Sequence record: PZ347775.1
Origin: a phage
DNA: 64,000 bases
Strand: one strand, 5' to 3'
The translations under genes were made by a program, and so were the position numbers. Of this stretch, positions 1-64,000 are shown piece by piece. Under the pieces are notes generated by a model, which saw only the letters and a list, made by a program, of their open reading frames with translations, did not search any database and was not told the DNA's origin. How positions within the stretch are numbered: position 1 is the first letter of the stretch; each line of letters starts with the position of its first letter.

Positions 1-329
1 TGGACAGTACGAGAACCAAAGTTTCCTTGACCATCTAACAAAGGAAAGTTATTATTCCAAGTATTAGCCATCAAAGCCCCCGCGTCTTGCGCAGAGTTTT
101 CACCATGATGATATCCAAGGTCAGCTACACCACCTGCAATAGAAGCGAGTTTGTGAAACTTATCTTTATTTCCTCGCGCCAAATCAAGAGCTCGAGCAAT
201 AACAAATCGTTGGACTGGCTTAAATCCATCAATCATATTTGGAATAGCACGATTTTCAACCGTGTACATAGCATAAGCCAATGCTTCATTATCAATGATA
301 CTTTTTAAATCGCGATTATTCAGTTGCAT
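1..329 (-). CDS. 52: DNA topoisomerase II medium subunit gp52, N-terminal part (gene continues beyond window start)
   Basis: Minus-strand ATG at 327-329; translation MQLNNRDLKSIIDNEALAYAMYTVENRAIPNMIDGFKPVQRF matches the GyrA-like N-terminus of T4 gp52. Confidence 0.85.
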   Translation of the reverse strand, partial: MQLNNRDLKSIIDNEALAYAMYTVENRAIPNMIDGFKPVQRFVIARALDLARGNKDKFHKLASIAGGVADLGYHHGENSAQDAGALMANTWNNNFPLLDGQGNFGSRTV

Positions 330-466
330 AAATTTACCATACTAGTGAATGTAGTGCCATAATAACATCAGAAATGAAAAGCACGACTTGAATTAATCCG
401 AACATTACTCCATAATATAGTGCTACCAATAAAGCAGCAAGGGCTACTGAGTAGCCCAAGATTTTC

Positions 467-625
467 TTAATCATTAGTAGATAACAACACAAATGTTAAA
501 TATGCACACATACCCTGAGCTAAAGCTTGCGAAAACACACTGCTGGCATCAATACAGATAGTTAAAACGCATGCTACTATCCAACAAATAAATGAAATAA
601 CTCCTAATAATTTTGCAATATTCAT
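467..625 (-). CDS. 52-aa hydrophobic membrane protein at the ac position
   Basis: ORF below the 60-aa track cutoff (MNIAKLLGVISFICWIVACVLTICID...); GAGGA SD 5 nt upstream; lies between stp and gene 52. Confidence 0.5.
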   Translation of the reverse strand: MNIAKLLGVISFICWIVACVLTICIDASSVFSQALAQGMCAYLTFVLLSTND

Positions 626-632
626 ATTTTCC

Positions 633-713
633 TCACTGGCGTCCGAAGACGCCTTTAGTTTTAAGATTGTTACGATAGAACTGCATCACGTGTTCGTTAT
701 GGAAATTACTCAT
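633..713 (-). CDS. stp: Stp peptide (26 aa), modulator of host PrrC anticodon nuclease / restriction
   Basis: Translation [26 protein letters not shown] matches T4 Stp as I recall it; start overlaps ndd stop (TAATG); absent from ORF track. Confidence 0.8.
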
Positions 714-1168
714 TAATATGCCTGCAAAACAAATTTAAAGTTATCAGCCAACATACGGTTCATTTCTTCAAGTGTTTGATACTCAGAATGATGATTACGA
801 GTAAACGCCAAAGCTAACTGACCCTTTCCAAATCCCGTCGTCAGAGGTTTCATCTTAGAAGCAGGCAAATAAAATACTGTATATGGAACATTGTTATTTG
901 CAATAGTACGCGCAAGCTGAGATCGACGCTGGCGAATATGACTTAGAACTGCACTGAATCCTTGCTTAGAACGCTGATTACCTACATAAAATCGTGCAGA
1001 TACACACGGATTATCAAATGGACCGCCAAATTTGCTCACTAAAAAGTAAAATCCAGGTTTAGATAAAATATCTTTATGTGGAACTCCCAAAAACCATTCA
1101 CCGTTCTTGATTGTACCAATAACGGTAGCGCCTGCATTGTTCAGATCAGTAACAGTCATATATTTCAT
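713..1168 (-). CDS. ndd: Ndd nucleoid disruption protein (151 aa)
   Basis: Starts at [25 protein letters not shown] with GAGGA SD; track ORF is extended upstream by a non-ATG start. Confidence 0.85.
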
Positions 1169-1228
1169 ATTAATTTCCTCTAAATTATTTTCTACTCCAA
1201 GGCCGCATGAATACACACGGCCATTAAA

Positions 1229-1444
1229 TTAATCATCGCAGTCGACGCTTAATTCCCAGAACTCTTCTACAGTATAAGTTTCAGTATCATTTTCAATACA
1301 GAAACGTTCATTGCTGTTATTTGCTAAAGTAGCGTTAACTGTCATTTTCTCGCTAGTGCTTTTAAGAGGCGAAATACGAATTAACTGATCACCATTATCT
1401 AAGCAAAAAATTTCACCAACTTTTACATCTTTAAAGATTTTCAT
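1229..1444 (-). CDS. hypothetical protein (ndd.1 position)
   Basis: 71-aa ORF with ATG and GAGGTGA SD; synteny. Confidence 0.5.
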   Translation of the reverse strand: MKIFKDVKVGEIFCLDNGDQLIRISPLKSTSEKMTVNATLANNSNERFCIENDTETYTVEEFWELSVDCDD

Positions 1445-1559
1445 AATTCACCTCAAGGAGTATAAAATCCAAATGCAGTTGTTGACCATCCCATCCAATA
1501 TGGGAAATTTGCACCAATGTAAAACATAAGAATATAAAACCAAATGCTTAGTAAATTCA

Positions 1560-1757
1560 TTATTTTACACCATTCCAAATTGTTTCAACCACAGATTTTA
1601 AGCCATTTTGGTGAATATCCATTCCGACAACTGCCATCAAATAGATTCCAACTACAACTGAACCTAAGGCAAAAATCAGCATGAAAATGAATAAAGCTGG
1701 AAAAATATTATCGAAAAACCATTCAATAAATGTAAAAGCACTGCGTTTACGCTTCAT
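1560..1757 (-). CDS. small membrane protein (65 aa)
   Basis: ATG MKRKRSAF preceded by GAGGAAA SD; strongly hydrophobic core; track start is an upstream TTG. Confidence 0.5.
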   Translation of the reverse strand: MKRKRSAFTFIEWFFDNIFPALFIFMLIFALGSVVVGIYLMAVVGMDIHQNGLKSVVETIWNGVK

Positions 1758-1764
1758 ATTTTCC

Positions 1765-1878
1765 TCACATAAATCCAAAGTAAGCGTTTAATACATCAAT
1801 CATTAAAACGATTGGGAATATACTCAAAACTACTAGTATTATAACTACATTCCATATAGCTTTAACAATATTTTTCAT
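1765..1878 (-). CDS. small membrane protein (37 aa)
   Basis: ATG at 1876-1878 (MKNIVKAIWNVVIILVVLSIF...) directly downstream of early promoter and GGAGGAACAG SD; track ORF extends through the promoter. Confidence 0.4.
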   Translation of the reverse strand: MKNIVKAIWNVVIILVVLSIFPIVLMIDVLNAYFGFM

Positions 1879-1906
1879 TTTCTGTTCCTCCGTAGTTGAT
1901 AAGATA

Positions 1907-1936
1907 ATAATACCACAGAGGAACAGTCTTGTAAAC
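1907..1936 (-). promoter_or_regulatory. T4-type early promoter (GTTTAC, 18 nt, TATTAT)
   Basis: Minus-strand -35 GTTTAC at 1931-1936 and -10 TATTAT at 1907-1912; flanked by inverted repeat ctgttcctc/gaggaacag. Confidence 0.5.
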
Positions 1937-2121
1937 AACTTTTTTAAAAATATTCGTAATAAATGTGAATGCCAATCACTACTGCCGAAACTTGCGCAAC
2001 CCACCACGCACACGCAATAAGTACAGAATTCAAAATTTTCATAATAACCTCATCACAAAAGTAAATGTTAAACAAATTAATGGAATACTAATTAACCAAA
2101 TAAAACACCACCATAATGAAC

Positions 2122-2385
2122 TCATAGTTCAATCTCAGCGATTTTCATTTCATTACTACTAATAGACGCTTTAAGACTATCTGAAAGAATTACATTCCAG
2201 TGGTCATTCATATGACCATTAACTAAGCGTGTAATTTCTTCGGGAGTTGAAAAATAAGGCGTATCAGACTCCCAGTGCGATAGTCCCAAGCGAGTATAAA
2301 TCATACCTTCATCATCGCTAGAATATTCAACTGACACAAACTCATCAGTTATTTTATGCTTAGCGTAATAAAATTTAAATTTCAT
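2122..2385 (-). CDS. hypothetical protein
   Basis: ORF with ATG MKFKFYYAK; synteny in ndd-denB interval. Confidence 0.45.
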   Translation of the reverse strand: MKFKFYYAKHKITDEFVSVEYSSDDEGMIYTRLGLSHWESDTPYFSTPEEITRLVNGHMNDHWNVILSDSLKASISSNEMKIAEIEL

Positions 2386-2390
2386 TTTAC

Positions 2391-2597
2391 TCAATAATCC
2401 GCTAAAAGATCGACGATTGCATCACGAAGACACTTATTCGCAATACGCTTAAGAGCAATTTCAGTTTCTGGAGCATTTTGAATAATCATTGAATTCAATT
2501 CAGCCTCAGCAAACTGAAGTTCTTTGACTAATTCAGCTTTATATTTTCCTTGCCCTTTCTTAGCTTTTGCTCGTTTTAATTCAGCTGTAGTAAACAT
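2391..2597 (-). CDS. hypothetical protein (68 aa)
   Basis: ATG at 2595-2597 preceded by conserved GGAGAATAAA cassette and early promoter; track ORF runs through the promoter. Confidence 0.5.
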   Translation of the reverse strand: MFTTAELKRAKAKKGQGKYKAELVKELQFAEAELNSMIIQNAPETEIALKRIANKCLRDAIVDLLADY

Positions 2598-2631
2598 TTT
2601 ATTCTCCAAATCCGCATCAGTTGATAGTTGT

Positions 2632-2661
2632 ATAGTACCACAGTCCTTGTGGTTTGTAAAC
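2632..2661 (-). promoter_or_regulatory. T4-type early promoter
   Basis: -35 GTTTAC (2656-2661), 18-nt spacer containing palindrome ccacaaggactgtgg, -10 TACTAT (2632-2637). Confidence 0.5.
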
Positions 2662-2677
2662 CGTTTTGTGAAAATTT

Positions 2678-3235
2678 TTAAATGGAAAGATACCATCCGT
2701 TGTAGTTGCTTTTTCTTACAACTTTACGAAGGTCTTCTCTATCACCGATGAACTTCGGAGTGTACTGGATGACACCTGGATGAATTTCTTTAGTGTTGAA
2801 TATAATTATACAGTCAGCGACTTGGTGATTCAGAATGGGCCCTAGATTTATTCCAGAACCGTATGGATACTCTCCGCTGCATCCGGTTGTTACCGAAATC
2901 CAACGTGAGTCAGTTTGGTGTGTCTTAACTTCTACACGAAGCCCGCAATATCTTGGATGCGCCAATACATCCCATGCGTATGTATACGGGTCATTAACAT
3001 CCTCTTGGCCTTTGTTAACATACCCGCTCAGCCAATCTGCTACAAAAAACTCTGCATACACAGCGATACGGCATCTTTCGATAACTTCTGCTTTATCCTG
3101 ATTAGGATTTTGTTTTAAAGAGTATCTTGCTGTATCAGCAATTTTGACCTTCATTTCACTAGTCAAATCATTGTTCGATAGGGTAAATGTTGGAATCTGA
3201 AATAGTCTCTGTAAACCCGGATTCGTTTTCTGCAT
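2678..3235 (-). CDS. denB: DenB, endonuclease IV (dC-specific ssDNA endonuclease)
   Basis: 185-aa ORF, T4 DenB length; synteny immediately upstream of rIIB region. Confidence 0.8.
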   Translation of the reverse strand: MQKTNPGLQRLFQIPTFTLSNNDLTSEMKVKIADTARYSLKQNPNQDKAEVIERCRIAVYAEFFVADWLSGYVNKGQEDVNDPYTYAWDVLAHPRYCGLRVEVKTHQTDSRWISVTTGCSGEYPYGSGINLGPILNHQVADCIIIFNTKEIHPGVIQYTPKFIGDREDLRKVVRKSNYNGWYLSI

Positions 3236-3300
3236 TAAACTTTCCTTTTACGTCGGAATCACTGATATTCATATAATAAATCATAGTTTCTCTTAAAACA

Positions 3301-3318
3301 AAAGGGCCGAAGCCCTTT
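3301..3318 (-). terminator. UUCG-tetraloop hairpin / intrinsic terminator
   Basis: aaagggccgaagcccttt; on the minus-strand RNA reads GGGC-UUCG-GCCC followed by U-rich tract. Confidence 0.5.
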
Positions 3319-3321
3319 ATT

Positions 3322-3516
3322 TTATTTGAATTGTGCAATTCTTTTCTCTAAACAATCTGCATAAGATTTCATTGAGATAAACTGCGAAAGCAGTAATTCT
3401 TGCTCGACTTCATTAATCGTTAGAAACTTTGTGCTTTCTAAAAATTTGCTTAGTGCATTAATTTTGAGCATTAATTGATCGTATTCTTCTTTTACTCGTG
3501 CTTGATAACCTAACAT
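3322..3516 (-). CDS. hypothetical protein (denB.1 position)
   Basis: 64-aa ORF with ATG and AAGGAAA SD. Confidence 0.5.
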   Translation of the reverse strand: MLGYQARVKEEYDQLMLKINALSKFLESTKFLTINEVEQELLLSQFISMKSYADCLEKRIAQFK

Positions 3517-3530
3517 AATTTTCCTTAGTT

Positions 3531-3546
3531 AAGGGCCGAAGCCCTT
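3531..3546 (-). terminator. UUCG-tetraloop hairpin at rIIB 3-prime end
   Basis: aagggccgaagccctt overlapping rIIB stop codon. Confidence 0.5.
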
Positions 3547-4483
3547 ATTTAAATTGTTCAGTAACGTCTTCAACTACTTCGTATTGGCAGGTACGCATTT
3601 TAGCATCGTTGTAATCAATCGGAATTGATACTACATCGCGAGGATGTACTTTAACTTTTACAACTCGGCTGGTTGAACTGCCAAAGTGACGAATATAAGA
3701 TTTAGAACACACATGCAGACCACGAGAACAAGTTTGTGTATCATCGTCATTCACACGAGTACGTGGCATTTTAACTACTTTACCAGGACTGTTATCAAAA
3801 GTATTTGAATGACAGTCAAAGTAATTACTGCGAACTACTTTCCAAGCATAGAAGTAACCGTCTTCTGTAATTTCAATATCGTTTGCTACCAAGAAATCAA
3901 AGAGTCGAGATACCGCTTTTTGGCTCGGGTTTTCTAACAGATTTTCCAAGAACGGAAAATAAAATTCAAAGTTTTCGCCTTTTTCCATCGAATCGAGAAT
4001 ACGATCAACTAAACCAGACCGCAATTCAATATTTTGATAGAACAAGCTTCCACCTTCAATTCGAACATCACCGGAAATATATTTTTCAACAGCGCGACGA
4101 ACGTTAATTTTTTGCGCCGCTTCTTCCAATTTATCTGCAACAAGCAGATTAAGAATTTCCTGGAAGTTTGAATGAGTATTAGGAGTTGCGTTATAAGTTA
4201 CACCGTCAACAGTAATTGAAATGAATTTTTTAGATGCATTCCAAATAATGTCAGATTTAGCAACTGGAGCAATAGCTGCATCGCTCTTAACTGTAACTGT
4301 AATGTCACCGCTAATGGTAACTTTGGAGCGCTCAGCTTCTTCAGCATTTTTCAAAACACGACGGATTGTGTCCACCGATACACCTTGCCAATCAGCCAAT
4401 TCCTGTTGGGTGTAATTACCACTTGAATACAGTTTGACAATTTCAGCTTGTTCGTTTTTGGTCAGGCATTTAATATTGTACAT
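3545..4483 (-). CDS. rIIB: rIIB membrane-associated protein
   Basis: 312-aa ORF, MYNIKCLTKNEQAEIVKLYSSGNYTQQELADWQGVSVDTIRRVL; T4 rIIB length and sequence. Confidence 0.92.
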   Translation of the reverse strand: MYNIKCLTKNEQAEIVKLYSSGNYTQQELADWQGVSVDTIRRVLKNAEEAERSKVTISGDITVTVKSDAAIAPVAKSDIIWNASKKFISITVDGVTYNATPNTHSNFQEILNLLVADKLEEAAQKINVRRAVEKYISGDVRIEGGSLFYQNIELRSGLVDRILDSMEKGENFEFYFPFLENLLENPSQKAVSRLFDFLVANDIEITEDGYFYAWKVVRSNYFDCHSNTFDNSPGKVVKMPRTRVNDDDTQTCSRGLHVCSKSYIRHFGSSTSRVVKVKVHPRDVVSIPIDYNDAKMRTCQYEVVEDVTEQFK

Positions 4484-4494
4484 AATTTTCCTTA

Positions 4495-6672
4495 TTAGGC
4501 CGCAAGGGCCTTCATAGTTTTAGCGATTTGGGAAACTTCATCATCACTTAAAGAATTGCGATAACCGATGAAGTCGGAAACAATACGGAATTTCTTGGTA
4601 AACTCAGCAACCATTTTATCACTGTTTTTTAAAGCATTACGTGATAATTCATCAAAAAGATTAGTTACGGTCCAGATGTCATGACCGATGGTATCTTTTC
4701 CACCATTGAAATATACACCCCGCAATGAACTAACCATATTACCAAGGCGAGTATATTCTTCGGAAACTTCATCTGTACTGAAATATTTCATCATAAAATT
4801 AAGTTCAGGATACTTAATAATTTTATCAATATATCGCTGAGCTGAACTTGAATAACCTACATACTTATCATAATCTACATCGTCAAAAGCATCTACATAT
4901 AAATCACGCAGAGTTTCAAAAATACATTGGCACTGACCAAGTTCTTTTACCTTTTTCTGCAAAAGTGGACGAATAACATAAAATTCATTAATGCCAATAA
5001 GATTAGCCATACGGGTCAAAATACTCGTAGATGGATTACAAAGCGATGTAGTACCATCCATAGAGAAAATATCAGAACGATGCATATATGCTACATAACC
5101 AGTAATTTCATCTGCTTCTGATGTGAGCGTAAACAGTTCCTCTTTTTCCCAGCGCCCGTCTTTAATTTCAAACTTAAATGCAGTAGCAGTTTTAGGACGA
5201 GGAGCTGCGCTTTTTACTACCTTTGGAATATAACTTTTAACTAAAGCTTCGATTTCTGACAAATAATGAATGTTAACTTCATCACTTTCAAACATTGCCA
5301 TAATGTCAGGAAGCAAATCAATCTGCGATTCTACTTCTGGATTAATAAACAGAAGCCGCTCATTGTGATGAATATTTAAGGTGTTATTAAATTCGCTATC
5401 ATCTAATGCACGTGCTAATCCACGGACAATATTAACACGATTTTTAGTATTATCAATAACAATATTAATTTTTGACGTATTAATACCAAACAGACGATAG
5501 CTTGACGCAACGGCTGAAGTTTCATGGCTTTGCTTAATGCGTTTCAGTCGAGGGTCAAGATTTACTTCATACACAACCCCTGCATTGCATAACTTACTGT
5601 CAGGTTCAAACATACTCTGCATCTTTTTATATGACAGATTTTTAGTCGTGAATTTGACTGAATTGCTAATCATATAATCTCGGGCAGAATATCCCATCTT
5701 CATCAATTCACGGTATGTATGACGAGGAGATGTAGATTCTTTAAATCGTTTTACATCTTCATTAAACGCCTGCTCACTGAGCTCTTTAACACGCTCAATA
5801 ATATTTTTACGAGTACGATCATCTAGTGAAAGAGCCTCACGCGATGGGGCAATATCAAGTGAACCCATTGGAAACTTAATGTAATTCACTTCATTGCGGA
5901 TGCTTAACCAGTTACGATCTCTAATAACACCTTCGATAGGATAAACAATGCCGCCATAGATAGCATACAATCCACCGCGATCTGGCCAGTATCTTTCTGG
6001 ATTTACGCCGTAATAATCATCAAAATCCGGAAAATAATCAATTTCGCGGTCAAGACCGTTAATGATAGCCAAATCTTTGAATGGTCGCATAATATAAGAA
6101 ACTTCATAAGCAAAGTTTCTAAAGTCTTTTTCTTCAACTGGAACTACGATTTCAATACCAGTTTTATCATCTGGACCCATTTCTTTTACGAATGTAGGTT
6201 TAATCTGTGGACCATCACCATCCATGTAAGCTACATAACCACGAATTTCACCTTTATGATATGAAGTAATACTAAATGTATCAGTATAACTAAACGGAGA
6301 TTTAGAACCTAAACCAAATCCACCAATGAAATCATTAGATTCAGCCTTAGATGAACTAAAGTATGAATTATACAACCCAGGAGAATTATCATCACCCTGA
6401 ATATCAAAATCGCTCATACCTGGACCAAAATCTCGGCAAACAAATCGCGGATCTAATCGTCCTGGAACTTGAATGATAAATTTTTCAGGATTTCCATTAA
6501 GAGCATGGGCATCAATCATGTTGGTAATCAATTCACGGACTACTGCGCGAATCTTGTTTGTATACAAATCAGATGACAGAATTTTAAATACTTTAGGAGA
6601 CGCTGTGATGCTAAATGCTTTTGATTTAGAACCATTACCAAGAATTGTTTCTTTTTCAGTGGTGATAATCAT
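4495..6672 (-). CDS. rIIA: rIIA membrane-associated protein (GHKL-type ATPase-like N-terminus)
   Basis: 725-aa [54 protein letters not shown]; T4 rIIA length and sequence. Confidence 0.95.
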
Positions 6673-6682
6673 AATTTCCTCA

Positions 6683-6886
6683 TTAATTCATATTGCGTTT
6701 AATAACTTCAGCAACTTCTAGTAGTTCATCTTTAGTTGCGGTGTCGGATTGAATTTTATCTCTAATATCCTTAAAGCGGTTTTTAAACTCTTCGGCTTCT
6801 CCCATATCGAAAAAGCGTTGAATGATTCTATATTCTCGATGAACTGCTTTATCAAAAAGTTCTAAATTTACTTTATATGATTTCAT
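6683..6886 (-). CDS. hypothetical protein (rIIA.1 position)
   Basis: 67-aa ORF directly upstream of rIIA. Confidence 0.55.
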
Positions 6887-6911
6887 TTCAATATCCTCAT
6901 TTGCCCAATTA

Positions 6912-6941
6912 ATTATACCACATCCTTGTGGTAAAGTAAAC
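6912..6941 (-). promoter_or_regulatory. T4-type early promoter upstream of rIIA.1/rIIA
   Basis: -35 GTTTAC (6936-6941), 18-nt spacer with ccacaaggatgtgg palindrome, -10 TATAAT (6912-6917). Confidence 0.5.
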
Positions 6942-8758
6942 TATTGGCTCATCCATTCTTTACGAAGGTCAGCATTATCTCCCATAAGCATTTCAAAAAG
7001 CTCTTTCCAGTTCTCAGGAAGTTTAACAACATCATATACTGGATTTTGAATCATCTCACGATATTCAGATTTTTCCAAAGAGCCAAGTCCTTTAATATAA
7101 CGGATGCTATGTTTAGGTAGAGCATCTTTGGCACTCTCATATTCAGCGACTGTATAAAACCATTCTTGTTTTTTACCGACCTGAGCGATGATTACAGGAG
7201 TTTTGACAAAGCGAATTCTTCCTTGTTCAAACAGTTCTGGCCAATTACTAAAAAATCCGAGCAGAGAAGGATAAATGCTTCCTAGACCATCATGGTCAGC
7301 GTCAGTCATAATGGCAATATTGTGATAATTCAAGTTTTCGGCTTTTTCACCAAGAACTAATCCAGTGATTGCGCAAATATCAAACAGTTCTTTGTTTTTA
7401 AGCATATCAGCATAAGACATACCCCAACTGTTGAGAACTTTACCACGCAATGGATAACCACCATGAAGTTCTTTATCACGAACATCAATAAGATATCCGA
7501 TAGCAGAATCACCCTCAGTCAAGAAAAGAGTAGTATCAGCATCTTTACCGCAAAGATTCGCTTTAATATGTTTATGAACCTTAGCTTTAGAAGCCTTTTT
7601 AGCTGCTTTAGTTTCTGCTGCTTTTTCTGCCGCCAATTTACGAGCCAAAGCAGCTTCAATAATTGGCATTAAAATTGCTTCATTATTTAAAATAGCACGT
7701 GAAATCTTTTTAGCATCAAGCTGAATATGACTACGAATTTCACCAAATGGAGAAGTCAAACGCTCTTTAGTTTGAGAATCAAATCGCATGTTTTTCATAT
7801 CACGAACAAACATAACGATAGTCAAACATTCTTTAACACGTGCTTTAGTTACATCAATTTTGAACTTACGTTTGATTTGTGGAATAAGGTCTTCACAAAT
7901 ATCATCCATAACACAGTCAATGTGATGGCCACCATTCTTAGTATGAATGTTATTAACGTATGTTAATTGACGAAAACCGTCGGGTGAACGACCGACCGCA
8001 ATAGAACAGTTTTCCTGTTCTTGAACGATAGCATGCTCATCATATTGGCGTGCATATTTCTTAAAATTACCCTGAACCTTTTTACCGTTAAAGGTAAATT
8101 GAATATCAGGATAAACTACTGCAAGTGTCTGGAGACGATCTAGTGTAATGTCAAGATAAACTTGAGATAGCTCATTAGTTTCAAATGACATAAAATCAGG
8201 AATGAAAGTAACGCGAGTTCCTTTCCATTTTCCAGGAATATCTTCCCATGATTTATTTTCCATGCCATTTGAACAACGAACTACAATATTATTTTGACCA
8301 TCGCCAGTTTCACCGACAAACATCACAGAAAAAATGTTAGTTAAACTAGAACCAACACCGTTCATACCGCCAGTGACGCGTTCTTTGTCATCACCGAAGT
8401 TACCACCTGCTTTTGGAATAGTCCAGGCAGCAACAGGACCAGGAATTTCTTCACCAGTAGGTGTTTTAACCATCGCTTGTGGAATACCACGACCGTTATC
8501 TTCAACTGTTACTTGATTGTTTTTAATAGTAACATTAATTTTATTCGCGAATTTAAACTTAGTACGAATACCTTCATCTACTGAGTTATCGATAATTTCA
8601 TCAATAAGCTTAACAAGACCAGGTACATACTGAACACTTTCCCATTTACCAAACAGAAAGCGCTCATGCATTTCATTAGCAGAAGAACCAATGTACATGC
8701 CGCTACGCTTTTTGATATGTTCAATATCGCTCAGAATTTTAATTTCATTCTTAATCAT
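6941..8758 (-). CDS. 39: DNA topoisomerase II large subunit, single fused polypeptide covering T4 gp39 plus gp60
   Basis: 605 aa from ATG at 8756-8758; GyrB-like ATPase N-terminus and Toprim-like region (LTEGDSA) in one uninterrupted frame. Confidence 0.9.
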   Translation of the reverse strand: MIKNEIKILSDIEHIKKRSGMYIGSSANEMHERFLFGKWESVQYVPGLVKLIDEIIDNSVDEGIRTKFKFANKINVTIKNNQVTVEDNGRGIPQAMVKTPTGEEIPGPVAAWTIPKAGGNFGDDKERVTGGMNGVGSSLTNIFSVMFVGETGDGQNNIVVRCSNGMENKSWEDIPGKWKGTRVTFIPDFMSFETNELSQVYLDITLDRLQTLAVVYPDIQFTFNGKKVQGNFKKYARQYDEHAIVQEQENCSIAVGRSPDGFRQLTYVNNIHTKNGGHHIDCVMDDICEDLIPQIKRKFKIDVTKARVKECLTIVMFVRDMKNMRFDSQTKERLTSPFGEIRSHIQLDAKKISRAILNNEAILMPIIEAALARKLAAEKAAETKAAKKASKAKVHKHIKANLCGKDADTTLFLTEGDSAIGYLIDVRDKELHGGYPLRGKVLNSWGMSYADMLKNKELFDICAITGLVLGEKAENLNYHNIAIMTDADHDGLGSIYPSLLGFFSNWPELFEQGRIRFVKTPVIIAQVGKKQEWFYTVAEYESAKDALPKHSIRYIKGLGSLEKSEYREMIQNPVYDVVKLPENWKELFEMLMGDNADLRKEWMSQ

Positions 8759-8810
8759 CACTTATCCTCGTTTGATTTCGGGAATATTATACTCCGGTAA
8801 TCATAAAGCT

Positions 8811-8829
8811 AAAGGCCCGAAGGCCTTTT
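8811..8829 (-). terminator. UUCG-tetraloop hairpin
   Basis: aaaggcccgaaggccttt just upstream of topoisomerase gene start region. Confidence 0.4.
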
Positions 8830-9088
8830 ATTTAAAACGGATAGTCGAATCCTTGAAGAATAGACCAGAACATACGGTTCCTTCTACTTTCTGCCCTGTA
8901 GGTCCAATAGCACGAAATCCAGTATGCTGGAAATCATTTTCAGAGCAACCGAACCAATTATATCCAGTGATTTCAATATTAGTAAAACCACTTGAAGACA
9001 AAACTTTGGTTGCATTATCAGCATCAGTACATCCTACTAAAGATACTGCTAATACTAATGCCGCGATAGAACGATTAACATATTTCAT
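8828..9088 (-). CDS. small lipoprotein / exported protein
   Basis: ATG MKYVNRSIAALVLAVSLVGC: signal peptide with lipobox LVGC. Confidence 0.5.
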   Translation of the reverse strand: MKYVNRSIAALVLAVSLVGCTDADNATKVLSSSGFTNIEITGYNWFGCSENDFQHTGFRAIGPTGQKVEGTVCSGLFFKDSTIRFK

Positions 9089-9092
9089 AATT

Positions 9093-9470
9093 TCACTCAA
9101 ATTTAATGGCTTGAAGGAGACTAATAATTCTTAAGCGACTTCTTTCATCTTTAACTGTAAAAGAAAGAGGGTCACCAGATTTCATAGTGATGGTGCATCC
9201 AAAATCAAAATCTTCTGTAACTTCTTCGAAGAAGTCAAATTCTTCATCATAAATTAGAACATTACTCTGAAAACTGTGAAGAATTTTTCCATCATTTCCA
9301 GATGCTGTACTAATCATTGTAACATTATGGCCTTTCATATCTTCAACGATAAATTCGCTTGTAGATATTACGGCATTAATAGAACCATTCCTATAAATAG
9401 AAGAAAGCAGATATTTCTTTTCTTCACCTTCGCGAACACGATATTTCTTACCGATTTTAAACATAATCAC
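9093..9470 (-). CDS. hypothetical protein
   Basis: 125-aa ORF; synteny between gene 39 and dexA. Confidence 0.5.
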   Translation of the reverse strand: MIMFKIGKKYRVREGEEKKYLLSSIYRNGSINAVISTSEFIVEDMKGHNVTMISTASGNDGKILHSFQSNVLIYDEEFDFFEEVTEDFDFGCTITMKSGDPLSFTVKDERSRLRIISLLQAIKFE

Positions 9471-9645
9471 CCTTTAAGTAAGTCGTAAAATCCACCATTC
9501 ACATGCTTAGGAGCAGAAGGCAGACGAGTAGACAAACGATGACATTTAGGGCAAACATCATTTTCTCGTTCAGAAATCTTTTTAATTTTTTCATATTCAT
9601 GCCCACAATCTTCGGATTGGCATTTATAATCATACAATGGCATAA

Positions 9646-10065
9646 TTATTCCTTAAAGTGTGCTTTCAACATCTGATACAAGGACCATGCCTGTTCATTA
9701 TTTTCAATAGTAACTTTCATGACTGGGAATTCTGTGAAATCTTCTATTTGTTCTTGCTCTTCCTGCTCTTGTTCTTCAGATGCCTGGTATGGATTTTCCA
9801 CTTCATCAAAGAACCCAGCTTCGTTAGTAGAAAGCCAGATAAAGTTTTCGTCAAGGATATCACCATGTGTTGCATATCCAACTGTGCCAGTAGATGTCAC
9901 AATTTTAGTAGGACGCCCGTAATAGTCCACATCTAAAATTTTAAAAGGTTCCATACCTAAACGTCGTGCATAGATTCCGTTATCAGTATGGTCTTTAATA
10001 AAATTTTCTTGAGCTTGTTTATTTTTAAATTGATACCATTTATTAACTTCAAATCTAATAGCCAT
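9646..10065 (-). CDS. hypothetical protein with acidic EQ-repeat segment
   Basis: 139-aa ORF; internal [14 protein letters not shown] tract. Confidence 0.5.
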
Positions 10066-10280
10066 TAATAAATTTCCTTCCAGTAAGTTGTGCCATCTTC
10101 AGTAATTTCACGGAATACACCGTAAATTGGTTGTTTATCGCCGACTTTCTCATACACATAAACCGAAGTCAAGTGAGTAAACTTAACAGTATGTTCCTTT
10201 TGAACCACTACCAAATCTGGATCAAATAATACATCTTCAAATTCGTCATTAGTGCAGTTCTGAACAATTTTACGTTTCAT
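10065..10280 (-). CDS. hypothetical protein (71 aa)
   Basis: ORF abutting upstream gene stop. Confidence 0.5.
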
Positions 10281-10293
10281 TACAATTTCCTCA

Positions 10294-10563
10294 TTAATTG
10301 AACAGTGGAGCGATGCGTTTCAGAAGAGTAGCAGCACCTTTGGCAAATTTTACATCATGAAAAACAGTTTCTTCTTCCGTTACAACACGAACTTTAATGT
10401 TTTCACAATCCCAATTTTTACGAACAATCTTCAAAAGCTGCAGTAAATCTTTACATTCAGCAATATCGATAACACATCCACGAGAATCTTCCATTATCGC
10501 ACGATAACCATAAGCCATACCATAATCGTTGAAAGATTGTTCGATGATAATTAAGTTTTCCAT
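10294..10563 (-). CDS. hypothetical protein (89 aa)
   Basis: ATG preceded by conserved GGAGAATAAA cassette; track start lies in the SD. Confidence 0.5.
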   Translation of the reverse strand: MENLIIIEQSFNDYGMAYGYRAIMEDSRGCVIDIAECKDLLQLLKIVRKNWDCENIKVRVVTEEETVFHDVKFAKGAATLLKRIAPLFN

Positions 10564-10670
10564 TTTATTCTCCAAGTTGTTTTCTGTATCAGTAGTTGAT
10601 ATTGATATAGTACCATAATCAACTACTGATGTATATAGTTTTATGAAAAAATTTTAAACTTTATGCAAAT

Positions 10671-11090
10671 TTATGCTAAAGCTGCTTCGCACCATTTTTT
10701 AATTTGGAATTCAGGAACTACCATGAACTGGCCTGCAAAAACAATATTGTAGAGCTTGACGCCATCTTCTACCCAACGGTCCGAAATAAAACCAGCGACT
10801 TGATTCGTTGTCCACGGAGTTCCATCTGTTGCCGCCGCAATTGTGAATTTATGGTCTTTTACAACTAAAACTGAAGAACAAAGTTTCCATTTAAATGCGC
10901 TTTCTTCTGGCTCAATGAATTGGCTTGAGACATAACCAATGTTACCATCAGCGTCACGAACTTTAACCTCGTTACGACCAAAAACTGGATCACTTACAGA
11001 AAGAACTTCAACCAGCTTTCCTGCAACTTTAGAACGAGAAGCAACGGATACATATACGTAATCACCAGTAGAGAGATTTACAATATTCAT
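10671..11090 (-). CDS. hypothetical protein, paralog of adjacent 162-aa protein
   Basis: Shares RSK-AGKLVE and WVEDGVKLYN-VF motifs with 11107..11595. Confidence 0.55.
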   Translation of the reverse strand: MNIVNLSTGDYVYVSVASRSKVAGKLVEVLSVSDPVFGRNEVKVRDADGNIGYVSSQFIEPEESAFKWKLCSSVLVVKDHKFTIAAATDGTPWTTNQVAGFISDRWVEDGVKLYNIVFAGQFMVVPEFQIKKWCEAALA

Positions 11091-11106
11091 AATAATTCCT
11101 TAAACT

Positions 11107-11595
11107 TTATGCATAGAGAGCTTTGCTATAGTGTTTAATCCAGCTTTCAGGAATGACTTTGTATGTTCCTAAAAATACCACATTATACAGCTTAACACCG
11201 TCTTCTACCCACTGATCGGTAATGTATGCGCACATAGCACGAGTATAAACAGCCACACCATCATCTTTGATAAATTTAAATTCACAAGGAGCAATGAACT
11301 TAATAGCCTGACCGAGTTTCCACTTAAAGTCTACACCTACATGCGAAGTATCAATCGTTTCAATTCCTTTAGCAGGAACAGCTTTCAAAAACGCAGACTC
11401 AAGAAATTTCGCACGAACATAGCCAAACTGAGGTTTAGACTTTCCATCTTTAGGAATGATACGCACTTTTACTTCAGAATCTTCATCTTTAACACCATGT
11501 TTAAGCTGAATGCTTACAATTTCGACCAATTTTCCTGCTGCTTTAGAACGTGATTTATCAGATACACGAGCAATTTCACCAATATTAATAATCAT
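11107..11595 (-). CDS. hypothetical protein (162 aa), paralog of adjacent gene; possibly MotB-like by size and position
   Basis: Shares conserved blocks with 10671..11090; own early promoter upstream. Confidence 0.55.
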   Translation of the reverse strand: MIINIGEIARVSDKSRSKAAGKLVEIVSIQLKHGVKDEDSEVKVRIIPKDGKSKPQFGYVRAKFLESAFLKAVPAKGIETIDTSHVGVDFKWKLGQAIKFIAPCEFKFIKDDGVAVYTRAMCAYITDQWVEDGVKLYNVVFLGTYKVIPESWIKHYSKALYA

Positions 11596-11639
11596 AGTTA
11601 TCTCTCACTTGTTAAAAAGATTTTATACTCCACAGGACC

Positions 11640-11669
11640 ATTATACTCTGGTCCCAAGAGTTTGTAAAC
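11640..11669 (-). promoter_or_regulatory. T4-type early promoter
   Basis: -35 GTTTAC (11664-11669), 18-nt spacer, -10 TATAAT (11640-11645) embedded in inverted repeat gggacc/ggtcc. Confidence 0.5.
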
Positions 11670-11671
11670 TA

Positions 11672-11764
11672 TTAATTCAAAATAGCTACCACTGCACTAC
11701 GAGGTACTACGCTAAAATCACCTGCATGAACAACGTTCAGAAGTTCAACACGATAAATTTTCAT
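11672..11764 (-). CDS. 30-aa micro-ORF
   Basis: ATG with GAGGA SD and own GTTTAC/TATTAT promoter (11792-11821); MKIYRVELLNVVHAGDFSVVPRSAVVAILN. Confidence 0.3.
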   Translation of the reverse strand: MKIYRVELLNVVHAGDFSVVPRSAVVAILN

Positions 11765-11791
11765 TTTATTATCCTCAGTAGCTATGGTGTT

Positions 11792-11821
11792 ATAATACCA
11801 TAACTAACCGAGGAAGTAAAC
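11792..11821 (-). promoter_or_regulatory. T4-type early promoter
   Basis: -35 GTTTAC (11816-11821), 18-nt spacer, -10 TATTAT (11792-11797). Confidence 0.45.
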
Positions 11822-11827
11822 AACTTT

Positions 11828-12511
11828 TTATCGTTTTGTTGGAAGGGATAGAGGATCGCAATCTTCCTCTGACGGAGCATCTTCAAGACCCATAGCATAT
11901 CGCAAAGCATACTTCATCATCAGGATGTCTTTCGCACAGTCATGAATAGAATCATGTGCAACGAATCCATCTAAAGTTCCCTTTGGAAGAGGACATGTGG
12001 TCATATCACGAACAAGCAAAAGTGCTTCAATTCTAGTACGAATATCACGTTGATTCCAGAATTTACATGGTTCTAACTTAAATGTATCAAGCTCATTCTC
12101 AGAAACGCCATTAAGACGTTGAATATCGCGAATGAGATCGACTAAAATTGGAAAATCAAACGACATTCCACGGCACCAGCCTTGAGATTTCCAAGGATCG
12201 ATGTTATGTGCATTGATGTAATCATTAAATTTTGCAATACCATCGATAGTGCTTACATCTTCATCTGATGGCGCAATATTTTTTCGAGCTTCAGGAGACT
12301 GATTTTTCCACCATTCGATAGTGCTTTTAGTAAAAAGACGATGTCCTTTTTGGCTTTTTAAATCAAACTTGATTTTAATGCCGCGTGAAACTAATTCATC
12401 AAAGGATTCAACTACTTCTGGGTTAGGGTCAAAGGCAATAACAGCTAAGTCAATAACAGCTGCTTTTTCACCGCTTCCCATTGTTTCAAAATCTATAATA
12501 AAATCAAACAT
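11828..12511 (-). CDS. dexA: DexA exonuclease A
   Basis: 227-aa ORF MFDFIIDFETMGSGEKAAVIDLAVIAF; T4 DexA length and DEDD-type exonuclease N-terminus. Confidence 0.9.
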   Translation of the reverse strand: MFDFIIDFETMGSGEKAAVIDLAVIAFDPNPEVVESFDELVSRGIKIKFDLKSQKGHRLFTKSTIEWWKNQSPEARKNIAPSDEDVSTIDGIAKFNDYINAHNIDPWKSQGWCRGMSFDFPILVDLIRDIQRLNGVSENELDTFKLEPCKFWNQRDIRTRIEALLLVRDMTTCPLPKGTLDGFVAHDSIHDCAKDILMMKYALRYAMGLEDAPSEEDCDPLSLPTKR

Positions 12512-12786
12512 TAAATTTTCCTCGCTAAATCGCGAATTTGACCTACAGTATAATCTTGGATATAAACTTTATTAATGGGCTCATCAATAAATTTTGCCAT
12601 AGATTCAATATCTTTTTGTATCTCTTCAAGACTGTATACTATCTTTAAAGCTTTTTCGCGAATAGTAACATTATCAGGTCCTGAATTTTCTTGAATGACA
12701 GCTTTAACATTTGTCATAAGAGATTTAAACTGCTGCAAACTTAATTCAATCATTAATAACCGCCTTATAAAGATGGCTAATTTCAC
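12511..12786 (-). CDS. hypothetical protein
   Basis: 91-aa ORF between dda and dexA. Confidence 0.5.
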   Translation of the reverse strand: MKLAIFIRRLLMIELSLQQFKSLMTNVKAVIQENSGPDNVTIREKALKIVYSLEEIQKDIESMAKFIDEPINKVYIQDYTVGQIRDLARKI

Positions 12787-13006
12787 CTAAAACATAATCA
12801 CTGATTGTAACAGTTTTCACTTCACCACAAAAGAATTCTAACGCAATCAAATCTCGTTCAATTTCTTCCAATTGAAGCATTAACTTGCCTGATTCAATTT
12901 TCACGTTTTTGCGATTTTTACTATAAGCTATTTCATATATTTCGCTCACTTTATCTTGAAGTAGATAAAACTGGTCTTTAGTTATTTCCACGAATAGCTT
13001 CCTCAA
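12746..13006 (-). CDS. hypothetical protein
   Basis: 86-aa ORF between dda and dexA. Confidence 0.5.
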   Translation of the reverse strand: MRKLFVEITKDQFYLLQDKVSEIYEIAYSKNRKNVKIESGKLMLQLEEIERDLIALEFFCGEVKTVTISDYVLGEISHLYKAVIND

Positions 13007-13012
13007 ATTTAA

Positions 13013-14332
13013 TCATACATAAAACACATCATAACGACCACGTGTTACACCAACATAAAGAAGCTGCTGAGCCAATTCAGCATCTGCATAATGGATACAA
13101 GGCGTATAGATAAAAGCACGGTCTACAGACATGCCCTGAGCTTTGTGGAATGTTGATGCAGGAAGTGCTTTCACTTTACTAAACTGTGATTTAGCATCCC
13201 AAAAATCACTCCATGGAGCTTTTCCACCTTTATTCCAATTTTTATAAGTTTCTGCCGTTTTACCTAAAAATAAGTTAAACTTATACAGCTCTTCATCAGA
13301 TGAAATTATTTTAATCTTTTCACGATAATATTCATCATCGCCGTAAGTTTCTACTGTTAAATCCCAATGACGAATTAGATATTCTCCAGGAACACCACGA
13401 GCTTTAACAAATGTTGATGTATACTCTGCTTCTATAATACGAACTAATTGTCCGTTATTAAAAATAATTTCTGACACAGGCTTTCCATCAATTTTATATG
13501 TTTTAATTAGTGGTTCCTGCATTACAATAATTTCACCAACGATAAAATCTTTATCAGTTTCAAAAATCTTTTTACGAATAATGCTATTTAACTTGTCAAC
13601 AGATTTATTCGTAAATGCCATTACACGATTTTCAAACAAATCATCTAGTGATTTTACGATTGAAAAATAATTTACCATAAAATCGCGTAAAGCGGTATCA
13701 CCAGTAAATCCACGTACTCCATGTCCGTCAACAATTTTATCATAAATCCACTTACCATTACGAACATCAGTAGCTACATCAATAATAGGAGCATTACTGC
13801 GTTTAACTTCAGTGAGTTCACACTGATAAAAATCTTTATGTGTAAAGAATGGACTGATATAAGCAGTGTTTTCTCCTGGGTCAACAGGTCTAATTTGCTT
13901 ATTATCGCCTATTCCAATTATAGTACACCATGGCGGGATAGTTGAAAGCAAAATTTTAAATAGCTTTCTATCATACATTGACACTTCGTCGCAGATTAAT
14001 ACCCTGCATTTAGCCAAATCCGGTACTTCTTTTTGCTCAAAAAGAACGTTTTCTTCGTATGTTACTGGGTTAATTTTGAGAATACTGTGAATAGTACTCG
14101 CTTCTTTCCCTGACAGTTTTGAAAGAATCTTTTTAGCTGCATGAGTAGGAGCTGCTAAAATAATGCCAGTTTCGCCTGTAGATATTAAGGCTTCAATGAT
14201 GAACTTAGTAAGAGTAGTCTTACCAGTACCAGCAGGTCCATTAATAGTTACATGATGTTTCTTTTCTTTAATAGCCCTCATAACGATGTTAAAGGCATTT
14301 TTCTGGCCTTCTGTCAAATCATCAAATGTCAT
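13013..14332 (-). CDS. dda: Dda DNA helicase (SF1)
   Basis: 439-aa ORF; Walker A GPAGTGKT; T4 Dda length and sequence. Confidence 0.93.
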   Translation of the reverse strand: MTFDDLTEGQKNAFNIVMRAIKEKKHHVTINGPAGTGKTTLTKFIIEALISTGETGIILAAPTHAAKKILSKLSGKEASTIHSILKINPVTYEENVLFEQKEVPDLAKCRVLICDEVSMYDRKLFKILLSTIPPWCTIIGIGDNKQIRPVDPGENTAYISPFFTHKDFYQCELTEVKRSNAPIIDVATDVRNGKWIYDKIVDGHGVRGFTGDTALRDFMVNYFSIVKSLDDLFENRVMAFTNKSVDKLNSIIRKKIFETDKDFIVGEIIVMQEPLIKTYKIDGKPVSEIIFNNGQLVRIIEAEYTSTFVKARGVPGEYLIRHWDLTVETYGDDEYYREKIKIISSDEELYKFNLFLGKTAETYKNWNKGGKAPWSDFWDAKSQFSKVKALPASTFHKAQGMSVDRAFIYTPCIHYADAELAQQLLYVGVTRGRYDVFYV

Positions 14333-14640
14333 CGTAAATTCCCTGCAATTGGTATACTAACAATACGCCCAGTATCTAAAATTCGCCGATATAATCTTTG
14401 TGTGTCTACATCAGGCTTAACATGTTTAACTTCTATTTTATTAAACCAAAACTTGCGTGGAGTCTCAACTAATCTCGGAATTCCCATACCTAAAGCTAGT
14501 CGATACTGCTCTTTAAGAGTTGTAAAAACTTTATCGGCAATCTCCCTTTCAAAAAATACAGCAGGACGATGTTCATCAAGAGGAACAGGCACCGCAAATC
14601 CATCTTTATCTCTATACACTATCGCATATACATAAAACAT
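14329..14640 (-). CDS. hypothetical protein (dda.1 position)
   Basis: 103-aa ORF overlapping dda start by 4 nt. Confidence 0.6.
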   Translation of the reverse strand: MFYVYAIVYRDKDGFAVPVPLDEHRPAVFFEREIADKVFTTLKEQYRLALGMGIPRLVETPRKFWFNKIEVKHVKPDVDTQRLYRRILDTGRIVSIPIAGNLR

Positions 14641-14641
14641 A

Positions 14642-15388
14642 TTATCCTCGGATAAGTTTAAAAATTGAACAATTTAGCGGGTATCCTCTTTTCAGTTTAA
14701 GTTTATCAATAAAAGACAAGTTTTGATACCGCTCTACACCTTGAATAATTTTATCACACATATCATATTGCATTTCTGCTTCTGACAACTTTTTCACAGT
14801 TTTCCAATCCGAGCCTTTAAGAAGAACGTTCAATTTAACAACTTCAGCGCCTTCTGCTATACGAGAACCATCAATACGAGCTTTGAGTGCTACAATCGTT
14901 AGCTTAATGTCAGAGGTTTGTTTTGATTTAGAAAGCTGAGAAATGTGTTCAATTCGGTTTTCGCGTTTTTTCTGTATAGCTTTAATTTGATTATAAGTCT
15001 TTTTGATTTTAGCCCATTTCTTTTCATCTAAATTTAGTTTATGAACTTTTTTCGCAGATGAACGACCAATTCGTAAAGCAAACAAATCACGCTTTTCAAT
15101 CAACTCTTCTAAAGTATAATCAGAACGAAATGTATTGTACTTTTTCTTTACTGCAATAACATTCCCTTTAATGTATCCAACGTTATTATCAAAACGTTCT
15201 AATGATAATTTCTCTCCTTCAATACGATTATCAAAAGGTTCTCCCGAGTAAGCGCAAACTTTCTGATCTAAAATGTTCTTAATGTAATTGAAGTCTAAGT
15301 TAAAATCTTTAGAACGTCTTTTGGCAGATGCCTGAGTATGCTCTAAACGACGTGTAATTTTACGAATTTGATTTTTAGACAGTTTCAT
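14642..15388 (-). CDS. srd: Srd-position protein (248 aa)
   Basis: Location between dda.1 and modA as T4 srd; identity by synteny and size only. Confidence 0.5.
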   Translation of the reverse strand: MKLSKNQIRKITRRLEHTQASAKRRSKDFNLDFNYIKNILDQKVCAYSGEPFDNRIEGEKLSLERFDNNVGYIKGNVIAVKKKYNTFRSDYTLEELIEKRDLFALRIGRSSAKKVHKLNLDEKKWAKIKKTYNQIKAIQKKRENRIEHISQLSKSKQTSDIKLTIVALKARIDGSRIAEGAEVVKLNVLLKGSDWKTVKKLSEAEMQYDMCDKIIQGVERYQNLSFIDKLKLKRGYPLNCSIFKLIRG

Positions 15389-15418
15389 ATTTTTCTCACG
15401 GACGGGTTAACTACTTAT

Positions 15419-15448
15419 ACTATAACATTTTTACTTCAGCTTGTAAAC
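15419..15448 (-). promoter_or_regulatory. T4-type early promoter upstream of srd-position gene
   Basis: -35 GTTTAC (15443-15448), 18-nt spacer, -10 TATAGT (15419-15424). Confidence 0.5.
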
Positions 15449-15504
15449 AACTTTATGAAAAATGCTTTAAAACTTTCATGGTATAATGAATCTAAGTCCT
15501 TCCA

Positions 15505-16107
15505 TTATAGATTAAATCCTTCAAAATCAAGAGTATAGATAGTGTATGTTGAATACTTTTTATACTCGTATCTATCCGCAATTCTAAATACACTTCCAGC
15601 TGGTATCATTACTTCCTGTTCATCTGAAACTAATTCCATATTACGATAACGATGGCTATCCGGAAATTTAAAACTCGGACTATATTCTTTACAACGTAGA
15701 GCTTTTATAGCATACTCCTGAAAATTAAATACCATAGGAGCTTTGAATTCAAAAATAACTTGTGTGTTGTATTCTAATCCAGAAGCAAAATGCAGAGCTA
15801 TATTTTTATCATATGAAGCTGATACTACTTTATCGAATGTAATAATATCAATTCCTTGATTTAACACCTGTTTAGTCTCAACTGGAACACCTCTCCAAAG
15901 AGGTTTATCGTTTGGAACCAAACGAGATTTGATTATTTCATTTAACCAAGAATGATCGTCTGGCTTATTAGTAATACAATGAATTAAAAGTTCAATTTCA
16001 GATAAATTAAATCCTTCAGAAAGTAATTCTTCACGAATAGAAGCACGCACCGATGCATCCATTGATTTTATTTTAAAATCTTTTAATTGCATTGCTGAAT
16101 ATTTCAT
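15505..16107 (-). CDS. modA: ModA ADP-ribosyltransferase
   Basis: 200-aa ORF; R-S-E motifs LWRG / SASYD / DEQEVMIP; T4 ModA length. Confidence 0.9.
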   Translation of the reverse strand: MKYSAMQLKDFKIKSMDASVRASIREELLSEGFNLSEIELLIHCITNKPDDHSWLNEIIKSRLVPNDKPLWRGVPVETKQVLNQGIDIITFDKVVSASYDKNIALHFASGLEYNTQVIFEFKAPMVFNFQEYAIKALRCKEYSPSFKFPDSHRYRNMELVSDEQEVMIPAGSVFRIADRYEYKKYSTYTIYTLDFEGFNL

Positions 16108-16727
16108 TCAACTACCTCAATATCATACACTTTAAATGTTCCAAACGAATCATGTAATTTTTCTTTTGAAATAGAAGTTATTTTATACTTTCCAATTGGA
16201 ATCATCCATTCTTGTTCACGTACAATCATCATTAAGTTATCAGTACGTTCTGAATCTAATCCATCAGTATCTTCATATGTATACTTAAACTCAGTATTAG
16301 GAGAAGAAAGTATAATATCGCTGATATGGTCAGAGTAATTAAAAGCTTTATCAGTTTTTAAGCGAAGTACTATTTCAGTGAAATATTCAGCATAGGAAAA
16401 AGAACACGCTGTATGCAAACTAGTAGTAAATGAATCTACTCTGTTCGTTGAAAACACTTCTCCAACTTGTAAATCTTTAATGAGTTCTTTTGTCGATTTT
16501 GATATACCACGATATAACTGATAAGGTGATTCAGTTAAATGCTTTTTAATGATTTTATTCAACTGCCGATGAAGAGCTTCATTCTTTTTGGCTTCCATAC
16601 ATTGCCAAAGAATTGACTGTTCAAAGTCAGTAAATTTTTCACAGACCTTTTTATACATATCATATTGAAAATCGACACTTTCAGCTTTTATAGATAACTG
16701 TTCAACATCTGCGAGATTAATAATCAT
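16104..16727 (-). CDS. modB: ModB ADP-ribosyltransferase
   Basis: 207 aa from second ATG after GGAGG SD; motifs LYRG / SFTTS / REQEWMIP. Confidence 0.88.
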   Translation of the reverse strand: MIINLADVEQLSIKAESVDFQYDMYKKVCEKFTDFEQSILWQCMEAKKNEALHRQLNKIIKKHLTESPYQLYRGISKSTKELIKDLQVGEVFSTNRVDSFTTSLHTACSFSYAEYFTEIVLRLKTDKAFNYSDHISDIILSSPNTEFKYTYEDTDGLDSERTDNLMMIVREQEWMIPIGKYKITSISKEKLHDSFGTFKVYDIEVVE

Positions 16728-16753
16728 GATAGCCTCCATATACTTCAGAAGCT

Positions 16754-16783
16754 ATCATATCATTGTTAGGAAGGAAAGTAAAC
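16754..16783 (-). promoter_or_regulatory. T4-type early promoter upstream of modB
   Basis: -35 GTTTAC (16778-16783), 18-nt spacer, -10 TATGAT (16754-16759). Confidence 0.45.
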
Positions 16784-16794
16784 AACTTTTTGAA

Positions 16795-16977
16795 TTATTT
16801 TGCCCAGGGAGCCCAGGGCGGAGGGTCAAGATGGTATGAAGCTAGTTCTTCTAGAAGAGCATCTGGGGCTTCAATTCCATAATTCTGTAATACTATACGG
16901 TACTCTTTCTTATAATCACTAGAATCATTCTGGATATTCGTAGAATGATTATCTTCTAACATCTCAAATAAATCCAT
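16795..16977 (-). CDS. hypothetical protein (modA.2 position)
   Basis: 60-aa ORF. Confidence 0.5.
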   Translation of the reverse strand: MDLFEMLEDNHSTNIQNDSSDYKKEYRIVLQNYGIEAPDALLEELASYHLDPPPWAPWAK

Positions 16978-16985
16978 ATTAATTC

Positions 16986-17456
16986 CTAGCGATAAAAACC
17001 AAAATAACGATTAGTTTCAATAATCTTTCTTTCTTCTTCGGACATTCTCCAGCGTAGTCCAACATCAAAATGAGCCCAGACCATCTTAACAAATGCATTT
17101 ATATCTTTAATATCTTCAATAATGAATGTTTTACTTTTAGAAGGTTGACTCGCTAATTTAACTTTATCGTCTTCAAACAGGTCAAAAAGACCATATTCAT
17201 GAGCTCTTTTATAGCCTTTAATAGTTAAAGCTTCAGAAGAAGAAAATGGTGAATCAGTATTCTGCAAAATATCTTCAGTATGCTTTATAATTAGAATAAC
17301 ATTTTCTGGATATTTTCTTTCTTTTATATCTTTAATTAAAAGATCCGGATTTTCTGCTAAAGGAATAATTAATGAGCACTTTTTATCAAGTGTATTTACT
17401 GATTTACCTTCTTTGGACATAAATTCTATTGAATAATGTTTTGCTACTTCAATCAT
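16986..17456 (-). CDS. hypothetical protein (156 aa)
   Basis: ORF with ATG; synteny. Confidence 0.55.
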
Positions 17457-17601
17457 GTGATTTCCTCTTGCCTACTAATGGGCCGTCAGGAATTTTGTTT
17501 TCCTGGATATATTTCTCATTTTCTTCCATCATTTTACTGCCAATTTTAAGAAGCAAATCCAATGCTTCATTTGCTTTAGCCTTGGCCTCTTCTAGCGTCA
17601 T
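17449..17601 (-). CDS. 50-aa ORF
   Basis: ATG at 17599-17601; stop overlaps start of downstream gene (ATGATTGA); weak SD. Confidence 0.3.
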
Positions 17602-17609
17602 ATCTCTGT

Positions 17610-17813
17610 TCACGATTTATCCCCATAGATGTCTCTCATCAATTTAAGCGCTGAGCGTTCTAATTTCTTTTCTTTCTCAACGCTAATCATTGATTTCATC
17701 CATTCTTCTGATTCGTTCTGCATTTCTTTATTTGCTTGTTCAACCCAACCATCATCAATGTACATTGAGTTTGGTCTATTGAACCATTCAAACATTTTCT
17801 TCAGAACTTTCAT
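17610..17813 (-). CDS. hypothetical protein (67 aa)
   Basis: ORF; synteny. Confidence 0.5.
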
Positions 17814-18285
17814 TTGTTTTACCTAAAACAACAGTAGGAGCATCATCAAATTCATGAATTTTTAGCAAATTTGGATGTAAACTATTCCACACAGAAGAAA
17901 TAAAGTATGATAAAGCATCTTCGTCCACAATTATAAATTTATTTCCTTTATCTATTTTCCAACTATATACTGAATCGTACGAATAAAAAGATAAAGGTTC
18001 ATCATTATATTTTTCTGTGTTAACATTAATGTATTCTGATTTAGTAAATGCTTCAATTGCTCTAAACGGAATATTTGGTACAGTTTCAATAATACCAATC
18101 TTTTTAAGTTTTATTTCAGCATCTTCTGGAACTGGCATTGAAACAAAATTTTCTACGAGATACATTGGGTCACAATAACCCTTATCAATCATTACTGCTA
18201 CTGTAATTGGAATATCTTTAGCAAACGCCATGCTATCACTGCTAATATACATTTCAAACAAAATCGCTTCCATAATTTTCCTCAA
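17788..18285 (-). CDS. hypothetical protein (165 aa)
   Basis: ORF; synteny. Confidence 0.55.
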
Positions 18286-18623
18286 TCACAAGATGTAGAT
18301 GAACAACTAGAATCACAAGAACTTCCACACGAATCGCCCGTCCATACATGAACAGGAACATTAGTGTCATATGAATCAGAACTAGACTGCGTATTCTGCG
18401 TATTAGATGATGTAGTAGGTGTTGACCAGCGCCAAGGATTTTTATAATATTCTTGGGCTTCTTCATAAGTCATAGTAACTGCTTCTACTGTTCCATCTCC
18501 CATATAAACATATTCAACTACAGTTAAAGGAAGGTAGTCATTTGAAATAGGAACTACACCTTCCCCAGGAGTCGTAGAGAAAAAATCCGTAAAGAAGCTT
18601 TTAAACCAATTAAAGATAAACAT
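18282..18623 (-). CDS. hypothetical protein with Cys/Ser-rich C-terminal tail
   Basis: 113-aa ORF ending [18 protein letters not shown]. Confidence 0.5.
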
Positions 18624-18829
18624 TACAAAAAGCCTCTCTTGAATTCGACTTGCTTCTCGCCATAATCATATCGAATCTCTGCATTAAATTCGACAGAACC
18701 ATCTGCGTACATCATAAATGAATGCACAACAACTTCTGTAGACCATGGCTGTAGTTCATATTTCTTCATTACATGCCGTGAAATGATAATATCTAAATCT
18801 TCATTTGGTTTAATCCAGCGATTTAACAT
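18623..18829 (-). CDS. hypothetical protein (68 aa)
   Basis: ORF with GAGGAG SD and early promoter upstream. Confidence 0.5.
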   Translation of the reverse strand: MLNRWIKPNEDLDIIISRHVMKKYELQPWSTEVVVHSFMMYADGSVEFNAEIRYDYGEKQVEFKRGFL

Positions 18830-18855
18830 AGTGCTCTCCTCTATAAGATAATTTT

Positions 18856-18885
18856 ATTATACCATACTCATTTTGGAAAGTAAAC
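18856..18885 (-). promoter_or_regulatory. T4-type early promoter
   Basis: -35 GTTTAC (18880-18885), 18-nt spacer, -10 TATAAT (18856-18861). Confidence 0.5.
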
Positions 18886-18900
18886 CGGTAAAATGAAAAA

Positions 18901-18920
18901 AGGACTCCCGGAGGAGTCCT
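18901..18920 (-). terminator. intrinsic terminator downstream of soc
   Basis: aggactcc-cgga-ggagtcct hairpin followed on minus strand by U-run. Confidence 0.55.
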
Positions 18921-18925
18921 TGAAA

Positions 18926-19171
18926 TTATTCACCAGTTACTTTCCACAAATCTTCGTTTGCAGTAATCCATTCAGTACGTTGATTTTCTTCATATACTGT
19001 AGAATATGCTGCTTTTTCTGAAGGGAATGTCTGGTAATGAGAGCCAGAAATTTTGTGAACGTCAGAATAAAGAGGGAAAGCTACAGAAATTTCCTTTCCT
19101 TCAATTTTCTTATTTCCATCTAATTTTTGCTCAAATGTTTTGATATTAACATAACCGCGAGTACTAGCCAT
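18926..19171 (-). CDS. soc: Soc small outer capsid protein
   Basis: 81-aa ORF MASTRGYVNIKTFEQKLDGNKKIEGKEISVAF matching T4 Soc; late promoter TATAAATA upstream. Confidence 0.92.
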   Translation of the reverse strand: MASTRGYVNIKTFEQKLDGNKKIEGKEISVAFPLYSDVHKISGSHYQTFPSEKAAYSTVYEENQRTEWITANEDLWKVTGE

Positions 19172-19187
19172 GTAATTCTCCTTTTAT

Positions 19188-19397
19188 TTAAATTACATGA
19201 CTATTTATAATAAATTCTTGCGGAACGCTAAAATATCCAATTTTAGTTAATATAACAACATCACCGTTAATAACTACCGGAGAATAATCGGCTGGAGCAT
19301 TAAACTTCCAATGAGCTCTAATATTATATCCATCAGAACCAAATGCTCGACTAGCCGGTCTCCCGGCTTTTTGCCATGCATAAAAATCAAATTTCAT
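19188..19397 (-). CDS. hypothetical protein (69 aa)
   Basis: ORF between soc and gene 56. Confidence 0.5.
   Translation of the reverse strand: MKFDFYAWQKAGRPASRAFGSDGYNIRAHWKFNAPADYSPVVINGDVVILTKIGYFSVPQEFIINSHVI
19202..19209 (-). promoter_or_regulatory. T4 late promoter TATAAATA for soc
   Basis: Plus-strand tatttata at 19202-19209, about 30 nt upstream of soc ATG. Confidence 0.55.
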
Positions 19398-19594
19398 TTT
19401 GAATGCTCTATAATTAATTTTAAGGCTTCTTCATGCACCTTACCTAATTGTATATGTCCAGTTTTAATTGTGTAAGCTTTGTGGAGCTGATTAGATAAGA
19501 GCTCACATACGAGCTCCTTGTCATAATTTTTAAATAGCTGGTCAATACGTTTCTTGTGGGCTTTCTTAAGCTGGCGTTTATTTAAACGAGCCAT
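19394..19594 (-). CDS. hypothetical protein (66 aa, basic)
   Basis: ORF between soc and gene 56. Confidence 0.5.
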   Translation of the reverse strand: MARLNKRQLKKAHKKRIDQLFKNYDKELVCELLSNQLHKAYTIKTGHIQLGKVHEEALKLIIEHSK

Positions 19595-20112
19595 TAATAA
19601 CCTCGGTCTTGACGAGCGAAGTTTTCAGCATTTTTCAGATAATAAAGTTTAAAGATTTCTTCAGCCGTAAGACCAAGACCTTGGAACATGTTCAGAACGA
19701 AATGAAGAATATCAATCATTTCGAATTTAATTTCCAACTGGTCTTGTGGAGACAAATCAGTAATTAGAGTTTCACGGCGTTCACCATGTTGAGCTTTCCA
19801 AGGCTTCCATACAGCAGATGCATCTTTTTCGCCATTGCTCATACCGCCAAGAGATGTCAGAAGTTCACGGAATTCATCGTCAATATAATCTTTCTGATTA
19901 CGTAGCCAATCAACAACTTCACCAGCAGTAGCCAAATCATCAGGATGACGATTATATTCAGGTTTATCTTTAGCTAAACGAACTTGCAGAGATTTCTGCA
20001 TATCAAGCATAACCTGCAGCGGGTCTTTTTCATCACAGAGAATATCCCAGTATTCATTTTGAGCTTTATCAGCGCCTTCGATCAGATGACTACATTCGTT
20101 GAAATGTGGCAT
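19594..20112 (-). CDS. 56: gp56 dCTPase/dUTPase (MazG-like dCTP pyrophosphatase)
   Basis: 172-aa ORF; T4 gp56 length; synteny. Confidence 0.88.
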   Translation of the reverse strand: MPHFNECSHLIEGADKAQNEYWDILCDEKDPLQVMLDMQKSLQVRLAKDKPEYNRHPDDLATAGEVVDWLRNQKDYIDDEFRELLTSLGGMSNGEKDASAVWKPWKAQHGERRETLITDLSPQDQLEIKFEMIDILHFVLNMFQGLGLTAEEIFKLYYLKNAENFARQDRGY

Positions 20113-20113
20113 G

Positions 20114-20764
20114 TTATTTTTCCTTTCTTATGAAGTTTTCTATCATATGTCTATAGCAGATATTAGGATAACCTGCCTTGACAGCTATTTTATTAAATTT
20201 TGTGCGCTTAGGTCTATTATTATAAACCCATAATTCATAAAGCGCATCATAACTATTCCATATTTCTCCTCGCCTAGGATTTGGTAAACCGTATCGAGGC
20301 GAATTTTTACCGCTAAATCTTCCTTTTCGGGCTTTACTCATATTAGCCTTGGCTTCATCGGATATAATTTTACCTTTATGAGCTAGACGCATTTTGGCTT
20401 TAGTTTCTTCTGGGGTCTTTTTGCCTTTAATCCATGACGGCTTGCCATATCTAGGATTATTTTCACCCGAGAAAAGAACAGAGTTTTGGATTTTAAGAGT
20501 TTCTATTAATCTACTTGTTAATTTAACACCTTTATTATATCGCATTAAATTTACAGCATAATGCAATCCTCTCACATCTGGATATATTTTAGTTAATAAT
20601 CTATGAGCTATAAAATGCTCACGCGCAGTTAACTCAACAAGATTGTTTTTGTCATCTGCTCCTCCTATACATCTAGGAATTATATGATGGCGTTCTTTAT
20701 ATCCGCCAAGATGCCGGCATTTAGCTTTTGTAATTAAAGCCGAGTAAATTTTTTGGTAATTCAC
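20114..20764 (-). CDS. free-standing HNH homing endonuclease with NUMOD-like DNA-binding repeats
   Basis: N-terminal His-Me finger ERHHIIPRCIGGADDKNNLVELTAREHFIAH; repeated basic K-G-K modules; GTG or nearby start with AAGGA SD. Confidence 0.8.
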   Translation of the reverse strand: MNYQKIYSALITKAKCRHLGGYKERHHIIPRCIGGADDKNNLVELTAREHFIAHRLLTKIYPDVRGLHYAVNLMRYNKGVKLTSRLIETLKIQNSVLFSGENNPRYGKPSWIKGKKTPEETKAKMRLAHKGKIISDEAKANMSKARKGRFSGKNSPRYGLPNPRRGEIWNSYDALYELWVYNNRPKRTKFNKIAVKAGYPNICYRHMIENFIRKEK

Positions 20765-20834
20765 ATATATCCTTTCAATTCATTGGTTAGTAGATTAATT
20801 ATACAATAAATATATAAAGCAATAAGGAGGATAT

Positions 20835-21035
20835 ATGGTACAAAAATTAATGGCACTTGTTAATGCCATCAAAGGTAATAAAAAACGTATAGCTTTTACT
20901 ATTTCTGCTATGATAGGAATTTTACTTTGGAATTTTGTTTTATCGCCAGTTGCTATTGCTCATGGCGTTAGTATTCCAGTAATTACTCTTGATACATTCG
21001 TAGATTTAGCATTTGCTTTAGTTGGGTTAATTTAA
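20835..21035 (+). CDS. 66-aa small membrane protein on the opposite strand
   Basis: Strong SD AAGGAGG 4 nt before ATG at 20835; predicted TM helix IAFTISAMIGILLWNFVLSPVAIA; only convincing plus-strand gene in window. Confidence 0.55.
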   Translation: MVQKLMALVNAIKGNKKRIAFTISAMIGILLWNFVLSPVAIAHGVSIPVITLDTFVDLAFALVGLI

Positions 21036-22060
21036 ATCTTAGCATATTTAGATAGCCGCATTTTAGCCATCAACCCTTGGGCAATATTATTTTTCATATA
21101 TTCCATAATTTGTTCAGGGGTTGCACCTTCCTTTCTAATCATATCATTAACATCTTTTGATTTCCAGGGAGATTTGTCCCAAAACATAACCCTTTCTCCT
21201 GCATCAACTAATTTAGTCATTCGTTTAATAGTGTCAGGATGACGAGGTTCATTATCTAAAACCCATACACGTCTATCTTTAAATGGAACAATTTCTAGGT
21301 CTAATTGACCACCCGTAATAGCTATACCATTTTCAATAAAAAGCGAATCTATAGGTCCTTCTAGAACATATACATCACCATCTTTAACCCGTTCAACACC
21401 ATAGATTTTTGTTGCCTCAGGATAAGCTTTGATGGTGATATATTTTTGGGGAGCATCTTTCTTTAATGCACGCCCTTGAAAAGACTCAGCTTTTCCATTA
21501 GCATTATAAATTGGAATAACAAGACGAGGCTCAGGTATTTCCTTTTTGTATGTTCCTGGTGCTATACTATTAACTAATTTAGGCCATTCGGTTGTAAACC
21601 AAAGATATTTCCATTTGTCCTTTGGAATACAACGAGCTTTTACGTATTTTATAATTGGATGGTCTTCCGCCAGTTTATCTAATCTAACACATGACGGAAG
21701 AGATTTAATTATTTTCTTCTCAGGTTGTTTAGGAAGTTCTTTAGGTTTTTCTACTGGACGACTTTTACCTTTTTCTTTTCTTATTTCAAAGATATACTCA
21801 CGATATAAATCGGGTTCAAACTCCTTTAAATATATTCCGATTGGTGCATGATAGTTGCAGTTATAACAATGAATATTTCCTTCATTATTATCGCCATAAT
21901 ACCATCCACGGGCTTTATTTTGGTCGGTTTTTGAATCTCCACAAACAGGGCATCTAAACCGCAATTTAAAAGTTGAACTATTATTTACTTGTGTGAATTT
22001 AGGTAAATGAGCTAATGCACGATATGCAAACTCATTATCAATCCAAGGTATTGATGACAT
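21032..22060 (-). CDS. 61: gp61 DNA primase
   Basis: 342-aa ORF; N-terminal zinc ribbon CPVCGDS...CYNC and Toprim core; T4 gp61 length. Confidence 0.93.
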   Translation of the reverse strand: MSSIPWIDNEFAYRALAHLPKFTQVNNSSTFKLRFRCPVCGDSKTDQNKARGWYYGDNNEGNIHCYNCNYHAPIGIYLKEFEPDLYREYIFEIRKEKGKSRPVEKPKELPKQPEKKIIKSLPSCVRLDKLAEDHPIIKYVKARCIPKDKWKYLWFTTEWPKLVNSIAPGTYKKEIPEPRLVIPIYNANGKAESFQGRALKKDAPQKYITIKAYPEATKIYGVERVKDGDVYVLEGPIDSLFIENGIAITGGQLDLEIVPFKDRRVWVLDNEPRHPDTIKRMTKLVDAGERVMFWDKSPWKSKDVNDMIRKEGATPEQIMEYMKNNIAQGLMAKMRLSKYAKI

Positions 22061-22062
22061 TT

Positions 22063-22227
22063 TTACTCTTCTTTTTCTTTAGATTCCTCTTTTTTCTTTT
22101 TAGGAATCTGTTCAGGACCTTTATTTACTACAGCGCCTGATGTTGTTCCAGTGGAGATATTTTCAGGATTACCACCTGAATCTCCAGCTACCATATCTTC
22201 TTTGATAAATTCTTTATATGTTTTCAT
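22063..22227 (-). CDS. hypothetical protein (54 aa, 61.1 position)
   Basis: ORF below track cutoff: MKTYKEFIKEDMVAGDSGGNPENISTGTTSGAVVNKGPEQIPKKKKEESKEKEE. Confidence 0.5.
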   Translation of the reverse strand: MKTYKEFIKEDMVAGDSGGNPENISTGTTSGAVVNKGPEQIPKKKKEESKEKEE

Positions 22228-22228
22228 A

Positions 22229-22855
22229 TTAACCTCTATTCATAAAAGCATTAAAAATTTGGTCATCAATAGAAACATTCACTTTAGACTGTTTTTCTGA
22301 TGGTAATTCATATCCACATATTACAATTTTGTGATCAATATCAAAATACACAGAAGCAATATGATTAATGATGTTTTCAGTAAAGTCTAAATCAACATCA
22401 ATATCTTTTTGACCACAGCCCAAAGGATAAATAATGCGAGTAATTCGATTATCTTTAACAAAGATTCCACCGACATACTCTGTGCTGCGTTTAAAGTCTA
22501 CACGCCGACGAAATGAAAAATATTCAGGCTCTTTATGAGCTCGGCTCATAGGACACAACGAGTAACTAGAATAAGAAATGTCAAATCCTACGCCTTCAAT
22601 ATGAGCCAAATTATCATGATTAAACCAATTATAATCGTACGCCAAGTCCATTAGATTATAATATGTAAAAGGCACCGGATTAACGTCATTAGTCACAAGC
22701 ATGTAATTAGCAACTGCTATAATTTCATTGTTTTTAACGAATACAAACCGTGATTGATGCGAATGACCTGGACCCGCGTTTTCACGATTAATGATATAAC
22801 ACTGGGCACCTTTATATTTGTATGTATCTTTGCACTTGTGCATTTGGTAAAGCAT
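22229..22855 (-). CDS. hypothetical protein (208 aa), 61.2 position (AdfA-like anti-DarT candidate by synteny)
   Basis: Size and position match T4 61.2; function inferred only from literature on homologous locus. Confidence 0.55.
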   Translation of the reverse strand: MLYQMHKCKDTYKYKGAQCYIINRENAGPGHSHQSRFVFVKNNEIIAVANYMLVTNDVNPVPFTYYNLMDLAYDYNWFNHDNLAHIEGVGFDISYSSYSLCPMSRAHKEPEYFSFRRRVDFKRSTEYVGGIFVKDNRITRIIYPLGCGQKDIDVDLDFTENIINHIASVYFDIDHKIVICGYELPSEKQSKVNVSIDDQIFNAFMNRG

Positions 22856-23148
22856 TATTCACCTACCACTTCAGCGACGATATTTTTATTATTAAAGTTT
22901 TTATCGCAATATAGAACATAATTATACTGCATTACACCACCAGACTTAAGCTGTTTTTGCACTTCAGCTTTCATTTCAGGACGATCACGCTCAACGATAT
23001 TCATAATATCTGCTTCAATTTGAGTTTCAACTTCAGTCTGATCTGCAGTCATAGACCACTCACACAAATCTTTATCATATCCTGCCATAGCAGGCTGAGC
23101 AGCGCAAGAAGATAAAGCAAAAATTGCAGCAAAGATAAATTTTTTCAT
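22855..23148 (-). CDS. sp: Spackle-like periplasmic protein (superinfection exclusion / lysozyme inhibitor)
   Basis: 97-aa ORF with signal peptide MKKFIFAAIFALSSCAAQPAMA; position of T4 sp. Confidence 0.7.
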   Translation of the reverse strand: MKKFIFAAIFALSSCAAQPAMAGYDKDLCEWSMTADQTEVETQIEADIMNIVERDRPEMKAEVQKQLKSGGVMQYNYVLYCDKNFNNKNIVAEVVGE

Positions 23149-23251
23149 GATAATCTCCTCAGTAGTTTATGTTTATAGTATCTCAATTTTCAACAAAAGT
23201 AAACACTAGTAGAAGCAAACAGACAAATTACAATAATTGGTGATTTCAGTT

Positions 23252-23431
23252 TCATTCTTCTCCTCCATGTTGATGAACATATTCTTTTTCAAGTCTAGAG
23301 CACAAGTTTTCATATTCAACTAATAAAAATGAATCAAGTGCGTTATTTCTATGCTGACACCGTTCTTGTAAAGAATCCATCTCTGAACGTTGTTCTTGTG
23401 TTAATAATTGATAACCTGATACTTTAGACAT
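23252..23431 (-). CDS. hypothetical protein (59 aa)
   Basis: ATG after GGAGAACAAA cassette and perfect early promoter. Confidence 0.5.
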   Translation of the reverse strand: MSKVSGYQLLTQEQRSEMDSLQERCQHRNNALDSFLLVEYENLCSRLEKEYVHQHGGEE

Positions 23432-23467
23432 TTTGTTCTCCATTTACTCGTTTGTTTTGATAGGTCT

Positions 23468-23496
23468 ATAATAACATGTTTAAAACAAAAGTAAAC
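23468..23496 (-). promoter_or_regulatory. T4-type early promoter
   Basis: -35 GTTTAC (23491-23496), 17-nt spacer, -10 TATTAT (23468-23473). Confidence 0.5.
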
Positions 23497-23750
23497 TATT
23501 TTATTTCCTCAAGTTCGTTAATCAATAAAAGTTCTCTGACGCTAAAAATAAAGAAAAATGTGTTCCCATCAACCAGAGCATGACCGCTAATAGAACACCC
23601 TCTGCGGAATTTAGAAACTTCACAATCTAGAACTGTAAAGGGTTTTAATCCTATGACTTTAGCTGTGCGTCTATTCAGTTCACAACCACTCGCGAATTTT
23701 TCCAAATCTTCTTCTGATTTAAACTGATATTCTCTATTAACTAGCATCAT
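23496..23750 (-). CDS. hypothetical protein (84 aa)
   Basis: ORF with early promoter upstream. Confidence 0.5.
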   Translation of the reverse strand: MMLVNREYQFKSEEDLEKFASGCELNRRTAKVIGLKPFTVLDCEVSKFRRGCSISGHALVDGNTFFFIFSVRELLLINELEEIK

Positions 23751-23781
23751 TTTCTTTTCTCCGCGATTAGCTGATAGAATT

Positions 23782-23811
23782 ACTATAACACAACTCTATC
23801 AGCTTGTAAAC
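23782..23811 (-). promoter_or_regulatory. T4-type early promoter
   Basis: -35 GTTTAC (23806-23811), 18 nt, -10 TATAGT (23782-23787); inverted repeat agctgatag/ctatcagct flanks -10. Confidence 0.5.
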
Positions 23812-23813
23812 TA

Positions 23814-24113
23814 CTATTTTAAAACTTCTGTATAATCACATGTTACAAACTGTTTCTCTAACTTGACGATTTTACGAAAGTATCTTTTGCATTGGCGAAT
23901 CTGCCGCTTTGTAGGGCGCACAGCAAACTTAATAAATTCCACTCGACCAAATGGAGGGCTTTCTTCTGCTGGAATATCTAATACCAATTCCCACGTATCT
24001 GCGATAAGTGCTTTGAATTGAGTATTTTTCCTGACGTTATACGGAGTAGGTTTAAATAAAACAATATGCATATTATCCTCGGCAATCCACTTCACATACT
24101 TTCTTGTCATCAA
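23814..24113 (-). CDS. hypothetical protein (99 aa)
   Basis: ORF between 61 and 41. Confidence 0.5.
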   Translation of the reverse strand: MMTRKYVKWIAEDNMHIVLFKPTPYNVRKNTQFKALIADTWELVLDIPAEESPPFGRVEFIKFAVRPTKRQIRQCKRYFRKIVKLEKQFVTCDYTEVLK

Positions 24114-24255
24114 TGAAAGCTTTAACTAATGCTTTATTAACTTCAGCATATTGAGTAGTAGCCCATTGAACGTCATCTTTCATCATTGTGATTTCTTTAG
24201 TAAACATGCTTTCATTCTTAAACCACCCCATAAAAACTACTTTTACCAATTCCAT
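24073..24255 (-). CDS. hypothetical protein (60 aa)
   Basis: ORF with early promoter upstream. Confidence 0.45.
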   Translation of the reverse strand: MELVKVVFMGWFKNESMFTKEITMMKDDVQWATTQYAEVNKALVKAFIDDKKVCEVDCRG

Positions 24256-24284
24256 AAAAATCTCCTCATTTAACCAACAAGACT

Positions 24285-24314
24285 ACTATACCATAGTCTT
24301 GTCGGCTTGTAAAC
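24285..24314 (-). promoter_or_regulatory. T4-type early promoter
   Basis: -35 GTTTAC (24309-24314), 18 nt, -10 TATAGT (24285-24290); inverted repeat around -10. Confidence 0.45.
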
Positions 24315-25741
24315 TAAAATTTTAATTCATTTGCCAAAGCATCTAACTGAGCTCGAGCGGATTCGTTTCTTTGATAGCGATTCTGTTCAGCCTGAATCTG
24401 CTGTGAACCTGCTACTTCGTTCACTTCAGTTGGAGTAGAATCTTGTTCAATTTCTACCCATTTCTGATTTCCTTTTTGAACACCCATCAAAAACTTATTC
24501 CATTTATTCTTATCACCGTATCGTGATTTGATTTGCTTAATGAGTTGTTGTTCAGCAGCTGCTAACTCCTCGGTTTCAATGACCGCAAGCATAAAATCGG
24601 CTGTTGCTGGAAGACCGGCAGATTCTGCAATATCGCTCATGTTAACATCAGAAGAATCCCAAGCTTGTTTACCAACCTGTGCTGCAGTCCAAAGAACAGT
24701 TTCGGTTTCAACAGCCAGAGCACGCAATTCCTCTGCGATAGCTTTAACAGTTGTGTAACTATTTTCTGAATAAACTCTAATGCGGCAAGATTTACAAATA
24801 CCTAGATAGTCGACAATAATGATTGTTGGAACAAAATTCTTCTTGAGCTTCAATTCGTTTAAAAGCGATCGAAATGTATTAGCGTCTGCTCCACCAGTAG
24901 GATATTGCTTAACGATTAAACGACCGAGAGTAGATTTCTCACGCCATTTTTCCATCTTTCCTTTATACTCAGCGTAAGAAATATGCCCATCATCAATGTC
25001 ATCAAGAGAAACATCAAGCATATTAGCATCAATACGTTTAGCACAGACTTCTTCAGCCATTTCCATGGAAATGTAAAGAACATTATGTCCGAGCTGCAAA
25101 TAATCTGCTGCCAATGAACACAGACCTAATGACTTACCAACGTTAACACCAGCCATTAAAACGTTCAGTGTTCCAGTTTCAGCTCCGCCTTTAGTAATTT
25201 TATTTAGAATTTTGAGTTTAAATGGAACCTTACGAGCTTTATTCATATAAGATAGCCAACGTGCTTCGTAGTCATCCATCCAATCATGACCAACGTAACT
25301 ATCAAATGAAATTGATAATGCTTGGCGCATGATGTCAGGAATAGCACCTACATCCGGCATTTTCTTATTGCGTTTTTCCGGAGGAAGCTCAGCATTGGTT
25401 TGAATTTCAATTATTTTAGATGTGGCGTTAAACATCGCCCTTTGCTGAACATATTTTTCTGTTTCTTTTACTAACCAGCTGTGGTCTTCCGGAGAATCGG
25501 CCAGTTTTGAAATAAGTGTTTTTATACCAGAATATTCTGTTTCAGTAAATGAACTATTTTCTAACGCAACATTTAACGCATTAATAGATGGAACGCTATG
25601 ATACTCGTTAACATGAGATTTAATTAATTTGAATGTATTTTTAGCTGGACCACTTTCAAAATATTCTGAATCCATATATGGCCAAACTTTTGAAAAATAA
25701 GCTTGATCAAATATGAGATGAGAAAGAATAATTTCTACCAC
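24314..25741 (-). CDS. 41: gp41 replicative DNA helicase (DnaB-like)
   Basis: 475-aa ORF; Walker A GVNVGKS; T4 gp41 length and sequence. Confidence 0.95.
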   Translation of the reverse strand: MVEIILSHLIFDQAYFSKVWPYMDSEYFESGPAKNTFKLIKSHVNEYHSVPSINALNVALENSSFTETEYSGIKTLISKLADSPEDHSWLVKETEKYVQQRAMFNATSKIIEIQTNAELPPEKRNKKMPDVGAIPDIMRQALSISFDSYVGHDWMDDYEARWLSYMNKARKVPFKLKILNKITKGGAETGTLNVLMAGVNVGKSLGLCSLAADYLQLGHNVLYISMEMAEEVCAKRIDANMLDVSLDDIDDGHISYAEYKGKMEKWREKSTLGRLIVKQYPTGGADANTFRSLLNELKLKKNFVPTIIIVDYLGICKSCRIRVYSENSYTTVKAIAEELRALAVETETVLWTAAQVGKQAWDSSDVNMSDIAESAGLPATADFMLAVIETEELAAAEQQLIKQIKSRYGDKNKWNKFLMGVQKGNQKWVEIEQDSTPTEVNEVAGSQQIQAEQNRYQRNESARAQLDALANELKF

Positions 25742-25750
25742 ACTTACTCC

Positions 25751-26113
25751 TTAAAAGAATTTAAATTTTTTCTTTGACCTTTTATTAAATGCATCTTGTA
25801 GTTGCATTGTAATACATTTTTCTACATGAGGAGCTAACTCAGCTTTTCTTTCTTGGTCAAGAACAGCAAAGTCCATTACGACTTTTCCATCAACCCAATC
25901 TAATTTTGTCACATACACAATGTGTGTAGAACCGTCTTCTAGTTTAATGACAATCTCCTGGATAACATTTTCCATGGCAGATTTAATTATCTTAAGAGAT
26001 TCATTAAAAAGACGTTCTTTTCTTTCTTCTTCCCCCTCCGAAGAGGGGGATTCATCGATAATTTCTAGATCTAAATCTAAATCATCTTTATTCATTAAAT
26101 TCTTCCATATCAC
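25751..26113 (-). CDS. 40: gp40-position protein (120 aa)
   Basis: Synteny between uvsX and 41. Confidence 0.5.
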   Translation of the reverse strand: MIWKNLMNKDDLDLDLEIIDESPSSEGEEERKERLFNESLKIIKSAMENVIQEIVIKLEDGSTHIVYVTKLDWVDGKVVMDFAVLDQERKAELAPHVEKCITMQLQDAFNKRSKKKFKFF

Positions 26114-27269
26114 TTAACTGATCTAGGTCAGTTTCTAAATCAGCTGCTGATTTACTTTTACTTTCTGGAGATTTAAATTTTTCAACCTTTGAGTTAATCA
26201 ATTCATCAACTTCAGCTTCAACAATTTCATTACTATCAATAGCACCTAACTGATAAGCGCGTTTAATAGCATCTCGGAATGGTTGATGCTTAAATAAAGG
26301 ACCCCAGAATGTAGTGCAATTGGTATCTTTTGCACGCCAAGATTTTTCTTCGCGAATCATCTCGCCGGTTTCTTCATCAAGAAATTCACGAGCATACCAA
26401 CCATTTTTAGGTTTTACTACAAATCCTAGTTCAAGAGCCATATCTAACAATCCAGAATAAGGATCGATACCACCGTCAAATTTAACATCAATAAAGAATT
26501 TACTTTTTTCTTTGACGGTACGAGATTTTTCTACATTTAGAACAAATTGATACCCCTGAAGATCAGAACCATCTTTAATCTGACGCTTACCGATAATGAA
26601 TACAGTATCAGCTGAATACATTACGCCTGTACCACCTGTCATCACGGTTTTACTAAACATTTCAATTGTTTCAATTGTGTGGTTAACCGCAACACATGGA
26701 ATATTTTTAATGCTAAAATAAGGAGTAACAATACGGAATAATGACTTCAGTGATTTAGCACGAGTCATATCTGCCACAGATTTTTCATTCAAGGCATCTT
26801 CCGTTTCTTTCTTAGAAGCCATATTACCGATTGAGTCGATGAATACAATAACTTTTTCACCGCGCTCAATAGCTTCAAGCTGATTCACCATATCAATTTT
26901 CAGTTGTTCAACTGACTGGATTGGTGTATGAATTACTCGTTCCGGGTCAACTCCCATGGATCGCAAATAAGCTGGAGTAATACCAAATTCACTATCATAA
27001 AATAGACAAACCGCGTCAGGATATTTGTTCAAATACGCCGCAACCATAGTCAAAGACATATTTGATTTAAAGTGTTTAGAAGGACCTGCAAAAATGGTTA
27101 AACCAGACTGCATACCACCATCAATCGCGCCGGAAATAGCGATATTGAGCATTGGGATTTTTGTACGGATTACATCCTTTTCATTAAAGAATTTAGATGT
27201 AGTCAGTTCAGCAGTCATTTTAGAAGTGGAAGCTTTAATCAAACGGGATTTTAAATCTGCAATAGACAT
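26088..27269 (-). CDS. uvsX: UvsX RecA-like recombinase
   Basis: 393-aa ORF MSIADLKSRLIKASTSKMTAELTTSKFFNEKDVIRTKIPMLNIAISG; T4 UvsX. Confidence 0.95.
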   Translation of the reverse strand: MSIADLKSRLIKASTSKMTAELTTSKFFNEKDVIRTKIPMLNIAISGAIDGGMQSGLTIFAGPSKHFKSNMSLTMVAAYLNKYPDAVCLFYDSEFGITPAYLRSMGVDPERVIHTPIQSVEQLKIDMVNQLEAIERGEKVIVFIDSIGNMASKKETEDALNEKSVADMTRAKSLKSLFRIVTPYFSIKNIPCVAVNHTIETIEMFSKTVMTGGTGVMYSADTVFIIGKRQIKDGSDLQGYQFVLNVEKSRTVKEKSKFFIDVKFDGGIDPYSGLLDMALELGFVVKPKNGWYAREFLDEETGEMIREEKSWRAKDTNCTTFWGPLFKHQPFRDAIKRAYQLGAIDSNEIVEAEVDELINSKVEKFKSPESKSKSAADLETDLDQLSDMEEFNE

Positions 27270-27322
27270 TCATTTTTTCCATAGGCATCATTATATTTTC
27301 CTCACTGGTTAAAGATAGAGTA

Positions 27323-27350
27323 ATTATAACACAATAAATTTAGGCATTAA
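27323..27350 (-). promoter_or_regulatory. candidate middle promoter for uvsX (MotA-box-like TGCCTAA plus TATAAT)
   Basis: Minus-strand ttaaTGCCTAAatttattgtgtTATAAT, 11-nt gap; one mismatch to TGCTT core. Confidence 0.35.
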
Positions 27351-28195
27351 TCAACCGCTATTGGATGAATAGCATTAAACTTATGAAACGCTTCTGATTT
27401 TTCTTTGCGTGAAACACACATGCGAAGAACCTTTAATGGCTCGTCTTCTTCACCTAATGATTTTCGTTTTTCAATATTAGAAGTTTTCCAACGAGCTTGC
27501 TCTGGAAACTCTCTATTGATTTGCTCAAGAGCTCTATTATGTTTTGAATTACTACGAATTGAACTACATCCACCGGGGGCTTGTGCTTTTCCAGATACAA
27601 CTAGATATTTGAACAAGGCCAAATGCGGATAACCTTGATTAATTAAATTGAGAAATGCATACATATCTTCGCATAAATCAATTTTTCCATACCCAATTTG
27701 TTCTGTTGTAAGTTTTCCTAAATCATACCAGGTATTCGTGAATCCGTATGAATTTTCACGATAATTACCCCAAGATGAAGTAATTTTAAAAATAGGTAGA
27801 CGAGCATGACCATGATAATACCCGCAATCCATGGCATCTTCAACGTATTGAATCAATTCATAGAACTGTTCACGAGTTAACTGATTAATTTTATCTACGC
27901 AGCGACGATCATCTTTCTTTCGCATTGAACTCATACGAATAGTAGTATCATCATCAATCATCCAAATTCGTTGACCTGCATACATATCAGTAATTGCTTT
28001 ACGAGTTCCAGCAATTCCATTAACATCATCAGGAATAGTTATAATTTTAGCCCTAGACCCGTAAGCGTCATAATAAGCTTTTTCTTCATGTTCACGTACT
28101 ACAATATGAGGTTCATAATCAGTCGGAAACATATCAAGGGCAGAAACTGCCCCTACGCGTTGATAGCTTGGAATTACGAATTGAATCATTTCCAC
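27347..28195 (-). CDS. glycosyltransferase at the beta-gt locus (GT-A-like, DDD motif); candidate HMC-DNA glucosyl/gentiobiosyl transferase
   Basis: 282-aa ORF, IWMIDDDTTI DxD motif; does not resemble T4 beta-gt; occupies position between uvsX and 42. Confidence 0.6.
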   Translation of the reverse strand: MEMIQFVIPSYQRVGAVSALDMFPTDYEPHIVVREHEEKAYYDAYGSRAKIITIPDDVNGIAGTRKAITDMYAGQRIWMIDDDTTIRMSSMRKKDDRRCVDKINQLTREQFYELIQYVEDAMDCGYYHGHARLPIFKITSSWGNYRENSYGFTNTWYDLGKLTTEQIGYGKIDLCEDMYAFLNLINQGYPHLALFKYLVVSGKAQAPGGCSSIRSNSKHNRALEQINREFPEQARWKTSNIEKRKSLGEEDEPLKVLRMCVSRKEKSEAFHKFNAIHPIAVD

Positions 28196-28926
28196 TCACC
28201 GTTATAATCTTTTTTCGCAATATGGGTTTCGCCAGTTTTCCACCAATGGTCAACCAAATAAAAATGACGGGAATACACATGAAGGCTCCCGACATTCCAT
28301 ATAATGGAACCTGCTTTATACTGACGAGTTGAATCACCTGCATTCAAATCAGATACTAATTTATCTAGTACGTATTTTTGCCATGCATAATCATTACGGA
28401 ATCCGAAGACCACGTCATTTGAACGCATGTTAACCACTGCATTAATTTTCTTATCACGAATCAGGTACTGTACTGTATTAGTACACATGAAATCTGACAT
28501 GCCATCTTTATTGTAGTCAAATTGCATGGATGGACGAGTATAAATCATGATACCACGTCGAGAATCAGGATTTTGACCAAGTTCAGCTAAACACATATCA
28601 TATTGGGCATAGTTATCTTCTGACCAGATGGCCCAACCATAATTCGAGTTAATTTCGCCTTTAGAAGATGCTACCTGCTGCCAAATCTTTGGTGTTTCAC
28701 CTGGAATATCTTTAACAAACAGACTTTGAGACTTATACCATTCAAGTTCACGCTGAATGTATTCATCATTAAGAGCGCCAAAAATAAAAGGTTCATCTGC
28801 TACAAATGATGCACCAATAATTTCAATAGTTTTAACCCCGGTTTTATCAATTACGAAATCTTTTTCCTTTAATGCAAGACCCAAATCAAGACGGATTTCT
28901 TCAACTGTCATATAATCGTTAATCAT
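28186..28926 (-). CDS. 42: gp42 dCMP hydroxymethylase
   Basis: 246-aa ORF MINDYMTVEEIRLDLGLALKEKDFVIDKTGVKTIEIIGASF; T4 gp42. Confidence 0.93.
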   Translation of the reverse strand: MINDYMTVEEIRLDLGLALKEKDFVIDKTGVKTIEIIGASFVADEPFIFGALNDEYIQRELEWYKSQSLFVKDIPGETPKIWQQVASSKGEINSNYGWAIWSEDNYAQYDMCLAELGQNPDSRRGIMIYTRPSMQFDYNKDGMSDFMCTNTVQYLIRDKKINAVVNMRSNDVVFGFRNDYAWQKYVLDKLVSDLNAGDSTRQYKAGSIIWNVGSLHVYSRHFYLVDHWWKTGETHIAKKDYNGEWK

Positions 28927-29079
28927 TTAAACCTCAATTGATGCATTCATATTTAATTTGTAACAGTAATAAACTCCAACCTATAATAAGTGGCGGAATC
29001 ATAAGAGGAACTGTTACGCTATAGTATATACTTATTATAATCATTAAGATTAAAAGCAATACTGCTAAAATTTTGCTTT

Positions 29080-29331
29080 TCATTCCTTCTCTCTGATGAT
29101 AATTACTTGATTTGGCTGTGTTGACTTTTTAGTTTCACCGGCAATTGACCAAATAAATGTAATAAACCAACCAATGATTGACCAGTTAAACAGTAAAGAT
29201 GTGAAAAAGATTCCTACTGTCGATTTTGACCCACGCATCAAGGCGATGAACCAAGGAAGCATGTATATAATAATAGCCAACACGCCTGAAACTAAAACCA
29301 TAAAAATTGAACCTGCTACTAAAGTTTCCAT
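29080..29331 (-). CDS. imm: Imm immunity (superinfection exclusion) membrane protein
   Basis: 83-aa ORF with two TM helices; T4 Imm size and position. Confidence 0.85.
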   Translation of the reverse strand: METLVAGSIFMVLVSGVLAIIIYMLPWFIALMRGSKSTVGIFFTSLLFNWSIIGWFITFIWSIAGETKKSTQPNQVIIIREKE

Positions 29332-29338
29332 GTTTTCC

Positions 29339-29719
29339 TTACTTAGTCAAATTTTTTACACATGAATTATAAGAATTTACTACATACTCCATCGGAGCAT
29401 TTTTACCGGTACGCCATTGGTAATTATTAGCCCAATTTGCCCAAAGTTCAGCACAGTAGTTTTCAATTTTTTCTTCACGCGTAATCACATCTGAATTACG
29501 ATATGCTTGTGCAGATTCATCTGGACGAATAGCTTCGTCAAAATTCGCCTGCATTTGTTCTACTGTCTGTTTTGGAGCCTCTTTATAACACTTGACGTTA
29601 GGATTATAAAATTTGCTTGAACAGTTTACAATTTTTCCTACATCAGACTGATTTACTACTGGTCCTTGAGCTACACATCCAGTAAGACCCAATGCAATAA
29701 CCAAAATAGCGATTTTCAT
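29339..29719 (-). CDS. lipoprotein (imm.1 position)
   Basis: 126-aa ORF; signal peptide with lipobox LTGC. Confidence 0.6.
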   Translation of the reverse strand: MKIAILVIALGLTGCVAQGPVVNQSDVGKIVNCSSKFYNPNVKCYKEAPKQTVEQMQANFDEAIRPDESAQAYRNSDVITREEKIENYCAELWANWANNYQWRTGKNAPMEYVVNSYNSCVKNLTK

Positions 29720-29729
29720 AATAATTTCC

Positions 29730-29966
29730 TCAAATACAAGTAGTAATTACTCCAGTAGTGCTTACACAGGTATTACCTAATTGAACACCCAGCGTTCCAT
29801 TAGTATTCATATGAAGATTATCATCAATTTTTGTTGATACTTTACCATTCATGTGAATAATAGTATTAGATTCAATCACATTCTGAGTGTCATTTTCAAT
29901 ATCAATAAATGGAACAGTTGCTAATGCAACTAAACACACTGCTAAACAACCATAAACAATTTTCAT
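29730..29966 (-). CDS. small exported protein (78 aa)
   Basis: ATG at 29964-29966 after GGAGAATAAA cassette; N-terminal signal-like hydrophobic segment; track ORF runs through promoter. Confidence 0.5.
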   Translation of the reverse strand: MKIVYGCLAVCLVALATVPFIDIENDTQNVIESNTIIHMNGKVSTKIDDNLHMNTNGTLGVQLGNTCVSTTGVITTCI

Positions 29967-30000
29967 TTTATTCTCCAAATCCGTATCAGTTGATAGTTGT

Positions 30001-30030
30001 ATAGTATCATGGAAGAACGGGAATGTAAAC
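30001..30030 (-). promoter_or_regulatory. T4-type early promoter
   Basis: -35 GTTTAC (30025-30030), 18 nt, -10 TACTAT (30001-30006). Confidence 0.5.
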
Positions 30031-30118
30031 AGTTTTGTGAAAAAATTTTTAATGAATTTACAGGACCTAGAATCATCTATTTTTCCTAAGTATAGATTTA
30101 TATTACTTGTATGAAAAA

Positions 30119-30134
30119 GGGACCCGGAGGTCCC
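30119..30134 (-). terminator. hairpin downstream of gene 43
   Basis: gggacc-cgga-ggtccc followed on minus strand by U-rich sequence. Confidence 0.5.
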
Positions 30135-30147
30135 TAGATTTATTCTA

Positions 30148-32844
30148 TCAGCCAAACAGGAAGTCTAACGAAGCTTTTTCCTCATAGTCCATACCTGCCG
30201 ATTCACACATACCCGCAAGCGGTTTAACAAACGATTTTTGGAACAAAGTTGAGTAGTCAATCCAAGACAGCACGTCAGAACGAATTTCTTTTGGAAGTTC
30301 CGTACCCGATGGCCAAGCAATGCACTTGTCACCAAATGGATTTCCTTCACGTAATGGAAGAACCATTACCTTATTTCCATCCAAAATTGGAGCTACACCT
30401 AAACCGCTAACAGCTCGACGATAAGTTAGCACACCACGAATATGGAACGGACATTTAAATCCTGGCCAACCTTTATCATCATATTTCGCTATATCGTTCG
30501 CAGTTTTTACTTCAGCAATAACTTTATAGTCAAGTTGACGATATTCTTTCTCAAAGTTCTTGTAGTATTCTTGGACAGACTCTTCGCCTTCCTGAAGAAT
30601 ACGACGAATACTTTCTTCGAGAGCTTCTTGTACTGCTTTTGGTGTTGAGCTCTGCTGAGTTTCCATACCCATGATTTTTAGATGCGGTTCGGCAAATCGC
30701 TTATCTTCCATATCATAAACGTTCAGAGCATAACGTTTTTTCGCTTTCCAAAATCCACCAACGCCCTTTGAACCAAGCGGAGGGCAAGAAATAGCTTCAC
30801 GGTCCATATGCATCAGATGCTCGCGGTTATTCATATAATCACATAACTCACGATATGCAACATCAATCATAGGTTCCATCTTTTTCTTACCAAACTGATT
30901 CATGAATTCAACTAAATCATTTTGTTCTTTAAAGCGATCAAGACCTACTTTTTCAATAACTTTATCTACACAAACATATACCGAATCAGTATCACCTGCT
31001 GCGATGAAATCTTCACCATTAGTTCCACATACTTTATTCAGATATTCATTAATTTTGCGAGCAATCCACTGAATACCAACTTGTCCAAAAATCGTGATAG
31101 CAGTAGCATTTCGCAAATCATAGTAGCGGAAATGAATATTACCAAGAGCACCATAAAGACTGTTGATAAGAATTTTACGGTTCAGCTGATTTGTGTTAGC
31201 AAGTGTAGCTGCTTTTTCACATTCTTCAATCAAACTATTGAGAACAGATTCAGTATAATTCGATAGTTCATTTAAGAAATCATCACTGAACTTAACATAT
31301 CGTTCAACTTCAGGTTTAGTTGAACAGGACCCTGCACCTTTCATAATAATCTTTTTAATAGCTTCGGCATTCATTTCTTCGGCGAACATTTTCTTTTTCC
31401 AATCTTTACGCTGGAAAAATACTTTAGCGATTTCCTTTGGAATGATACCTTCTTGATGCTTATCATACATCCATCCATTCGGAGAACATGAATACTCATC
31501 ACTTGGCTTAGGAGCTGTTCCTGCGATATATTCATGAATTGGATGAACTTTAAACTGTCCACGAATAGTCTCAGGACTAATGTTAACCTGACGAATAATG
31601 CTAGGATACAGAGACGTCAAGTCAAAACTCATAATGTATCGACGAGCAATTGGTTTAGGTTCAAACACAAATGCACCCGGAAAACTCTGTTTAACGTGTG
31701 AACCTTGTTGAGGAATAACCTTATGTTCACTTTTCAACGAGTTAAAAATAATAGCATCCCAAGTTTTAATAGGACTCATTACACCAGAAAAAGGCATTTT
31801 AGCATAATAAGACATACTTAAAACTAGATCGATAAACCCACGAATTTTATCAATTGCTTGAACTGATTCTACGTCAATAATGTTATAACTAATGTATCGT
31901 TGATGATTAGTCTCACGAAGTTTATTAATAGGACCATCGTACGGCAATTTACCTTTTTTGGTTTCATGTTGAGCAACTGATTCCAAAGAGAATGATGGCA
32001 AATTAGTAAATGCGAATTTCTTGTACAAATCTAAATAATCAAGAATAGATACGCCATCAATAGAATAAATTTCTTTGCTACCGTACATATTTTGAATTAG
32101 TTTAGATTTTACTCGACCGATTGGAGAGAAGCGTTTCATACTGCGTTCGCCCAGAACCATTTTAACACGATTCATGATATACGGAACGTCAAATCCCTCA
32201 ATATTCCAACCAGTAAAAATAGCAGGTCGTTTCTGTTCCCAGAGATTAATATATTCCATGAGCATATCACGCTCATTATCAAATGGCATATAAATTACTC
32301 GGTCAAGAATTTCTTGAGGAACTTCATCACCACCTTCACAGTCAAGTTTAGCAGCTAACTTTGCATCCCATTTTGATACTGAACCGTACATTGAATTCAA
32401 CAAATCAAAGACGTAAAAACGGTCGTCAATTGAATCATAATGAGTGATAGCATCAATTTCATATTCTGCTTTCATTGGGTCAGGAAATTTATCGCCAGTA
32501 ACCTCAATGTCACAGTTAGCTACACGAACAAATTTTCGGTCATAAACAATTTCTGAACCATATGTATCACTGATATAAGCGAGTTTAAAATCGTTCATAC
32601 CGAGAGCTTCGAGACCGATGTCTTCCATTCGTTTCATCCAATCTCGGGCATCTTTCATTGATGGAAATTTTTGAGGAGCACAGTTTTTACCATAAATGTC
32701 TTTGTATTTTGACTCTTCCTTACAATGCCTAAACATAGTCGGAAGATATTCTACTTCGCGAGTACGTTCCTTTCCGTTTTCATCAATATAACGTTCAACA
32801 ATGCTATTTCCGACTGTTTCAATAGAGATATAAAATTCTTTCAT
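30148..32844 (-). CDS. 43: gp43 DNA polymerase (family B)
   Basis: 898-aa ORF MKEFYISIETVGNSIVERYIDENGKERTREVEYLPTMF; exo and pol motifs (DTDS); T4 gp43. Confidence 0.97.
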   Translation of the reverse strand: MKEFYISIETVGNSIVERYIDENGKERTREVEYLPTMFRHCKEESKYKDIYGKNCAPQKFPSMKDARDWMKRMEDIGLEALGMNDFKLAYISDTYGSEIVYDRKFVRVANCDIEVTGDKFPDPMKAEYEIDAITHYDSIDDRFYVFDLLNSMYGSVSKWDAKLAAKLDCEGGDEVPQEILDRVIYMPFDNERDMLMEYINLWEQKRPAIFTGWNIEGFDVPYIMNRVKMVLGERSMKRFSPIGRVKSKLIQNMYGSKEIYSIDGVSILDYLDLYKKFAFTNLPSFSLESVAQHETKKGKLPYDGPINKLRETNHQRYISYNIIDVESVQAIDKIRGFIDLVLSMSYYAKMPFSGVMSPIKTWDAIIFNSLKSEHKVIPQQGSHVKQSFPGAFVFEPKPIARRYIMSFDLTSLYPSIIRQVNISPETIRGQFKVHPIHEYIAGTAPKPSDEYSCSPNGWMYDKHQEGIIPKEIAKVFFQRKDWKKKMFAEEMNAEAIKKIIMKGAGSCSTKPEVERYVKFSDDFLNELSNYTESVLNSLIEECEKAATLANTNQLNRKILINSLYGALGNIHFRYYDLRNATAITIFGQVGIQWIARKINEYLNKVCGTNGEDFIAAGDTDSVYVCVDKVIEKVGLDRFKEQNDLVEFMNQFGKKKMEPMIDVAYRELCDYMNNREHLMHMDREAISCPPLGSKGVGGFWKAKKRYALNVYDMEDKRFAEPHLKIMGMETQQSSTPKAVQEALEESIRRILQEGEESVQEYYKNFEKEYRQLDYKVIAEVKTANDIAKYDDKGWPGFKCPFHIRGVLTYRRAVSGLGVAPILDGNKVMVLPLREGNPFGDKCIAWPSGTELPKEIRSDVLSWIDYSTLFQKSFVKPLAGMCESAGMDYEEKASLDFLFG

Positions 32845-32862
32845 AGATATTCCTTAGTTTAT

Positions 32863-32881
32863 AGCCCGAGTTATTAGGCTC
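32863..32881 (-). promoter_or_regulatory. gene 43 translational operator hairpin (autogenous repression site)
   Basis: Minus-strand RNA AGCC-UAAUAACUCG-GGCU hairpin immediately 5-prime of gp43 SD, as described for T4 gene 43. Confidence 0.45.
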
Positions 32882-32902
32882 TTGATATATTATACTCCAA
32901 AT

Positions 32903-32920
32903 AAGGGGCCGAAGCCCCTT
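32903..32920 (-). terminator. UUCG-tetraloop hairpin
   Basis: aaggggccgaagcccctt between regA-proximal ORF and gene 43. Confidence 0.45.
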
Positions 32921-32922
32921 GC

Positions 32923-33186
32923 TTAAATTAATACCATTTGTCGGTGAAAAATTGTCAATCCATCTGCATTAATTGACTTAACCACTGCGGTAAAGTGTTT
33001 TTGTTCTGGGTGAACTAATTTTTGAAATTCTACCTGAAATTTTAGTTGGAGATTTTCTGGTAAATCAAAAAGTGTTTCTGTTGCAGAAAGATTATATTTT
33101 TCTTTAAGAGACGCCATGTATTCTTGCGGGGTTATAGCAGTCATATTAATTACCAATCGTATATTTTGGAACGAGTTTCCATTCAT
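32923..33186 (-). CDS. hypothetical protein (up to 87 aa)
   Basis: ORF between regA and 43; start uncertain, overlaps regA end. Confidence 0.35.
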   Translation of the reverse strand: MNGNSFQNIRLVINMTAITPQEYMASLKEKYNLSATETLFDLPENLQLKFQVEFQKLVHPEQKHFTAVVKSINADGLTIFHRQMVLI

Positions 33187-33514
33187 GTTTTTGTTTAAAA
33201 GAAATAACTCGGAAGTTATTGGTTAAATCTTTCATAAAAGTTCTTTGACCAGGAACGATTTCAATCAGCCCCCAATCTTCTAACAGCCATGCAATCGAAT
33301 CACGACGAACTTCATCTTCTTCTGTCATTTCAACCTGGCGACCATCCATACGAAGCATTTCTTTAAAATGAACGATATAGTATAGTCCTTTTTTCTGAAG
33401 AATATGACAGGACTGATACAGAACTTTATCTTTATTATTAGCAATTCCCATACGAGTCAGAGTTTCTTTAACTTTCAGAAAATCTTCAGGTTTTTTAAGA
33501 GTAATTTCAATCAT
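33146..33514 (-). CDS. regA: RegA translational repressor
   Basis: 122-aa ORF MIEITLKKPEDFLKVKETLTRMGIANNKDKVLYQSCHILQKKGLYYIVHFKEM; T4 RegA. Confidence 0.92.
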   Translation of the reverse strand: MIEITLKKPEDFLKVKETLTRMGIANNKDKVLYQSCHILQKKGLYYIVHFKEMLRMDGRQVEMTEEDEVRRDSIAWLLEDWGLIEIVPGQRTFMKDLTNNFRVISFKQKHEWKLVPKYTIGN

Positions 33515-33515
33515 T

Positions 33516-34079
33516 TTACCATTCCAATGCTAGTTTTTTGAGTTGTTTCTGTTCTTTTACGTTCTTAGTCACTTCTTTCAAAAAATCATCCGTGACTAAA
33601 CCTTTTAGTTCTTTTAATACTAAAGGAAGTTTTCCATTTTTAGTAAGAATTGATTTATAGTTAATTGCATCATTTGTATTAACTTGATACCGCTTAGCAA
33701 GTAACTTAATAATCAATACTTCAGTAGAATCTTCGACCAGTTTTGCCCATTTACCATATCTTTTACCCCGAGGAACAGCAGCCATCAGGTAATTAAAATG
33801 GGCTTCATCGCTTAAACCTGATCCAATTAAATTCATAGCATATACAGCTGGCATGCATTCAGGAAATTGTGATAATGCATTCTCAACCATGTATTTTGAA
33901 TAATCTTTTTGAGCAATAGAGCATTTAGTTTTATTATTAATAGCTCCAATTATTTCAAAAAATTCATTTTCAGCTTTTTCTTTAAAAGAATCAGCAGCAG
34001 ATTGGACAGCTGTCCAATCTTTTGAATACCAAGCAACTTGATGCTCGTTTAATTGAATATCATCTTCAAATAAGCTCAT
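33516..34079 (-). CDS. 62: gp62 clamp loader small subunit
   Basis: 187-aa ORF; T4 gp62 size; synteny. Confidence 0.9.
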
Positions 34080-34080
34080 A

Positions 34081-35040
34081 TCACTTCCACTGCATTTCGC
34101 ATGCTAATTGAATGAAAAGATATGCTAAATGTAATTCCGTATTAGCCGCAATTCCATGATACTGGTTATTTTCACCAACAATTTCATACATACGAATAAT
34201 ACTTTGCGGAGTTACGCGTGTATAGATTTCTTCGGCAAGTTTACCTACGAACCACGAATAATCAGCTGCATATTTTGGTGCTAAAGCTCTGAGTTGTTTA
34301 ACATCTTTATTTTTGAGAGACTCAAGAACATCATCAATAGCACCACGATCGTTAGTAACCAGTGATAAAATACCAGCATCCAAAACACCTTTAGATGAAT
34401 AACTATCGAGCTCACCAATAGTTTTACGAAAATCAGGAAAATTCTTTTTAACCAAAGCTGCTACAACTTTCATATCAGCTATAGCAATTCCTTCATGCTT
34501 ACAGATTTCAGTCAATCGACGAATCATCTGCTTCATCATTTCAATTTTATCTTCATCGGTCGGTTGACCGAACGTAATAACTCGGCAGCGTGACTGAAGC
34601 GGTTTAATAATACCATCAATATTGTTAGCAGTAATAATAATACTACAGTTTGAACTATAAGCTTCCATAAAGGAACGAAGATGTCGCTGAGACTCTGCTA
34701 ATCCTGAACGGTCAAATTCATCAATAACAATTACTTTTTGACGACCATCAAATGAAGCTGCACTAGCAAAATTAGTCAAAGGACCGCGAACGAAATCAAT
34801 TTTACAATCTGACCCATTCACAAACATCATATCAGCATTTACGTCATGACACAATGCTTTCGCTACGGTTGTTTTACCTGTTCCCGGAGAAGGAGAATGA
34901 AGAATAATATGTGGAATCTTACCTTTACTTGTAATAGATTTAAAGGTTTCTTTATCAAAGGCGGGAAGAATACATTCATCGATAGTAGATGGACGATATT
35001 TCTGTTCAAGAATGTGTTCTTTTTCATTTACAGTAATCAT
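34081..35040 (-). CDS. 44: gp44 clamp loader ATPase subunit
   Basis: 319 aa from [25 protein letters not shown]; Walker [11 protein letters not shown]; T4 gp44. Confidence 0.93.
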
Positions 35041-35071
35041 AATTTCCTCATTCAAGTTTAGTGTAAATTAT

Positions 35072-35089
35072 AAAGGGCCGAAGCCCTTT
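35072..35089 (-). terminator. UUCG-tetraloop hairpin
   Basis: aaagggccgaagcccttt between genes 45 and 44. Confidence 0.45.
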
Positions 35090-35090
35090 A

Positions 35091-35777
35091 TTAAAAGTCG
35101 TGGGTAGAATCAGCTTCAAGAGCTACTACATAATTCGCATGTTCACCTTCAAATTTAGCAGCGCCTTGTTTACCTTTTGCCCAGAGAAGAAGTTTATAAT
35201 TTCCTGGTTGCATTTTCATATTTGCCATATTGATAATGAAATTAAATGTATTTTCACCATCATAATCACCAAGAGTCAAAGAATATTTAACACGGGTCAA
35301 AGCAGAATCTTCTACTTTGTTAAAACCGTTAATTACAATTTTACCTTCTTTTACTGTGATAGCAATTGTATCAATCTGCAGACCGCGAGATACACGCAAC
35401 AGCTGTTGAAGGTCTTCAGCTTTAATTTCAGTAACAACAGATGCTACCGGGAATGGAATTGGTTTATTAGGAGCAACTACTGTACTCGGATCGGCTGCTG
35501 GCCAAAAAATTGTTGAACGAGCATCAGCAATTTTAATATTACCATCTTCTGACTGGGAAATTTCTGCATCATCATTAACTAGAGACAGAATACCGAGAAA
35601 ACCGTTCAAATCGTAAATCGCTACATCAAAATCAATAGTGTCAGAAATATTTGCTTCTGCATAAGTTGTACCATTAACCGCGCGAGTCATAATAAATTGA
35701 CCGGATTTAAGCATAATACCAGAGTTAATAGTAGCGAAATTTTTAAGCAGAGCAGTAGTATCTTTAGACAGTTTCAT
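35091..35777 (-). CDS. 45: gp45 sliding clamp
   Basis: 228-aa ORF MKLSKDTTALLKNFATINSGIMLKSGQFIMTRAVNGTTY; T4 gp45. Confidence 0.95.
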   Translation of the reverse strand: MKLSKDTTALLKNFATINSGIMLKSGQFIMTRAVNGTTYAEANISDTIDFDVAIYDLNGFLGILSLVNDDAEISQSEDGNIKIADARSTIFWPAADPSTVVAPNKPIPFPVASVVTEIKAEDLQQLLRVSRGLQIDTIAITVKEGKIVINGFNKVEDSALTRVKYSLTLGDYDGENTFNFIINMANMKMQPGNYKLLLWAKGKQGAAKFEGEHANYVVALEADSTHDF

Positions 35778-35832
35778 GTAATTTCCTTCAATTCAAATGA
35801 GATTTAATTTTATAACTAATTTAATAAAGCAA

Positions 35833-36222
35833 TTAACGATTAAAATCAGCAGCAATTGTTTCCGCAACAATTTGAGCAGCAACAATTAGACGTTCATCTG
35901 CATTACCACAATAATCGTCTTCAAGGCGTTCACCACATGAAGTCATAATAAATTTGGCACCAGCGTTTAGAGATTCTGCCGTATGTTTGCGCATCAGTTC
36001 AATCCATTTATCACTCACTTCACGATCGATAGCTTCATAATACGCATGACGAGCAGGTGCAGATTTAATTTTATTCTGAATAACTTCCATTGCGTTATCA
36101 GAAAGAGACAAAACCCATGCTCGACGAATTTTATTTTGGTTTTGCGGATTTGATTCAGAACGCACGTGTTTTGGCTGAATATCTTTTACATCAACAGTAT
36201 AATTCACAGTAATTTTAGTCAT
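35833..36222 (-). CDS. rpbA: RpbA RNA polymerase-binding protein
   Basis: 129-aa ORF at rpbA position upstream of gene 45. Confidence 0.7.
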
Positions 36223-36231
36223 AATACACCT

Positions 36232-36420
36232 TTAGTCATAATAATCAGTAACAGTCCAAGCTTCATTTCTGTTGGACATTATTTTCGTATATTCTGATTT
36301 AAATGCATTCTTAAGCATAGATTCAGTAACTATATGCTCTTCATTAGAAAAATTATTTCTCAGAATATATCGTTTTATTTCAGGAATAGTTAATAGATGC
36401 TGTCCAGTTGAATATTCCAT
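36232..36420 (-). CDS. hypothetical protein (45.2 position)
   Basis: 62-aa ORF. Confidence 0.5.
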   Translation of the reverse strand: MEYSTGQHLLTIPEIKRYILRNNFSNEEHIVTESMLKNAFKSEYTKIMSNRNEAWTVTDYYD

Positions 36421-36475
36421 GTTTTTCCTCCATAGAGATTATACTCTAATAAATTAAAGCATAATCTCTTATAAA

Positions 36476-38158
36476 TTAAACCATTACAGTAAACCGACCA
36501 ACTTTCTTCATTTGAAGATGCTGACCATATTCTTGCGGGTCGTGGTCTTTATGCGAAATTATAAAAACATTAGTATTTTTCATTGAATTTATAATATTAG
36601 CTACACCTTTAATACCTTCAGCATCAAATGACCCATCAAACACTTCATCAAGAATTAATGTACTAATACTAACACCAGATACGATAGAAGCAATATCACG
36701 CCAAGTAAATAAAAGAGCAATATCGATTCGTGCTTTTTCACCTTCACTAAATGAAGCATAACTAAAATCTTCACGACCACGGGATTTAATTGTCTCATTA
36801 AATTCTTCATCTAATGTAAACACATAATCCGCTTCCATTATTTTAAGATAATGGTTAATTTGCTTATTAAATAATGGAATGTACTTTTTAATAATAGCAC
36901 CTTTAATACCAGAATCTTTGAGCATGTCAGTCAAAATTCCTCTGTGGTATTTTTCCATTACTAAATTAGTTTTTGTCTTAACAATTTTATCAAGTTCTTC
37001 TTGAAGCAGTGCTATTTCATCAGCATGGTCAATAAACTCGGATGATGCTTTTTCTATAGCTGCTTTAACTTTTTTAGCTTTATCTACAGTCGTGATTAGA
37101 GATTGCTTTTTATTGCGAATATCATTTGCCAACGTCTGCTGGGTTTTAATATTATCTCGGTATTCATCAACAAGAACTTTTAAATTATCACGATGTGTTG
37201 AAAGCTGTTCAAACGAATGCGTGCATTCAGAAACTTTATCTTTAATTTTAGAAACAACTTTATCACCGGAACTTAATTGTGACAAACAGGTTGGACATAA
37301 TCCACCTTCGTGATACATATTAATGACTTTATTATACGAGTCAATTTTTGATTTAATTAAAAATGCTTCTTGACCGATTTTATTAAATGCATCAGTCGGG
37401 TCTTCATCCAAAACAATATTAACTAATCTTTCATTAGCTTCTTCTATTTCCGATTTTAACGTTCTAGCTTCTTTTGCCAAATCATCATACATGTTCTGCA
37501 GACGAGTAAGGTTATCACCAGTTAATTTTTTCTGGCGTTCAACGTTATCATTATATATTTTAATTTGTTGGATAATACTATCTTTTTTAACATCAAGCAC
37601 TTGGTTTTGTGAATTTAATTCACGTATTAGTGCTTTATTAAGCTTATCCATTTCAGCTAATGTTCCTACCTCGAGCAGGTCTTCCACAAGCTTTCTTCGC
37701 GCAGGGGTCGACAAACCCATGAAAGGGGTATACCCTGCTGTACCAAGGACAACAATCTGCTTGAAACTGGCATATGACATTCCGATAAGCTGTTCAAATT
37801 CTGCTTGGAAATCTTTACTGCTGGCAGATTCATTAAGACGTGTACCGTTAACGGTGATTTCGAAAACGTTTGGTTTTTGTCCTCTTTTGATATAGTACTT
37901 TTTCTCATCATATTCCATCCACAGTTCAACTAAAAGTTCTTTCTTATTTGTGCTGTTTATTAATTGACCTTTCTTTACATCACGAAATGGCTTGCCAAAA
38001 AGCCCAAATGTGATGGCTTCTAACATAGTAGACTTACCGCCGCCATTTCGCCCAGTAATAAGAGTTTTTTGAACCTTATCTAGTTGAATGTCAATAGGAT
38101 TTCCACCTACTGACATTATATTTTGATACCTAACTCGGTTTAGTTTAAAATTCTTCAC
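36476..38158 (-). CDS. 46: gp46 recombination endonuclease subunit (SbcC/Rad50-like)
   Basis: 560-aa ORF; Walker A GRNGGGKST; long coiled coil; T4 gp46 length. Confidence 0.93.
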   Translation of the reverse strand: MKNFKLNRVRYQNIMSVGGNPIDIQLDKVQKTLITGRNGGGKSTMLEAITFGLFGKPFRDVKKGQLINSTNKKELLVELWMEYDEKKYYIKRGQKPNVFEITVNGTRLNESASSKDFQAEFEQLIGMSYASFKQIVVLGTAGYTPFMGLSTPARRKLVEDLLEVGTLAEMDKLNKALIRELNSQNQVLDVKKDSIIQQIKIYNDNVERQKKLTGDNLTRLQNMYDDLAKEARTLKSEIEEANERLVNIVLDEDPTDAFNKIGQEAFLIKSKIDSYNKVINMYHEGGLCPTCLSQLSSGDKVVSKIKDKVSECTHSFEQLSTHRDNLKVLVDEYRDNIKTQQTLANDIRNKKQSLITTVDKAKKVKAAIEKASSEFIDHADEIALLQEELDKIVKTKTNLVMEKYHRGILTDMLKDSGIKGAIIKKYIPLFNKQINHYLKIMEADYVFTLDEEFNETIKSRGREDFSYASFSEGEKARIDIALLFTWRDIASIVSGVSISTLILDEVFDGSFDAEGIKGVANIINSMKNTNVFIISHKDHDPQEYGQHLQMKKVGRFTVMV

Positions 38159-38418
38159 AAAAGATTCCTTTTAATGTATCTTTTAGACCATTCTATCATA
38201 TCATCATAATCTAAAAAGTATTCATCAAATTCAGCCATGCAAACAACACCTTGTGCTGCTTTTGATGTGATATAAATTATTCCAACATATCTAGAATCTT
38301 CTTCGGTGTATTCAATATTTGCTATGAATTCATCGTTAATGTCAAATGTCGAAAACTTCACAGTATGCATCCTTAATACAAGATACAGCCATATCTTGTA
38401 ATGATTTAGGTGTGTCAT
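38155..38418 (-). CDS. hypothetical protein (46.1 position)
   Basis: ORF between 47 and 46; start uncertain. Confidence 0.4.
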   Translation of the reverse strand: MTHLNHYKIWLYLVLRMHTVKFSTFDINDEFIANIEYTEEDSRYVGIIYITSKAAQGVVCMAEFDEYFLDYDDMIEWSKRYIKRNLL

Positions 38419-38605
38419 TATCTAAAATGTTGAAGTTAAAAGATACTGCCCAGTCAGTGCAGACCGTGACCTTTTTAATACAATTATCTTCAACCTCTAG
38501 TGGTTCAAACCAATATTCAATAATTTCTTTATGCCCAATATCATCTTTTACTTCGCATTCAAAATGCTGACTCATCATAACATTTTTAAATTCATCAAAA
38601 GTCAT
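38342..38605 (-). CDS. hypothetical protein (46.2 position)
   Basis: 87-aa ORF overlapping gene 47 stop. Confidence 0.45.
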   Translation of the reverse strand: MTFDEFKNVMMSQHFECEVKDDIGHKEIIEYWFEPLEVEDNCIKKVTVCTDWAVSFNFNILDNDTPKSLQDMAVSCIKDAYCEVFDI

Positions 38606-39621
38606 TGTGTTGCCTCTACATATAACTGATTTGCATATTGAATAAGTGCTTCGCGGTCAGAATCAGTGATGTCTGGAATTGCATTAATGTATTCTTCCAT
38701 CAACGTCTGAAGAGATTGAACTTCAACTTCTTCACTATCATCTGACTCGACAGAGTTATCAATCTTTGACACAACTCGTAATGAATGCACAACTTTTTCT
38801 AGTTCAGATTCGAACTTCGTCAGATTTTTGTCTACCTCAGTTACTATAACACGTACTGATAGATTTGTAAAATCTTTATAGTCAATTTTTCCCTTAAATG
38901 GATATTGAATTCGACGATGCCAGGTAGTGTTGTTTGGAATAAATTCCATTCGTTCTGTTTCTGTATCAAACACCCAGAACCCACGAGGGTCATTCTCGTC
39001 ACCTGCAGTTAGTGTCCATGGTGTCCCAATATATCTGACGTTAGCAGCCTCAGAGATAGTATGGAAGTGACCAGACCACACTTCTTTATAAGTCTTAAGG
39101 AAATCAGGTTCAAGACCGTGAGATTTCATTCCTTTATAAAAATAAAATCCATTCAGTTCCCAGTGACCAACACAAAAAGAAGCAGATGAAGTTTTGATAT
39201 GTTCAAGAATTTCACCAGTATTTTCTTCGCACATCCAAGGAATTAAATCAATCAAACATCCGTCAAAATCTACTGTAGTAGGCTTATCATATACTTTAAC
39301 ATTAGGATATTTAGCCAAAAGCTCAGTAGAAGCATTTGGAGTTAAAGTATTTTTAAAGTGCATATCATGGTTTCCTACAACAGTATGCAGGGTAATACCA
39401 GCATCATCAAGCATTTGAACTATTTCACGAGCGAACTCCATAGTTTTATGCGTGATTGCTTTTCGCACATCAAAAATATCGCCGTATTGAATCCATGTAG
39501 TAATTCCATTTTTCTTAGAATATTCTATTGCTTGTTTAATTCCATCCAACTGAATGGATTGAATCCACTCATCATCGGCTTTAACACCTAAATGCCAATC
39601 ACCTAAATTTAAAATTTTCAT
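38602..39621 (-). CDS. 47: gp47 recombination endonuclease subunit (SbcD/Mre11-like)
   Basis: 339-aa ORF; metallophosphatase motifs (GDWH, GNHD); T4 gp47 length. Confidence 0.93.
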   Translation of the reverse strand: MKILNLGDWHLGVKADDEWIQSIQLDGIKQAIEYSKKNGITTWIQYGDIFDVRKAITHKTMEFAREIVQMLDDAGITLHTVVGNHDMHFKNTLTPNASTELLAKYPNVKVYDKPTTVDFDGCLIDLIPWMCEENTGEILEHIKTSSASFCVGHWELNGFYFYKGMKSHGLEPDFLKTYKEVWSGHFHTISEAANVRYIGTPWTLTAGDENDPRGFWVFDTETERMEFIPNNTTWHRRIQYPFKGKIDYKDFTNLSVRVIVTEVDKNLTKFESELEKVVHSLRVVSKIDNSVESDDSEEVEVQSLQTLMEEYINAIPDITDSDREALIQYANQLYVEATQ

Positions 39622-39781
39622 ATATCAAGAACCGTCATTGAAATGCAAAATAAAATTATTGAAATAAATCCATCTGGAGTGCTAAAGAACCCAATCCAAC
39701 ACGCTCTAGTGAATAGATAAAACGCTAGAAAAAGTATCACATATCCAAGAAATATCATTATATCAAACTCCGTATAAAGCT

Positions 39782-39799
39782 AAAGGGCCGAAGCCCTTT
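39782..39799 (-). terminator. UUCG-tetraloop hairpin
   Basis: aaagggccgaagcccttt overlapping alpha-gt stop. Confidence 0.45.
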
Positions 39800-41000
39800 A
39801 TTTTGTAATAATGTCAAACTGTTCTTTAAAGCAGAAGCTTGAATCTTGATGCTGATACAAAAATTCATAAGCTTTTTCGCGTTCACGGTCATAAAGAGCT
39901 CGGTCAGATGACAGTTCTTTAATACGCTCAAATGTTGATTCCATGTCATTTTCATCAAACCAAACGATACCGCTATCATGAGAAATTAACGGAGTATTAT
40001 CAACACGGAATTTTAAATTTTCACCAGTAGATTTCCAAAATACTGGAATTGTTCCGCATGCACCAAGCTCGAGATGAGTGTATTCTAAAGAACGTTGTAG
40101 ATATTTTTTATCTAATTTACTCAGCTGATAACCAAATCCGGATTTACTCATACGTTCAAGCATTTCGCTATTTACATAACGGTCGAGAATTTGCGTTGGC
40201 AAATTAGGAGCAATTTTAATTTGGTCTACCTGATGAAGACGATAATACTCATATGGAATTCCTTTTTCTTTAATAGGAATGAACGCTGGAGAACGTTCCA
40301 GACCTTCCATAATAGTACTCAATCCCGCAGGTTTAAGATGTTTTTCATGAAAATCAAACATCTGATAAAAGCCTTTCCATGTAGTAGTACGACCAATCCA
40401 ACGGTTGATATTCATGTTAATTTCAGAAACATCTTTCCAGTAGGTTGATCGAACCTTCGCAATATCCATAGGAGGCTGAAAGTTATATACGGTCGGTGCT
40501 TCTTCAATATCATCAAACAGAGAAACTGTTTCTGGATACCATTCTTTCATCAGAACTTTATTAAAATCACCATTATCAGAATGACTAAAAATAACATCAG
40601 CTCGACGAACAGTTTCTTCTAATCCCAAATTTCGGCGCAAAGAAAGAGAAGAATGGTCATGTTGATAAACTACAACACGAACCGAAGGTTTAATGTTATC
40701 AATAATTTTTTTATAGTTATTAATAGTGTCTTCTTCGACTGAAGTAGCAGGAACTGAATTGATAACTAGAATATCACAATCATTTACCAGCTTAAGTGTT
40801 TTATCGTATTCTTTTGCCAATAAAACCGGAATTGAAAATGATTTATAATCATGCGCGCAATTACGGGTAAATGATTTATCTTTAGCATAAACCAAAGTTA
40901 CTTCATGACCATTTTTAATAAACCAATCACGCTGCTCAAGAGAAAATTTAGTTACACCACAACCTTCAAGACCTCGAGCCATAAAAATGCATACTTTCAT
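39798..41000 (-). CDS. a-gt: alpha-glucosyltransferase (HMC-DNA)
   Basis: 400-aa ORF CIFMARGLEGCGVTKFSLEQRDWFIKNGHEVTLVYAKDKSF; T4 alpha-gt. Confidence 0.92.
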   Translation of the reverse strand: MKVCIFMARGLEGCGVTKFSLEQRDWFIKNGHEVTLVYAKDKSFTRNCAHDYKSFSIPVLLAKEYDKTLKLVNDCDILVINSVPATSVEEDTINNYKKIIDNIKPSVRVVVYQHDHSSLSLRRNLGLEETVRRADVIFSHSDNGDFNKVLMKEWYPETVSLFDDIEEAPTVYNFQPPMDIAKVRSTYWKDVSEINMNINRWIGRTTTWKGFYQMFDFHEKHLKPAGLSTIMEGLERSPAFIPIKEKGIPYEYYRLHQVDQIKIAPNLPTQILDRYVNSEMLERMSKSGFGYQLSKLDKKYLQRSLEYTHLELGACGTIPVFWKSTGENLKFRVDNTPLISHDSGIVWFDENDMESTFERIKELSSDRALYDREREKAYEFLYQHQDSSFCFKEQFDIITK

Positions 41001-41050
41001 TTAATATCCTCATTGTTTTGGTTTATTTTACCAAAAATTTATAAAGCAAT

Positions 41051-41070
41051 ATAGGAGCCGAAGCTCCTAT
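41051..41070 (-). terminator. UUCG-type hairpin
   Basis: ataggagccgaagctcctat upstream of alpha-gt. Confidence 0.4.
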
Positions 41071-41243
41071 CCGCATAATACACCATACAGAGGCTCATTA
41101 GAGCTTCTAAATTTTATACGTTTATGTGTTATAGTTCCTTCTGCTTTAGCTTTATCATGAGACTCTTTAAAGCGCCTCATCATTTCTACTTTAGAGGAAC
41201 GAATTTTATTATAATCTATTTCAGAAGTCTGGGTGTTCATCTT

Positions 41244-41450
41244 TCACAGTTGCCACCATTTTTTGACTTGATAAGAATCAACCCACACTTTCATATTAGG
41301 GTCTGCTCTTACAATAGGAGGATTAACTTCTTTAATTGAACTATCATGGTATTCTTTTTCAGAAATTTTCACACAAAGATGACCATTCAAAGATTCAGTA
41401 AATCCTGCATTAATTTTAAGACGCTTGAATTTTACGCGTGTAAGCATCAA
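41244..41450 (-). CDS. hypothetical protein (68 aa)
   Basis: ORF between 55 and alpha-gt. Confidence 0.45.
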   Translation of the reverse strand: MMLTRVKFKRLKINAGFTESLNGHLCVKISEKEYHDSSIKEVNPPIVRADPNMKVWVDSYQVKKWWQL

Positions 41451-41733
41451 TCATATCCTCAATCTGCGATCTAGTAGTCTTCCAAAGAATACTAATGAGT
41501 TCATCGTTATATGGCTGTTTTAGAATATCCCGACTTTTCTTGATAGCATATTCGTATTGAGCAAAATTATTGTTTTCAGCTGCAATCTGAGCGTGCTTAT
41601 AAAGACGGTTCAGTTCGCGTTTGTTTTTAGACAATAACTTATTTGCTTTTCTTTCTGCTTCAAGACGGTTCTTTTCTTCAATAGAAGAAATAAGCTTTTC
41701 CACTTCATCATTAATTTCGGGTTTATCAGTCAT
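41416..41733 (-). CDS. hypothetical protein (105 aa)
   Basis: ORF between 55 and alpha-gt. Confidence 0.5.
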   Translation of the reverse strand: MTDKPEINDEVEKLISSIEEKNRLEAERKANKLLSKNKRELNRLYKHAQIAAENNNFAQYEYAIKKSRDILKQPYNDELISILWKTTRSQIEDMIDAYTRKIQAS

Positions 41734-41734
41734 A

Positions 41735-41953
41735 TTATTTCTCTAATATAAAATAAAAATCATCATCTGTTAAATGATACCGATAGTTTAATTCTACACC
41801 ATTAGATTTAAAAGCGGTATCATACGGATTTTCTGGATCAATATCAATGTCAAGAGCTAAAACTTCCCTGAGATACATTTTAAGTAAATAGGGAATAGCT
41901 TCAACTTCAGGTATTTCTTCCAAGAATCCGGAGAGGTTAATCGTTAGCCTCAT
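41735..41953 (-). CDS. hypothetical protein (72 aa)
   Basis: ORF abutting gene 55. Confidence 0.5.
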
Positions 41954-42494
41954 ATAAAAAATCCAAACTAGGAGAATCGTCTACAACACTTTTCTTTTCA
42001 GCCCCCGGTGTTCTATAGGTTGATTCTTCGTAATGCGTCATTTTATCGTAGATGTCTTGAATAAAAGTTTCATCTACTAACGCAACCATATCGTCGTCAC
42101 GACTGTCATAGACATTGTGAACGAAGTAACTGTATTTCTTTGCAACTTCCTTACGTTCTTTTTTAATACGTTGGACGAATGCATTAAAACAAGCTTGAGT
42201 TATATATGCATGTGGGTTTTTATATTTCGTTTCATCAAAATTATGAAGCCCCTTAATAGAAGCTTCTATACCATCTGCAATCATTTCTTGTTTCCAGGAT
42301 TGGGTGTATCCTGAAAAGTTGAAACGTTTAGATAAGCCTTCTGCGATAAGCATAATGGCTAATCCGATAGTATCATTCTGACGAACTACTTTATTTGGGT
42401 CTTTATTATTTGCTAATTCTGTTTTCCAATCAATAATAGCTTGTAAAAGCTCTTTATTGTTTACGTAATTATATTTAGGCTTAGTTTCTGACAT
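41937..42494 (-). CDS. 55: gp55 late-transcription sigma factor
   Basis: 185 aa from [32 protein letters not shown]; T4 gp55. Confidence 0.93.
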
Positions 42495-42572
42495 TTTCAC
42501 CTCTTAGCTCAATTCATAGATCTATTATATCATAATATTTGAAGATCTATCTTAAAGCATAGAGGATATCAG

Positions 42573-42842
42573 TTATCTAAGTAAGCAGTATGCTTGGAAC
42601 ACTTTTTCCATCATCTTTTTAAATTCATGAATATCTATATAATGACTAGTTAAATCAGCATGATATAAAAAGTCTAAAAACTTTTCATGTGTGCTAGCAT
42701 ATTCACTTTCATTTAATTCAGAAACATGGCTTTCCCAATATCCAACACCAGTCTTATTTGGGAAAAATGAAATTTTCATGTATTGATCAACATAGAAAAT
42801 GCCATAATTTTCAATAGTGATAGAAATATTAATAAATTTCAT
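42573..42842 (-). CDS. hypothetical protein (55.x region)
   Basis: 89-aa ORF. Confidence 0.5.
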   Translation of the reverse strand: MKFINISITIENYGIFYVDQYMKISFFPNKTGVGYWESHVSELNESEYASTHEKFLDFLYHADLTSHYIDIHEFKKMMEKVFQAYCLLR

Positions 42843-43060
42843 GCATTCATCAACTTAGCCGCTTCAAGAGCTGCATCTAGTGAATCAAACTGGTCAACGT
42901 ATTCAATCAATTCGCCATAATTAGCGTATAACCACCATTGGCTAAATTCATACTCAAGGATGAATCCATTTCCTTCAATTTGAGTTAAACCAATGCCATT
43001 TGTATTTACTTCATATCCGGCAAGACGCAAATCGTTAATAAGAGCTTCGTTCATATTCAT
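42839..43060 (-). CDS. hypothetical protein (55.x region)
   Basis: 73-aa ORF. Confidence 0.5.
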   Translation of the reverse strand: MNMNEALINDLRLAGYEVNTNGIGLTQIEGNGFILEYEFSQWWLYANYGELIEYVDQFDSLDAALEAAKLMNA

Positions 43061-43383
43061 ACCTTAGCAATTTTCAGGTCAGCAAATTTTTTCTTGCGTT
43101 GATTTTTCATACGACGAATAGTTTTATCAGAAATTTCATGCTTTTGATAAGCTTTAGATTCTACACCAAAAGCTTTAACATCAAATTCTGACAAGATATA
43201 TTGAACCAACAATTCACGGATAGTATTTCGTCCAATTTTTTGATCATTCTGTTTCATCGTCTGATGAAGCTCTTTTTCCCATTTATCCAAAATTTGAGGA
43301 GTAACAATATCGCCTTTTTCTAGCAGAGAAACTACTTTATCATATGCGTAAGAATTGATGGCGTTTTTAATTTGAATAGTCAT
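43057..43383 (-). CDS. hypothetical protein (55.x region)
   Basis: 108-aa ORF. Confidence 0.5.
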   Translation of the reverse strand: MTIQIKNAINSYAYDKVVSLLEKGDIVTPQILDKWEKELHQTMKQNDQKIGRNTIRELLVQYILSEFDVKAFGVESKAYQKHEISDKTIRRMKNQRKKKFADLKIAKV

Positions 43384-43421
43384 ACATTATCCTCAATTAC
43401 ATTAAAATTTTATTATCCAAA

Positions 43422-43437
43422 AAGGGCCGAAGCCCTT
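43422..43437 (-). terminator. UUCG-tetraloop hairpin
   Basis: aagggccgaagccctt. Confidence 0.45.
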
Positions 43438-43636
43438 AGCTAAACTGTTTGGCACCCTTCCAGCCTTCGTACATCATTGCAGCTGATATTAATATTGCTC
43501 CTGAGCAACTTGAATATTTGTGATTCCAAAACCAGTTTAGAAAAACTTCGTCATCAATACCTTGAGCTATCATATTTTCAAAGAACTGACGACGAGCTTC
43601 GGCAATTCGTTGTGATAATTTAGATTCAGGATTCAT
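43436..43636 (-). CDS. hypothetical protein (66 aa)
   Basis: ORF. Confidence 0.45.
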   Translation of the reverse strand: MNPESKLSQRIAEARRQFFENMIAQGIDDEVFLNWFWNHKYSSCSGAILISAAMMYEGWKGAKQFS

Positions 43637-43768
43637 TTAAATTTTCCAGTTACCGTTTTCATCAATGAATTTAATCCAGTCATTTACTGACCACTTGGTC
43701 GTATCGCCTTTTGGAGCAATATTTAAAGTGTATAATCCTTGTTTAAAAAGCATGCGTTTGATATTCAT
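43637..43768 (-). CDS. hypothetical protein (43 aa)
   Basis: ATG MNIKRMLFKQ with GAGGA SD; track ORF extended upstream. Confidence 0.4.
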   Translation of the reverse strand: MNIKRMLFKQGLYTLNIAPKGDTTKWSVNDWIKFIDENGNWKI

Positions 43769-43775
43769 ATTTTCC

Positions 43776-44069
43776 TCAGCTGTAACGATAGCACTCGTTT
43801 GATTTGCGCTTAGCAACTCGTTGAGAAGTATTATAATCAAAATCATCATCAATGTAAACTGATTTTTTCAACTTTCTTACTTCACCACGTAATTGGCGAT
43901 TTAGCTCATCTTTAACTTCTGAGTCAATGCCTTTCATTCTACGCCATTTATCTGAGCGAAAAATGTTTTCAACCATATCTTTATGACTTACACCATCAGG
44001 AGCTTTACGCTTTCCGAAATAGTCATAATCACGAACTTTTAAGTCTTTACGACGATACGTTTTACCCAT
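43776..44069 (-). CDS. hypothetical basic protein (97 aa)
   Basis: ATG MGKTYRRKDLK with AAGGAAA SD. Confidence 0.45.
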   Translation of the reverse strand: MGKTYRRKDLKVRDYDYFGKRKAPDGVSHKDMVENIFRSDKWRRMKGIDSEVKDELNRQLRGEVRKLKKSVYIDDDFDYNTSQRVAKRKSNECYRYS

Positions 44070-44244
44070 TGAGTTTAATTTCCTTAGCAACTGAACTAAA
44101 TACAGCACGATCACAAATCATCTGTTTATGTAACTTGAGTATAAGATAATAAACTTCAAAACCGTTTACATAAGTAACACGAACAACATTACCATTAATA
44201 AAATAATATTGTCCCTTTTTAATTTCTTTATCAACCACAATCAT
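44062..44244 (-). CDS. hypothetical protein (60 aa)
   Basis: ORF with early promoter upstream. Confidence 0.45.
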   Translation of the reverse strand: MIVVDKEIKKGQYYFINGNVVRVTYVNGFEVYYLILKLHKQMICDRAVFSSVAKEIKLNG

Positions 44245-44274
44245 ATCAAATCCTCAAAGGCAATTCATATGTTA

Positions 44275-44304
44275 ATAATACCACAGTTTGAACTTCTTGT
44301 AAAC
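44275..44304 (-). promoter_or_regulatory. T4-type early promoter
   Basis: -35 GTTTAC (44299-44304), 18 nt, -10 TATTAT (44275-44280). Confidence 0.5.
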
Positions 44305-44384
44305 AACTTTGTGAAATTATTTTAGGGAATGATAAGAAGGGAACGATAGCTTAGAATGGTAATATACAGAATGTGTGAAAGAAA

Positions 44385-44398
44385 GGCCCAGAGGGCCC
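44385..44398 (-). terminator. hairpin downstream of nrdH
   Basis: ggccc-aga-gggcc followed on minus strand by UUUCUUUC. Confidence 0.45.
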
Positions 44399-44401
44399 GT
44401 C

Positions 44402-44710
44402 TTAGTCTTCTATGATATCTCTATCATATCCAAGTGAAATGAGAGTTTCTTTGAAGTGTTTAATGTTCTTTTGTCTAGAATCATTGATGAAAATGACTGG
44501 ATAACGAATGTTAAGAGATGTGAATCCAGCGCGTTTAGCAAGAGATACAATCAGTGGACGATCATACTCAATCTTACCATTATTTGTAAGAACTTTATAG
44601 AAAGTAAAAGGAGCATTGAGCTCCTTTAGAAGTTTTGTAACTGATTGACATCCAGGACAACGACCTACTTCATCTGGAATTCCATAGACTTCAATCTTGT
44701 TTTGTTTCAC
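44402..44710 (-). CDS. nrdH: NrdH glutaredoxin-like protein
   Basis: 102-aa ORF with CPGC redox motif; position next to nrdG. Confidence 0.8.
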   Translation of the reverse strand: MKQNKIEVYGIPDEVGRCPGCQSVTKLLKELNAPFTFYKVLTNNGKIEYDRPLIVSLAKRAGFTSLNIRYPVIFINDSRQKNIKHFKETLISLGYDRDIIED

Positions 44711-44712
44711 AA

Positions 44713-44949
44713 CTATTCCTTACTAAGAGCAGCATTCAGCTTATTAGTAATTTTATCCAGACGCTCATTGAACTCACTAGAAGATAGTCCTTTTTCTGGA
44801 GAAATCAAACTAATCACGAAAAATATAGCAATAAAAGGAATAAGGAAAATAGCTCCAACTGCCATAAACAAAAAGAATGTTACGGTTGTAAGAAAATCAG
44901 CTAAACCTTTACGAAATTTATACATATTTACCCTTAATTGATTAACCAA
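44713..44949 (-). CDS. small membrane protein (78 aa)
   Basis: Hydrophobic TM segment; between nrdG and nrdH. Confidence 0.5.
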   Translation of the reverse strand: MVNQLRVNMYKFRKGLADFLTTVTFFLFMAVGAIFLIPFIAIFFVISLISPEKGLSSSEFNERLDKITNKLNAALSKE

Positions 44950-45039
44950 GCATTGATAAGCACTAAACTATATTGCGAATAAAATTCTGGACCAAAATGA
45001 AAAATCATATCATTTATAGTGTCCATAATATAATTCAAT

Positions 45040-45510
45040 TTAATCATGTTTCCACACCCCATCGGTATTTGACCAAAGTCGCTGATTATCTGAACCTCGC
45101 CACAGCTTTTTGGTCGGAAGATTTTTCTCATACTTCCCATCAATAATAACATCAACATATTTAAGCATTTCTAGTTGTTTAATATCTTCAAACTTATATC
45201 CTGTCCACAACCAAATGCTTTTATTCGGATAAAGATTTTTTACTGTTTGAACAATGCAATGAACAACATCTCGGTTATCTGGATAGAGAGGGTCTCCTCC
45301 AGTTATAGTTAATCCTTCTATATAATCATTATTCAAACATTTAATTAATTGTTCTAGTGTTTCACCAGTGAATGGAACGCCATTTCTAGCATTCCATGTT
45401 GATTTATTATAACACCCTTCACATTTATGCAAACAACCTGTAACGAAAAGAACGACCCTGCATCCAGGGCCATTCACAAAATCACAGGGATAAAATCTAT
45501 CGTAATTCAT
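45040..45510 (-). CDS. nrdG: NrdG anaerobic ribonucleotide reductase activase (radical SAM)
   Basis: 156-aa ORF with CxxxCxxC cluster motif. Confidence 0.9.
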   Translation of the reverse strand: MNYDRFYPCDFVNGPGCRVVLFVTGCLHKCEGCYNKSTWNARNGVPFTGETLEQLIKCLNNDYIEGLTITGGDPLYPDNRDVVHCIVQTVKNLYPNKSIWLWTGYKFEDIKQLEMLKYVDVIIDGKYEKNLPTKKLWRGSDNQRLWSNTDGVWKHD

Positions 45511-47324
45511 TGGTGTTTAACCCTATGCATGATTTCTTTATTTTTGCCGAGATTAAATCCGCGTTCATTCGGATTTCCCAAATAACCACAAGTTCTTCTT
45601 ATTGTGTTCATCTTTTTAGGATCAGTTTCTCCACAAATAGAACAAACAAATCCGTTTTCAGTAGGAGTCATTTCATGGGTACTTCCACACGTAAAACATT
45701 TATCTACTGGCATGTTAACACCAAAATAATCTAAATGTTGTGCAGCATAATCCCATACAGCCTCAAGACCTTTTAGGTTATTTTTCATATCAGGAAGTTC
45801 AACATAAGAAATGTGACCGCCTGTCGCAATGAAATGATATGGGGCTTCGCGAGAAATCTTTTCAAACGGAGTAATATTTTCTTCTACTGAAACGTGGAAA
45901 CTATTAGTGTACCAGCCTTTATCAGTAACATCTTTTACACTTCCATATTTCTCAGTATCAAGTTTACAGAAGCGATAGCACAGGTTTTCAGCAGGAGTAG
46001 AATACAAGCTAAAAGCAAAACCAGTTCTTTCAGTCCACTGCTTAAGACGAGCATTCATTTTAGTTAAAATTTCCTGTCCAATATCACGCCCGACAAGAAT
46101 ATTCAATTCGTGAATACCAATGTATCCTAAGGACACTGAACTTCTACCGTTTTTAAATAACTCAATTATATCGTCATCAGGTTTAAGACGAACCCCGAAT
46201 GCACCTTCTTGGTAAAGAATAGGAGCAACAGTAGCTTTAACTCCTTTTAAGGAACTAATTCTACACATCAATGCTTCAAAACATAAATCCATTCTCTCAT
46301 TGAACAATTCGGCAAATTTCTGTTCATTGAACTGTGTTCCAATATAAGAATCTAGTGCAATGCGAGGAAGATTCAGTGTTACAACACCAAGATTATTACG
46401 TCCATCAAGAATTTCATTACCAGTCGAATCTTTCCATACACCCAAGAAACTACGACAACCCATTGGAGAAACAGGAATAGATGAACCGGTGATAGCTTTA
46501 TTGTTCTTAGCCGAAATGATGTCAGGATACATTCTTTTACTTGCACACTCTAGAGCAAGCTGCTTAATATCATAGTTCGGATCGTCTTTATAAAGATTAA
46601 CACCTTCTTCAACGAACATAACAAGTTTAGGGAAAATAGGAGTTATCCCATCACGACCAAGGCCTTTAATACGATTTTTCAGAATTGCTTTCTGAATCAT
46701 TCGTTCAGTCCAGTCAGTTCCCGTACCAAATGTAATTGTTACAAAAGGCGTTTGTCCGTTTGAACTAAAGAGAGTATTTACTTCATATTCATAAGCTTGG
46801 AATGCATCGTATACGTCTTTTTCTGTTTTAGATTGGGCATAATTCAACGCATCAGCGATTTGCCATTTTTCTGCATCCTCAATATGTTTTGCATAGGTGC
46901 GTTTAACATAAGGAGAAAGGACTTTATCTACATTCGCAAAAGTCGTTCCACCATATTGATGGGAAGCAACCTGTGCAGTAATTTGTGCCATAATTGCAGT
47001 AGCAACACCGATTGATTTAGGAGTTTCAATCTGTGCATTACCGAGCTTAAATCCGTTCTCAAGCATTCCTTTTAAATCTACTAAACAGCAATTAGTAAAT
47101 GGAAGAGCAGGGGAATAATCAATATCATGGAAATGAATAATTCCGCTTTCATGCGCTTTCATAATAAAAGACGGGACCATATTTTTGGCAATGTGTTTAG
47201 ACACAATACCAGCCATAAGGTCCCGTTGAGTTGGAAAAACACGAGAATCTTTATTAGCATTCTCGTTTAAAAGGTCTTTATTAGTTTTATGAATCAATCC
47301 TTCAATTTCTTTTTCAATTGTCAT
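45507..47324 (-). CDS. nrdD: NrdD anaerobic ribonucleoside-triphosphate reductase (uninterrupted)
   Basis: 605-aa continuous ORF; C-terminal glycyl-radical region RRTCGYLG; no intron. Confidence 0.95.
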   Translation of the reverse strand: MTIEKEIEGLIHKTNKDLLNENANKDSRVFPTQRDLMAGIVSKHIAKNMVPSFIMKAHESGIIHFHDIDYSPALPFTNCCLVDLKGMLENGFKLGNAQIETPKSIGVATAIMAQITAQVASHQYGGTTFANVDKVLSPYVKRTYAKHIEDAEKWQIADALNYAQSKTEKDVYDAFQAYEYEVNTLFSSNGQTPFVTITFGTGTDWTERMIQKAILKNRIKGLGRDGITPIFPKLVMFVEEGVNLYKDDPNYDIKQLALECASKRMYPDIISAKNNKAITGSSIPVSPMGCRSFLGVWKDSTGNEILDGRNNLGVVTLNLPRIALDSYIGTQFNEQKFAELFNERMDLCFEALMCRISSLKGVKATVAPILYQEGAFGVRLKPDDDIIELFKNGRSSVSLGYIGIHELNILVGRDIGQEILTKMNARLKQWTERTGFAFSLYSTPAENLCYRFCKLDTEKYGSVKDVTDKGWYTNSFHVSVEENITPFEKISREAPYHFIATGGHISYVELPDMKNNLKGLEAVWDYAAQHLDYFGVNMPVDKCFTCGSTHEMTPTENGFVCSICGETDPKKMNTIRRTCGYLGNPNERGFNLGKNKEIMHRVKHQ

Positions 47325-47794
47325 TTTAAACTCTTTCTAAGCTGCTTCTTAAATGAAGCTATTAATTGTGTTTTAGTGTCAGATTCATTATATTCAAATC
47401 CTCTTTGAAGCATCTCAGCCATCATTTCCTCTTTTCCTAAACGAGAAAATTCCTTTGATTTATCTCCAACGAAGTTAGGGTGAATATTATTTTGGGTGTA
47501 ATCGGATTTTAAATAAGTAAGTAAATTTTCTAGCCATTCAAGATAATCAACACCTTGTCCCTTTAAGCCAGAACGATTGAATTTATGCTTCATTTGACCT
47601 TCTGCAGCATTACAGAGATTACATAGCAACCCACGTACCTTTCCTGCTTTTGGTCCATTTAATTCATGGTCATGGTCAAGGTGATTAGCTTGAACATCAG
47701 GATTTAGTTCTCGTTGGCAAATTAAGCATTTACCGTTTTGTGCATCATAAAATTTTTGTTTTTCTTCTTTGTATAATTTGCCAGTCAATAACAT
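47321..47794 (-). CDS. 49: gp49 endonuclease VII (Holliday junction resolvase)
   Basis: 157-aa ORF; zinc motif CLICQ and HLDHDHELNGPKAGKVRGLLCNLCN; T4 EndoVII. Confidence 0.92.
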   Translation of the reverse strand: MLLTGKLYKEEKQKFYDAQNGKCLICQRELNPDVQANHLDHDHELNGPKAGKVRGLLCNLCNAAEGQMKHKFNRSGLKGQGVDYLEWLENLLTYLKSDYTQNNIHPNFVGDKSKEFSRLGKEEMMAEMLQRGFEYNESDTKTQLIASFKKQLRKSLK

Positions 47795-47843
47795 AATAAA
47801 ACCCTTACCTTGAATAGATAAGGGTATTTATTATTTTCAAGTA

Positions 47844-48308
47844 TTAAAACGCTCGGTCAGAAAAAGAAATTTGAGTTTCAAGCCATTCAATATATTCTGC
47901 CGCAGCTTGCATCAAATTTCCTTCGTAATCATCAATTTCTTTTTTCAACGCCGATTTAGATAATGCATATGAAATGCGTTCACCTTGAAAAGCGGCTTTA
48001 GGTTTATGAATAGCTTGATCAACTCGTTCTACGACTTCTTCAATTTCGCCGTTTTCTGCGGATTCAGTATTCCACAAGCACCAATATGTAATTGGCTTAT
48101 CGTAAATGTTAATAATCTTTCCATCAGAAAGTTCAATTTCAATAATTCCAGTATCAGGTTCTATATCATCTTCGCATTCTTTTGTAAGTTCACGAACTTT
48201 AAAGACAGTACCTGCACTAAGTTCCGGCCAGTAATTACACAGCCCTGTATCAGCACGATTAATTCTAAACCACTTATCTACTGTAATCATGTCCCATCTC
48301 CATATCAA
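47844..48308 (-). CDS. hypothetical protein (154 aa, pin position)
   Basis: ORF upstream of gene 49. Confidence 0.5.
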   Translation of the reverse strand: MIWRWDMITVDKWFRINRADTGLCNYWPELSAGTVFKVRELTKECEDDIEPDTGIIEIELSDGKIINIYDKPITYWCLWNTESAENGEIEEVVERVDQAIHKPKAAFQGERISYALSKSALKKEIDDYEGNLMQAAAEYIEWLETQISFSDRAF

Positions 48309-48413
48309 TTAAGTCATTTATCGTTGGTTCATTATATACTGTTTCTTCATCAGTGTAAACCGGTTCTTCCGGCTCTGGCTCTACTGTTTCCCATCTAGCC
48401 GCCCACCAAGGTT

Positions 48414-48734
48414 TTATAGCGTAATCCATTCTCGTATTGTCTGAGTTACTACACGTTCATGGGGCTCGACTAGTTCAACAGTTGGAACTGCATAATACCA
48501 GTCAGAATGGTAAGAACCTGAGCGAGATTCATTTACGGAAACATGTACATTATGTTTTGGACTAAAATAAACGCACTGCCGATATTGGCATTTGCCATCT
48601 TGTACCCAATCTTCTATTTCGACAGGTTTAAGATAATCCGAAAAATCGAAATCATAATTTTCTGAAAATGCATCATGGTCTTCGATGATTTCACTCAGAA
48701 CTGCATCAACATCTAATTTATTTTCAATAGTCAT
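48414..48734 (-). CDS. hypothetical protein (106 aa)
   Basis: ORF. Confidence 0.5.
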   Translation of the reverse strand: MTIENKLDVDAVLSEIIEDHDAFSENYDFDFSDYLKPVEIEDWVQDGKCQYRQCVYFSPKHNVHVSVNESRSGSYHSDWYYAVPTVELVEPHERVVTQTIREWITL

Positions 48735-48744
48735 TTGTCACCAA

Positions 48745-48954
48745 TTAATTTCGCAATTTATTAAGTTCTTCATAATCAATCCAGGATTCTAATCCTGATG
48801 GCAAATCAGATTCAATTTCCCAAAGAAGCTCTTCAATTTTCTGAAGACGATCTAATTCTTCGGCTGGAATAGTAACCATTGACGGAGTTCTTGATACACT
48901 AATATCGTAAATCATATTTACCCCAGTTTGACCATGCAATCGCCATATTTCCAT
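48745..48954 (-). CDS. hypothetical protein (69 aa)
   Basis: ORF. Confidence 0.45.
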   Translation of the reverse strand: MEIWRLHGQTGVNMIYDISVSRTPSMVTIPAEELDRLQKIEELLWEIESDLPSGLESWIDYEELNKLRN

Positions 48955-49133
48955 TTAGAAATAGACTTTTCACCGTTAGAATAATAAACTTCGAGTTTAG
49001 CACGATTATTTTTAATTTGAATAACCTTTGCTGTCATCAAAGTTCCATACCCGTAATAAACTGCAACCTCATCACCTACATATACCGCGCTTCCGCGGTA
49101 GTCATGGATATAATCAGTTCCTTCGAGCATCAT
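48918..49133 (-). CDS. hypothetical protein (71 aa)
   Basis: ORF. Confidence 0.45.
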   Translation of the reverse strand: MMLEGTDYIHDYRGSAVYVGDEVAVYYGYGTLMTAKVIQIKNNRAKLEVYYSNGEKSISKWKYGDCMVKLG

Positions 49134-49393
49134 TTAAAGTATTCCCGCAATTGGTCAAATCCACCAATATGACTTCCATCAGGAGCAAATACTTGTGGCA
49201 TTGTCAAACCAATTTGAGTATCACGACCCAGTTTAGTTAGAAGCTCAGCGATTTTCTCATCATCAAAAACACCTTTTTCCGGCATAATATTGATAAATTC
49301 AAACGGCTGTTTCTTCACAGTCAAAAGACGTTTTGCATTATCGCAATACACACATTTATGGATGCTGCTATCATAACCATATACTTTAAACAT
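49130..49393 (-). CDS. nrdC: NrdC thioredoxin/glutaredoxin
   Basis: 87-aa ORF MFKVYGYDSSIHKCVYCDNAKRLL; CVYC redox motif; T4 NrdC. Confidence 0.92.
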   Translation of the reverse strand: MFKVYGYDSSIHKCVYCDNAKRLLTVKKQPFEFINIMPEKGVFDDEKIAELLTKLGRDTQIGLTMPQVFAPDGSHIGGFDQLREYFK

Positions 49394-49394
49394 A

Positions 49395-49637
49395 TTATTC
49401 CTTAATTCCTAGTACTTGTTTAAAAGTCTCGTCGTAATCAAGACTTTGACCTGTTTGTTCTTTATGTTTGTATATAATATCACTTACTTCTGATAGCATA
49501 TTTTTATATGAACGAGTTAAAGCAGATTTAAGCACGCTGTATCTATCAGGAAATTTACCATGTTCATTATAATACGCTATTGCTAATTCACGGACTGCCT
49601 TTTCAGCAATCTCCATATATTCTTTACGCTTTGTCAT
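49395..49637 (-). CDS. hypothetical protein (80 aa, nrdC.1 position)
   Basis: ATG MTKRKEY immediately after upstream stop (TAAAATG); track ORF extended. Confidence 0.5.
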
Positions 49638-49638
49638 T

Positions 49639-50028
49639 TTAATCCAAAATATTATTAGGCATTGGTTGAACACTCGCAAGTTCTTTAAAGAACTCAGTAG
49701 AGTCAGGTAATTTAACCATTTCCGGAGCATGCTTGCTAAATTTGTGTTTACAATGACGGCATTTATATTCAAGTTCCGGTTTACGCCAGTTAATCAATTG
49801 AACCTGTTCAGTACCGCATTCAGGACAATTAGGAACGTTTTTAGAAGCCCTTTCGCGACGTTCAACCATAGCCATAATAGCATCCCAGGCTGGAGGTTTA
49901 AAATCTAAATCGTCACAACCATGAATCTTTCCACGCATTTCTAAATCGTCTTCTTCACCAGCCATAATAATTTTAATTAGACTGGAATTACTTGAAGCTG
50001 CAATATCTTCTAATAGACGCTTTTTCAT
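49639..50028 (-). CDS. zinc-ribbon protein (129 aa)
   Basis: CPECGTE ... CRHCKH four-cysteine motif. Confidence 0.55.
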
Positions 50029-50954
50029 TTCAGTACCTCAATAGCATTACGTAAACCATTTGCTTTTGCATTAAGAGCTTTTAACAATTTAGTGTGTTCG
50101 GCAATTTGGGCTTCAACTTCAATCAAACGAGCATTGAGATATTCGCGTTCTTCGCTCAAGCTATCAACCTTTTCTACTTTAGGTTCTTTTACAACTGGCT
50201 TATATGTATTAGGGTTCTTCAGTTTAATTAGAATACGTGAACTGTATAACATTGAACCATTATTTTCGATTTCGTCATACATTTCTACTACGTCCATGAT
50301 TTTTAACATCATGCGGAGTTTATAAGATAACGAACGAATAGTTTTGTTGTGCTTATTAATTTCTCTAGCTGTCATGGTGCCGAGATTACGTGAGTAATAA
50401 TAAGGAACCTGGATATTAATTAATACTGATGAACCACCTGGCTTGTGTGTTACTTCATCAGCAATAACCCAGTCCTTAACATGAACTGTATTTGTACGGT
50501 CATCGCCCGCGGTAAATAGTTTACGAGCATGCTTAAAAAGCATATTCACTTGGTCATTGAAATGACAAGCAAATTTATCAGCAAATTTAGTTTCAGGAAT
50601 GGTAGATAACCAATCAGCCAAATGGGTCTTTTTAACATCGTTAACAATAGTAAATTCAACCAAATCAGTTATAGATGTCTCAGATTTAATAAAGCTCGGC
50701 TTCATAAAGTTTTTAATGTTATCGCGAGCTACAGTAGAAGATAACATACGAGAACGTTTAAACCATTCAAGCAAATTGCCTAACGAATAAGAATAAGCGT
50801 TTTGAGTATCTTTACAGATATGATTTTCCTGGCCAACATATTGAAGGAAATCACGAAGAATATTATTAATTACTGCTCTGTGTCCGATCTGATAATTACG
50901 GTGTTTAGTAATAAGACTGTCAAAATAATCAATATAATGTTTACGAGTTTTCAT
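50025..50954 (-). CDS. paralog family member 1 (309 aa) with C-terminal coiled coil
   Basis: Shares MTARE/YMDVV blocks and C-terminal heptad region with next three genes. Confidence 0.6.
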   Translation of the reverse strand: MKTRKHYIDYFDSLITKHRNYQIGHRAVINNILRDFLQYVGQENHICKDTQNAYSYSLGNLLEWFKRSRMLSSTVARDNIKNFMKPSFIKSETSITDLVEFTIVNDVKKTHLADWLSTIPETKFADKFACHFNDQVNMLFKHARKLFTAGDDRTNTVHVKDWVIADEVTHKPGGSSVLINIQVPYYYSRNLGTMTAREINKHNKTIRSLSYKLRMMLKIMDVVEMYDEIENNGSMLYSSRILIKLKNPNTYKPVVKEPKVEKVDSLSEEREYLNARLIEVEAQIAEHTKLLKALNAKANGLRNAIEVLK

Positions 50955-51006
50955 GTTCTTCTCACTTGGTTAATGATTTATACTCCGAGCCATCCTTGGC
51001 TTTAAA

Positions 51007-52008
51007 TTACTTAATTAACTGTAAAGCTTGTTCAAGACGATTCAGGCGATTAACAGATTCTTCCCAAATACTTTTAGCCTGCTCATATTCTTTCTGCGCT
51101 TTATTAGAAATTTCTAGAACTTCTTTATAAGCTTTTTCTAGTGCAATAACTTCTGGACGAATTTCTACCGGTTCAGGCGAATCGTCAAGATTATCCATTA
51201 GTTCCTCAAGGGTAGTTTCTTCTTTAGGAGTATTCACAATTTCTTCACATTTTTGTTGGTAAATTTCTTTATCAGTCGGTAAATAAGCACATTTCACTTC
51301 ACGAAGACTAACTACAATTTTATATCCTTCCCAACCGCATATATTCTTAAAAGGATACGTATGAATATTTTCTACTGTTTCCATACAAAGTAATGCGGTT
51401 TCTAATTGACGAGTTATAGTGCTAGCAATTGAGAAAAATTTATTAATGTTCTTTTGGTTAGTTTCTGGTGTAAAAAATCCATAATTCACAAAAATAGATA
51501 CTTTATTTTTATCAAGTTCATATTCTTTTACGATAATCATATCAGAAGCCAAAGGATGAATTTGACGATAATCGCCATAACATAATTTAGAAGCTGATTT
51601 TAGAATTTGCTTTTTGAAAAGTCTGAAATTACTAATCCAACGACGAGTAAAAATATTCTCAGGGTCTTCTTTATTATTAAGATGATAAGAATTAACATCA
51701 CCGAACCAATTATATCCTACTACATCTTTGGTTCGTTTAATTTCTTTCCCAAAATTACCAAGAATATCCCGATTAACCAAATATGAAAGAAGACGAGACT
51801 CTTTAAAGGTTTTCTTGATAACATCTTTATCTACACGACTAGAAATTTTACGAATTTCATGAATAAATTTAGTAGAAGAAACAATACCTGCATCAACACT
51901 ATTGAGCCATTGATTGATAATAGAAATAACGCTATTTTGACCAAACATCGGTATAGCTTTATCATCAATAACACTATTGAATGATTTGATATATTCGTTA
52001 CGAGTCAT
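51007..52008 (-). CDS. paralog family member 2 (333 aa) with C-terminal coiled coil
   Basis: ATG MTRNEY after GAGGAG SD; RRW...FKKQILKSASKL block shared with member 3. Confidence 0.6.
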   Translation of the reverse strand: MTRNEYIKSFNSVIDDKAIPMFGQNSVISIINQWLNSVDAGIVSSTKFIHEIRKISSRVDKDVIKKTFKESRLLSYLVNRDILGNFGKEIKRTKDVVGYNWFGDVNSYHLNNKEDPENIFTRRWISNFRLFKKQILKSASKLCYGDYRQIHPLASDMIIVKEYELDKNKVSIFVNYGFFTPETNQKNINKFFSIASTITRQLETALLCMETVENIHTYPFKNICGWEGYKIVVSLREVKCAYLPTDKEIYQQKCEEIVNTPKEETTLEELMDNLDDSPEPVEIRPEVIALEKAYKEVLEISNKAQKEYEQAKSIWEESVNRLNRLEQALQLIK

Positions 52009-52065
52009 ATTAATCTCCTCAGTAGAAAGTAAGAACATTATACCACATCCTTGTGGCAAAGTAAA

Positions 52066-53094
52066 CTAGTTCAGTGCATTTAGTGCATTGTTCAGTTTAG
52101 AACGTTGCTTCGTAAGATTTTTGACTTTTTCTTGAGCTTTTTCTAGTATCTTTTCAGCTTCTAGCACTTCATTAGTTGCTTTAACGAGTTCATCATCTAC
52201 TGCCTTGATAGACTTCTCAATCGCATCGGCATGCCATTTTTCAACAGGTTTAAGACTCGGATTTTCAACAGGAAGAAAATTCACTTTATTGAATTTCCAT
52301 GCATCCTTATTACCTGAACTATACATCCAAAATTTAGGATCGTTTGATGAGTAATTGGATAAATTTAAATTTAAGTTATCTTGTACTTCTTGCTTTTTCT
52401 CTTGTGGGACTTCGTCCTTTCTCAAAAAATCGTATTTAAATGAAACGATCATATCAAGTTCATATGTTGTTGTGTCTAATTTAAATCGCTCAAAACGAGG
52501 TAAAATCTTAGACTGAACTGCAGCAACAACGTCCATATACTTAAATGCTTCTGTCAACTGCGATTTAAGGCATTCGCAAATTGAAAGAGAATTTTTTGTA
52601 TTAGGTTTAAAGCTAATTCGTGCAGTTCTGTTATTTTCTTTTAATGGTCTTACTTCCATCTGAAGAGTATAACCATCAAATTTCAGGTTCTTTAAGTTAA
52701 TATCAGAACCTTTTAATCGACTCGCAGTTGATAAAATTTGCTTTAATTGTCTACGGAACAGAGCAATAAATCTCCATTCAATACGATAATGATTTGGATT
52801 GAAAAATCCAGATGATAAATCGACCTTACTTTGACCAACGCCTTGAACAAATAAAGGATTTTTATAATCAATAGTTTTACAGAAATCGGTGAGTTGCTCA
52901 CGAGCAGTCATTTGTGTAATATAACCCGCTTTACTAAAATTACGCACCCATTCACTGCTATTCGTATACTTAAAGTGATGAATAACACGATTAACTTTAT
53001 CAGGGTCTAAATTATTTTCACACAAAAATGTCATAACATCACGAGTATAGCTGGCGTTACGAACCATATCTTCAATTTGAGAACGAGTTTTCAT
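52066..53094 (-). CDS. paralog family member 3 (342 aa) with C-terminal coiled coil
   Basis: RIEWRFIALFRRQLKQILSTASRL and KYMDVV blocks; C-terminal coiled coil. Confidence 0.6.
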   Translation of the reverse strand: MKTRSQIEDMVRNASYTRDVMTFLCENNLDPDKVNRVIHHFKYTNSSEWVRNFSKAGYITQMTAREQLTDFCKTIDYKNPLFVQGVGQSKVDLSSGFFNPNHYRIEWRFIALFRRQLKQILSTASRLKGSDINLKNLKFDGYTLQMEVRPLKENNRTARISFKPNTKNSLSICECLKSQLTEAFKYMDVVAAVQSKILPRFERFKLDTTTYELDMIVSFKYDFLRKDEVPQEKKQEVQDNLNLNLSNYSSNDPKFWMYSSGNKDAWKFNKVNFLPVENPSLKPVEKWHADAIEKSIKAVDDELVKATNEVLEAEKILEKAQEKVKNLTKQRSKLNNALNALN

Positions 53095-53102
53095 GGTGTT
53101 CC

Positions 53103-54014
53103 TTAAGATTTAAGTAAATCGACAATTTTAATTAACTTTTCACGCTCAGATTTAGCTTTACTACTCAGTCCAGATAGTCTGAAAATTTCATCATCATATT
53201 GTTGAATAGAAATATTCAGCTCTTCAATCTGCTTATTAAAATAATCAATTTGTTCAGAATGTTTTTCGTTACTACGAACTGGTACAGGTTTTGTAGGCAA
53301 TGTAGTTGAACTGGATTCATCCGGGCGATAAATTAAAATACAACTTGAACCAATAGGGCATTTTGCACCAGATGAATATTCTAATGTTCCAGCTTCTTTT
53401 AAAACTTCAAAAGCTAAACAGAGATGATGTCCCATATTAACATAATCTGTAGAGTGAGCTCTGATGTAATAATCATCTCCACGAATACTAAATTTAAAGC
53501 ATTTAAGGTCTTCTGTATTATTGGTCTTAAAAATCATTTGTTTATCTAGACCTTTAGCTAATCGAGCGCCCAATGCTAATAATCGTCGTTGATTTTCCCA
53601 CAAATCCGCAATCATTTGATCGAATGATAATTTCGGCATTAGTCGACCATAAAGGTCATATCCTTTATTATAATTACGAAGAATTTCACTCGCATTAATA
53701 CGAGACAACGCTCCAATTTTATTAAGGGCTTTCATAATGCGATTAGATAAACTCATTCCAGACCCATTTGTTCGCTGTAAATGTTTTTCTAATCCAAAGC
53801 CAATATCAACTTTAAACTTATCTAAAATTTCGGCATGAACATCTCTGTCAATAACATTCAAATCCAAAGTTGGGTTAAATCTATGAAAAAATTTATCTGG
53901 CTCTCCACGACGAAATACAGTCCATTCATTCATCATTTTTTTATTAACTAAAGATTTAATTACTGCATTGACATTATTAATTGCTACTGACATATTTTCC
54001 TCACTCAATTTCAA
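53103..54014 (-). CDS. paralog family member 4 (303 aa) with C-terminal coiled coil
   Basis: Divergent member; ADLWENQRRLLALGARLAKGL block and C-terminal coiled coil. Confidence 0.55.
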   Translation of the reverse strand: MKLSEENMSVAINNVNAVIKSLVNKKMMNEWTVFRRGEPDKFFHRFNPTLDLNVIDRDVHAEILDKFKVDIGFGLEKHLQRTNGSGMSLSNRIMKALNKIGALSRINASEILRNYNKGYDLYGRLMPKLSFDQMIADLWENQRRLLALGARLAKGLDKQMIFKTNNTEDLKCFKFSIRGDDYYIRAHSTDYVNMGHHLCLAFEVLKEAGTLEYSSGAKCPIGSSCILIYRPDESSSTTLPTKPVPVRSNEKHSEQIDYFNKQIEELNISIQQYDDEIFRLSGLSSKAKSEREKLIKIVDLLKS

Positions 54015-54408
54015 TTTTACTAAATATACAGAATAAGATGGAACAGACTACATAAGCACCACACACAGATTGAACTAATACCATCCCAAAGAACCAAACA
54101 ATATTATCAAACAGTGTCTGTTTTACGTCGAAAGGACGTAAACTTACAGTAATATTATCACCTTTTTCTATTGAAGAATACATCTCTGGGGAAATATATT
54201 CACTAAATCTATAACCGTCTTTGAGTTCATATACGGCAATAAACGATAAACTAGACCCTTTTCCTTGTGTTCCTGTAATGGTATTAACTACAGTAACATC
54301 ATAATCTTTATAATGCATATAATCATTAATTGCGTAATAACCGTATGCAACTACTACACATAAACAGCATATCAATAAATTCAATCTTTTAATTATCAAC
54401 CGTTTCAT
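54001..54408 (-). CDS. membrane protein (135 aa)
   Basis: N- and C-terminal hydrophobic helices. Confidence 0.5.
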   Translation of the reverse strand: MKRLIIKRLNLLICCLCVVVAYGYYAINDYMHYKDYDVTVVNTITGTQGKGSSLSFIAVYELKDGYRFSEYISPEMYSSIEKGDNITVSLRPFDVKQTLFDNIVWFFGMVLVQSVCGAYVVCSILFCIFSKIEIE

Positions 54409-54463
54409 AATAATCTCAATTAAAATGGCTTAGAACCATTATACCATCCTTGGTATAAAGCGG

Positions 54464-54991
54464 TTATGCGAGTACCGTCTTTAACCGTTCTTCAAACTTC
54501 CGAAGAGTATTTTGGCGTTCAGCTCTTTGCTTTTTGTAAGTTTCAATACGCTCTGAAATGAGAGTGTATCGTTCATTTACTGATTCTTTCATAAAATCAG
54601 GAATTTCACGAGAAGCTTTAATCTCGTCAAATTTATCAATAACAGCTTGCTCTTCAGCAATTAAGTTATCATACATTAAAATATCTTTCTTGATAAACTC
54701 AATATCTTCTTGAGTTACACGAGATAACTTAGATGCTTTATCCTTTTTGTACTGTTCATTAGTATCACGAGACCAATGTAATGTACGATTTTTATTCGTA
54801 TTTTTGTAAATTTCGACAATACCAATCTCATCAATAATAACGATCCAATTCCAACGGGATTTGTAAATTTGTCCTCCATCAACAGTGATTTCACCTCCGA
54901 TTGAGATGTCGTTAAAGAACTTGCTTTGTGCTTCAGATTTAAATTTACCATCATTGTAATTTACCAAGTTGAAAATATCTTTAGCGTTCAT
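54464..54991 (-). CDS. hypothetical protein (175 aa)
   Basis: ATG after early promoter/SD module. Confidence 0.55.
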   Translation of the reverse strand: MNAKDIFNLVNYNDGKFKSEAQSKFFNDISIGGEITVDGGQIYKSRWNWIVIIDEIGIVEIYKNTNKNRTLHWSRDTNEQYKKDKASKLSRVTQEDIEFIKKDILMYDNLIAEEQAVIDKFDEIKASREIPDFMKESVNERYTLISERIETYKKQRAERQNTLRKFEERLKTVLA

Positions 54992-55019
54992 TTTCTGTTC
55001 CTCCGTAGTTGATAGTTGT

Positions 55020-55049
55020 ATAGTACCACAGAGGAACAGTCTTGTAAAC
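55020..55049 (-). promoter_or_regulatory. T4-type early promoter
   Basis: -35 GTTTAC (55044-55049), 18 nt, -10 TACTAT (55020-55025); same module as at 1907-1936. Confidence 0.5.
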
Positions 55050-55051
55050 CA

Positions 55052-55366
55052 CTAAAAGAAACTTCTTTCGCAATTTTTTCCACTGAACCATGCGCTCACT
55101 GCTTTCTTAGTCTCAGGAGCAGTGTTATCCATAAACCATTCAAAGGCAGCCTTTTTATGATTCTGGAGGGCTTCTCGGGCTTTAATCTGCTCACGGTCTA
55201 TTAACACTAACATATGAGCCTTTCTTGTCACCATGGGCTTCTTATGATTTTTTGAATACTCCCAGTCATTTGTCCATCGCATTGTCGTTGCGAACTGAAA
55301 TACAGCTTCTTTAATCTTAGTTTCGTAAATTTCACGAGCCTTTGAGTATAACATCACTACCTCCAT
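55052..55366 (-). CDS. hypothetical protein (104 aa)
   Basis: ORF. Confidence 0.5.
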   Translation of the reverse strand: MEVVMLYSKAREIYETKIKEAVFQFATTMRWTNDWEYSKNHKKPMVTRKAHMLVLIDREQIKAREALQNHKKAAFEWFMDNTAPETKKAVSAWFSGKNCERSFF

Positions 55367-55436
55367 TCACCAGTTTAATTCTAGTCATCTTTTTGATGGC
55401 AGTCCATATAATCTATTTCTGAACTGTCTTTTTGTC

Positions 55437-56156
55437 TTAGGATTCTTCTAAATGTCTTTTCTGAAAAGTTGATACCATACTACGATACGGTTCATTTGGA
55501 TACCCGTGTTTTATAGCTTCCTTTGTAAATTTTCTCCATCCATATTTAGTTTCTTTCCAAAGCTCGAATAATTCATCTTCATATTGCCATATAGTTAAAT
55601 GAGAACGCTTTGCAGCTTTAATTCCATTAATATGCTTTTCTTTTACTACAGGATTACTTAGTTTCTTTTTAATAATATTACTAACTTTTCTAACAAAAAC
55701 TGGGTCCTTATATCGTTGCGAAGTTTTTATTGAAGTGTTTAATTTAGCTTCCGGTGTGGATGTGACCTCTTTCATCTTTTTCTTCATATGCTGTATATGA
55801 TTAGGATTTTTCCATAAATTTATAGAATGCTTTTTGCATTTTATCCTAGTTTCATCTGCAACCTTTCCTCCTTCACCTCCGTATGACAGGTTAACACAGT
55901 TTTTTCCATATTTCAATTTACCTGCCATGATATATAATATTTCAGCTTGTACCATTTTATCATAATTATCAAAAACTTCTAAAACCGTTTTTGTTAATAT
56001 GTGGTCATTTGACACTTTTACACGTTCTATATAATTTCCACTACCAACATACGAATCATTGATGTTATTAGTTATATGTCGACCATAATAGTATTTCTTA
56101 ATACCTGTCTTTAAATTTAATATTTCAGTTTTATAGATAGTAAAATATTTTTTCAT
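55437..56156 (-). CDS. free-standing GIY-YIG (Seg-like) homing endonuclease
   Basis: N-terminal TIYKTEILNLKTGIKKYYYGRH ... SYVGSG; NUMOD-like repeats; C-terminal ELW...GYPN...YR module shared with the HNH endonuclease. Confidence 0.8.
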   Translation of the reverse strand: MKKYFTIYKTEILNLKTGIKKYYYGRHITNNINDSYVGSGNYIERVKVSNDHILTKTVLEVFDNYDKMVQAEILYIMAGKLKYGKNCVNLSYGGEGGKVADETRIKCKKHSINLWKNPNHIQHMKKKMKEVTSTPEAKLNTSIKTSQRYKDPVFVRKVSNIIKKKLSNPVVKEKHINGIKAAKRSHLTIWQYEDELFELWKETKYGWRKFTKEAIKHGYPNEPYRSMVSTFQKRHLEES

Positions 56157-57121
56157 TTTAATAATACCGTTTCAGCAATTTCTTCCCAACCGTTTTTGTC
56201 GGTCATAATAAAGTCAGCAAGATAAAGAGCAGTACGCAGTGAAACATTGCGTAAACGATTAACATTAACTTTCATCCATGATAATGCTTTATAAGTTTCT
56301 TCATCAGAAAGACCGCGCTTTTGCATCATGTCAGTTGAAAGAATAACATCTTCAACCCTGACCATAATTTCTTCATTAGTGTGAACACCCAAATCCAAAT
56401 AAACTGAGCGGGACACCAATGCTTGTAAGTGTGGAGCAAGTTTAGTACCACGGTCTAATTCGCGGTCAATGTCAACGTTTGTGATAAAAACAATCGTTCC
56501 TTTAAATTCAAACTCACGGTCAATGCCTTTTTCTTCTAAGTAAGAAGATGCAGTGCTCCAGCAGACTTTACGGGTCTCTCCAGTGTCCAGAGCAGCTTTT
56601 AGAAGATTAAGAATGTCCATATCAGAGAAAACATCCACATCATCAATCAAAAGGACAGAATTCTCTTCACGATTATTCCAAAGCTGTTCATAAAGACCAA
56701 TACCAGAGATTTTACCATTAATGCTTTTATATTCAATGTATCCATTATCATTTGCTTTATTTAAAGCTTTATCTAAAGAATACGTTTTACCAATACCTGC
56801 TGCGCCAGAGATAATTAATGAACGAATATTTCCATTAATAATACCATTCGTCATCATTCCCATAACATTAAATCTTTTATTAATGCGGGTTTTCATATCT
56901 TCATATGATTCTTTAACTTCTTCAACTTTTACACCATCATATGAAATATCTGATTTGTAAACCCAAACACCGCGACGTTTACCGTCAATTTCAACAAAAA
57001 CTTTACCATCTCCTTGTGCATCTACCGGAGCATTATCTGGGAACCATTCGCCTAAGAGCTCAAAAGTTCCAGAGATTTCTTTACCGAAGTAGATACCCTT
57101 ATTGATAGTTACAGTTTTCAT
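56153..57121 (-). CDS. AAA+/P-loop ATPase (322 aa)
   Basis: Walker A GAAGIGKT, Walker B LLIDDVD, sensor-1-like FITN; ATG after GGAGAATAAA cassette. Confidence 0.7.
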   Translation of the reverse strand: MKTVTINKGIYFGKEISGTFELLGEWFPDNAPVDAQGDGKVFVEIDGKRRGVWVYKSDISYDGVKVEEVKESYEDMKTRINKRFNVMGMMTNGIINGNIRSLIISGAAGIGKTYSLDKALNKANDNGYIEYKSINGKISGIGLYEQLWNNREENSVLLIDDVDVFSDMDILNLLKAALDTGETRKVCWSTASSYLEEKGIDREFEFKGTIVFITNVDIDRELDRGTKLAPHLQALVSRSVYLDLGVHTNEEIMVRVEDVILSTDMMQKRGLSDEETYKALSWMKVNVNRLRNVSLRTALYLADFIMTDKNGWEEIAETVLLK

Positions 57122-57182
57122 TTTATTCTCCAAATCCGTATCAGTTGATAGTTGTATAGTACCATACCCCCTTTGTGTTGAT

Positions 57183-57668
57183 TTATTCCATTTCTACTAT
57201 ATGCATGTTCTTTTTGCTATCAAAATATATGTTTTTAACTATTAACTCAGAATTAATTGGCAGTAAAAACTCTCTTTCATAATCTACCATACAAAGATTA
57301 TCATAAAGCTTGTTAAGCTTATCATCGTCAGTTTGGCCAGATTCTTCAATTGCGATTAAATTTTCTAAAATGTCAATCATAGCAGTCGAATAGTCAAAAA
57401 CGTTTGCATTTTTTAACACTACTAAAACATTAGTCATATAGCGTTCTGCCGCAAACGTTTCAGCTATATGAGACTCACTGCTAAAGGAAGTTATTCTTTT
57501 AAATTTGATTCTCCTATTAACTTCAAACTTATAAGATAACACTTCCTCTATTGTAAGTCCTCTAAAAAGTGTGTCTTTAATCTCAAGTTTGTCTTTAATG
57601 TAATCATTAACACGCTTATGATTAAAATCATTAATTTTGTTGCCAAGGCATTGCATTAAAATATGCAT
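57183..57668 (-). CDS. ModA/ModB-like R-S-E ADP-ribosyltransferase candidate (161 aa)
   Basis: LFRG / SFSSES / YEREFLLP in ModA-like order and spacing; GAGGAG SD; own early promoter. Confidence 0.6.
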   Translation of the reverse strand: MHILMQCLGNKINDFNHKRVNDYIKDKLEIKDTLFRGLTIEEVLSYKFEVNRRIKFKRITSFSSESHIAETFAAERYMTNVLVVLKNANVFDYSTAMIDILENLIAIEESGQTDDDKLNKLYDNLCMVDYEREFLLPINSELIVKNIYFDSKKNMHIVEME

Positions 57669-57714
57669 TGTATTCTCCTCAATTTTTAAAGAGCAATTAA
57701 TTAACTACACATAT

Positions 57715-57744
57715 ATTATAATATGCTTTGCGATAGAAGTAAAC
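57715..57744 (-). promoter_or_regulatory. T4-type early promoter
   Basis: -35 GTTTAC (57739-57744), 18 nt, -10 TATAAT (57715-57720). Confidence 0.5.
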
Positions 57745-57772
57745 AACTTTGTGACGTCATTTTAAACAAAAA

Positions 57773-57790
57773 AGGGAGCCCGAAGGCTCC
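57773..57790 (-). terminator. UUCG-tetraloop hairpin / terminator after nucleotidyltransferase operon
   Basis: gggagcc-cgaa-ggctccc immediately 3-prime of the 57794 ORF. Confidence 0.5.
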
Positions 57791-57793
57791 CTA

Positions 57794-58807
57794 TCATTTA
57801 TAATAACTTCGGTGGTTTTCAAGATAAACCCTCTCAAGGAAGTCATCCCAGAAACCCATGTCTACTTTTTGCTGCATACCGTTCTTAGAAGCTTCAATGG
57901 ATGCTGCTTCTACTTGATCGACCACATCTTCCAAAAACTCTTGAACAGTTTTAAATGGATGCTTACCCAACTTCACGTCGAGAATAAACGGAGCATCTTG
58001 GAGTGGATAAACCAAGTCACCAGTTTTGTAAATTTCCAATAGTTGGAGTCCACCACGACAAGCATGGCTCAAAGCTTTCCAGTCAATGCCCTCATTCGCT
58101 TCAGCTTTACGAGCGCGTTCACCGTATTCGGCATCAAGTTTATTCAAAGACTGCTTAAGCTCAATAAGAGAAAGTGTTGTCTGATATTTACGACCCAACA
58201 CGGTATAGAACGTTTGAGGGCCTGTTTTCTCATGATTATGGAATACCCATTCGCAGAATTCGTTCTCTGGAAGACGATGCTTAATATCTTCAACTTTAGT
58301 GCGACGTTGCTTAATAGAACCATCTTCTTGGTAATCAACCCACTGGTCAGGGATTTGATTAACTACTTTCAATACATCACGTAATGCGGCCAAACGAGAA
58401 CCCTTAACACCATATTTAGAAGCTTGCTTGCGAACATATCCTAAATAGGATTTCATGTTAGTTGTATAAAACCGTGAACGATTGTCTTGAATAAACTTCC
58501 ATACATCAGGCAAATCAGATTTAACTACCAGTTCAGGTGGAGTGTGGAGCATATCCAATGCTACGGTTTCACCATCTGCTGCTAATTTAAAGAAATACTT
58601 AAGACTGTATAGTTCATGGTCAATATCATTTTTAGTGTTTTTAGATGATGTGTTGTTAGTGTTTTTACTCATATGCTCTTTAACATTTCCGATAAGAATA
58701 TCGCGAGCAGGAGGAACAAAGATTTCTTTAAAATCTACATCAGATTCTGGTGTAGAAGTTCCATAAAGATGACTACCAAAATAGCTTTTCATTACTGTTT
58801 TCATCAT
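57794..58807 (-). CDS. Pol-beta superfamily nucleotidyltransferase (337 aa)
   Basis: N-terminal hG[GS]x10DhDh motif: YFGSHLYGTSTPESDVDF; remainder helical; overlaps upstream gene by ATGA. Confidence 0.65.
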   Translation of the reverse strand: MMKTVMKSYFGSHLYGTSTPESDVDFKEIFVPPARDILIGNVKEHMSKNTNNTSSKNTKNDIDHELYSLKYFFKLAADGETVALDMLHTPPELVVKSDLPDVWKFIQDNRSRFYTTNMKSYLGYVRKQASKYGVKGSRLAALRDVLKVVNQIPDQWVDYQEDGSIKQRRTKVEDIKHRLPENEFCEWVFHNHEKTGPQTFYTVLGRKYQTTLSLIELKQSLNKLDAEYGERARKAEANEGIDWKALSHACRGGLQLLEIYKTGDLVYPLQDAPFILDVKLGKHPFKTVQEFLEDVVDQVEAASIEASKNGMQQKVDMGFWDDFLERVYLENHRSYYK

Positions 58808-59265
58808 TCAGCCTTATATTCAATAACAGGACATACTTTAGCTTTACGCGCTTTTAAAAATTCGACGATAATAGATTTCTTTGGTTGAATAGGAGGTAAA
58901 CCTTTATACGCCCTATCAATATTTTCTACATGTAAAGCATAATCCTTTTTCCATTTATAATCTTTATATTTTTCATGCAGTTGTGCAGGAATAACAAATG
59001 AACCGATAATAAGTAAAACAAGCAAAATGGCAAGTATAAATGCCGATGGAATAAGAGTCCATAAACTACCAAAAATAAGCCATTTCTGCATGATTTCTGC
59101 GCAGATGATAGTTAGACCTGCGAGTATAGTACATCCGAAAAAAGAAACAAAAAATGTAGGAATAACAATAGACCAAAAGTATGCACACAGTGTCTTAGGT
59201 CGTTTCCATTCATCATTAAACATTTTGAATAATTTATAGTGCCAAGAGCTTTCATTAATAATCAT
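58804..59265 (-). CDS. membrane protein (153 aa, about three TM helices)
   Basis: Hydrophobic segments; translationally coupled to nucleotidyltransferase. Confidence 0.6.
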   Translation of the reverse strand: MIINESSWHYKLFKMFNDEWKRPKTLCAYFWSIVIPTFFVSFFGCTILAGLTIICAEIMQKWLIFGSLWTLIPSAFILAILLVLLIIGSFVIPAQLHEKYKDYKWKKDYALHVENIDRAYKGLPPIQPKKSIIVEFLKARKAKVCPVIEYKAE

Positions 59266-59267
59266 AA

Positions 59268-59789
59268 TTATCCTTTCATTGAAGGTGTAACGGTTGTTAA
59301 ATACTTAATCATGGCTTCAGCTTCTGATTTTGATAATGAAATTTCTCCATTGTTTTGACGAATAGAAATAAAATCCGGATGACGGTCACCACCAGCTTTT
59401 AAAACACACATATAAGTATCAGTTTCATCTTCAATATTTGAAATGATTGAAGCAGTTCCGCATGAATGTGGTTTTTGATAAATCAATACAGCTTTTCTTC
59501 CACCGTTTGACTGTTCATAAACTTTTAACACATCAAACAAATCGCTTCTTTTATCAATAGCTAAGATGTTGTTTTCATCTTCAATGTTAAATCCTTCGGA
59601 TACTTCATAAAGTGTCACCCATAAATCGCCAATATCGATAGTAGTATTTTCCTTTCCATGACTTTCAAGAGCGTGACAAATTTTCTTAATTTCGTCATAA
59701 CTCATTTTAACAATATCATCTCCTTGAATAAGGAAGATGTCATTTTTAAATTCAACACGAATTAAACCGCTTTCACTTGAAATAAACAT
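59268..59789 (-). CDS. hypothetical protein (173 aa), paralog of next gene
   Basis: Shares GFNIE and C-terminal EAEAMIKYLTTVTPSM block with 59796..60338. Confidence 0.55.
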   Translation of the reverse strand: MFISSESGLIRVEFKNDIFLIQGDDIVKMSYDEIKKICHALESHGKENTTIDIGDLWVTLYEVSEGFNIEDENNILAIDKRSDLFDVLKVYEQSNGGRKAVLIYQKPHSCGTASIISNIEDETDTYMCVLKAGGDRHPDFISIRQNNGEISLSKSEAEAMIKYLTTVTPSMKG

Positions 59790-59795
59790 ATTTCC

Positions 59796-60338
59796 TCACT
59801 TTGAAATCATAGTTGGAATGACAGAATCAAGATAAGTCTTTAGCGCAATAGCTTCATCTTTGGTAAATGTGACAATATGCGCTCGAAAATCATCAATTTG
59901 ACGAATAGTTAAGACATCTCCTTCTTCATAACATTTTGATACATTTAAAACAGTTTCATCATTCTGATCGCACTGATCGCAAGCGTTAGTAATAATAGCA
60001 TTGCAATTTTTAAGCCATTTTAAACTATGTTTTCTTTCATTAGAATAATAAAAATATTTAATGTAAGTTATAAAATTATCCCAATTATTAATTGATAAGC
60101 ATATTGACTCGCTTTCAATATTAAATCCTGGGCATAAAGAATAAAAATGAATTTTATGCTCATCATTAATGCTTACAATTTTATCGGTGTAAGGTTTTTC
60201 AATTTGGGTTAAATGAATAATTTCGCTAGGCGTAAAATATAGCATATCGTCTTCTTGCGTCAAACGATACATATTATTTACTTTTTCTATAGCCAATTCA
60301 CCAAAAAGTGAACTAACTTCTAGTACTAATCGTTTCAT
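59796..60338 (-). CDS. hypothetical protein (about 180 aa), paralog of previous gene
   Basis: C-terminal DEAIALKTYLDSVIPTM; start either ATG 60338 or GTG 60362. Confidence 0.55.
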   Translation of the reverse strand: MKRLVLEVSSLFGELAIEKVNNMYRLTQEDDMLYFTPSEIIHLTQIEKPYTDKIVSINDEHKIHFYSLCPGFNIESESICLSINNWDNFITYIKYFYYSNERKHSLKWLKNCNAIITNACDQCDQNDETVLNVSKCYEEGDVLTIRQIDDFRAHIVTFTKDEAIALKTYLDSVIPTMISK

Positions 60339-60364
60339 ATTGATTCTCTTCGACTCACTCACAA

Positions 60365-60469
60365 TTACATACTCCTTTGAATAATATCAATAATATTGTT
60401 CACCAGATTATAAGTAAACATCGGGTGATTATATTGAATCATCACATACACAACAAACAAAACTTTCAT
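60365..60469 (-). CDS. 34-aa hydrophobic micro-ORF
   Basis: AGGAG SD 6 nt before ATG; own GTTTAC/TATAGT promoter; MKVLFVVYVMIQYNHPMFTYNLVNNIIDIIQRSM. Confidence 0.35.
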   Translation of the reverse strand: MKVLFVVYVMIQYNHPMFTYNLVNNIIDIIQRSM

Positions 60470-60497
60470 TCTCTTCTCCTTGGCAGTTGACAAGATT

Positions 60498-60527
60498 ACT
60501 ATACCATAACCTTGCCAACTTGTAAAC
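60498..60527 (-). promoter_or_regulatory. T4-type early promoter
   Basis: -35 GTTTAC (60522-60527), 18 nt, -10 TATAGT (60498-60503). Confidence 0.5.
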
Positions 60528-60692
60528 TGTTAAATGACGTTTTCAATAAAATTCTGGAGTTTTGTGTGAGCATCAACCATGATTTTCATTTCTTCCTTTG
60601 CGAAAGCTATACCTCTTTCCCGAGAAGAACACTCATAGTCAGAAACTGCATTAGCATATTCTTCAATTAGCTTCATTAAAAACATCTGCTTT

Positions 60693-60923
60693 TCAGTTTT
60701 CATTATTCCACCTAATCATTTCAAGATATTGAACTAACTTAGCTTTGGATTTATCTAAATCCTTTTTAGCTGCTTCTATACCGTCGTATGAATATCCTTC
60801 ACAATGCTCAACTGCTAATTGATATGAATCTATTTCAATATCACGTGCTAATTTAATGATTTTTTCAAACTGTTCGCCTGTCAGCATACTAAACTCTCGT
60901 ATTGTGATCGATAATTTCATCAA
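60693..60923 (-). CDS. hypothetical protein (76 aa)
   Basis: ORF. Confidence 0.5.
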   Translation of the reverse strand: MMKLSITIREFSMLTGEQFEKIIKLARDIEIDSYQLAVEHCEGYSYDGIEAAKKDLDKSKAKLVQYLEMIRWNNEN

Positions 60924-61107
60924 GAAACATATCTAAAGCTTCTAAAGCATTATCAACTTTAGCTTCAAATTCTTCAATACCTGATAAGGCAAAGTTAATG
61001 CGTTCCTCATCTGCTTTGCGAATTAAAGCTACCAATTCTTTAATTTTATCTGCTTGTTCGATACTAATCATTATTCCACCACATATGAAAGAGAGAATAT
61101 TGCACAC
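60889..61107 (-). CDS. hypothetical protein (72 aa)
   Basis: ORF. Confidence 0.45.
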
Positions 61108-61259
61108 GCCATATGAGTTGCAGCTTCATCACACATACTATAGCGTTTCTTAAGAAGTTCTACAAGTTCTTCACTAGTAACTTCATCCATGTCGACGAAA
61201 AAATCACCATTAATGATGACGTAGATATTTCCTTCTTGATTAAGTGCTTCAATTTTCAT
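61071..61259 (-). CDS. hypothetical protein (62 aa)
   Basis: [13 protein letters not shown] after GAGGAGAA SD and early promoter. Confidence 0.5.
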
Positions 61260-61277
61260 GATGTTCTCCTCTTTATC

Positions 61278-61307
61278 CGATGGTTGTATAGTATCACAGC
61301 TCAAATG
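61278..61307 (-). promoter_or_regulatory. T4-type early promoter
   Basis: -35 GTTTAC (61302-61307), 18 nt, -10 TACTAT (61278-61283). Confidence 0.5.
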
Positions 61308-61333
61308 GAAAGTAAACCGGTAAAATGAAAAAA

Positions 61334-61349
61334 GTCTCCCGAAGGAGAC
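61334..61349 (-). terminator. UUCG-tetraloop hairpin
   Basis: gtctcc-cgaa-ggagac directly 3-prime of rI.-1-position gene. Confidence 0.5.
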
Positions 61350-61354
61350 TAATG

Positions 61355-61741
61355 TTATTCGAGGGAAAGAAGATACTTACTCTGGTAAAACATTCCAGTA
61401 ATATCATCTATCGTGCTTTGAATGGCTGGAGGCATTTCTTTATAAATGCTGTTAGATTGGTCTAGTATACGATCAATCATTTTAATTGTGTCGGTAGGAA
61501 GTTTACTAGCATCTGGAATTGAAGGCGTGTATTTTCTACCAGAATACCCCAAATACTGCTCACCAAATTTGTCAATCAAATCTGGCAACTCAGAGAAAAT
61601 AAAATCGTATGCTTTGTGTCTAGCATAACTTTTAGTTTCAAAATGCGCAGAATGAAAATAAGCTTGTGCAGCCATTAATAAACCTAAGTATTCATCTGCC
61701 TTTGAAGGTTTTCCACTTTGTGAAAAGTCGCTGAATTTCAT
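61355..61741 (-). CDS. hypothetical protein (128 aa, rI.-1 position)
   Basis: ORF immediately downstream of rI. Confidence 0.6.
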
Positions 61742-62031
61742 TCAGTCTCCAATTTAATGTTCATAATTCTAGCGTATGATTGTGCCATCTCCGCGCCTCG
61801 CTCTATACATTCAAAATCAGAAGAGCACGGGTCATTTTTATAGGTCGTTCTCATAAAACTATAAAATCGTTCAGACGATTCTACGCTTTTATTTTCAAAA
61901 AGTGTATAAACGTGCCTAATACCAGATTCCATAAATTTATCAAAATGAGGATCGACGTTCGCTTCAATCGGCGGAGATAAAACAAACGCTAATCCTAGCA
62001 TGGCGAATAATGCCGCTGCTTTTAAGGCCAT
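61738..62031 (-). CDS. rI: rI lysis-inhibition regulator (antiholin)
   Basis: 97-aa ORF MALKAAALFAMLGLAFVLSPPIEANVDPHFDKFMESGIRHVY; closely matches T4 RI. Confidence 0.93.
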   Translation of the reverse strand: MALKAAALFAMLGLAFVLSPPIEANVDPHFDKFMESGIRHVYTLFENKSVESSERFYSFMRTTYKNDPCSSDFECIERGAEMAQSYARIMNIKLETE

Positions 62032-62043
62032 AAAGGCCTCCTA

Positions 62044-62256
62044 TCATTTTTGTCCTGTATTTACTTTATGCCGATGCACGGCCTTAACTTTATCAAGGTA
62101 TTTTTCAAAATTTCGCAATCTAGTATAGTCTGCCGGAGATTGGTTGAGTGATACTTCTCGACGCAAAGCTGAAATGATATTTCCAACTTCCCTACGAATT
62201 TCATCTAATTGAAGAACAGTAAGATTGCGAAGTTGCTTTTCAGTTAATTGTAGCAT
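62044..62256 (-). CDS. hypothetical protein (70 aa, rI.1 position)
   Basis: ORF with late promoter upstream. Confidence 0.55.
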
Positions 62257-62281
62257 ATATACCCCTTTAGTTAGATAAACC

Positions 62282-62289
62282 TATTTATA
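62282..62289 (-). promoter_or_regulatory. T4 late promoter TATAAATA upstream of rI.1/rI
   Basis: Plus-strand tatttata at 62282-62289, 26 nt upstream of ATG. Confidence 0.5.
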
Positions 62290-62298
62290 ACTTTTGTA

Positions 62299-62880
62299 CT
62301 AACCAAGCTTTTTAGTTAATTCATTCCAATGTTTTCTACACAAAGAAACATAAATTTCATCACCAATACAGATTTGATTACCTTCTTTAACTGGTGTTCC
62401 ATCTTCCATTAATCGAGCTGTCATAATCGCTTTTTTACCACAATGACAAACTGCTTTTAGTTCAATAAGTTTATCTGCAATCGCCAAAAGTTCTTTAGAA
62501 CCTTCAAATAATTTTCCAGCGAAATCAGTCCTTAGACCATAAGCCATAACAGGAACATTATATGTATCGACAATTCGGCTTAATTGATGTACCTGTTCAG
62601 TTTTTAAAAACTGGGCTTCATCTACAAATACGCAATGAATATCTTTTTGTGCTTCAGCCCATTTATAGAACTCAAAAATATCCATATCATCCGTAATAAT
62701 ATTCGCTTCCTGCTTAATTCCAATGCGAGAAACGACTTCACAGACAGAATCGCGAGTATCAATAGCAGGCTTAAGAACTAATACACTCATTCCACGTTCT
62801 TTATAATTATGTGCAGCAGTCAAAAGAGAAGCAGATTTTCCAGCATTCATTGCTGCATAAGTAAAAATTAAACTCGCCAT
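62299..62880 (-). CDS. tk: thymidine kinase
   Basis: 193-aa ORF MASLIFTYAAMNAGKSASLL; P-loop and zinc-binding Cys pairs; T4 Tk. Confidence 0.93.
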   Translation of the reverse strand: MASLIFTYAAMNAGKSASLLTAAHNYKERGMSVLVLKPAIDTRDSVCEVVSRIGIKQEANIITDDMDIFEFYKWAEAQKDIHCVFVDEAQFLKTEQVHQLSRIVDTYNVPVMAYGLRTDFAGKLFEGSKELLAIADKLIELKAVCHCGKKAIMTARLMEDGTPVKEGNQICIGDEIYVSLCRKHWNELTKKLG

Positions 62881-62881
62881 C

Positions 62882-63070
62882 TTAGTCCTTAGTTAAATTT
62901 TCTAAATATGTTTCTAAATCATTTTCAGCTTTATCGATAGATTTTACTAATTCGTAGTATGTTTCAGCATCTCCATAATCCGAAGCCAATTCAAAAGATA
63001 AATCTCGTTCTAAACTAATAATTTCGCTGATTAAAAATCGTATTTCATTCTTTTGTTCGCGAGTAATCAT
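62882..63070 (-). CDS. hypothetical protein (tk.1 position)
   Basis: 62-aa ORF. Confidence 0.5.
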   Translation of the reverse strand: MITREQKNEIRFLISEIISLERDLSFELASDYGDAETYYELVKSIDKAENDLETYLENLTKD

Positions 63071-63273
63071 AAGGAATTTATATAATCAATAAGTTCTTGT
63101 TCTTTATCGTCGAAATCTTTACACAGTTCTTCGTATTCGTCGGTATTAAAAGGACCGCATTCATCGCAAACTTTTTCCAATTCACTATTTTTATCAATAA
63201 CTTCGTGAATAAGAGAAAACAGTCTGTCTTTTTGTTCTTTACTTAAACTCATAACCATGTAACCTTTAAGCAA
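63067..63273 (-). CDS. hypothetical protein (tk.2 position)
   Basis: 68-aa ORF. Confidence 0.5.
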   Translation of the reverse strand: MLKGYMVMSLSKEQKDRLFSLIHEVIDKNSELEKVCDECGPFNTDEYEELCKDFDDKEQELIDYINSL

Positions 63274-63461
63274 TATTCTTCTACATGTTGTTTACGACCT
63301 TTCTTATCAATAAAGGTATATTCAACGAATGTTCCGATGTAGTCTTTATCTACATCATGTAGACTATTAATTGGGCATTTAGTACGGCAAATGCGTTCCC
63401 ATTGACGAATAATTTCCACTTTATTTTTAGGGTCAAACGGATGTGGGTAATGTGCTTTCAT
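63249..63461 (-). CDS. hypothetical protein (tk.3 position)
   Basis: 70-aa ORF. Confidence 0.5.
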   Translation of the reverse strand: MKAHYPHPFDPKNKVEIIRQWERICRTKCPINSLHDVDKDYIGTFVEYTFIDKKGRKQHVEEYCLKVTWL

Positions 63462-63912
63462 AATCCACCACTATTAAATCAATATCAGGAGTAAACATGT
63501 CGATTAATTTAGAAACCTTATCCCAATCACCGCCAGCAATACCACAACCTATGCGTGGAATGTAAATTACTGGTTTAAACAAAAGGGTTTCTGCCTGTAG
63601 ATTTAATTCTATCATGCAATTTACTAAAGCACCATAATCAAGATTAGGACCCGGTTCGTATTGCGTATACAGGTTATAGCATATACCAAATCCCGTAGGA
63701 CTATGCTTAAAAACAATAGACATATCGCCTAATTTATCACGAGAACCGTATTCGGTAGTGGTTTTATCTATTTCTAAAATTTTGGGATAGGCTCTTGCTA
63801 ATTGACCCGCTACGCCAGAGCCCATTGTGTGGAAGCAATTGCATCCGTGCGCAATAATATTACCTTGAAGAAATAGGGCGACAATATCGCCCTTGATATA
63901 TTTTACAATCAT
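63433..63912 (-). CDS. macrodomain-like protein (ADP-ribose binding/hydrolase candidate)
   Basis: 159-aa ORF; N-terminal GDIVALFLQGNIIAHGCNCFHTMGSGVAG resembles macrodomain signature; tk.4 position. Confidence 0.6.
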   Translation of the reverse strand: MIVKYIKGDIVALFLQGNIIAHGCNCFHTMGSGVAGQLARAYPKILEIDKTTTEYGSRDKLGDMSIVFKHSPTGFGICYNLYTQYEPGPNLDYGALVNCMIELNLQAETLLFKPVIYIPRIGCGIAGGDWDKVSKLIDMFTPDIDLIVVDYESTLPTSV

Positions 63913-64000
63913 CTAGTACTCAATCCTCGATTATAAGAATCTACCAAACGGTCAACCATTGAATGACAAGCGGCTTTATCTTTCTCCTCCGCAACTGAAC

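Follow-up and report, generated by a model that had tools for sequence, protein, structure and literature searches.

In T4, the gene segF lies immediately next to gene 56, toward soc, and the SegF endonuclease reportedly cleaves gene 56, a result attributed to Belle and co-workers in 2002. T4 also carries dam in the interval between genes 56 and 61, as the first-pass annotation of the present DNA had stated. Mob genes are likewise free-standing; they are intergenic and promoterless, use an upstream phage promoter and show presence/absence polymorphism (PMC2988022), all of which applies to the endonuclease gene described here. A small open reading frame (ORF) of the RB69ORF029w type was considered "novel" and non-T4 in the earlier literature (PMC1524935), and RB69ORF029w was predicted to contain a transmembrane (TM) segment at residues 21-41 and no signal peptide (PMC1524935 supplement). 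A list of 50 T4 late promoters contains 32 perfect ones and nine with A at position -13, the commonest variant (PMC2988020); A(-13) variants are also described in PMC1524935. We analyzed a 64-kb stretch of phage DNA (64,000 nucleotides, hereafter the window), in which the 56-61 interval combines an HNH endonuclease gene with a small gene on the opposite strand. The features of the interval are as follows.

19594..20112, minus strand: gene 56 (dCTPase), a context gene with a dUTPase_2 match
20114..20764, minus strand: HNH/NUMOD3 gene for a Mob-like, free-standing homing endonuclease (216 aa), starting with GTG
about 20113-20769: inserted HNH cassette, with boundaries from the alignment of HNH-containing and HNH-less genomes
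20121..20126, minus strand: replacement Shine-Dalgarno sequence of gene 56, AAAGGA, within the last HNH codons, read from the sequence
20770..20775, minus strand: original gene-56 Shine-Dalgarno sequence, AAAGGA, now serving the HNH GTG start
20798..20821, minus strand: predicted MotA-type middle promoter, TGCTTTA, N11, TATAAT, with a predicted transcription start site (TSS) at about 20791
20805..20812, plus strand: predicted T4 late promoter, AATAAATA, with a predicted TSS at about 20818
20824..20830, plus strand: Shine-Dalgarno sequence of the small gene, AAGGAGG, four nt before the ATG
20835..21035, plus strand: small membrane-protein gene (phrog_2024), 66 aa, ATG start
20837..20872, minus strand: terminator-like hairpin (stem-loop 20872..20847, then TTTTTGT), within codons 5-13 of the small gene
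21032..22060, minus strand: gene 61 (DNA primase), always found next to the small gene and convergent with it

The HNH gene and the small gene are arranged head-to-head, 70 bp apart, and the small gene converges on gene 61 with overlapping stop codons. The late promoter AATAAATA falls in the spacer of the middle promoter on the opposite strand. We did not accept as a gene the 31-aa ORF at 20761..20856 on the minus strand, which lies upstream of the predicted TSS of the middle promoter and whose T4 counterpart diverges after nine residues. Overall, we consider it probable, with good confidence in the explanation as a whole, that the interval consists of two unrelated elements, a mobile HNH gene and a resident, conserved small gene.

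The 216-aa ORF, which contains ERHHIIPRCIGG...NLVELTAREH, had been read at first pass as an HNH endonuclease, and its extent, its motif, the NUMOD3 repeats and the phrog_655 match all bear this out. The catalytic HNH motif can be read from the sequence of the N-terminal domain (E24-R-H-H-I-I-P...G-G...N-N-L-V-E-L...H50). The Pfam HNH profile scored 18.8 bits (E 0.0019), just under its gathering score of 21.4, and NUMOD3 repeats (PF07460) were found in two stretches past the nuclease domain, with 29.3 bits compared with a gathering score of 20.4. The phrog_655 "homing endonuclease" profile matched with an E value of 1e-59. In tblastn comparisons, T6 MobE was 45% identical across residues 1-165 (165 aa), and MobD was 35-37% identical over 98% of the length. 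A PDB sequence search with the HNH protein as the query gave nothing useful, its HNH motif aligning to Cas8f-HNH. Judged by these matches, the ORF is an ordinary Mob-like free-standing HNH homing endonuclease, for which we infer a cleavage activity and a target site.

Presence and absence of the HNH gene at one precise site were observed in collinear genome pairs (the window and ime09, ELT1 and T4, the metagenome contigs L023 and L022, and Jiaodavirus 15882-6-1 and KP185). The insertion point lies exactly between the middle promoter and Shine-Dalgarno sequence of gene 56 and the gene-56 ATG. It is identical in dam-containing and dam-less Tequatrovirus, Dhakavirus VR5, Jiaodavirus 15882-6-1 and contig L023, and each group with the HNH gene at this site has HNH-less sister genomes; in all, three other genera carry the gene here. 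At 80% identity or more, the gene was found in about 58 phage records. GAATTGAAAGGA precedes the gene-56 ATG in HNH-less genomes and the HNH GTG in HNH-containing genomes, and alignment of the two kinds of genome revealed that TTATTTTTCCTTTC is duplicated at the HNH 3' end. Between the window and Jiaodavirus 15882-6-1, HNH is 93% identical, compared with 79% for gp56, 61% for gp61 and 26% for the small ORF. The HNH gene is more similar than its flanks, and adjacent gene-56 codons are co-converted, as expected for horizontal spread. The first five gene-56 codons (ATG CCA CAT TTC AAC in the window) are identical in the two HNH-containing genera, Tequatrovirus and Jiaodavirus, in which gene 56 begins with MPHF.../ATGCCACATTTCAAC, whereas it begins with MAHF or MAYF (ATGGCnCAYTTTAAY) in HNH-less genomes. 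To judge from this pattern, the first-codon allele of gene 56 travels with the HNH gene by co-conversion.

The middle-promoter pattern was found 14 times in the window (2.55 expected), 11 times on the minus strand. Record X01416 places the mot-box and -10 element of P(M)16.53 at the corresponding site in T4, and the annotators of fPS-90, a closely related and fully annotated phage, predicted a middle promoter at the same place. By this homology, the predicted promoter at 20798..20821 corresponds to the P(M)16.53 promoter that T4 has before gene 56 at oriA, and it probably drives HNH and then gene 56 here. Genome comparison indicated that the HNH gene travels as a promoterless cassette. In our explanation of this arrangement, a selfish HNH gene of the Mob family has homed into the short gap that separates the gene-56 ATG from its Shine-Dalgarno sequence. 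It has captured the resident MotA-dependent middle promoter and the Shine-Dalgarno sequence of gene 56, and the last HNH codons furnish a new Shine-Dalgarno sequence for gene 56. The endonuclease would cut relatives that lack the HNH gene, in or close to the strongly conserved start of gene 56, with cleavage expected near GAATTGAAAGGAAAAATAATGGC, and recombinational repair would copy the HNH gene in and pull the first codons of gene 56 along. The locus would then be a textbook-quality natural case of intronless homing across genera, with base-precise insertion, capture of a promoter and Shine-Dalgarno sequence, and a visible co-conversion tract.

The absence of dam from the window, which had also been noted at first pass, was confirmed, as tblastn of T4 Dam against the whole window gave nothing better than E 0.58. 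Comparison of the 56-61 interval with T4 and T6, a check suggested earlier, showed that T4 has dam, that T6 is dam-less and that both carry the small ORF. Four configurations were found: 56, dam, small ORF, 61 (T4); 56, HNH, dam, small ORF, 61 (ELT1 and IME537); 56, HNH, small ORF, 61 (the window and fPS-90); and 56, small ORF, 61 (ime09 and T6). Because all four combinations of HNH and dam presence and absence exist, the HNH gene is not the reason why dam is missing. It is, as far as these genomes indicate, an independent and common indel in a hyperplastic interval, and the dam-less state of the window is a common one, as in T6.

The first-pass description of the 66-aa ORF on the opposite strand, with its near-consensus AAGGAGG four nt before the ATG and a predicted membrane helix, also held. 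It had further been called the only credible plus-strand gene, and we agree: a 64-kb scan for plus-strand ORFs of at least 40 aa, outside minus-strand ORFs and with a Shine-Dalgarno sequence, yielded no other qualifying ORF, and in fPS-90 the orthologue g032 is the sole plus-strand CDS among the 90 CDS of the first 50 kb. The protein matched phrog_2024 (function unknown) over residues 2-66 with E 1.9e-30, and its orthologues include RB69ORF029w, VR7ORF033w and RB32 ORF030w. A total of 693 phage records contained the ORF (46-100% amino-acid identity). Whether HNH or dam is present or not, its place in seven named T4-like genera and Klebsiella phage Marfa is between gene 56 and the 3' end of gene 61; beyond Tequatrovirus, the same synteny was seen in Mosigvirus, Gaprivervirus, Dhakavirus, Gelderlandvirus, Jiaodavirus and Marfa, and the divergence of the ORF follows the host phage lineage. 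In T4 itself the ORF is intact (NC_000866 17738-17938) yet unannotated, as neither the reference record nor X01416 has an ORF at this position. A frameshifted copy in ECCR664 was set aside, its source being a sparsely annotated 134-kb record, as was the T6 label "putative head morphogenesis protein", which comes from a record that names gp56 "ferredoxin". The family comprises 105 clusters at 90% identity, all of 41-73 aa. An IMG/VR scan gave 10 loci, and a profile search of 1.84 billion representatives gave 19 small proteins and no fusion of the family to a known domain. The distant small proteins share W[ND][FY]..VP.A...G..LP....[ED] with the family. By this distribution, the small gene is resident and conserved in T4-like phages of enterobacteria, and the T4 reference annotation has left it out.

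The frame of the small gene is the sole frame open in all clades compared. Its pN/pS was 0.15-0.17 in three clades and 0.38 in a fourth, and the sites that vary between Dhakavirus and the Marfa group are distributed 10:4:39 over codon positions 1, 2 and 3. Purifying selection was seen in this frame only, with a pN/pS of about 0.15 along the whole ORF. The antisense -1 frame gave 0.20-0.28, a low value that is expected because third positions are shared, and it contains stops in three of the four clades compared. The Shine-Dalgarno sequence was kept in all lineages examined. Retained in hundreds of genomes with coding-type substitutions, the ORF is far beyond chance.

The element AATAAATA, which ends 22 nt upstream of the small-gene ATG, is an A(-13) variant of TATAAATA; it matches at seven of eight positions, is followed by TATAAA and has the elements of a late promoter. 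The motif nATAAATA was found at -24 to -30 from the ATG in all lineages but one of the main comparison set, and its position holds although the upstream gene varies (dam, a 186-aa ORF, HNH, gene 56 or a 94-aa gene). Lineage L024 lacks the motif, Jiaodavirus has CATAAATA nearer the ATG (about -20), Gelderlandvirus STP4-a has only the degenerate 6-of-8 variant ATTAAATA, and the Klebsiella phage Marfa clade and the related contigs L022 and L023 have the perfect TATAAATA. ATAAATA occurs three times per strand in the 64 kb, compared with about 26 expected. Five [TA]ATAAATA sites are present in the window, including the small-gene site and a site 30 nt upstream of the soc ATG; the soc late promoter reads TATAAATA at 19209. 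The T4 P(M)56 spacer, which does not adjoin the small ORF, lacks the motif, whereas the same spacer in dam-less phages has it. In the papers searched on RB69ORF029w, T4 ribosome profiling, TSS maps and dam-61 antisense or late transcripts, no expression data for the small gene were found. Most likely, the small gene is transcribed from its own gp55-type late promoter; it would be read from AATAAATA against all of the surrounding early and middle genes and translated from its strong Shine-Dalgarno sequence.

The AlphaFold2 model of the small protein (pLDDT 83) has helices at residues 2-12, 16-42 and 52-63, and the hydrophobic core is one long predicted helix, residues 16-42. From this model and the charge distribution, the protein is predicted to be an N-in single-pass membrane protein; the hydrophobic C-terminal segment could be a second membrane span. 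It would sit in the inner membrane with its basic N-terminus (K4, K13, K16, K17 and R18) in the cytoplasm, one kinked TM helix (approximately residues 19-42) and, on the periplasmic side, a short C-terminal helix that is acidic and amphipathic. At the periplasmic end of this predicted topology lies a cluster of invariant residues (W32, N33, P38, G44 and P48), and the protein may therefore bind a membrane or periplasmic partner late in infection. Searches with the single sequence and with 43 aligned members against Pfam, NCBIfam, PADLOC and PHROGs returned only phrog_2024 and chance-level matches, such as Ldr_toxin (E 0.1, one of the 43 members), and Foldseek of the model against BFVD returned only its own family. 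We infer that a role in the envelope or in lysis timing is the most plausible. We would give an even chance to the broader proposal that the small protein, in enterobacterial T4-like phages generally and in T4 itself, is a late inner-membrane factor with a role new to T4 biology. Such a factor might modulate lysis or lysis inhibition, act late on the envelope by protecting or remodelling it, or tether a step of assembly to the membrane.

The first-pass annotation had suggested that the endonuclease cassette may carry the small membrane protein as cargo, for example as an exclusion or toxin-like peptide, which would then move together with the endonuclease. In the window the two genes are adjoining, divergent and 70 bp apart, and many toxins share the peptide's small size and hydrophobicity. 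However, the small ORF is about ten times more widespread than the HNH gene (693 compared with about 58 records) and occurs without it in the great majority of genomes, and the edge of the mapped cassette falls about 65 bp short of the ORF. Where cargo would have the peptide track the HNH gene, the reverse was found, as HNH-less genomes also carry the ORF (ime09, T4, T6, ST0, VR7, Marfa, STP4-a and KP185, and also RB69-like phages). Jiaodavirus 15882-6-1, despite its nearly identical HNH gene, has its own lineage's version of the small ORF. Neither the co-distribution nor the location inside the mobile segment of a cargo or type I toxin gene was observed. Therefore, the cargo explanation, which we regard as extremely improbable, fails because the ORF is widespread without HNH and lies outside the cassette. 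Adjacency to a mobile gene can mislead when a single genome is read, and the story of an endonuclease that carries a toxin or exclusion peptide is wrong here; the results speak neither for nor against a toxin or exclusion function of the small protein itself. Alternatively, the plus-strand ORF might be untranslated and the DNA kept for minus-strand signals, such as a terminator of gene 61, the middle promoter that serves gene 56 at oriA, or an antisense RNA with a regulatory role. The terminator-like hairpin indeed lies inside codons 5-13, the middle promoter abuts the ORF, and the annotators of the T4 reference and X01416 never called it. The fPS-90 annotators marked a terminator at the hairpin site, and it is plausible that the hairpin terminates gene-61 transcripts. 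However, the hairpin is present in all Tequatrovirus copies and absent from other genera, where the ORF stays open at 20-50% amino-acid identity; the hairpin was therefore rejected as the cause of conservation. The dominance of third-position substitutions, the low pN/pS across the whole ORF, the strong Shine-Dalgarno sequence kept everywhere and the conserved residue pattern, which reaches distant homologues in unrelated genomic contexts, all argue for translation and make an untranslated ORF very improbable.

A translated small gene might still not be late, being read from an early or constitutive sigma-70-type promoter or by read-through only. Consistent with this, the hidden Markov model of Nolan et al. 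(2006) predicted no late promoter before RB69ORF029w, and position -13 departs from T in most Escherichia-phage lineages. We nevertheless think it quite improbable: the plus strand upstream of the ORF has no sigma-70-like promoter, T4 early and middle transcripts all run opposite to the small gene (PMC2988020), and the motif is conserved in position, avoided elsewhere and perfect in the Marfa clade and contigs L022 and L023. As to function, the small protein might be holin-like or another part of a lysis cassette, either forming membrane lesions or regulating the T holin, which we consider unlikely. In its favour are the small size of the protein, its predicted late expression and membrane location, and one UniProt entry that names a close homologue "Holin", although that entry states no evidence for the name. 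In siphovirus-like contigs, distant members (P0120, phrog_2024 E 1.3e-9) are followed, three genes downstream, by a T4-type lysozyme, and a lysozyme gene stands within about 1.5-3.5 kb in two other contexts. However, the two proteins between the distant member and the lysozyme in locus L032 lack TM segments, and other distant members are located beside RelA_SpoT or Endonuclease VII genes. Because the contexts of distant members are this heterogeneous (lysozyme three genes off, Endonuclease VII, RelA_SpoT, a prophage end), they support lysis weakly, and we kept the lysis link as a rival and did not adopt it. In T4, the lysozyme gene e, the holin gene t and the antiholin gene rI are located elsewhere in the genome than the small gene, and the first 50 kb of fPS-90, small gene included, contains no annotated endolysin or holin. 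No holin family was matched in Pfam, PHROGs or NCBIfam, and the C-terminus, ALVGLI, is hydrophobic, whereas holins typically have a charged tail. Family match, holin architecture and endolysin adjacency in T4-like genomes were thus all lacking.

We therefore retain the interpretation of the interval as a mobile endonuclease gene beside a resident, probably late-transcribed gene for a predicted membrane protein. The elements of the interval are ordinary, and the small gene is under-studied. T4 is among the best-studied genomes, yet its reference record is without a small gene that shows purifying selection, a fixed position across seven named genera and, apparently, a late promoter of its own. 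If our interpretation is true, this would be the only clockwise-transcribed gene inside the long early-gene block, and early transcripts would form a natural antisense to it.

Compared with known systems, the endonuclease gene resembles mobE and mobD of T4 and T6, whose products also combine an N-terminal HNH motif with NUMOD3 repeats. The insertion site differs, since mobE lies at nrdA/nrdB and mobD at nrdC.11/mobD.1, whereas the gene described here lies directly upstream of gene 56. Unlike MobE and MobD, it has a GTG start, separates a gene from its own promoter and Shine-Dalgarno sequence, and supplies a substitute for the latter. It shares with T4 segF, another endonuclease gene, a free-standing state and a place beside gene 56, the 5' or 3' region of which is the neighbouring marker; however, SegF is of the GIY-YIG type and is encoded on the other (soc) side of gene 56, and no segF was found in the window. 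The small gene shares phrog_2024 membership, the position on the gene-61 side, the orientation and a single predicted TM segment with RB69ORF029w, VR7ORF033w and RB32 ORF030w. In contrast to the view that this family is non-T4, T4 has an intact copy. Like soc, the small gene has a short late-promoter motif 20-30 nt upstream of its ATG, followed by a strong Shine-Dalgarno sequence. However, soc shares its strand with the early genes, whereas the small gene lies on the other strand, convergent with gene 61; therefore, early transcripts through the region would be antisense to it. Imm, the RI antiholin and Sp are small inner-membrane proteins of T4, membrane-anchored and with a short periplasm-facing segment. 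The small protein is comparable to them in size and anchoring, which suggests a likeness of possible action and not of family, as Pfam, Foldseek/BFVD and profile searches detected no likeness to them in sequence or fold. Imm, RI and Sp are made early, or early and late, whereas the small protein is predicted to be made late only.

The window is a segment of a T4-like (Tequatrovirus) genome. Its interval between gene 56 (dCTPase) and gene 61 (primase) contains the following features, the four ORFs being taken from the ORF listing and the raw sequence.

19594..20112, minus strand: gp56 dCTPase
20114..20764, minus strand: HNH ORF, 216 aa, GTG start
20821-20798, minus strand: MotA-type middle promoter (TGCTTTA, N11, TATAAT), counterpart of T4 P(M)16.53 annotated in X01416
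20835..21035, plus strand: small ORF, 66 aa, AAGGAGG four nt 5' of the ATG
20837-20872, minus strand: terminator-like hairpin and T-run for gene 61, inside codons 5-13 of the small gene
21032..22060, minus strand: gp61 primase

The first-pass annotation had described a 216-aa HNH ORF and, on the opposite strand, a 66-aa ORF with an AAGGAGG Shine-Dalgarno sequence (SD) at 4-nt spacing, and both are present as described. A 70-bp spacer separates them, and the stop codons of gp61 and the small ORF overlap. The dam gene, which T4 carries in this interval, had been reported missing, and a T4 Dam query gave a best E of 0.58 across the 64 kb. The small ORF had also been called the lone credible plus-strand gene; a scan of the window found no second plus-strand ORF with an SD outside minus-strand ORFs, and in the close annotated relative fPS-90 its orthologue g032 is the sole plus-strand CDS among the 90 CDS of the first 50 kb. 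These sequence observations were confirmed in every particular.

The proposal that the small protein is cargo of the HNH cassette was not borne out. Its 66-aa sequence is matched in 693 phage records (46-100% identity, tblastn), compared with about 58 records for the HNH at at least 80% identity (tblastn), and the ORF is kept with or without HNH or dam. All four combinations of HNH and dam states were found among the genomes compared.

Gene orders in the 56-61 interval (orf, small ORF)
56, dam, orf, 61: T4
56, HNH, dam, orf, 61: ELT1, IME537
56, HNH, orf, 61: the window, fPS-90
56, orf, 61: ime09, T6

Among the records listed, the small ORF abuts or overlaps an annotated primase gene in nearly all. 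It is also convergent with the primase gene and opposite to all other genes in Mosigvirus ST0, Gaprivervirus VR7, Dhakavirus VR5, Klebsiella phage Marfa, Gelderlandvirus STP4-a and Jiaodavirus KP185. The slot between gene 56 and the small ORF is variable, holding dam, dam with a 186-aa ORF, HNH, MazG-like and LprI-like genes, or a 94-aa gene. The mechanistic link that had been drawn between the HNH and the small gene is wrong. T4 has an intact copy of the small ORF (NC_000866 17738-17938, 92% identical to the window version), annotated neither in the RefSeq record nor in the original X01416 entry. The exact T4 protein has no match in the NCBI or UniRef sources of a 15-billion-protein collection, in which the window version occurs in 170 contigs, labelled 'hypothetical protein'.

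Gapriverviruses carry two tandem paralogues (VR7, locus L007, 984-1302; a VR20-like phage, locus L019, 2259-2399). The first, of Tequatrovirus/Mosigvirus type, is intact; the second, of Dhakavirus/Klebsiella-phage type, adjoins gene 61 and is frameshifted in VR7 and N-terminally truncated in L019. The small ORF is also frameshifted in ECCR664, a sparsely annotated 134-kb record, and in the T6 record AP018814 gp56 is named 'ferredoxin', soc is named 'terminase small subunit' and the small ORF appears as 'putative head morphogenesis protein'. The T6 labels and the ECCR664 copy are annotation or quality problems in public records.

T4-type Dam at at least 90% identity was found in 182 phage records and the Tequatrovirus-type small ORF at at least 80% in about 500; therefore, the dam-less interval, which T6 shares, is the commoner, and this state is independent of HNH. 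In some relatives, a 186-aa ORF lies between dam and the small gene (IME537, locus L001, 2513-3073, minus strand; OE5505, locus L027, 541-1101). It weakly resembles DpnII, a GATC-specific restriction enzyme, at a score below the Pfam threshold (16.8 bits, gathering score 23), and matches PADLOC REase_II at E 9e-5. A Dam methylase beside a protein with such sub-threshold DpnII likeness would be an odd pairing in a phage and worth a look. The Marfa slot from gene 56 to the small gene (locus L020, 1371-2472) holds a MazG-like 93-aa ORF and a 252-aa ORF with a borderline match to the LprI (lysozyme-inhibitor) domain, which illustrates the plasticity of the interval.

A codon alignment of 22 distinct coding sequences from the collected loci, with frame controls within four clades (Tequatrovirus, Gaprivervirus, Mosigvirus and a Dhakavirus/Marfa pair), indicates that the small ORF is a real protein-coding gene. 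Its frame is the sole one open in all four clades. In that frame, pN/pS is 0.17 in Tequatrovirus, 0.15 in Mosigvirus, 0.38 in Gaprivervirus and 0.16 between Dhakavirus and the Marfa group (pN 0.12; pS 0.79, saturated), and the variable sites of the most divergent pair number 10:4:39 at codon positions 1:2:3. Many stops interrupt four of the five control frames; three have pN/pS values of 0.8 to 4.6 in most clades, and lower values for the -0 frame are confined to Tequatrovirus and Gaprivervirus. The antisense frame that shares third positions with the small-ORF frame gives 0.20-0.28, a low ratio expected from that sharing, and has stops in three of the four clades. The terminator-like hairpin was found in Tequatrovirus only and therefore cannot account for conservation across genera. 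Its DNA is double-purpose, serving as a gene-61 terminator-like signal and as small-gene codons, and gene-61 transcripts that reach it are antisense to nearly the whole small-gene mRNA. A profile search placed 105 clusters (41-73 aa) in the family, and an exhaustive search of 1.84 billion representatives added more distant small proteins that share the core, W[ND][FY]..VP.A...G..LP....[ED].

We compared the sixty to seventy nt 5' of the small-gene ATG in all lineages. The motif nATAAATA stands 24-30 nt 5' of the ATG and is followed by a strong SD in all lineages of the first comparison set except one (L024). It is perfect (TATAAATA) in the Marfa clade and the related metagenome contigs L022 and L023, and reads AATAAATA in the window, Mosigvirus and Dhakavirus, GATAAATA in T4, and CATAAATA in Gaprivervirus and Jiaodavirus, the Jiaodavirus copy lying nearer the ATG at about -20. 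Gelderlandvirus STP4-a, added in the second comparison of two genera, has only ATTAAATA, a 6-of-8 match. The motif is kept although the DNA further upstream consists of different genes between lineages. In T4, the gene-56 middle-promoter spacer, far from the small ORF, is CATACTCAAATGA; in dam-less phages the equivalent spacer, TATATTTATTG (CAATAAATATA when read on the ORF strand), fronts the small ORF. Thus, the late-promoter motif was kept or created wherever the upstream region of the ORF landed. The window strongly avoids the heptamer ATAAATA, which occurs 3 times per strand where about 26 would be expected, and [TA]ATAAATA is found at five sites, including that of the small gene and one 30 nt 5' of the soc ATG, which we read from the sequence as the putative soc late promoter. 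Of 50 T4 late promoters listed by Geiduschek and Kassavetis, 32 are perfect and nine have A at -13 (PMC2988020), a position that Nolan et al. found poorly conserved among T4 relatives (PMC1524935). The conserved motif, the lack of any sigma-70-like plus-strand promoter upstream of the ORF and the opposite direction of all T4 early and middle transcription (PMC2988020) lead us to predict late transcription of the gene from a start near 20818. The predictions of Nolan et al. included no late promoter for the orthologue RB69ORF029w (PMC1524935), and our literature search found no transcript or proteomic reports for this strand. The plus strand of the 64 kb has only two [TA]ATAAATA sites; one of them, a perfect TATAAATA octamer at 9392-9399, is followed by no SD or ORF and may act as a late antisense promoter within the early region.

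The AlphaFold2 model of the small protein (43-sequence alignment, pLDDT 83) has predicted helices at residues 2-12, 16-42 and 52-63. Five basic residues in the N-terminal 18, a hydrophobic stretch at 19-42 and two aspartates in the C-terminal third predict an N-in, C-out topology under the positive-inside rule; RB69ORF029w had earlier been predicted to have a TM segment at 21-41 and no signal peptide (PMC1524935 supplement). Invariant residues (W32, N33, P38, G44) and nearly invariant ones (A40, P48) cluster in the helix's outer half and the next turn, which points to a putative specific contact on the periplasmic side; a further nearly invariant residue, G64, is close to the C-terminus. Searches of Pfam, PHROGs, NCBIfam and PADLOC, and Foldseek of the model against BFVD, gave no match to families of known function. 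Two distant members in non-T4 phage contigs lie three genes upstream of a T4-type lysozyme, and others are beside Endonuclease VII or RelA_SpoT genes, a context that hints weakly at a lysis or envelope role. Its hydrophobic C-terminus, together with the absence of matches to any holin family, speaks against the small protein being a canonical holin.

The HNH ORF carries an HNH motif and NUMOD3 repeats, matches phrog_655, and is 45% identical to T6 MobE and about 35% to MobD. According to alignments of genomes with and without it, the insertion point falls precisely between the SD and the ATG of gene 56: GAATTGAAAGGA stands before the gene-56 ATG in all HNH-less genomes across genera, and before the HNH GTG in those with the insertion. 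A new gene-56 SD, one base from the ATG, lies within the last HNH codons (AAG AAA GGA AAA TAA). The middle promoter now reads HNH first, in keeping with Mob and Seg genes, which are habitually a 'promoterless cassette' (PMC2988022). Homologues occupy the same site in Dhakavirus VR5 (78%), contig L023 (79%; its sister L022 is without) and Jiaodavirus 15882-6-1 (its relative KP185 is without). Between the window and 15882-6-1, identity is 93% for HNH, 79% for gp56, 61% for gp61 and 26% for the small ORF, and both HNH-bearing genera begin gene 56 with the same codons, ATGCCACATTTCAAC (MPHFN), which differ from those of HNH-less alleles (ATGGCnCAYTTTAAY). This pattern reads as the signature of horizontal homing with co-conversion; we infer the cleavage and target specificity of the enzyme. 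In T4, the oriA primer is annotated as the gene-56 transcript from the upstream middle promoter (NC_000866 16763). With the HNH inserted, that promoter and gene 56 are separated by about 650 bp (window 20791-20821 and 20110-20112), so oriA architecture may be altered in HNH-bearing phages. Downstream of gene 56, the window has soc.1/soc.2-type small ORFs (19172-19593) where T4 has segF (15606-16280); therefore, homing-endonuclease insertion sites flank gene 56 on both sides and are occupied in different phages.

Overall, several features make the small gene a reasonable small experimental target: it is conserved, bears a coding signature and a probable late promoter, is uniquely oriented and is missing from the T4 reference annotation. 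It belongs to a known 'hypothetical' family, phrog_2024, and on present evidence is not a new kind of system. The HNH adds one more member to a well-known class, and annotations of relatives already identify it as such.

Follow-up and report, generated by a model that had tools for sequence, protein, structure and literature searches.

A shared C-terminal three-helix module on Mob-type HNH and Seg-type GIY-YIG endonucleases of T4-like phages

Introduction

In the homing endonuclease I-TevI, a GIY-YIG nuclease at the N-terminus is followed by an extended linker and, at the other end, by a small helical domain that binds DNA (PMC2988022; PMC2330249). Its parts are the GIY-YIG domain, a zinc finger, a NUMOD3 helix and a C-terminal helix-turn-helix (PF20987). 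I-HmuI, an HNH enzyme, is likewise composite, with NUMOD4 and HNH_3 domains and a C-terminal NUMOD-like helix-turn-helix (PF22083). The NUMOD concept of Sitbon and Pietrokovski (2003; cited in PMC2677866, PMC1564403 and PMC3239194) covers modular DNA-binding domains associated with nucleases, and modular design of exactly this kind has been described in reviews for both nuclease families (PMC2988022; PMC2677866). Among the T4 enzymes, target nicking has been reported for MobE and MobA (PMC2988022). For the DNA-binding parts of T4 SegA, SegF and MobD, no dissection was found in the searchable literature.

Here we analyse a stretch of 64,000 nucleotides (sequence record PZ347775.1; hereafter the window) from a T4-like coliphage whose genome has a G+C content of 34%. 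Two proteins encoded in it have the overall plan of I-TevI in common, namely a nuclease, a linker and a small terminal helical domain. They differ from I-TevI in that their genes are free-standing rather than intron-encoded and that the zinc finger is absent. One of them also recalls I-HmuI, in which an HNH nuclease carries a helical DNA-binding tail at its C-terminus, but its HNH domain is of the Mob type and not an HNH_3 with NUMOD4. An earlier note on this DNA had claimed that the two proteins end in the same module, exchanged between nuclease families within one genome.

Results

Both peptides cited by the earlier note are encoded by the minus strand (20132-20251 and 55464-55583) and belong to the C-terminal ends of the 216- and 239-residue reading frames of Table 1. 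T4 has no endonuclease gene at either locus (56/61 and nrdC.9/nrdC.10), and both genes behave as clean presence/absence insertions when compared with T4. The HNH gene occupies the place that dam holds in T4; at the GIY-YIG gene, 733 bp (55441-56173) have been cleanly inserted in place of 37 bp of T4, with flanks that are 97% identical. Coverage of at least 80% of the gene region was found in only 32 of 719 related phage records for the HNH gene and in only 67 of 744 for the GIY-YIG gene, which is labelled RB32ORF093c in relatives and segE in some records. We infer that both genes are free-standing homing endonuclease cassettes with homing activity; their catalytic families were assigned through homology.

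Table 1. Predicted features of the two endonuclease genes in the window.
Feature	Position	Strand	Details and evidence
Mob-type HNH homing endonuclease gene, free-standing	20114..20764	-	216 aa, GTG start; between gene 56 (dCTPase) and gene 61 (primase)
HNH (His-Me finger) nuclease domain, ~aa 1-100	20465..20764	-	motif ERHHIIPRCIGGADDKNNLVELTAREHFIAH; Pfam HNH; T4 Mob alignment
Linker with two NUMOD3 units, ~aa 101-163	20276..20464	-	Pfam NUMOD3 and own NUMOD3-unit HMM
Shared C-terminal three-helix module, copy 1, aa 164-216	20117..20275	-	module HMM E=1.6e-24 (six-frame scan)
Seg-type GIY-YIG homing endonuclease gene, free-standing	55437..56156	-	239 aa; start codon (ATG) overlapping the stop of the nrdC.10-like gene upstream
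GIY-YIG nuclease domain, ~aa 1-97	55866..56156	-	TIY8...YYG25, E72, N89; family HMM
Linker of five 17-residue Lys-rich helical repeats, ~aa 99-184	55605..55862	-	repeat stack and likeness to the MobD linker
Shared C-terminal three-helix module, copy 2, aa 185-239	55440..55604	-	module HMM E=3.2e-19

The HNH protein matches PHROG 655 ('homing endonuclease', E=1e-59). In BLASTP against T4 it retrieves MobE (E=1.5e-36), MobD (2e-34), MobB (4e-20), MobC (5e-17) and MobA (9e-17), which identifies it as a homologue of characterised HNH homing endonucleases; all five Mob proteins align with its N-terminal region. Pfam HNH scores 18.8 bits (E=0.0019), under the cutoff of 21.4, and the motif HH(26-27)...N(40/41)...H(50) is visible by eye.

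The GIY-YIG protein matches PHROG 314 (E=1.8e-30) and T4 SegB, SegF, SegE, SegA, SegC and SegD. Searched against a 15-sequence database, the GIY-YIG family HMM found T4 SegE, SegB, SegC, SegD, SegA and SegF at E=4e-32 to 4e-26, I-TevII at 1e-5 and I-TevI at 3e-3, and matched none of the Mob proteins. With one protein falling to the Mob set of T4 and the other to the Seg set, the catalytic domains are indeed unrelated, as had been proposed. BLASTP also aligned the GIY-YIG protein with a Pfam-positive GIY-YIG protein of Serratia phage LC53 (E=2e-17). Residues Y8, Y23, G25, E72 and N89 are invariant or near-invariant, and the protein is homologous to characterised GIY-YIG enzymes, with the conserved tyrosines and the catalytic Glu and Asn in place. 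Pfam GIY-YIG gave no match to the whole protein at E<=1, nor to its N-terminal 102 aa at E<=10. In the full-length model (pLDDT 94.7) the nuclease domain follows the order strand-strand-helix-strand-helix, as expected for the fold; Foldseek against the PDB found no significant match for this model and did not retrieve GIY-YIG structures. [quoted passage not shown] The full protein as query in a word-indexed protein search returned two proteins and no more.

K-G-K rich NUMOD-like repeats had been suggested for both proteins, which holds for the HNH protein and not for its GIY-YIG counterpart. In the HNH protein, Pfam NUMOD3 (PF07460) matches two stretches with E=8e-7 (29.3 bits against a cutoff of 20.4), and our own NUMOD3-unit HMM scores 27.8 bits, at EETKAKMRLAHKGKI and ISDEAKANMSKARKGR. 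In the GIY-YIG protein there is no Pfam NUMOD3 match, and our HMM gives its linker -3.0 bits, a score reached by 195 of 300 shuffles. This linker is made of five copies of a Lys-rich 17-residue repeat of the form x-(N/D/T)-P-x4-K, modelled as helices 101-116, 118-132, 135-150, 152-165 and 169-186. It resembles the linker of T4 MobD (z=5.2; 2 of 5,000 shuffles), itself weakly NUMOD3-like by our HMM (1 of 300 shuffles), so that a link to NUMOD3 would be only an indirect one, by way of MobD.

When the two window proteins are compared by BLASTP, the alignment is confined to the last ~50 residues, with 21 of 44 residues identical (48%) and a composition-adjusted E=9e-9. Their Smith-Waterman score of 95 lies far from the shuffle mean of 21.9 (sd 4.3, max 51; z=16.9). 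Because not one of 20,000 shuffles reaches it, the claimed similarity withstands the shuffle control proposed with it, and a search with the family profile picks up each copy at E<=3e-19. A six-frame scan finds exactly two copies in the window. Identity between them is 38% in the HMM match columns, about the family background; copy 2 ranks 45th of 134 among the neighbours of copy 1, and at the DNA level no similarity was seen beyond a 9-nt match. Judged from their sequences, the two copies belong independently to an old family that is distributed over T4-like phages.

Structure prediction, also suggested at the outset, yields three helices: AlphaFold2 models a 56-aa construct of copy 1 (pLDDT 89.6) with helices at 7-21, 27-37 and 45-55, and in the full-length GIY-YIG model those of copy 2 span 188-203, 207-216 and 225-238. 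The modelled loop between helices 2 and 3 has seven residues, and the turn of a classical helix-turn-helix is shorter. The module pattern, W-x5-L-x3-W...F...GYP...Y..M..F, consists of rare aromatics rather than lysines. The hydrophobic core is conserved and the surface positions of helix 3 are variable; an acidic pair (D13, E14) is conserved and the GYPD loop is near-invariant. Mean net charge is +3.4, and the basic residues are concentrated in two places, the N-terminal arm and the beginning of helix 2.

Neither Pfam nor NCBIfam assigned a family to the module, whether it was scanned by itself or within the two whole proteins. Across 90 module sequences there was no consistent Pfam match to any helix-turn-helix or NUMOD family, and none matched NUMOD1 (PF07453), PF22083 or PF20987 at E<=1; when the module alignment was compared with a NUMOD1/I-HmuI-like one by hhalign, the probability was 0.3%. 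The module differs from the tail of I-HmuI in having no PF22083 match and from I-TevI in having no detectable sequence similarity to PF20987 or NUMOD1. It is also distinct from the Pfam models of NUMOD1, NUMOD3 and NUMOD4, and no Pfam model bears the name NUMOD2. A sequence-profile search of the PDB with the module returned nothing significant (best a VRR-NUC fragment, E=0.26, and the TRF2 Myb domain, E=0.73), Foldseek against the PDB found nothing, and there was no significant structural match to any specific DNA-binding family. A word-indexed protein search with the two-module alignment, in which three shared 5-mers are needed, was empty.

A profile search of 1.84 billion protein representatives identified 113 clusters with the module at E<=1e-3, nearly always C-terminal and in one to three copies per protein. 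By our own HMMs, ~45 of these are Seg-like GIY-YIG and ~38 HNH proteins; Pfam finds GIY-YIG or SegE_GIY-YIG in 14 carriers and HNH-type domains in ~20. Both pairings occur above the Pfam cutoffs, in a protein of Serratia phage LC53 (GIY-YIG with NUMOD3 and the module) and in one of phage UGJNEcP4 (HNH with the module). One module-bearing cluster (P0183) has an HNH_3 domain. A tblastn search of a phage database with the module consensus gave 560 places in 376 records, all from T4-like phages among the matches listed. The carriers are inserted at many different loci and therefore presumably have different targets.

In T4 itself, the module HMM finds MobD (HNH; E=7e-24), SegA (GIY-YIG; E=1e-17) and the first half of SegF (E=1e-5), and matched none of the other 12 endonucleases in the comparison set. 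These three, SegF in part, carry the same C-terminal module as the window proteins, with only ~35-45% identity in the module, and they lie at other loci and are not orthologues of the window proteins. The alignment of the HNH protein with MobD extends along the whole protein (35% identity), and that with SegA covers the last NUMOD3 unit and the module (E=2.5e-9); the GIY-YIG protein aligns with MobD over linker and module (E=1.9e-4). Only 8 of the 120 best homologues of the HNH protein have the module. Among the others, seven or more have NUMOD1, the I-HmuI NUMOD-like domain or I-TevI_DNA-bd as their terminal domain. One Mob-like HNH homologue (P0037) ends in I-TevI_DNA-bd, and the terminal domains are therefore interchangeable.

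Discussion

One homologous module sits on two unrelated nuclease folds, and domains have therefore been shuffled between the two families. The analysis shows the homology of the module, its association with both families, its terminal position and its predicted fold, along with an insertion polymorphism at both gene sites. DNA binding and an anchoring role, like that of the terminal helix-turn-helix of I-TevI, are the most likely function by analogy. We consider it probable that the two genes are homing endonuclease cassettes whose shared terminal module is a distal DNA-binding anchor, recombined onto both nuclease types. Each protein resembles beads on a string, as is usual for such enzymes: an N-terminal nuclease, a basic helical linker, built of NUMOD3 units in the HNH protein or of 17-residue repeats in the GIY-YIG protein, and the terminal domain of ~50 residues. 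Using the basic N-terminal arm together with helices 2 and 3, the module might hold a long target site at its far end, with the linker lying along the DNA and the nuclease cutting at a distance, as in I-TevI and I-HmuI. A conserved core combined with a variable helix 3 surface could leave specificity free to diverge. In the course of evolution, recombination has probably placed the module, by itself or together with its linker, on the two kinds of nuclease in T4-like phages. The low Pfam HNH score, the missing Pfam GIY-YIG match and a Foldseek result without GIY-YIG structures count against this joint reading.

The earlier note placed the exchange within one genome. Its broader statement, that nuclease families have exchanged the module, is supported by the occurrence of the module on both folds and in 113 clusters; the restriction to one genome is not. 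Both copies do lie within one 64-kb window, and phage genomes rich in homing endonuclease genes recombine (PMC10448857), as a recent gene conversion or duplication between the two genes would have it. Nevertheless, the DNA similarity ends with a 9-nt word, the copies are no closer than the family background and are not nearest neighbours, and the same module is found in T4 MobD, SegA and more than 100 divergent clusters; we rejected recent intragenomic exchange as very improbable. The exchange is, on the available comparisons, old and family-wide. Even more remote is the explanation by chance or by composition. Lys-rich proteins from an AT-rich genome could invite it, but the composition-adjusted E value, the recovery of both copies by the family profile and a conserved pattern of aromatics rather than lysines all speak against it, and the shuffle control led us to reject it.

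Two other explanations concern the nature of the module. It might be a protein-protein interaction or regulatory domain that recruits a conserved T4-like component, such as recombination or replication proteins, or mediates dimerisation, instead of binding DNA. The confinement of the listed phage-database matches to T4-like phages, carriers at many loci with presumably different targets, the conserved acidic pair with the GYPD loop and the lack of a significant structural match to a specific DNA-binding family would all fit such a role, which we nonetheless regard as distinctly unlikely. The D13/E14 pair and the GYPD loop could indicate a conserved non-DNA ligand, which, like the long loop between helices 2 and 3, counts against a DNA anchor. 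Somewhat less unlikely is that the module is the published NUMOD2, or another described motif without a Pfam model, in which case the domain itself is not new. NUMOD2 is described as resembling a helix-turn-helix and as frequently present in two copies per protein (PMC3239194); the module, too, occurs in tandem. By eye, helices 2 and 3 show the classical pattern, with Ala at 5, Gly at 9 and hydrophobic residues at 4, 10, 15 and 18. The NUMOD authors reportedly analysed T4 Seg and Mob proteins. Against this identity stand the Pfam results for the 90 module sequences and the hhalign comparison and, as a weak point, that no Bacillus phage is among the tblastn matches listed, from a collection that may lack the phage of I-Bth0305I.

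As a DNA-binding anchor, the module could be a fifth, uncatalogued nuclease-associated modular DNA-binding domain, W-x-x-Y-D-E-L-Y-x-L-W ... F-R-x-x-A-V-x-x-G-Y-P-D-x-x-Y-x-x-M-V-x-x-F, restricted on present evidence to T4-like phages, swapped between Seg and Mob enzymes and building new specificities in arrays of one to three copies. We hold this tentatively, as slightly short of an even chance. Domain shuffling between the GIY-YIG and HNH families is already established, which makes our case real but ordinary; because this modular reassortment was known, the view of homing endonuclease evolution is unchanged. A small annotation gap is filled: hundreds of T4-like phage endonucleases, including T4 SegA, SegF and MobD, have a C-terminal region without a Pfam domain, and one homologous three-helix module with a defined boundary can now be placed there. 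The defined module offers a clear construct for studying the target choice of these enzymes. Parts of I-TevI are already used in engineered nucleases, and the module could possibly become another small natural DNA-targeting unit for them. The nearest neighbour of a module belongs to the same nuclease class in 61% of cases against 52% expected, close to random, a figure that comes from a short domain and from representatives clustered at 50% identity and is not used to count exchange events.

Two endonucleases with a common C-terminal end

The window (G+C 34.5%) is collinear with, and 96-99% identical to, T4-like coliphages of the RB32/RB51/T6 type. A scan of it returned two ORFs related to the T4 homing endonucleases and no others. 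The product of the first matches PHROG 655 (E=1e-59) and, by BLASTP, T4 MobE (E=1.5e-36) and MobD (2e-34) as well as MobB, MobC and MobA; the Pfam HNH model scores 18.8 bits, slightly under its cutoff of 21.4, and NUMOD3 29.3 bits, over its cutoff of 20.4. From these matches it is a predicted Mob-type HNH enzyme. The product of the second is a Seg-type GIY-YIG enzyme. A Pfam scan gave no match whatever for this protein; it matches PHROG 314 (E=1.8e-30) and, over its full length, a protein of Serratia phage LC53 (BLASTP E=2e-17) that is over the cutoff for both Pfam GIY-YIG models. With E=4e-32 to 4e-26, a profile of its N-terminal domain found T4 SegE, SegB, SegC, SegD, SegA and SegF; I-TevII (1e-5) and I-TevI (3e-3) also matched, and none of the Mob proteins did. 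Residues Y8, Y23, G25, E72 and N89 of this domain are near- or fully invariant. The AlphaFold2 model (pLDDT 94.7) has an N-terminal domain of order strand-strand-helix-strand-helix, then a linker of five helices, then three more helices that form a terminal unit; this extended full-length model had no significant Foldseek match in the PDB.

Features of the window and of other phages that concern the C-terminal module (L-numbers, phage loci; H-numbers, phage-record matches)
Feature	Location	Strand	Remark
C-terminal peptide, HNH protein	20132-20251	minus	end of 216-aa ORF 20114-20764
C-terminal peptide, GIY-YIG protein	55464-55583	minus	end of 239-aa ORF 55437-56156
GIY-YIG ORF region	55441-56173		stands in for 37 bp of T4, nrdC.10/nrdC.9 gap; flanks 97% identical
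Gene 56 (dCTPase)	19594-20112		75.7% DNA identity to T4 gene 56
Gene 56 flank, soc side	18812-19209		96-97% identical to T4
Gene 56 flank, gene 61 side	20824-22111		96-97% identical to T4
Hydrophobic 66-aa ORF	20835-21035	plus	between HNH gene and gene 61, opposite strand
Module, Aeromonas phage			adjoins gp47
Module, Serratia phage			gp5/gp6 interval
Module, Dhakavirus			flanked by two CDS, each annotated DNA helicase
Module, other phages			adjoins topoisomerase or head genes
HNH-plus-module gene, Escherichia phage UGJNEcP4	L002:865-1647		flanked by two 'DNA helicase' CDS
Endonuclease, PHB13 (QBQ74113)	L006:643-1665		two tandem modules
Endonuclease, vB_EcoM_005 (YP_010100441)	L005:474-1091		two tandem modules
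Module-coding sequence, RB51 (H204)	34387-34539		no annotated feature
Module-coding sequence, Shigella phage ESh34 (H216)			no annotated feature

The two proteins align by BLASTP over their last ~44 residues only, at 48% identity (composition-corrected E=9e-9). An earlier note had described these ends as similar and named shuffled sequences as the control that could overturn the claim; the two segments reach a Smith-Waterman score of 95, against a mean of 21.9 (sd 4.3, maximum 51) for shuffles, none of 20,000 of which equalled it, and the similarity is therefore real. Single modules and a 90-sequence profile, used to scan all six frames of the window, found exactly these two copies. NUMOD-like repeats, also ascribed to both proteins, are confirmed for the HNH protein only, since NUMOD3 is not detectable in the GIY-YIG linker. 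That linker consists of five 17-residue repeats, which align in register with the linker of T4 MobD (z=5.2).

The module and its distribution

AlphaFold2, run on the module with a 90-sequence alignment, gave a three-helix bundle (pLDDT 89.6; helices 7-21, 27-37 and 45-55), in which the hydrophobic core and a G-Y-P-D loop are conserved. Nothing significant was found by Foldseek with this model, no match by a PDB sequence search, and no Pfam family with a consistent match to the 90 modules; hhalign against a NUMOD1/I-HmuI-like alignment gave 0.3% probability.

A seven-module profile searched against 1.84 billion representative proteins (E<=1e-3) gave 113 clusters, which our own HMMs and motifs divide into ~45 Seg-like GIY-YIG, ~38 HNH, 24 short fragments and 3 probable false positives. 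Pfam, as an independent check, recognised NUMOD3 in 33 of 110 carriers, HNH-type domains in ~20 (one HNH_3) and GIY-YIG or SegE_GIY-YIG in 14. Most instances end within 6 residues of the C-terminus, with one copy in 91 clusters, two in 15 and three in 4. Some short ORFs are nearly all module (database proteins P0167, 52 aa; P0205, 65 aa; P0131, 121 aa with two copies); these could be decayed endonuclease remnants, stand-alone DNA-binding proteins or gene calls truncated at contig ends.

Within the phage collection the consensus module occurs at 560 places in 376 records, and among the matches listed its carriers are T4-like phages from Gammaproteobacteria with at most five copies per genome; vB_EcoM_005 has five module sites. 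By tblastn it lies at unrelated loci in other T4-like phages, on either nuclease type and sometimes duplicated. The UGJNEcP4 gene is apparently an inserted endonuclease gene that interrupts one for a helicase. In some deposited T4-like genomes module-coding sequence lies under no annotated feature, which means that annotation has missed some endonuclease genes or their remnants.

In T4 itself the profile matches the HNH enzyme MobD (residues 197-251, E=7e-24) and the GIY-YIG enzyme SegA (residues 166-216, E=1e-17). SegF has a divergent copy of which the first half is matched (E=1e-5), and the other 12 endonucleases gave no match; the module is on both HNH and GIY-YIG enzymes there, as in the window. 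The window proteins align across the families as well, the HNH protein with SegA over the last NUMOD3 unit and the module (E=2.5e-9) and the GIY-YIG protein with MobD over linker and module (E=1.9e-4).

Of the 120 closest homologues of the HNH protein, no more than 8 have the module; seven of the rest, when checked, were found to terminate in a NUMOD1, I-HmuI NUMOD-like or I-TevI_DNA-bd domain, so the C-terminal position is a slot for alternative small domains. The Mob-like HNH-NUMOD3 protein P0037 (277 aa) has a terminal I-TevI_DNA-bd domain (PF20987, E=1.3e-10) and is a further case of GIY-YIG/HNH domain sharing in the same slot. In three other HNH-NUMOD3 proteins (P0110, P0115 and P0061) similarity to the module is confined to its first-helix half (W..LY.LW..N.KP), beyond which comes a different conserved extension (F..GWVP..D.EW..F); their C-terminal region may be a related larger domain.

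Function and origin of the module

To judge from its position and from the analogy of I-TevI and I-HmuI, the most likely role of the module is that of the distal DNA anchor. It would hold a monomeric endonuclease whose linker would track along the DNA and whose nuclease would cleave at a distance, which is the 'beads on a string' plan reported for both families of phage endonucleases (PMC2988022, PMC10448857). The modules carry a mean net charge of +3.4; their basic residues are concentrated in the N-terminal arm and where helix 2 begins, and the surface positions of helix 3 are variable. A role in protein interaction, set beside that of a DNA anchor, seems improbable to us. The module has no Pfam entry, and no description of it was found in the searchable literature; it may be the published NUMOD2 motif, and any novelty may be limited to the recognition of this particular domain.

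The shared module is a real and well-supported finding, but an ordinary one. Domain shuffling between the GIY-YIG and HNH families, as the earlier note proposed, is borne out by the joining of the module to either nuclease type. Its suggestion that the exchange took place within one genome finds no support: the two module-coding segments share one 9-nt word only, the copies are 38% identical over profile columns, and for each of them there are nearer relatives in other places, the second copy being 45th of 134 among the neighbours of the first.

Both genes as insertion cassettes

Relative to T4, both endonuclease genes are insertion cassettes. The HNH gene sits where T4 has dam, with genes 56 and 61 on either side, and carriers of either gene are a minority of the related phage records. 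The window lacks T4 segF and dam. Gene 56, an essential gene, is present in it as a much-diverged allele adjoining endonuclease insertion sites; this is reminiscent of the T2/T4 gene 56 case associated with SegF. In relatives the 66-aa ORF is labelled hypothetical or 'phage protein'. OR584013.1 (match H5), deposited as 'Pseudomonas phage PsgM02F', shares 96.7% identity with this coliphage-type region, and its host label, Pseudomonas coronafaciens, is unexpected for a Tequatrovirus-like sequence.

Follow-up and report, generated by a model that had tools for sequence, protein, structure and literature searches.

Genes between helicase 41 and primase 61

The window, that is the complete 64,000-nucleotide stretch of phage DNA analysed here (record PZ347775.1), belongs to a Tequatrovirus and is 99.3% identical to phage KFS-EC3 over the interval between genes 41 and 61. 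This interval (22063–24255) contains seven genes, every one of which lies on the minus strand (Table 1). Five of the seven are orthologues of T4 genes (dmd, tifA/61.4, sp, adfA/61.2 and 61.1) and only ORF84 and ORF59 are extra relative to T4, which carries five genes at this position, in agreement with the statement in an earlier note on this DNA that T4 has fewer genes here. Among related phages the number of genes in the interval ranges from 5 to 8, with 11 found in RB69. An Rfam scan of positions 21900–24450 (E up to 1) returned no RNA families, and a scan of the region for consensus terminators returned none.

Table 1. Features of the 41–61 interval and its flanking genes (window coordinates).
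Feature	Coordinates	Strand	Description
gp61	21032–22060	-	Primase
61.1	22063–22227	-	54 aa; final island gene ahead of primase 61
adfA (61.2)	22229–22855	-	208 aa; anti-DarT factor A
sp (61.3)	22855–23148	-	Spackle, 97 aa, signal peptide; periplasmic superinfection-exclusion protein
sp early promoter	23149–23204	-	-35 GTTTAC 23204–23199; -10 TACTAT 23180–23175
Two-cassette insert relative to T4	23205–23811	-	607 bp, one -35 box to the next
ORF59	23252–23431	-	59 aa, acidic (net charge about -5); extra relative to T4; predicted helical hairpin
ORF59 promoter and leader	23432–23496	-	-35 GTTTAC 23496–23491; -10 TATTAT 23473–23468; then GGAG
ORF84	23496–23750	-	84 aa; extra relative to T4; paralogue of GoF N-terminal domain
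ORF84 PeSL-type element	23751–23813	-	-35 GTTTAC 23811–23806; -10 TATAGT 23787–23782
tifA (61.4)	23814–24071	-	85 aa, basic, pI 9.8; T4 gp61.4 orthologue
dmd (61.5)	24073–24255	-	60 aa; inhibitor of RnlA endoribonuclease toxin (published)
dmd-tifA promoter and stem-loop (PeSL-type)	24256–24314	-	-35 GTTTAC 24314–24309; -10 TATAGT 24290–24285
gp41	24314–25741	-	Helicase

The first gene of the interval encodes a protein 100% identical to T4 Dmd (Pfam PF17587, E 1.6e-46; phrog_2102). According to the summary in PMC9391042, T4 Dmd is an RnlA inhibitor, and the Dmd of the window presumably is a direct inhibitor of RnlA/LsoA toxins. The ATG of tifA lies 1 base past the dmd stop codon, with a GAGGA Shine-Dalgarno sequence just upstream: given this spacing, dmd and tifA are probably co-transcribed, and transcription of dmd-61.4 in T4 starts from an early promoter (PMC9391042). 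TifA, an RNA-binding inhibitor of ToxN (PMC9391042, PMC10853763), is 97.6% identical to T4 gp61.4 and matches Pfam DUF7279 (PF23945, E 2e-20). A 99-aa reading of tifA was rejected as a spurious TTG extension, which overlaps dmd and falls outside the PHROG and Pfam matches. The four further small ORFs that had been reported for the interval do all exist on the minus strand between gp61 and gp41, but only two of them are extra genes: the 60-aa ORF is Dmd and the 99-aa ORF is TifA with its spurious extension, and since both had been taken as unknown extras, the count given in the earlier note was wrong.

The spackle-like periplasmic protein recognised in that note is Sp, which is 95.9% identical to T4 Sp (Pfam PF25676, T4_Spackle, E 2.2e-45) and has the N-terminal signal-peptide region MKKFIFAAIFALSSCAAQPAMA; likewise, the 208-aa protein placed at the 61.2 position is AdfA, 97.6% identical to T4 gp61.2 and matched over its full length (residues 1–208) by Pfam PF23813 (E 1.7e-136). 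AdfA inhibits DarT1 (PMC9391042, PMC11257639), and deletion of adfA from T4 gave no phenotype (PMC11257639). In an alignment with RB69, His165 of the window AdfA is placed opposite R164, the position at which a histidine enables AdfA to neutralise DarT1 (PMC11257639). The comparison with T4 61.1–61.4 and RB69 adfA that had been suggested as a check returned, with dmd included, T4 identities of 96–100% and a histidine at the RB69-164 position. The 61.1 protein (96.3% identity to T4 gp61.1; phrog_1823) is encoded inside the same interval yet had gone unmentioned.

The name "anti-TA island" was given to the 41–61 region by Srikant et al. 2022 in eLife (PMC9391042). With genes 41 and 61 as flanks, all genes on one strand and orthologues of dmd, tifA and adfA present, the interval is, as judged by orthology and the literature, the Tequatrovirus version of this published T4 counter-defence island. 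In such an island, dmd-tifA would be transcribed from its early promoter, with Dmd blocking an RnlA-type RNase toxin and the ToxN RNase being trapped by the RNA-binding TifA; sp, adfA and 61.1 follow a second early promoter, with Sp excluding superinfecting phage in the periplasm and AdfA binding DarT1.

Early promoters of the interval

Matches to GTTTAC-N17/18-TANNNT occur 23 times in the window as against 1.68 expected by chance (14-fold), with 22 of the 23 on the coding strand. Four of the matches lie within the interval, upstream of dmd, ORF84, ORF59 and sp, and the earlier count of three small ORFs out of four with a promoter of their own therefore stands (-35 boxes starting at 24314, 23811 and 23496 for dmd, ORF84 and ORF59, respectively). 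The description of these promoters as perfect does not: none of the -10 hexamers (TATAGT twice, TATTAT and TACTAT) reads TATAAT. Two of the elements contain a significant stem-loop that surrounds the -10 box, formed by the inverted repeat 24274–24305 ahead of dmd (RNA fold -24.3 kcal/mol, z -6.9) and by 13-nt arms at 23769–23804 ahead of ORF84 (-18 kcal/mol, z -3.2), where the AT-rich stretch also holds the tifA stop codon. RNA folding gave no significant stem-loop for the ORF59 (z -0.7) or sp (z +0.9) promoter elements. Over 85 nt, the ORF59 promoter and leader shares 87% identity with the element that precedes motA in Mosigvirus APCEc01, and in other genera it recurs ahead of motA as well as nrdC.10. 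Its sequence GTTTACTTTTGTT is found again as a direct repeat at 23192–23204, a 13-nt repeat that flanks ORF59.

Two independently moving cassettes

The insert relative to T4 comprises an ORF84 cassette of about 315 bp and an ORF59 cassette of 292 bp, both sited between tifA and sp and each self-contained, with a promoter, a Shine-Dalgarno sequence and a small ORF. Its left junction is the ORF84 element and its right junction the sp promoter: blastn against T4 leaves a gap of 600 bp, and at the junction the homologous stretches overlap by 7 nt; both blastn and a multiple alignment with P8, REP4, ime09 and T4 place the junctions at the GTTTAC -35 boxes. All four combinations of presence and absence are found among related phages, with neither cassette in T4, ORF84 without ORF59 in P8, RB3-10 and Shfl2, ORF59 without ORF84 in IsaacDaniel, and both together in KFS-EC3 and ime09. 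Among about 500 records of related phages, ORF84 is present in 84 and ORF59 in 21; both are therefore conserved in subsets of relatives, and the conservation whose lack was to have counted against these ORFs is there. This pattern of neither, either or both is the signature of the shuffling published for the PeSL cassettes of T4-type phages, as defined by Arbiol et al. 2010 (PMC2839356) and Comeau et al. 2014 (PMC4122927). Our comparisons show, at the level of sequence, that the cassettes have been gained by homologous exchange within conserved early-promoter sequence, a modular shuffling of the PeSL type. With their intact ORFs, Shine-Dalgarno sequences, promoters and conserved homologues, both ORF84 and ORF59 are real genes.

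ORF84, a relative of the GoF N-terminal domain

Over its full length ORF84 aligns at 30% identity with the N-terminal domain of GoF (tblastn against the goF gene of the window, E 1.4e-5), and its PHROG matches (phrog_2980, phrog_13003) are annotated as goF family. The predicted fold is a bent five-stranded antiparallel beta-sheet of SH3/LSm-like type, for which Foldseek returned FeoA and IdeR in the PDB and T4 MotB.1 as neighbours of the model. Judged from sequence match and predicted fold together, the SH3/LSm-like beta-barrel at the N-terminus of GoF has a stand-alone paralogue in ORF84. The protein is not basic (pI 5.8). Homologues share 57–80% identity, one of them adjoining gp41 in Gaprivervirus SP18, and in a different genus, at 57% identity, the subfamily still shows the same length and the same Cys/His positions. 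In many phages the protein is 4 aa shorter (80 versus 84 aa) due to a point change that makes an earlier stop; a different C-terminus in most phages, as suggested by tblastn matches to residues 1–72 only, was rejected, with DNA alignment revealing this earlier stop and not a junction. Pfam gave nothing significant for ORF84 and a sequence profile search of the PDB gave chance matches only. Matches to WT1 zinc fingers (E about 0.01) were dismissed as an effect of Cys/His composition, and a single zinc site formed by C23, C43, C52 and H57 is unlikely from the predicted strand register.

ORF59, a predicted acidic hairpin from a rare family

The ORF59 start is assigned to the second ATG, 6 nt ahead of which lies GGAG; an upstream in-frame ATG at 23443 (63 aa) is less likely. 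In the 63-aa numbering, phrog_37915 matches residues 5–63, and the AF2 model has a pLDDT of 84. Pfam gave nothing significant, PDB sequence profiles gave chance matches only and a Foldseek search of the model against the PDB gave no match. The family is rare, consisting of 39 clusters that include proteins on Vibrio and Rheinheimera mobile elements, and 11 aligned members have 15 invariant columns at 43–65% identity. Capture of the N-terminus (MSKV) from motA was not adopted, because other family members carry SK(V/L)(S/T)GY too. On mobile elements, relatives of ORF59 lie in one-strand arrays of small orphan ORFs, with orphan methyltransferase, toxin-antitoxin, ArdC-N, DUF932, ParB and TrbI genes as neighbours. 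The ten neighbours of the Rheinheimera homologue are all orphans by NCBIfam and PHROG, and no conserved partner gene was found downstream of ORF59 homologues. The idea of an integron for the Vibrio array was set aside, its intergenic repeats looking like terminator-operator-promoter units and not like attC sites. A pattern scan of species-representative genomes found no ORF59 relatives.

Possible functions of ORF84 and ORF59

By island location only, it is reasonable to regard ORF84 and ORF59 as anti-defence candidates. The suggestion that the small early proteins of the interval inhibit defence or toxin-antitoxin systems accords with published work for Dmd, TifA and AdfA, but for the two extra proteins it would hold only by association; in RB69, imm.1 and imm sit between tifA (61.4) and sp, and with superinfection immunity genes in this same slot, an anti-toxin function is not implied by position. 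We tentatively propose for each of the two, at somewhat less than even chance, that it is an early-expressed accessory factor which neutralises some factor of the host, the most plausible target being a nuclease of a defence or toxin system. ORF84, as a GoF-type SH3/LSm-like barrel, might target either RNA itself or a protein that processes or degrades it, and ORF59, as an acidic hairpin of two helices in which acidic residues are conserved, might bind to and so occlude a basic nucleic-acid-binding surface of its target. More speculative, and on balance unlikely, is a further step: that a new, rare family of acidic helical-hairpin inhibitors of about 55 aa would have ORF59 as its founding member among phages, the family being common to early-gene cassettes of T4-like phages and to establishment regions of Vibrio/Rheinheimera plasmids and integrative elements and directed against nuclease-type defence or toxin systems, and that ORF84 would be the first counter-defence protein of the GoF family. 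Were this true, the orphan GoF family would gain a function from ORF84.

Alternatively, ORF84 and possibly ORF59 could modulate phage gene expression, with ORF84 acting in a GoF-like manner on mRNA stability or on termination dependent on Rho/RNA polymerase and so tuning early/middle transcripts, for instance that of the adjacent gene 41. This is a doubtful but by no means negligible possibility, as ORF84 is paralogous to the GoF N-terminal domain and falls into the PHROG goF family, and suppression of rho alleles by goF mutants is on record together with a stabilising effect of GoF(D25Y) on gene 41 mRNA (PMC12152347). Yet wild-type GoF has no demonstrated activity, RNA being stabilised only by the D25Y mutant, and in a reporter assay the wild-type forms of GoF and MotB.1 did little or nothing (PMC12152347); in addition, ORF84 lacks the C-terminal half of GoF and is dispensable, being missing from T4 and most relatives, and its position in the counter-defence island points to an accessory role.

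The two extra ORFs might instead serve in superinfection exclusion or an envelope-related function, like sp and RB69 imm/imm.1, given the content of the tifA-sp slot in RB69 and the location of sp directly downstream of ORF59. We consider this highly improbable: neither sequence has an evident signal peptide or hydrophobic segment, both proteins are predicted to be soluble (beta-barrel and helical hairpin) and neither resembles Imm, Imm.1 or Sp in sequence (PHROG, Pfam). It is also very improbable that promoter-mediated recombination carries the cassettes along as essentially neutral passengers without a selected function in this phage, be they "ORFans" that hitch-hike or genes in decay. Their patchy occurrence (84 records with ORF84 and 21 with ORF59, out of about 500), their independent coming and going and the earlier stop that shortens ORF84 by 4 aa in many phages would fit such passengers, but ORFs, Shine-Dalgarno sequences and promoters are intact in both, the ORF59 family retains its 15 invariant columns at 43–65% identity from phages to plasmids and in the ORF84 subfamily length and Cys/His positions are conserved in a different genus in spite of only 57% identity.

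The 41–61 island is among the best-studied clusters of counter-defence genes in phages, and the authors who described it expressly pointed to the genes nearby as possible antitoxins (PMC9391042). Most of the island was already known and its current understanding is unchanged; new here are two small promoter-carrying cassettes, which narrow the antitoxin candidates in the window phage to two defined, independently moving units, of which ORF84 is tied to the GoF fold family and ORF59 belongs to a family found on other mobile elements too. The account as a whole (the identity of the island, gain of cassettes at promoter sites and, at its own lower level of confidence, the functional proposal) we regard as likely to be correct.

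Comparison with known systems

ORF84 resembles the GoF/MotB.1/Frd.2 family of the Tevenvirinae (Kim et al. 2025, PMC12152347) in that the PDB neighbours FeoA and IdeR were reported for GoF too. It differs from GoF in ending after the barrel, with neither linker nor C-terminal domain, in lying in the 41–61 island and not at the goF locus, and in conserving C23, C43, C52 and H57, a set from which just the histidine is retained in GoF. Relatives of ORF59 recall the anti-defence islands of plasmid leading regions (Samuel et al. 2024, PMC11541004) through the same-strand runs of small ORFs around them and their methyltransferase, toxin-antitoxin, ArdC-N polyvalent protein, DUF932 and ParB-like neighbours. 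The family differs in its occurrence in only 1 of 72,556 PLSDB plasmids, one predicted to be non-mobilizable; due to this rarity and its absence from the species-representative genomes scanned, a general "leading-region" role is not established.

Likeness to PeSL cassettes extends to all four promoter elements in their AT-rich character and in the early promoter of TTTACW-N17-TAYWAT type directly past the preceding stop codon, and to the dmd and ORF84 elements in the stem-loop over the -10 box. In addition, the elements border small variable ORFans, insertion/deletion junctions fall inside them and the same element occurs at unrelated loci of other phages. A difference lies in the stem-loop, significant in only two of the four elements here. 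Formation of excised mini-circles during infection is a further mark of PeSL cassettes. The closest correspondence is with the T4 anti-TA island: position between 41 and 61, gene order and strand match, protein identity is 96–100% across all five T4 genes and the dmd-tifA operon stands under the same early promoter, the difference being that the window adds two promoter-bearing genes between tifA and sp.

Gene content of the 41–61 island

The window derives from a T4-like phage (genus Tequatrovirus), and its 2.3-kb interval between helicase gene 41 and primase gene 61 (99.3% identity to Escherichia virus KFS-EC3; matches in 524 phage records) is the already known "anti-TA island" of T4, with all island genes on the minus strand and with ORFs and promoters that are real. 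Pfam matches to Dmd, DUF7279 (the TifA family), T4_Spackle and AdfA lie far over threshold. The earlier note rightly stated that T4 has fewer genes here (five compared to seven), whilst its four further small ORFs (59, 84, 99 and 60 aa), all real, need partial reassignment: the 60-aa ORF is Dmd and the 99-aa ORF is TifA with its start misplaced at an upstream TTG, so that only ORF84 and ORF59, named by length, are extra relative to T4, and the other two are well-characterised antitoxin-like inhibitors. The length of 99 aa does not hold, since neither the PHROG and Pfam matches nor the T4 alignment starts before residue 15; the tifA ATG at 24071, with GAGGA ahead of it, lies one base past the dmd stop codon. 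In case of ORF59, the 59-aa start is preferred over a 63-aa start because the second ATG has GGAG 6 nt ahead of it, the PHROG profile starts at this ATG and, in most family members, few residues precede the conserved GY motif.

Features of the 41–61 island (in order of transcription) and its neighbourhood
Feature	Coordinates	Strand	Remarks
Helicase gp41	24314-25741		flank
dmd	24073-24255	-	first; 100% identical to T4 Dmd
tifA/61.4	23814-24071	-	second; 97.6% identical to T4 gp61.4
ORF84	23496-23750	-	third; extra relative to T4
ORF59	23252-23431	-	fourth; extra relative to T4
sp	22855-23148	-	fifth; 95.9% identical to T4 Sp
adfA/61.2	22229-22855	-	sixth; 97.6% identical to T4 gp61.2
61.1	22063-22227	-	seventh; 96.3% identical to T4 gp61.1
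Primase gp61	21032-22060		flank
66-aa hydrophobic ORF	20835-21035	+	overlaps 3' end of gene 61 on the opposite strand
HNH endonuclease gene	20114-20764	-	216 aa; phrog_655, E 1e-59

The suggestion that these small early proteins inhibit defence or TA systems is right for three genes but not new, since their roles are already published: Srikant et al. 2022 showed inhibition of ToxN by T4 61.4 (tifA) and mentioned inhibition of RnlA by dmd and countering of DarT by 61.2 (adfA) (PMC9391042), and Guegler et al. 2023 identified TifA as an RNA-binding protein that traps ToxN in a ribonucleoprotein complex (PMC10853763). DarT1 neutralisation was tied to the histidine at position 164 of RB69 AdfA, with which His165 of the window AdfA aligns, and deletion of T4 adfA gave no phenotype (PMC11257639). 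For ORF84 and ORF59, a counter-defence function is in each case possible although somewhat doubtful, an estimate based on their position in the island, their early promoters and, for ORF59, a family common to other mobile elements.

The island is highly plastic across Tevenvirinae and the ORF84/ORF59 slot is a hot spot: RB69 (15505-21152) has 11 island genes, with imm.1 and imm in the tifA-sp slot, and ECO07P2 has eight. Elsewhere in the island, a 118-aa ORF is added beside adfA in ECO07P2 and Ozark and replaces adfA in ime09, IsaacDaniel is without adfA, and the 118-position profile phrog_4122 matches the C-terminal half of AdfA. Some records carry spurious GenBank names: in phage P8, tifA is a "DNA polymerase" and 61.1 a "major capsid domain-containing protein".

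Beyond the primase gene, a free-standing HNH homing endonuclease gene lies between dCTPase gene 56 and gene 61 and forms a 642-bp insert (20128-20769) not present in KFS-EC3, the nearest relative. In T4 this position is occupied by dam, of which no homologue was found anywhere in the 64-kb window. The 66-aa ORF is the only plus-strand gene in the neighbourhood; REP4, KFS-EC3 and ime09 each have a hypothetical protein of equal size annotated there (noted in the ime09 record as RB69ORF029w), and RB69 ORF029w occupies the same position.

Early promoters and cassette insertion

The window contains 23 matches to GTTTAC-N17/18-TANNNT, where chance predicts 1.68; 22 of the 23 are on the coding strand, and these are therefore genuine T4-type early promoters. 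As the earlier note had proposed, small ORFs of the interval have such promoters: four are present, preceding dmd, ORF84, ORF59 and sp. No promoter match precedes tifA, which is co-transcribed with dmd as in T4 (PMC9391042). Folding of all four elements revealed stem-loops enclosing the -10 box in two (-24.3 kcal/mol, z -6.9; -18 kcal/mol, z -3.2) and no strong stem-loop in the other two.

How the two accessory cassettes (promoter, Shine-Dalgarno sequence and small ORF) were acquired is clear. Against T4, the homology gap spans 600 bp (23206-23805) and the junction shares 7 nt, giving a 607-bp insert that extends between the -35 boxes of the ORF84 and sp promoters. Alignment of the window, T4, P8, REP4 and ime09 across this insert showed the tifA stop codon directly followed by the sp promoter in T4, ORF84 without ORF59 in P8-type phages and both together in the window, REP4 and ime09; the 292-bp ORF59 cassette has the direct repeat GTTTACTTTTGTT on both sides. 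Searching with only the insert returned 17 records with both cassettes, dozens with ORF84 only and at least three with ORF59 only (IsaacDaniel, SA20RB, Ec_MI-02): all four presence/absence combinations exist, and thus the cassettes move independently. When window 23410-23515 (-) was compared with positions 390-500 of the APCEc01 and JS98 regions, the ORF59 promoter and leader showed 87% identity over 85 nt to an element upstream of motA in Mosigvirus APCEc01, near-identity there including the first codons ATG TCT AAA GT, and 82% identity to one upstream of nrdC.10 in Dhakavirus JS98; the motA promoter of T4 itself differs, with another spacer.

ORF84, a GoF-family domain

ORF84, present in 84 phage records, matches phrog_2980 ("goF mRNA metabolism modulator") and can be aligned along its entire length to the N-terminal domain of the window goF (9646-10065; 30% identity). 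A homologue (57–59% identity) lies directly after gp41 in Gaprivervirus SP18. From a shallow alignment, AlphaFold2 produced a single confident model (pLDDT 78.4, pTM 0.65), whereas its four remaining models scored 41–52. The confident model has five predicted strands and a two-helix insert, and Foldseek against viral models returned T4 MotB.1 (E 4e-4) for it; together with the PDB neighbours FeoA and IdeR, this agrees with the neighbours reported for GoF by Kim et al. 2025, who defined the LSm-like GoF/MotB.1/Frd.2 family (PMC12152347). ORF84 is a domain-only member of this family. An RNA- or RNase-related role may be envisaged and would be in keeping with Dmd and TifA, whose targets are RNase toxins, although the mildly acidic pI of 5.8 weakens it. 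In the study by Kim et al., GoF(D25Y) alone, and not wild-type GoF, made a gene 41 reporter mRNA more stable (PMC12152347).

Three Cys and one His (residues 23, 43, 52, 57) are conserved across the ORF84 subfamily, the SP18 homologue at 57% identity among them; of the four, GoF retains the His alone, and its residue at the first position is His rather than Cys. The predicted strand register makes a single metal site unlikely.

ORF59 and comparison with known systems

ORF59 is present in just 21 phage records; all are Tequatrovirus, and in each the gene lies at the tifA-sp locus. Exhaustive HMMER searching found 10 cluster representatives and a profile search 39 clusters (43–65% identity); these clusters and the 15 invariant columns common to 11 aligned members identify a real, constrained protein. 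A two-helix hairpin is predicted (pLDDT 84), net charge is about -5, and Pfam, PDB sequence and PDB fold searches gave no match.

Relatives occur on a Vibrio fluvialis plasmid, in a V. fluvialis region with DUF4942, LPD29, DUF932 and ParB-like genes, beside trbI on a Rheinheimera contig, on contigs with an integrase, N6 methyltransferase, MazEF, TacAT, replicase or ArdC-N polyvalent protein, and on viral metagenome contigs, mostly within same-strand runs of small orphan ORFs. A search for a conserved partner gene of the homologues found none, the ten neighbours of the Rheinheimera homologue gave no NCBIfam or PHROG annotation, and relatives were absent from a species-representative genome scan. 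In PLSDB, the family is found on only one of 72,556 plasmids, predicted to be non-mobilizable. The genomic contexts of the relatives resemble plasmid leading-region anti-defence islands (PMC11541004), though the evidence for this likeness is thin.

In V. fluvialis JAHUCD010000010 (139.5–159.7 kb), homologue P0041 belongs to a one-strand array whose small orphan ORFs are separated by ~150-nt repeats; DUF4942, LPD29, DUF932 and ParB-HTH genes flank the array. Each repeat combines a GC hairpin with the palindrome TAGTGCGCACTA and a promoter-like motif, TTGCGC...TATAAT. The arrangement has the appearance of a cassette system built on repeated terminator-operator-promoter units, analogous to the promoter-early stem-loops (PeSLs) of T4-type phages.

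The cassettes match PeSLs as described by Arbiol et al. 2010 and Comeau et al. 2014 (PST/T4 pair consensus TTTACW-N17-TAYWAT) in their junctions at promoters, their independence and the recurrence of the same element at other loci, with stem-loops here in two of four elements.

Follow-up and report, generated by a model that had tools for sequence, protein, structure and literature searches.

A probable T2/T6-type beta-alpha glucosyltransferase gene at the beta-gt locus of a Tequatrovirus

The region between gene 42 and uvsX

The window analyzed here, a 64-kb (64,000-nucleotide) stretch of a phage genome of ~167 kb, is Tequatrovirus DNA; as a whole it matches many published isolates at ~96 to 98% identity, and none of them exactly. 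Its features of interest are the following:

19594..20112, minus strand: probable gp56 dCTPase/dUTPase; matches PHROG 173, nucleoside triphosphate pyrophosphohydrolase (E 5.6e-47)
26088..27269, minus strand: uvsX recombinase, the downstream flank; RecA-family matches, nucleotide sequence 87% identical to that of T4 uvsX as far as 27257
27258..28203, no strand assigned: segment without T4 nucleotide homology (blastn of the window against T4), replacing segA and beta-gt
27347..28189, minus strand: probable beta-glucosyl-HMC-alpha-glucosyltransferase (ba-gt or g-gt; Pfam TAGT family), 280 aa from ATG
28186..28926, minus strand: gene 42, dCMP hydroxymethylase (hmC precursor); PF00303, 96% identical to T4 gp42
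39798..41000, minus strand: alpha-glucosyltransferase (a-gt), 400 aa; PF11440 positions 1 to 355 of 355 (E 5e-236), PHROG 2888

The glycosyltransferase (GT) between gene 42 and uvsX had initially been annotated as a 282-aa open reading frame at 27347 to 28195. The frame is present on the minus strand and has that length when begun at GTG, but a better start is the ATG at 28189. The start region reads GTG GAA ATG ATT, and the ATG (28189..28187), two codons past the GTG, overlaps the TGA of gene 42 (28188..28186) as ATGA, the usual coupled start in T4-type phages. Because of this coupling, and because the orthologue in three T2 GenBank records is annotated from the same ATG (843 nt, 280 aa), we took the gene to be 27347..28189. 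Its reading frame is uninterrupted, every conserved residue is kept, and in base composition it does not stand out from the flanks.

A scan of positions 27000 to 29400 for sigma-70 promoters and terminators, which carries no information on T4 middle or early promoters, found 14 against 11.5 expected from shuffled sequence, a number not above chance; the sole terminator-like hairpin (28155..28135) lies inside the GT coding sequence and does not exceed what chance predicts. The 77 bp that separate the GT stop from the start of uvsX (27270-27346, minus strand; aaTGCCTAAatttattgtgtTATAATtactc) are, by eye, reminiscent of a T4 middle promoter: a MotA-box-like TGCnTnA lies ~12 bp upstream of TATAAT. 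Such a putative promoter would serve uvsX.

The initial annotation held that a glycosyltransferase different from that of T4 occupies the beta-gt locus, and this was borne out by the finding of a PF20691 glycosyltransferase between gene 42 and uvsX. By blastn, homology between the window and T4 stops at 27257 (uvsX, 87%) and restarts at 28204 (gene 42, 93%), leaving between conserved flanks an unalignable interval of 946 bp in the window versus 1.9 kb in T4, where it holds the homing endonuclease gene segA and beta-gt (T4 annotation, L001:3557-5497). Because homology breaks exactly at the flanks, we interpret the difference as replacement of a cassette and not as divergence of beta-gt.

The window GT is also, as had been proposed, unlike the 351-aa T4 beta-glucosyltransferase (b-gt; PDB 1JG7). 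Strong similarity between the two was looked for by BLASTP and was not found, the best match covering 8 residues at E 3.4, and tblastn of the T4 enzyme against the 64-kb window returned nothing (best E 1.3). T4 b-gt matches PF09198 (E 9e-98), a profile with no match in the window GT. It sits in the equivalent locus, between gene 42 and uvsX, but is accompanied by segA, which the window locus lacks; it has a GT-B fold, whereas the window GT is predicted to have a GT-A fold, and the two are unrelated in sequence. With UDP-glucose as donor, both T4 b-gt and the T2/T6 GT attach glucose in beta-linkage to modified phage DNA; the acceptor of the former is hmC itself and that of the latter is alpha-glucosyl-hmC.

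None of the close relatives of the window phage is annotated with beta-gt at this locus. The locus looks odd only when T4 serves as the reference, and it is T4 that is exceptional. Alpha-GT or beta-GT together with TAGT is the common pairing, while alpha-GT together with beta-GT is found in only 6 of 753 genomes, T4 included (PMC13216743). T4-like coliphages usually carry the T2/T6-type GT at this locus, and the finding is correct but ordinary.

The enzymes that make the acceptor, gp42 and alpha-GT, are both encoded at full length in the window. The alpha-gt gene, described earlier as intact, does span the whole PF11440 profile, and its product aligns gap-free with T4 alpha-gt over 400 aa at 91% identity. 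The gene at 19594..20112 was assigned as probable gp56 by size and position; gp56, a member of the hmC pathway, is a dCTPase/dUTPase that keeps unmodified C out of phage DNA.

Family membership and predicted fold

The GT protein belongs to PHROG 842 ("beta-glucosyl-HMC-alpha-glucosyltransferase"; E 1.9e-89, profile positions 3 to 269 of 270) and to Pfam PF20691 (TET-associated glycosyltransferase, TAGT; 38.8 bits, above the gathering score of 27.5, over positions 2 to 205 of the 205-position profile); NCBIfam has no model for it or for alpha-gt. Alignment with the T2 and T6 enzymes, the check suggested in the initial annotation, gave full-length protein identities of 98.2% to T2 and 97.5% to T6 "ggt". 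The T2/T6 gene (ba-gt, g-gt) likewise encodes 280 aa, is ATGA-coupled to gene 42, lies between the same two flanking genes, 42 and uvsX, and shares the alpha-GT partner and an invariant DDD motif with the window GT.

At the DNA level, the GT gene matches 479 phage records, 475 of them at 80% query coverage or more. Protein comparison gives 473 records at >95% identity and another 203, from T4-like phages of Klebsiella, Enterobacter, and Salmonella, at 60 to 80% identity, along with a few that are more distant; the window GT shares 99% identity with the sequence that represents a cluster of 485 members. TAGT homologues in phages of Klebsiella, Enterobacter, Salmonella, and Serratia (47 to 66% identity, full length) also lie beside a dCMP hydroxymethylase gene, but their substrates and products are uncharacterized. 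Among TAGT homologues of T4-like phages, some have beta-GT as their partner and some are the only GT (PMC13216743).

Two motifs were recognized in the protein:

27947..27955, minus strand: DDD (D79-D81), a DxD metal/UDP-sugar binding motif, invariant in the family alignment (A1)
28157..28171, minus strand: N-terminal P7-S-Y-Q-R11 motif, with P7, S8, Y9, and R11 invariant in A1

The first lies within IWMIDDDTT (codons GAT GAT GAT at 27955..27947), the GT-A-like DxD motif reported for this protein at the outset. In the structure model, D79-D81 follows the beta-strand E74-79, which is the canonical GT-A position; the predicted structure is of the GT-A type, carries the conserved DxD, and does not show the two Rossmann domains of GT-B. 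The T6 TAGT has itself been modeled as a GT-A fold, sister to GT2 (PMC13216743). Our model was built on a shallow 10-sequence alignment, because only 11 clusters were retrieved by the word-indexed search for homologues, and residues 87-100, 130-149, 194-210, and 278-280 form its low-confidence segments. A sequence search for a solved structure of any TAGT family member gave chance matches only (E > 0.7).

By analogy with GT2 enzymes, PSYQR is a likely counterpart of their "PxYN" nucleotide-binding motif and may contribute to UDP binding. Cellular GT2-family GT-A enzymes (the AvpGT beta-1,3-glucosyltransferase 9jma, the catalytic domains of cellulose and hyaluronan synthases, and TarP/TarS) are only 8 to 14% identical to the window GT. 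They differ from it in acceptor, which for the window GT would be a sugar on duplex DNA, and they offer no confident counterpart for its C-terminal ~80 residues and several of its loops.

Identity to the T2 and T6 enzymes, predicted fold, motif conservation, synteny, and partner genes were all established in this analysis, and every defining feature of a T2/T6 beta-alpha glucosyltransferase open to an in silico test is present. We therefore assign the window GT, with a probability of roughly 0.93, as a T2/T6-type beta-alpha glucosyltransferase of the TAGT family, with a GT-A fold and dependent on its DxD motif. The assignment adds no new biology: the literature already covers the gene, the activity and fold class of its product, and how the gene is distributed.

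Comparison of alleles and alternative readings

The window GT was aligned with its orthologues in three T2 records and two T6 records:

L003:3007-3849: phage T2
L005:3286-4128, minus strand: phage T2
L006:3295-4137, minus strand: phage T2
L002:3001-3849: phage T6, MH550421; amber codon at Q10 (CAG to TAG)
L004:4135-4974, minus strand: phage T6, AP018814; a 3-bp deletion removing one GAT of the GATGATGAT run (DDD to DD)

Four substitutions separate the window protein from T2 (window to T2: R11H, K92R, I101V, P251S) and five separate it from T6 (window to T6: Y40N, D55G, K92R, I101V, R106H). None of the positions at which the window differs from T6, Q10* included, is invariant in A1. R11H and P251S are present in all three T2 records. 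In homologues as distant as 32% identity (A1), position 11 is always R and position 251 nearly always P, and the window copy carries both of these consensus residues. Because of its amber codon, the T6 MH550421 coding sequence is annotated from M20, at 261 aa. Whether they are genuine mutations of laboratory stocks or errors of sequencing, the lesions in these two independent T6 records call for caution in reading a phenotype from gene presence alone. The window GT has neither the T2 changes at conserved residues nor the lesion of either T6 record.

Gentiobiosyl-hmC amounts to ~5% in T2 versus ~72% in T6, from near-identical genes (PMC11078745, PMC13390438); since T2 reaches only ~5% with the same gene, gene presence does not fix the modification level. 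A tentative explanation, to which we give somewhat less than an even chance, is that the gap is encoded in the gene itself: T2 would be a natural hypomorph through R11H and P251S, the window allele would be of high activity, and the window phage DNA would be T6-like. This account was not found stated in the literature cited here. The consensus R11 and P251 of the window copy weakly favor T6-like, high gentiobiosylation.

The same T2 value, quoted in PMC11078745 for a phage with a 98%-identical gene, suggests one alternative, namely, that the window GT is weak or inactive and the DNA, T2-like, consists almost wholly of alpha-glucosyl-hmC and hmC, with ~5% gentiobiosyl-hmC or less; the Q10* and DDD-to-DD changes in the two T6 records also point to dispensability in laboratory culture. 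We regard this alternative as unlikely. The window frame is open and keeps R11, D79-D81, all other A1-invariant residues, and P251, whereas T2 departs at exactly R11 and P251; the window copy is, moreover, nearly identical to the representative of its large cluster, and one-third to two-thirds of hmC is gentiobiosylated in most environmental Tequatroviruses measured (PMC13390438).

A further alternative is a TAGT enzyme whose specificity differs from that of T6 ba-gt, either in using another sugar donor or in accepting beta-glucosyl-hmC or bare hmC. The family is diverse, with homologues found beside alpha-GT, beside beta-GT, or alone, and the authors who described these pairings hold that differing TAGT specificities may exist (PMC13216743); the 47 to 66% identical homologues in Klebsiella, Enterobacter, and Serratia phages would fit such diversity. 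For the window GT, however, this is very unlikely at 97 to 98% identity to the genetically characterized T6 enzyme, with no window-versus-T6 difference at an A1-invariant position and with alpha-GT as the partner, as in T6.

That the gene is a highly diverged T4-type GT-B beta-glucosyltransferase, for which its position at T4's beta-gt locus is the one argument, is refuted to near certainty by the BLASTP result (E 3.4), the separate Pfam families, the predicted GT-A fold, and the break in T4 homology exactly at the flanks. An arabinosyltransferase of the RB69/Mosigvirus type was likewise rejected: the GT is 97 to 98% identical to the T2/T6 enzyme, and phages of that type, unlike the window phage, lack the hmC/alpha-GT partner genes (PMC13390438).

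Proposed DNA modification and other open reading frames

The T2/T6-type glycosylation pattern suggested in the initial annotation is supported by the orthology of the GT, its synteny, and its alpha-gt partner. In the proposed pathway, gp42 and the dCTPase would place hmC in DNA instead of C, alpha-GT would add alpha-linked glucose to about three quarters of the hmC residues, and the window GT, by orthology to the T6 enzyme, would transfer a second glucose from UDP-glucose in beta-1,6 linkage onto alpha-glucosyl-hmC, yielding gentiobiosyl-hmC. Translational coupling to gene 42 through the ATGA overlap would allow the GT to be expressed early with the hmC pathway. As the window contains no beta-GT, the DNA is expected to carry hmC, alpha-glucosyl-hmC, and gentiobiosyl-hmC and no beta-glucosyl-hmC, which would place the phage in the majority T2/T6-type class.

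This chemistry, and the protection from Brig1 and BapA that it would confer, are drawn from published work on related phages. Without ba-gt, T6 DNA behaves as if it carried alpha-glucosyl-hmC only and is degradable by Brig1, an alpha-glucosyl-hmC glycosylase, and the phage is more sensitive to Brig1 (PMC11078745). The glucosidase BapA releases glucose from T6 delta-g-gt DNA and none from wild-type T6 DNA (bioRxiv 10.64898/2026.02.25.707755). Environmental Tequatroviruses with alpha-GT and TAGT and without a syntenic beta-GT contain, by HPLC/MS, 5-hmdC, alpha-glucosyl-mdC, and alpha-gentiobiosyl-mdC, in proportions of ~1:2:2 or as approximately one-third hmC and two-thirds gentiobiosyl-hmC (PMC13390438).

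The modification class matters since it predicts how a phage behaves against modification-dependent defenses. According to published work, gentiobiosyl-hmC is resistant in vitro to both the Brig1 glycosylase and the BapA glucosidase, the ~25% of hmC left bare exposes T2/T6-type phages to the hmC glycosylase Brig3, and the doubly glucosylated base is still recognized by GmrSD-type enzymes.

Each glucosyltransferase cassette of T4 is flanked by a homing endonuclease, and the window phage lacks both: segA (GIY-YIG, beside beta-gt in T4) is absent at 27258-28203, and at 41001-41415 there is no open reading frame comparable in size to mobB, the alpha-gt neighbor in T4. Homing-endonuclease-like reading frames occur elsewhere in the window, at 20114-20764 (minus strand, 216 aa; PHROG 655, E 1e-59; weak SegA similarity) and at 55437-56156 (minus strand, 239 aa; 25% identical to T4 SegA, tblastn E 3e-10). 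Between gene 43 and imm.1, an interval with no annotated gene in T4, lies a TTG-initiated frame of 141 aa (29730-30155, minus strand) that is probably too long: the match to the phage family PHROG 4189 is confined to its C-terminal 78 residues, and this part corresponds to an 83-aa open reading frame annotated in T2 (RB51ORF048).
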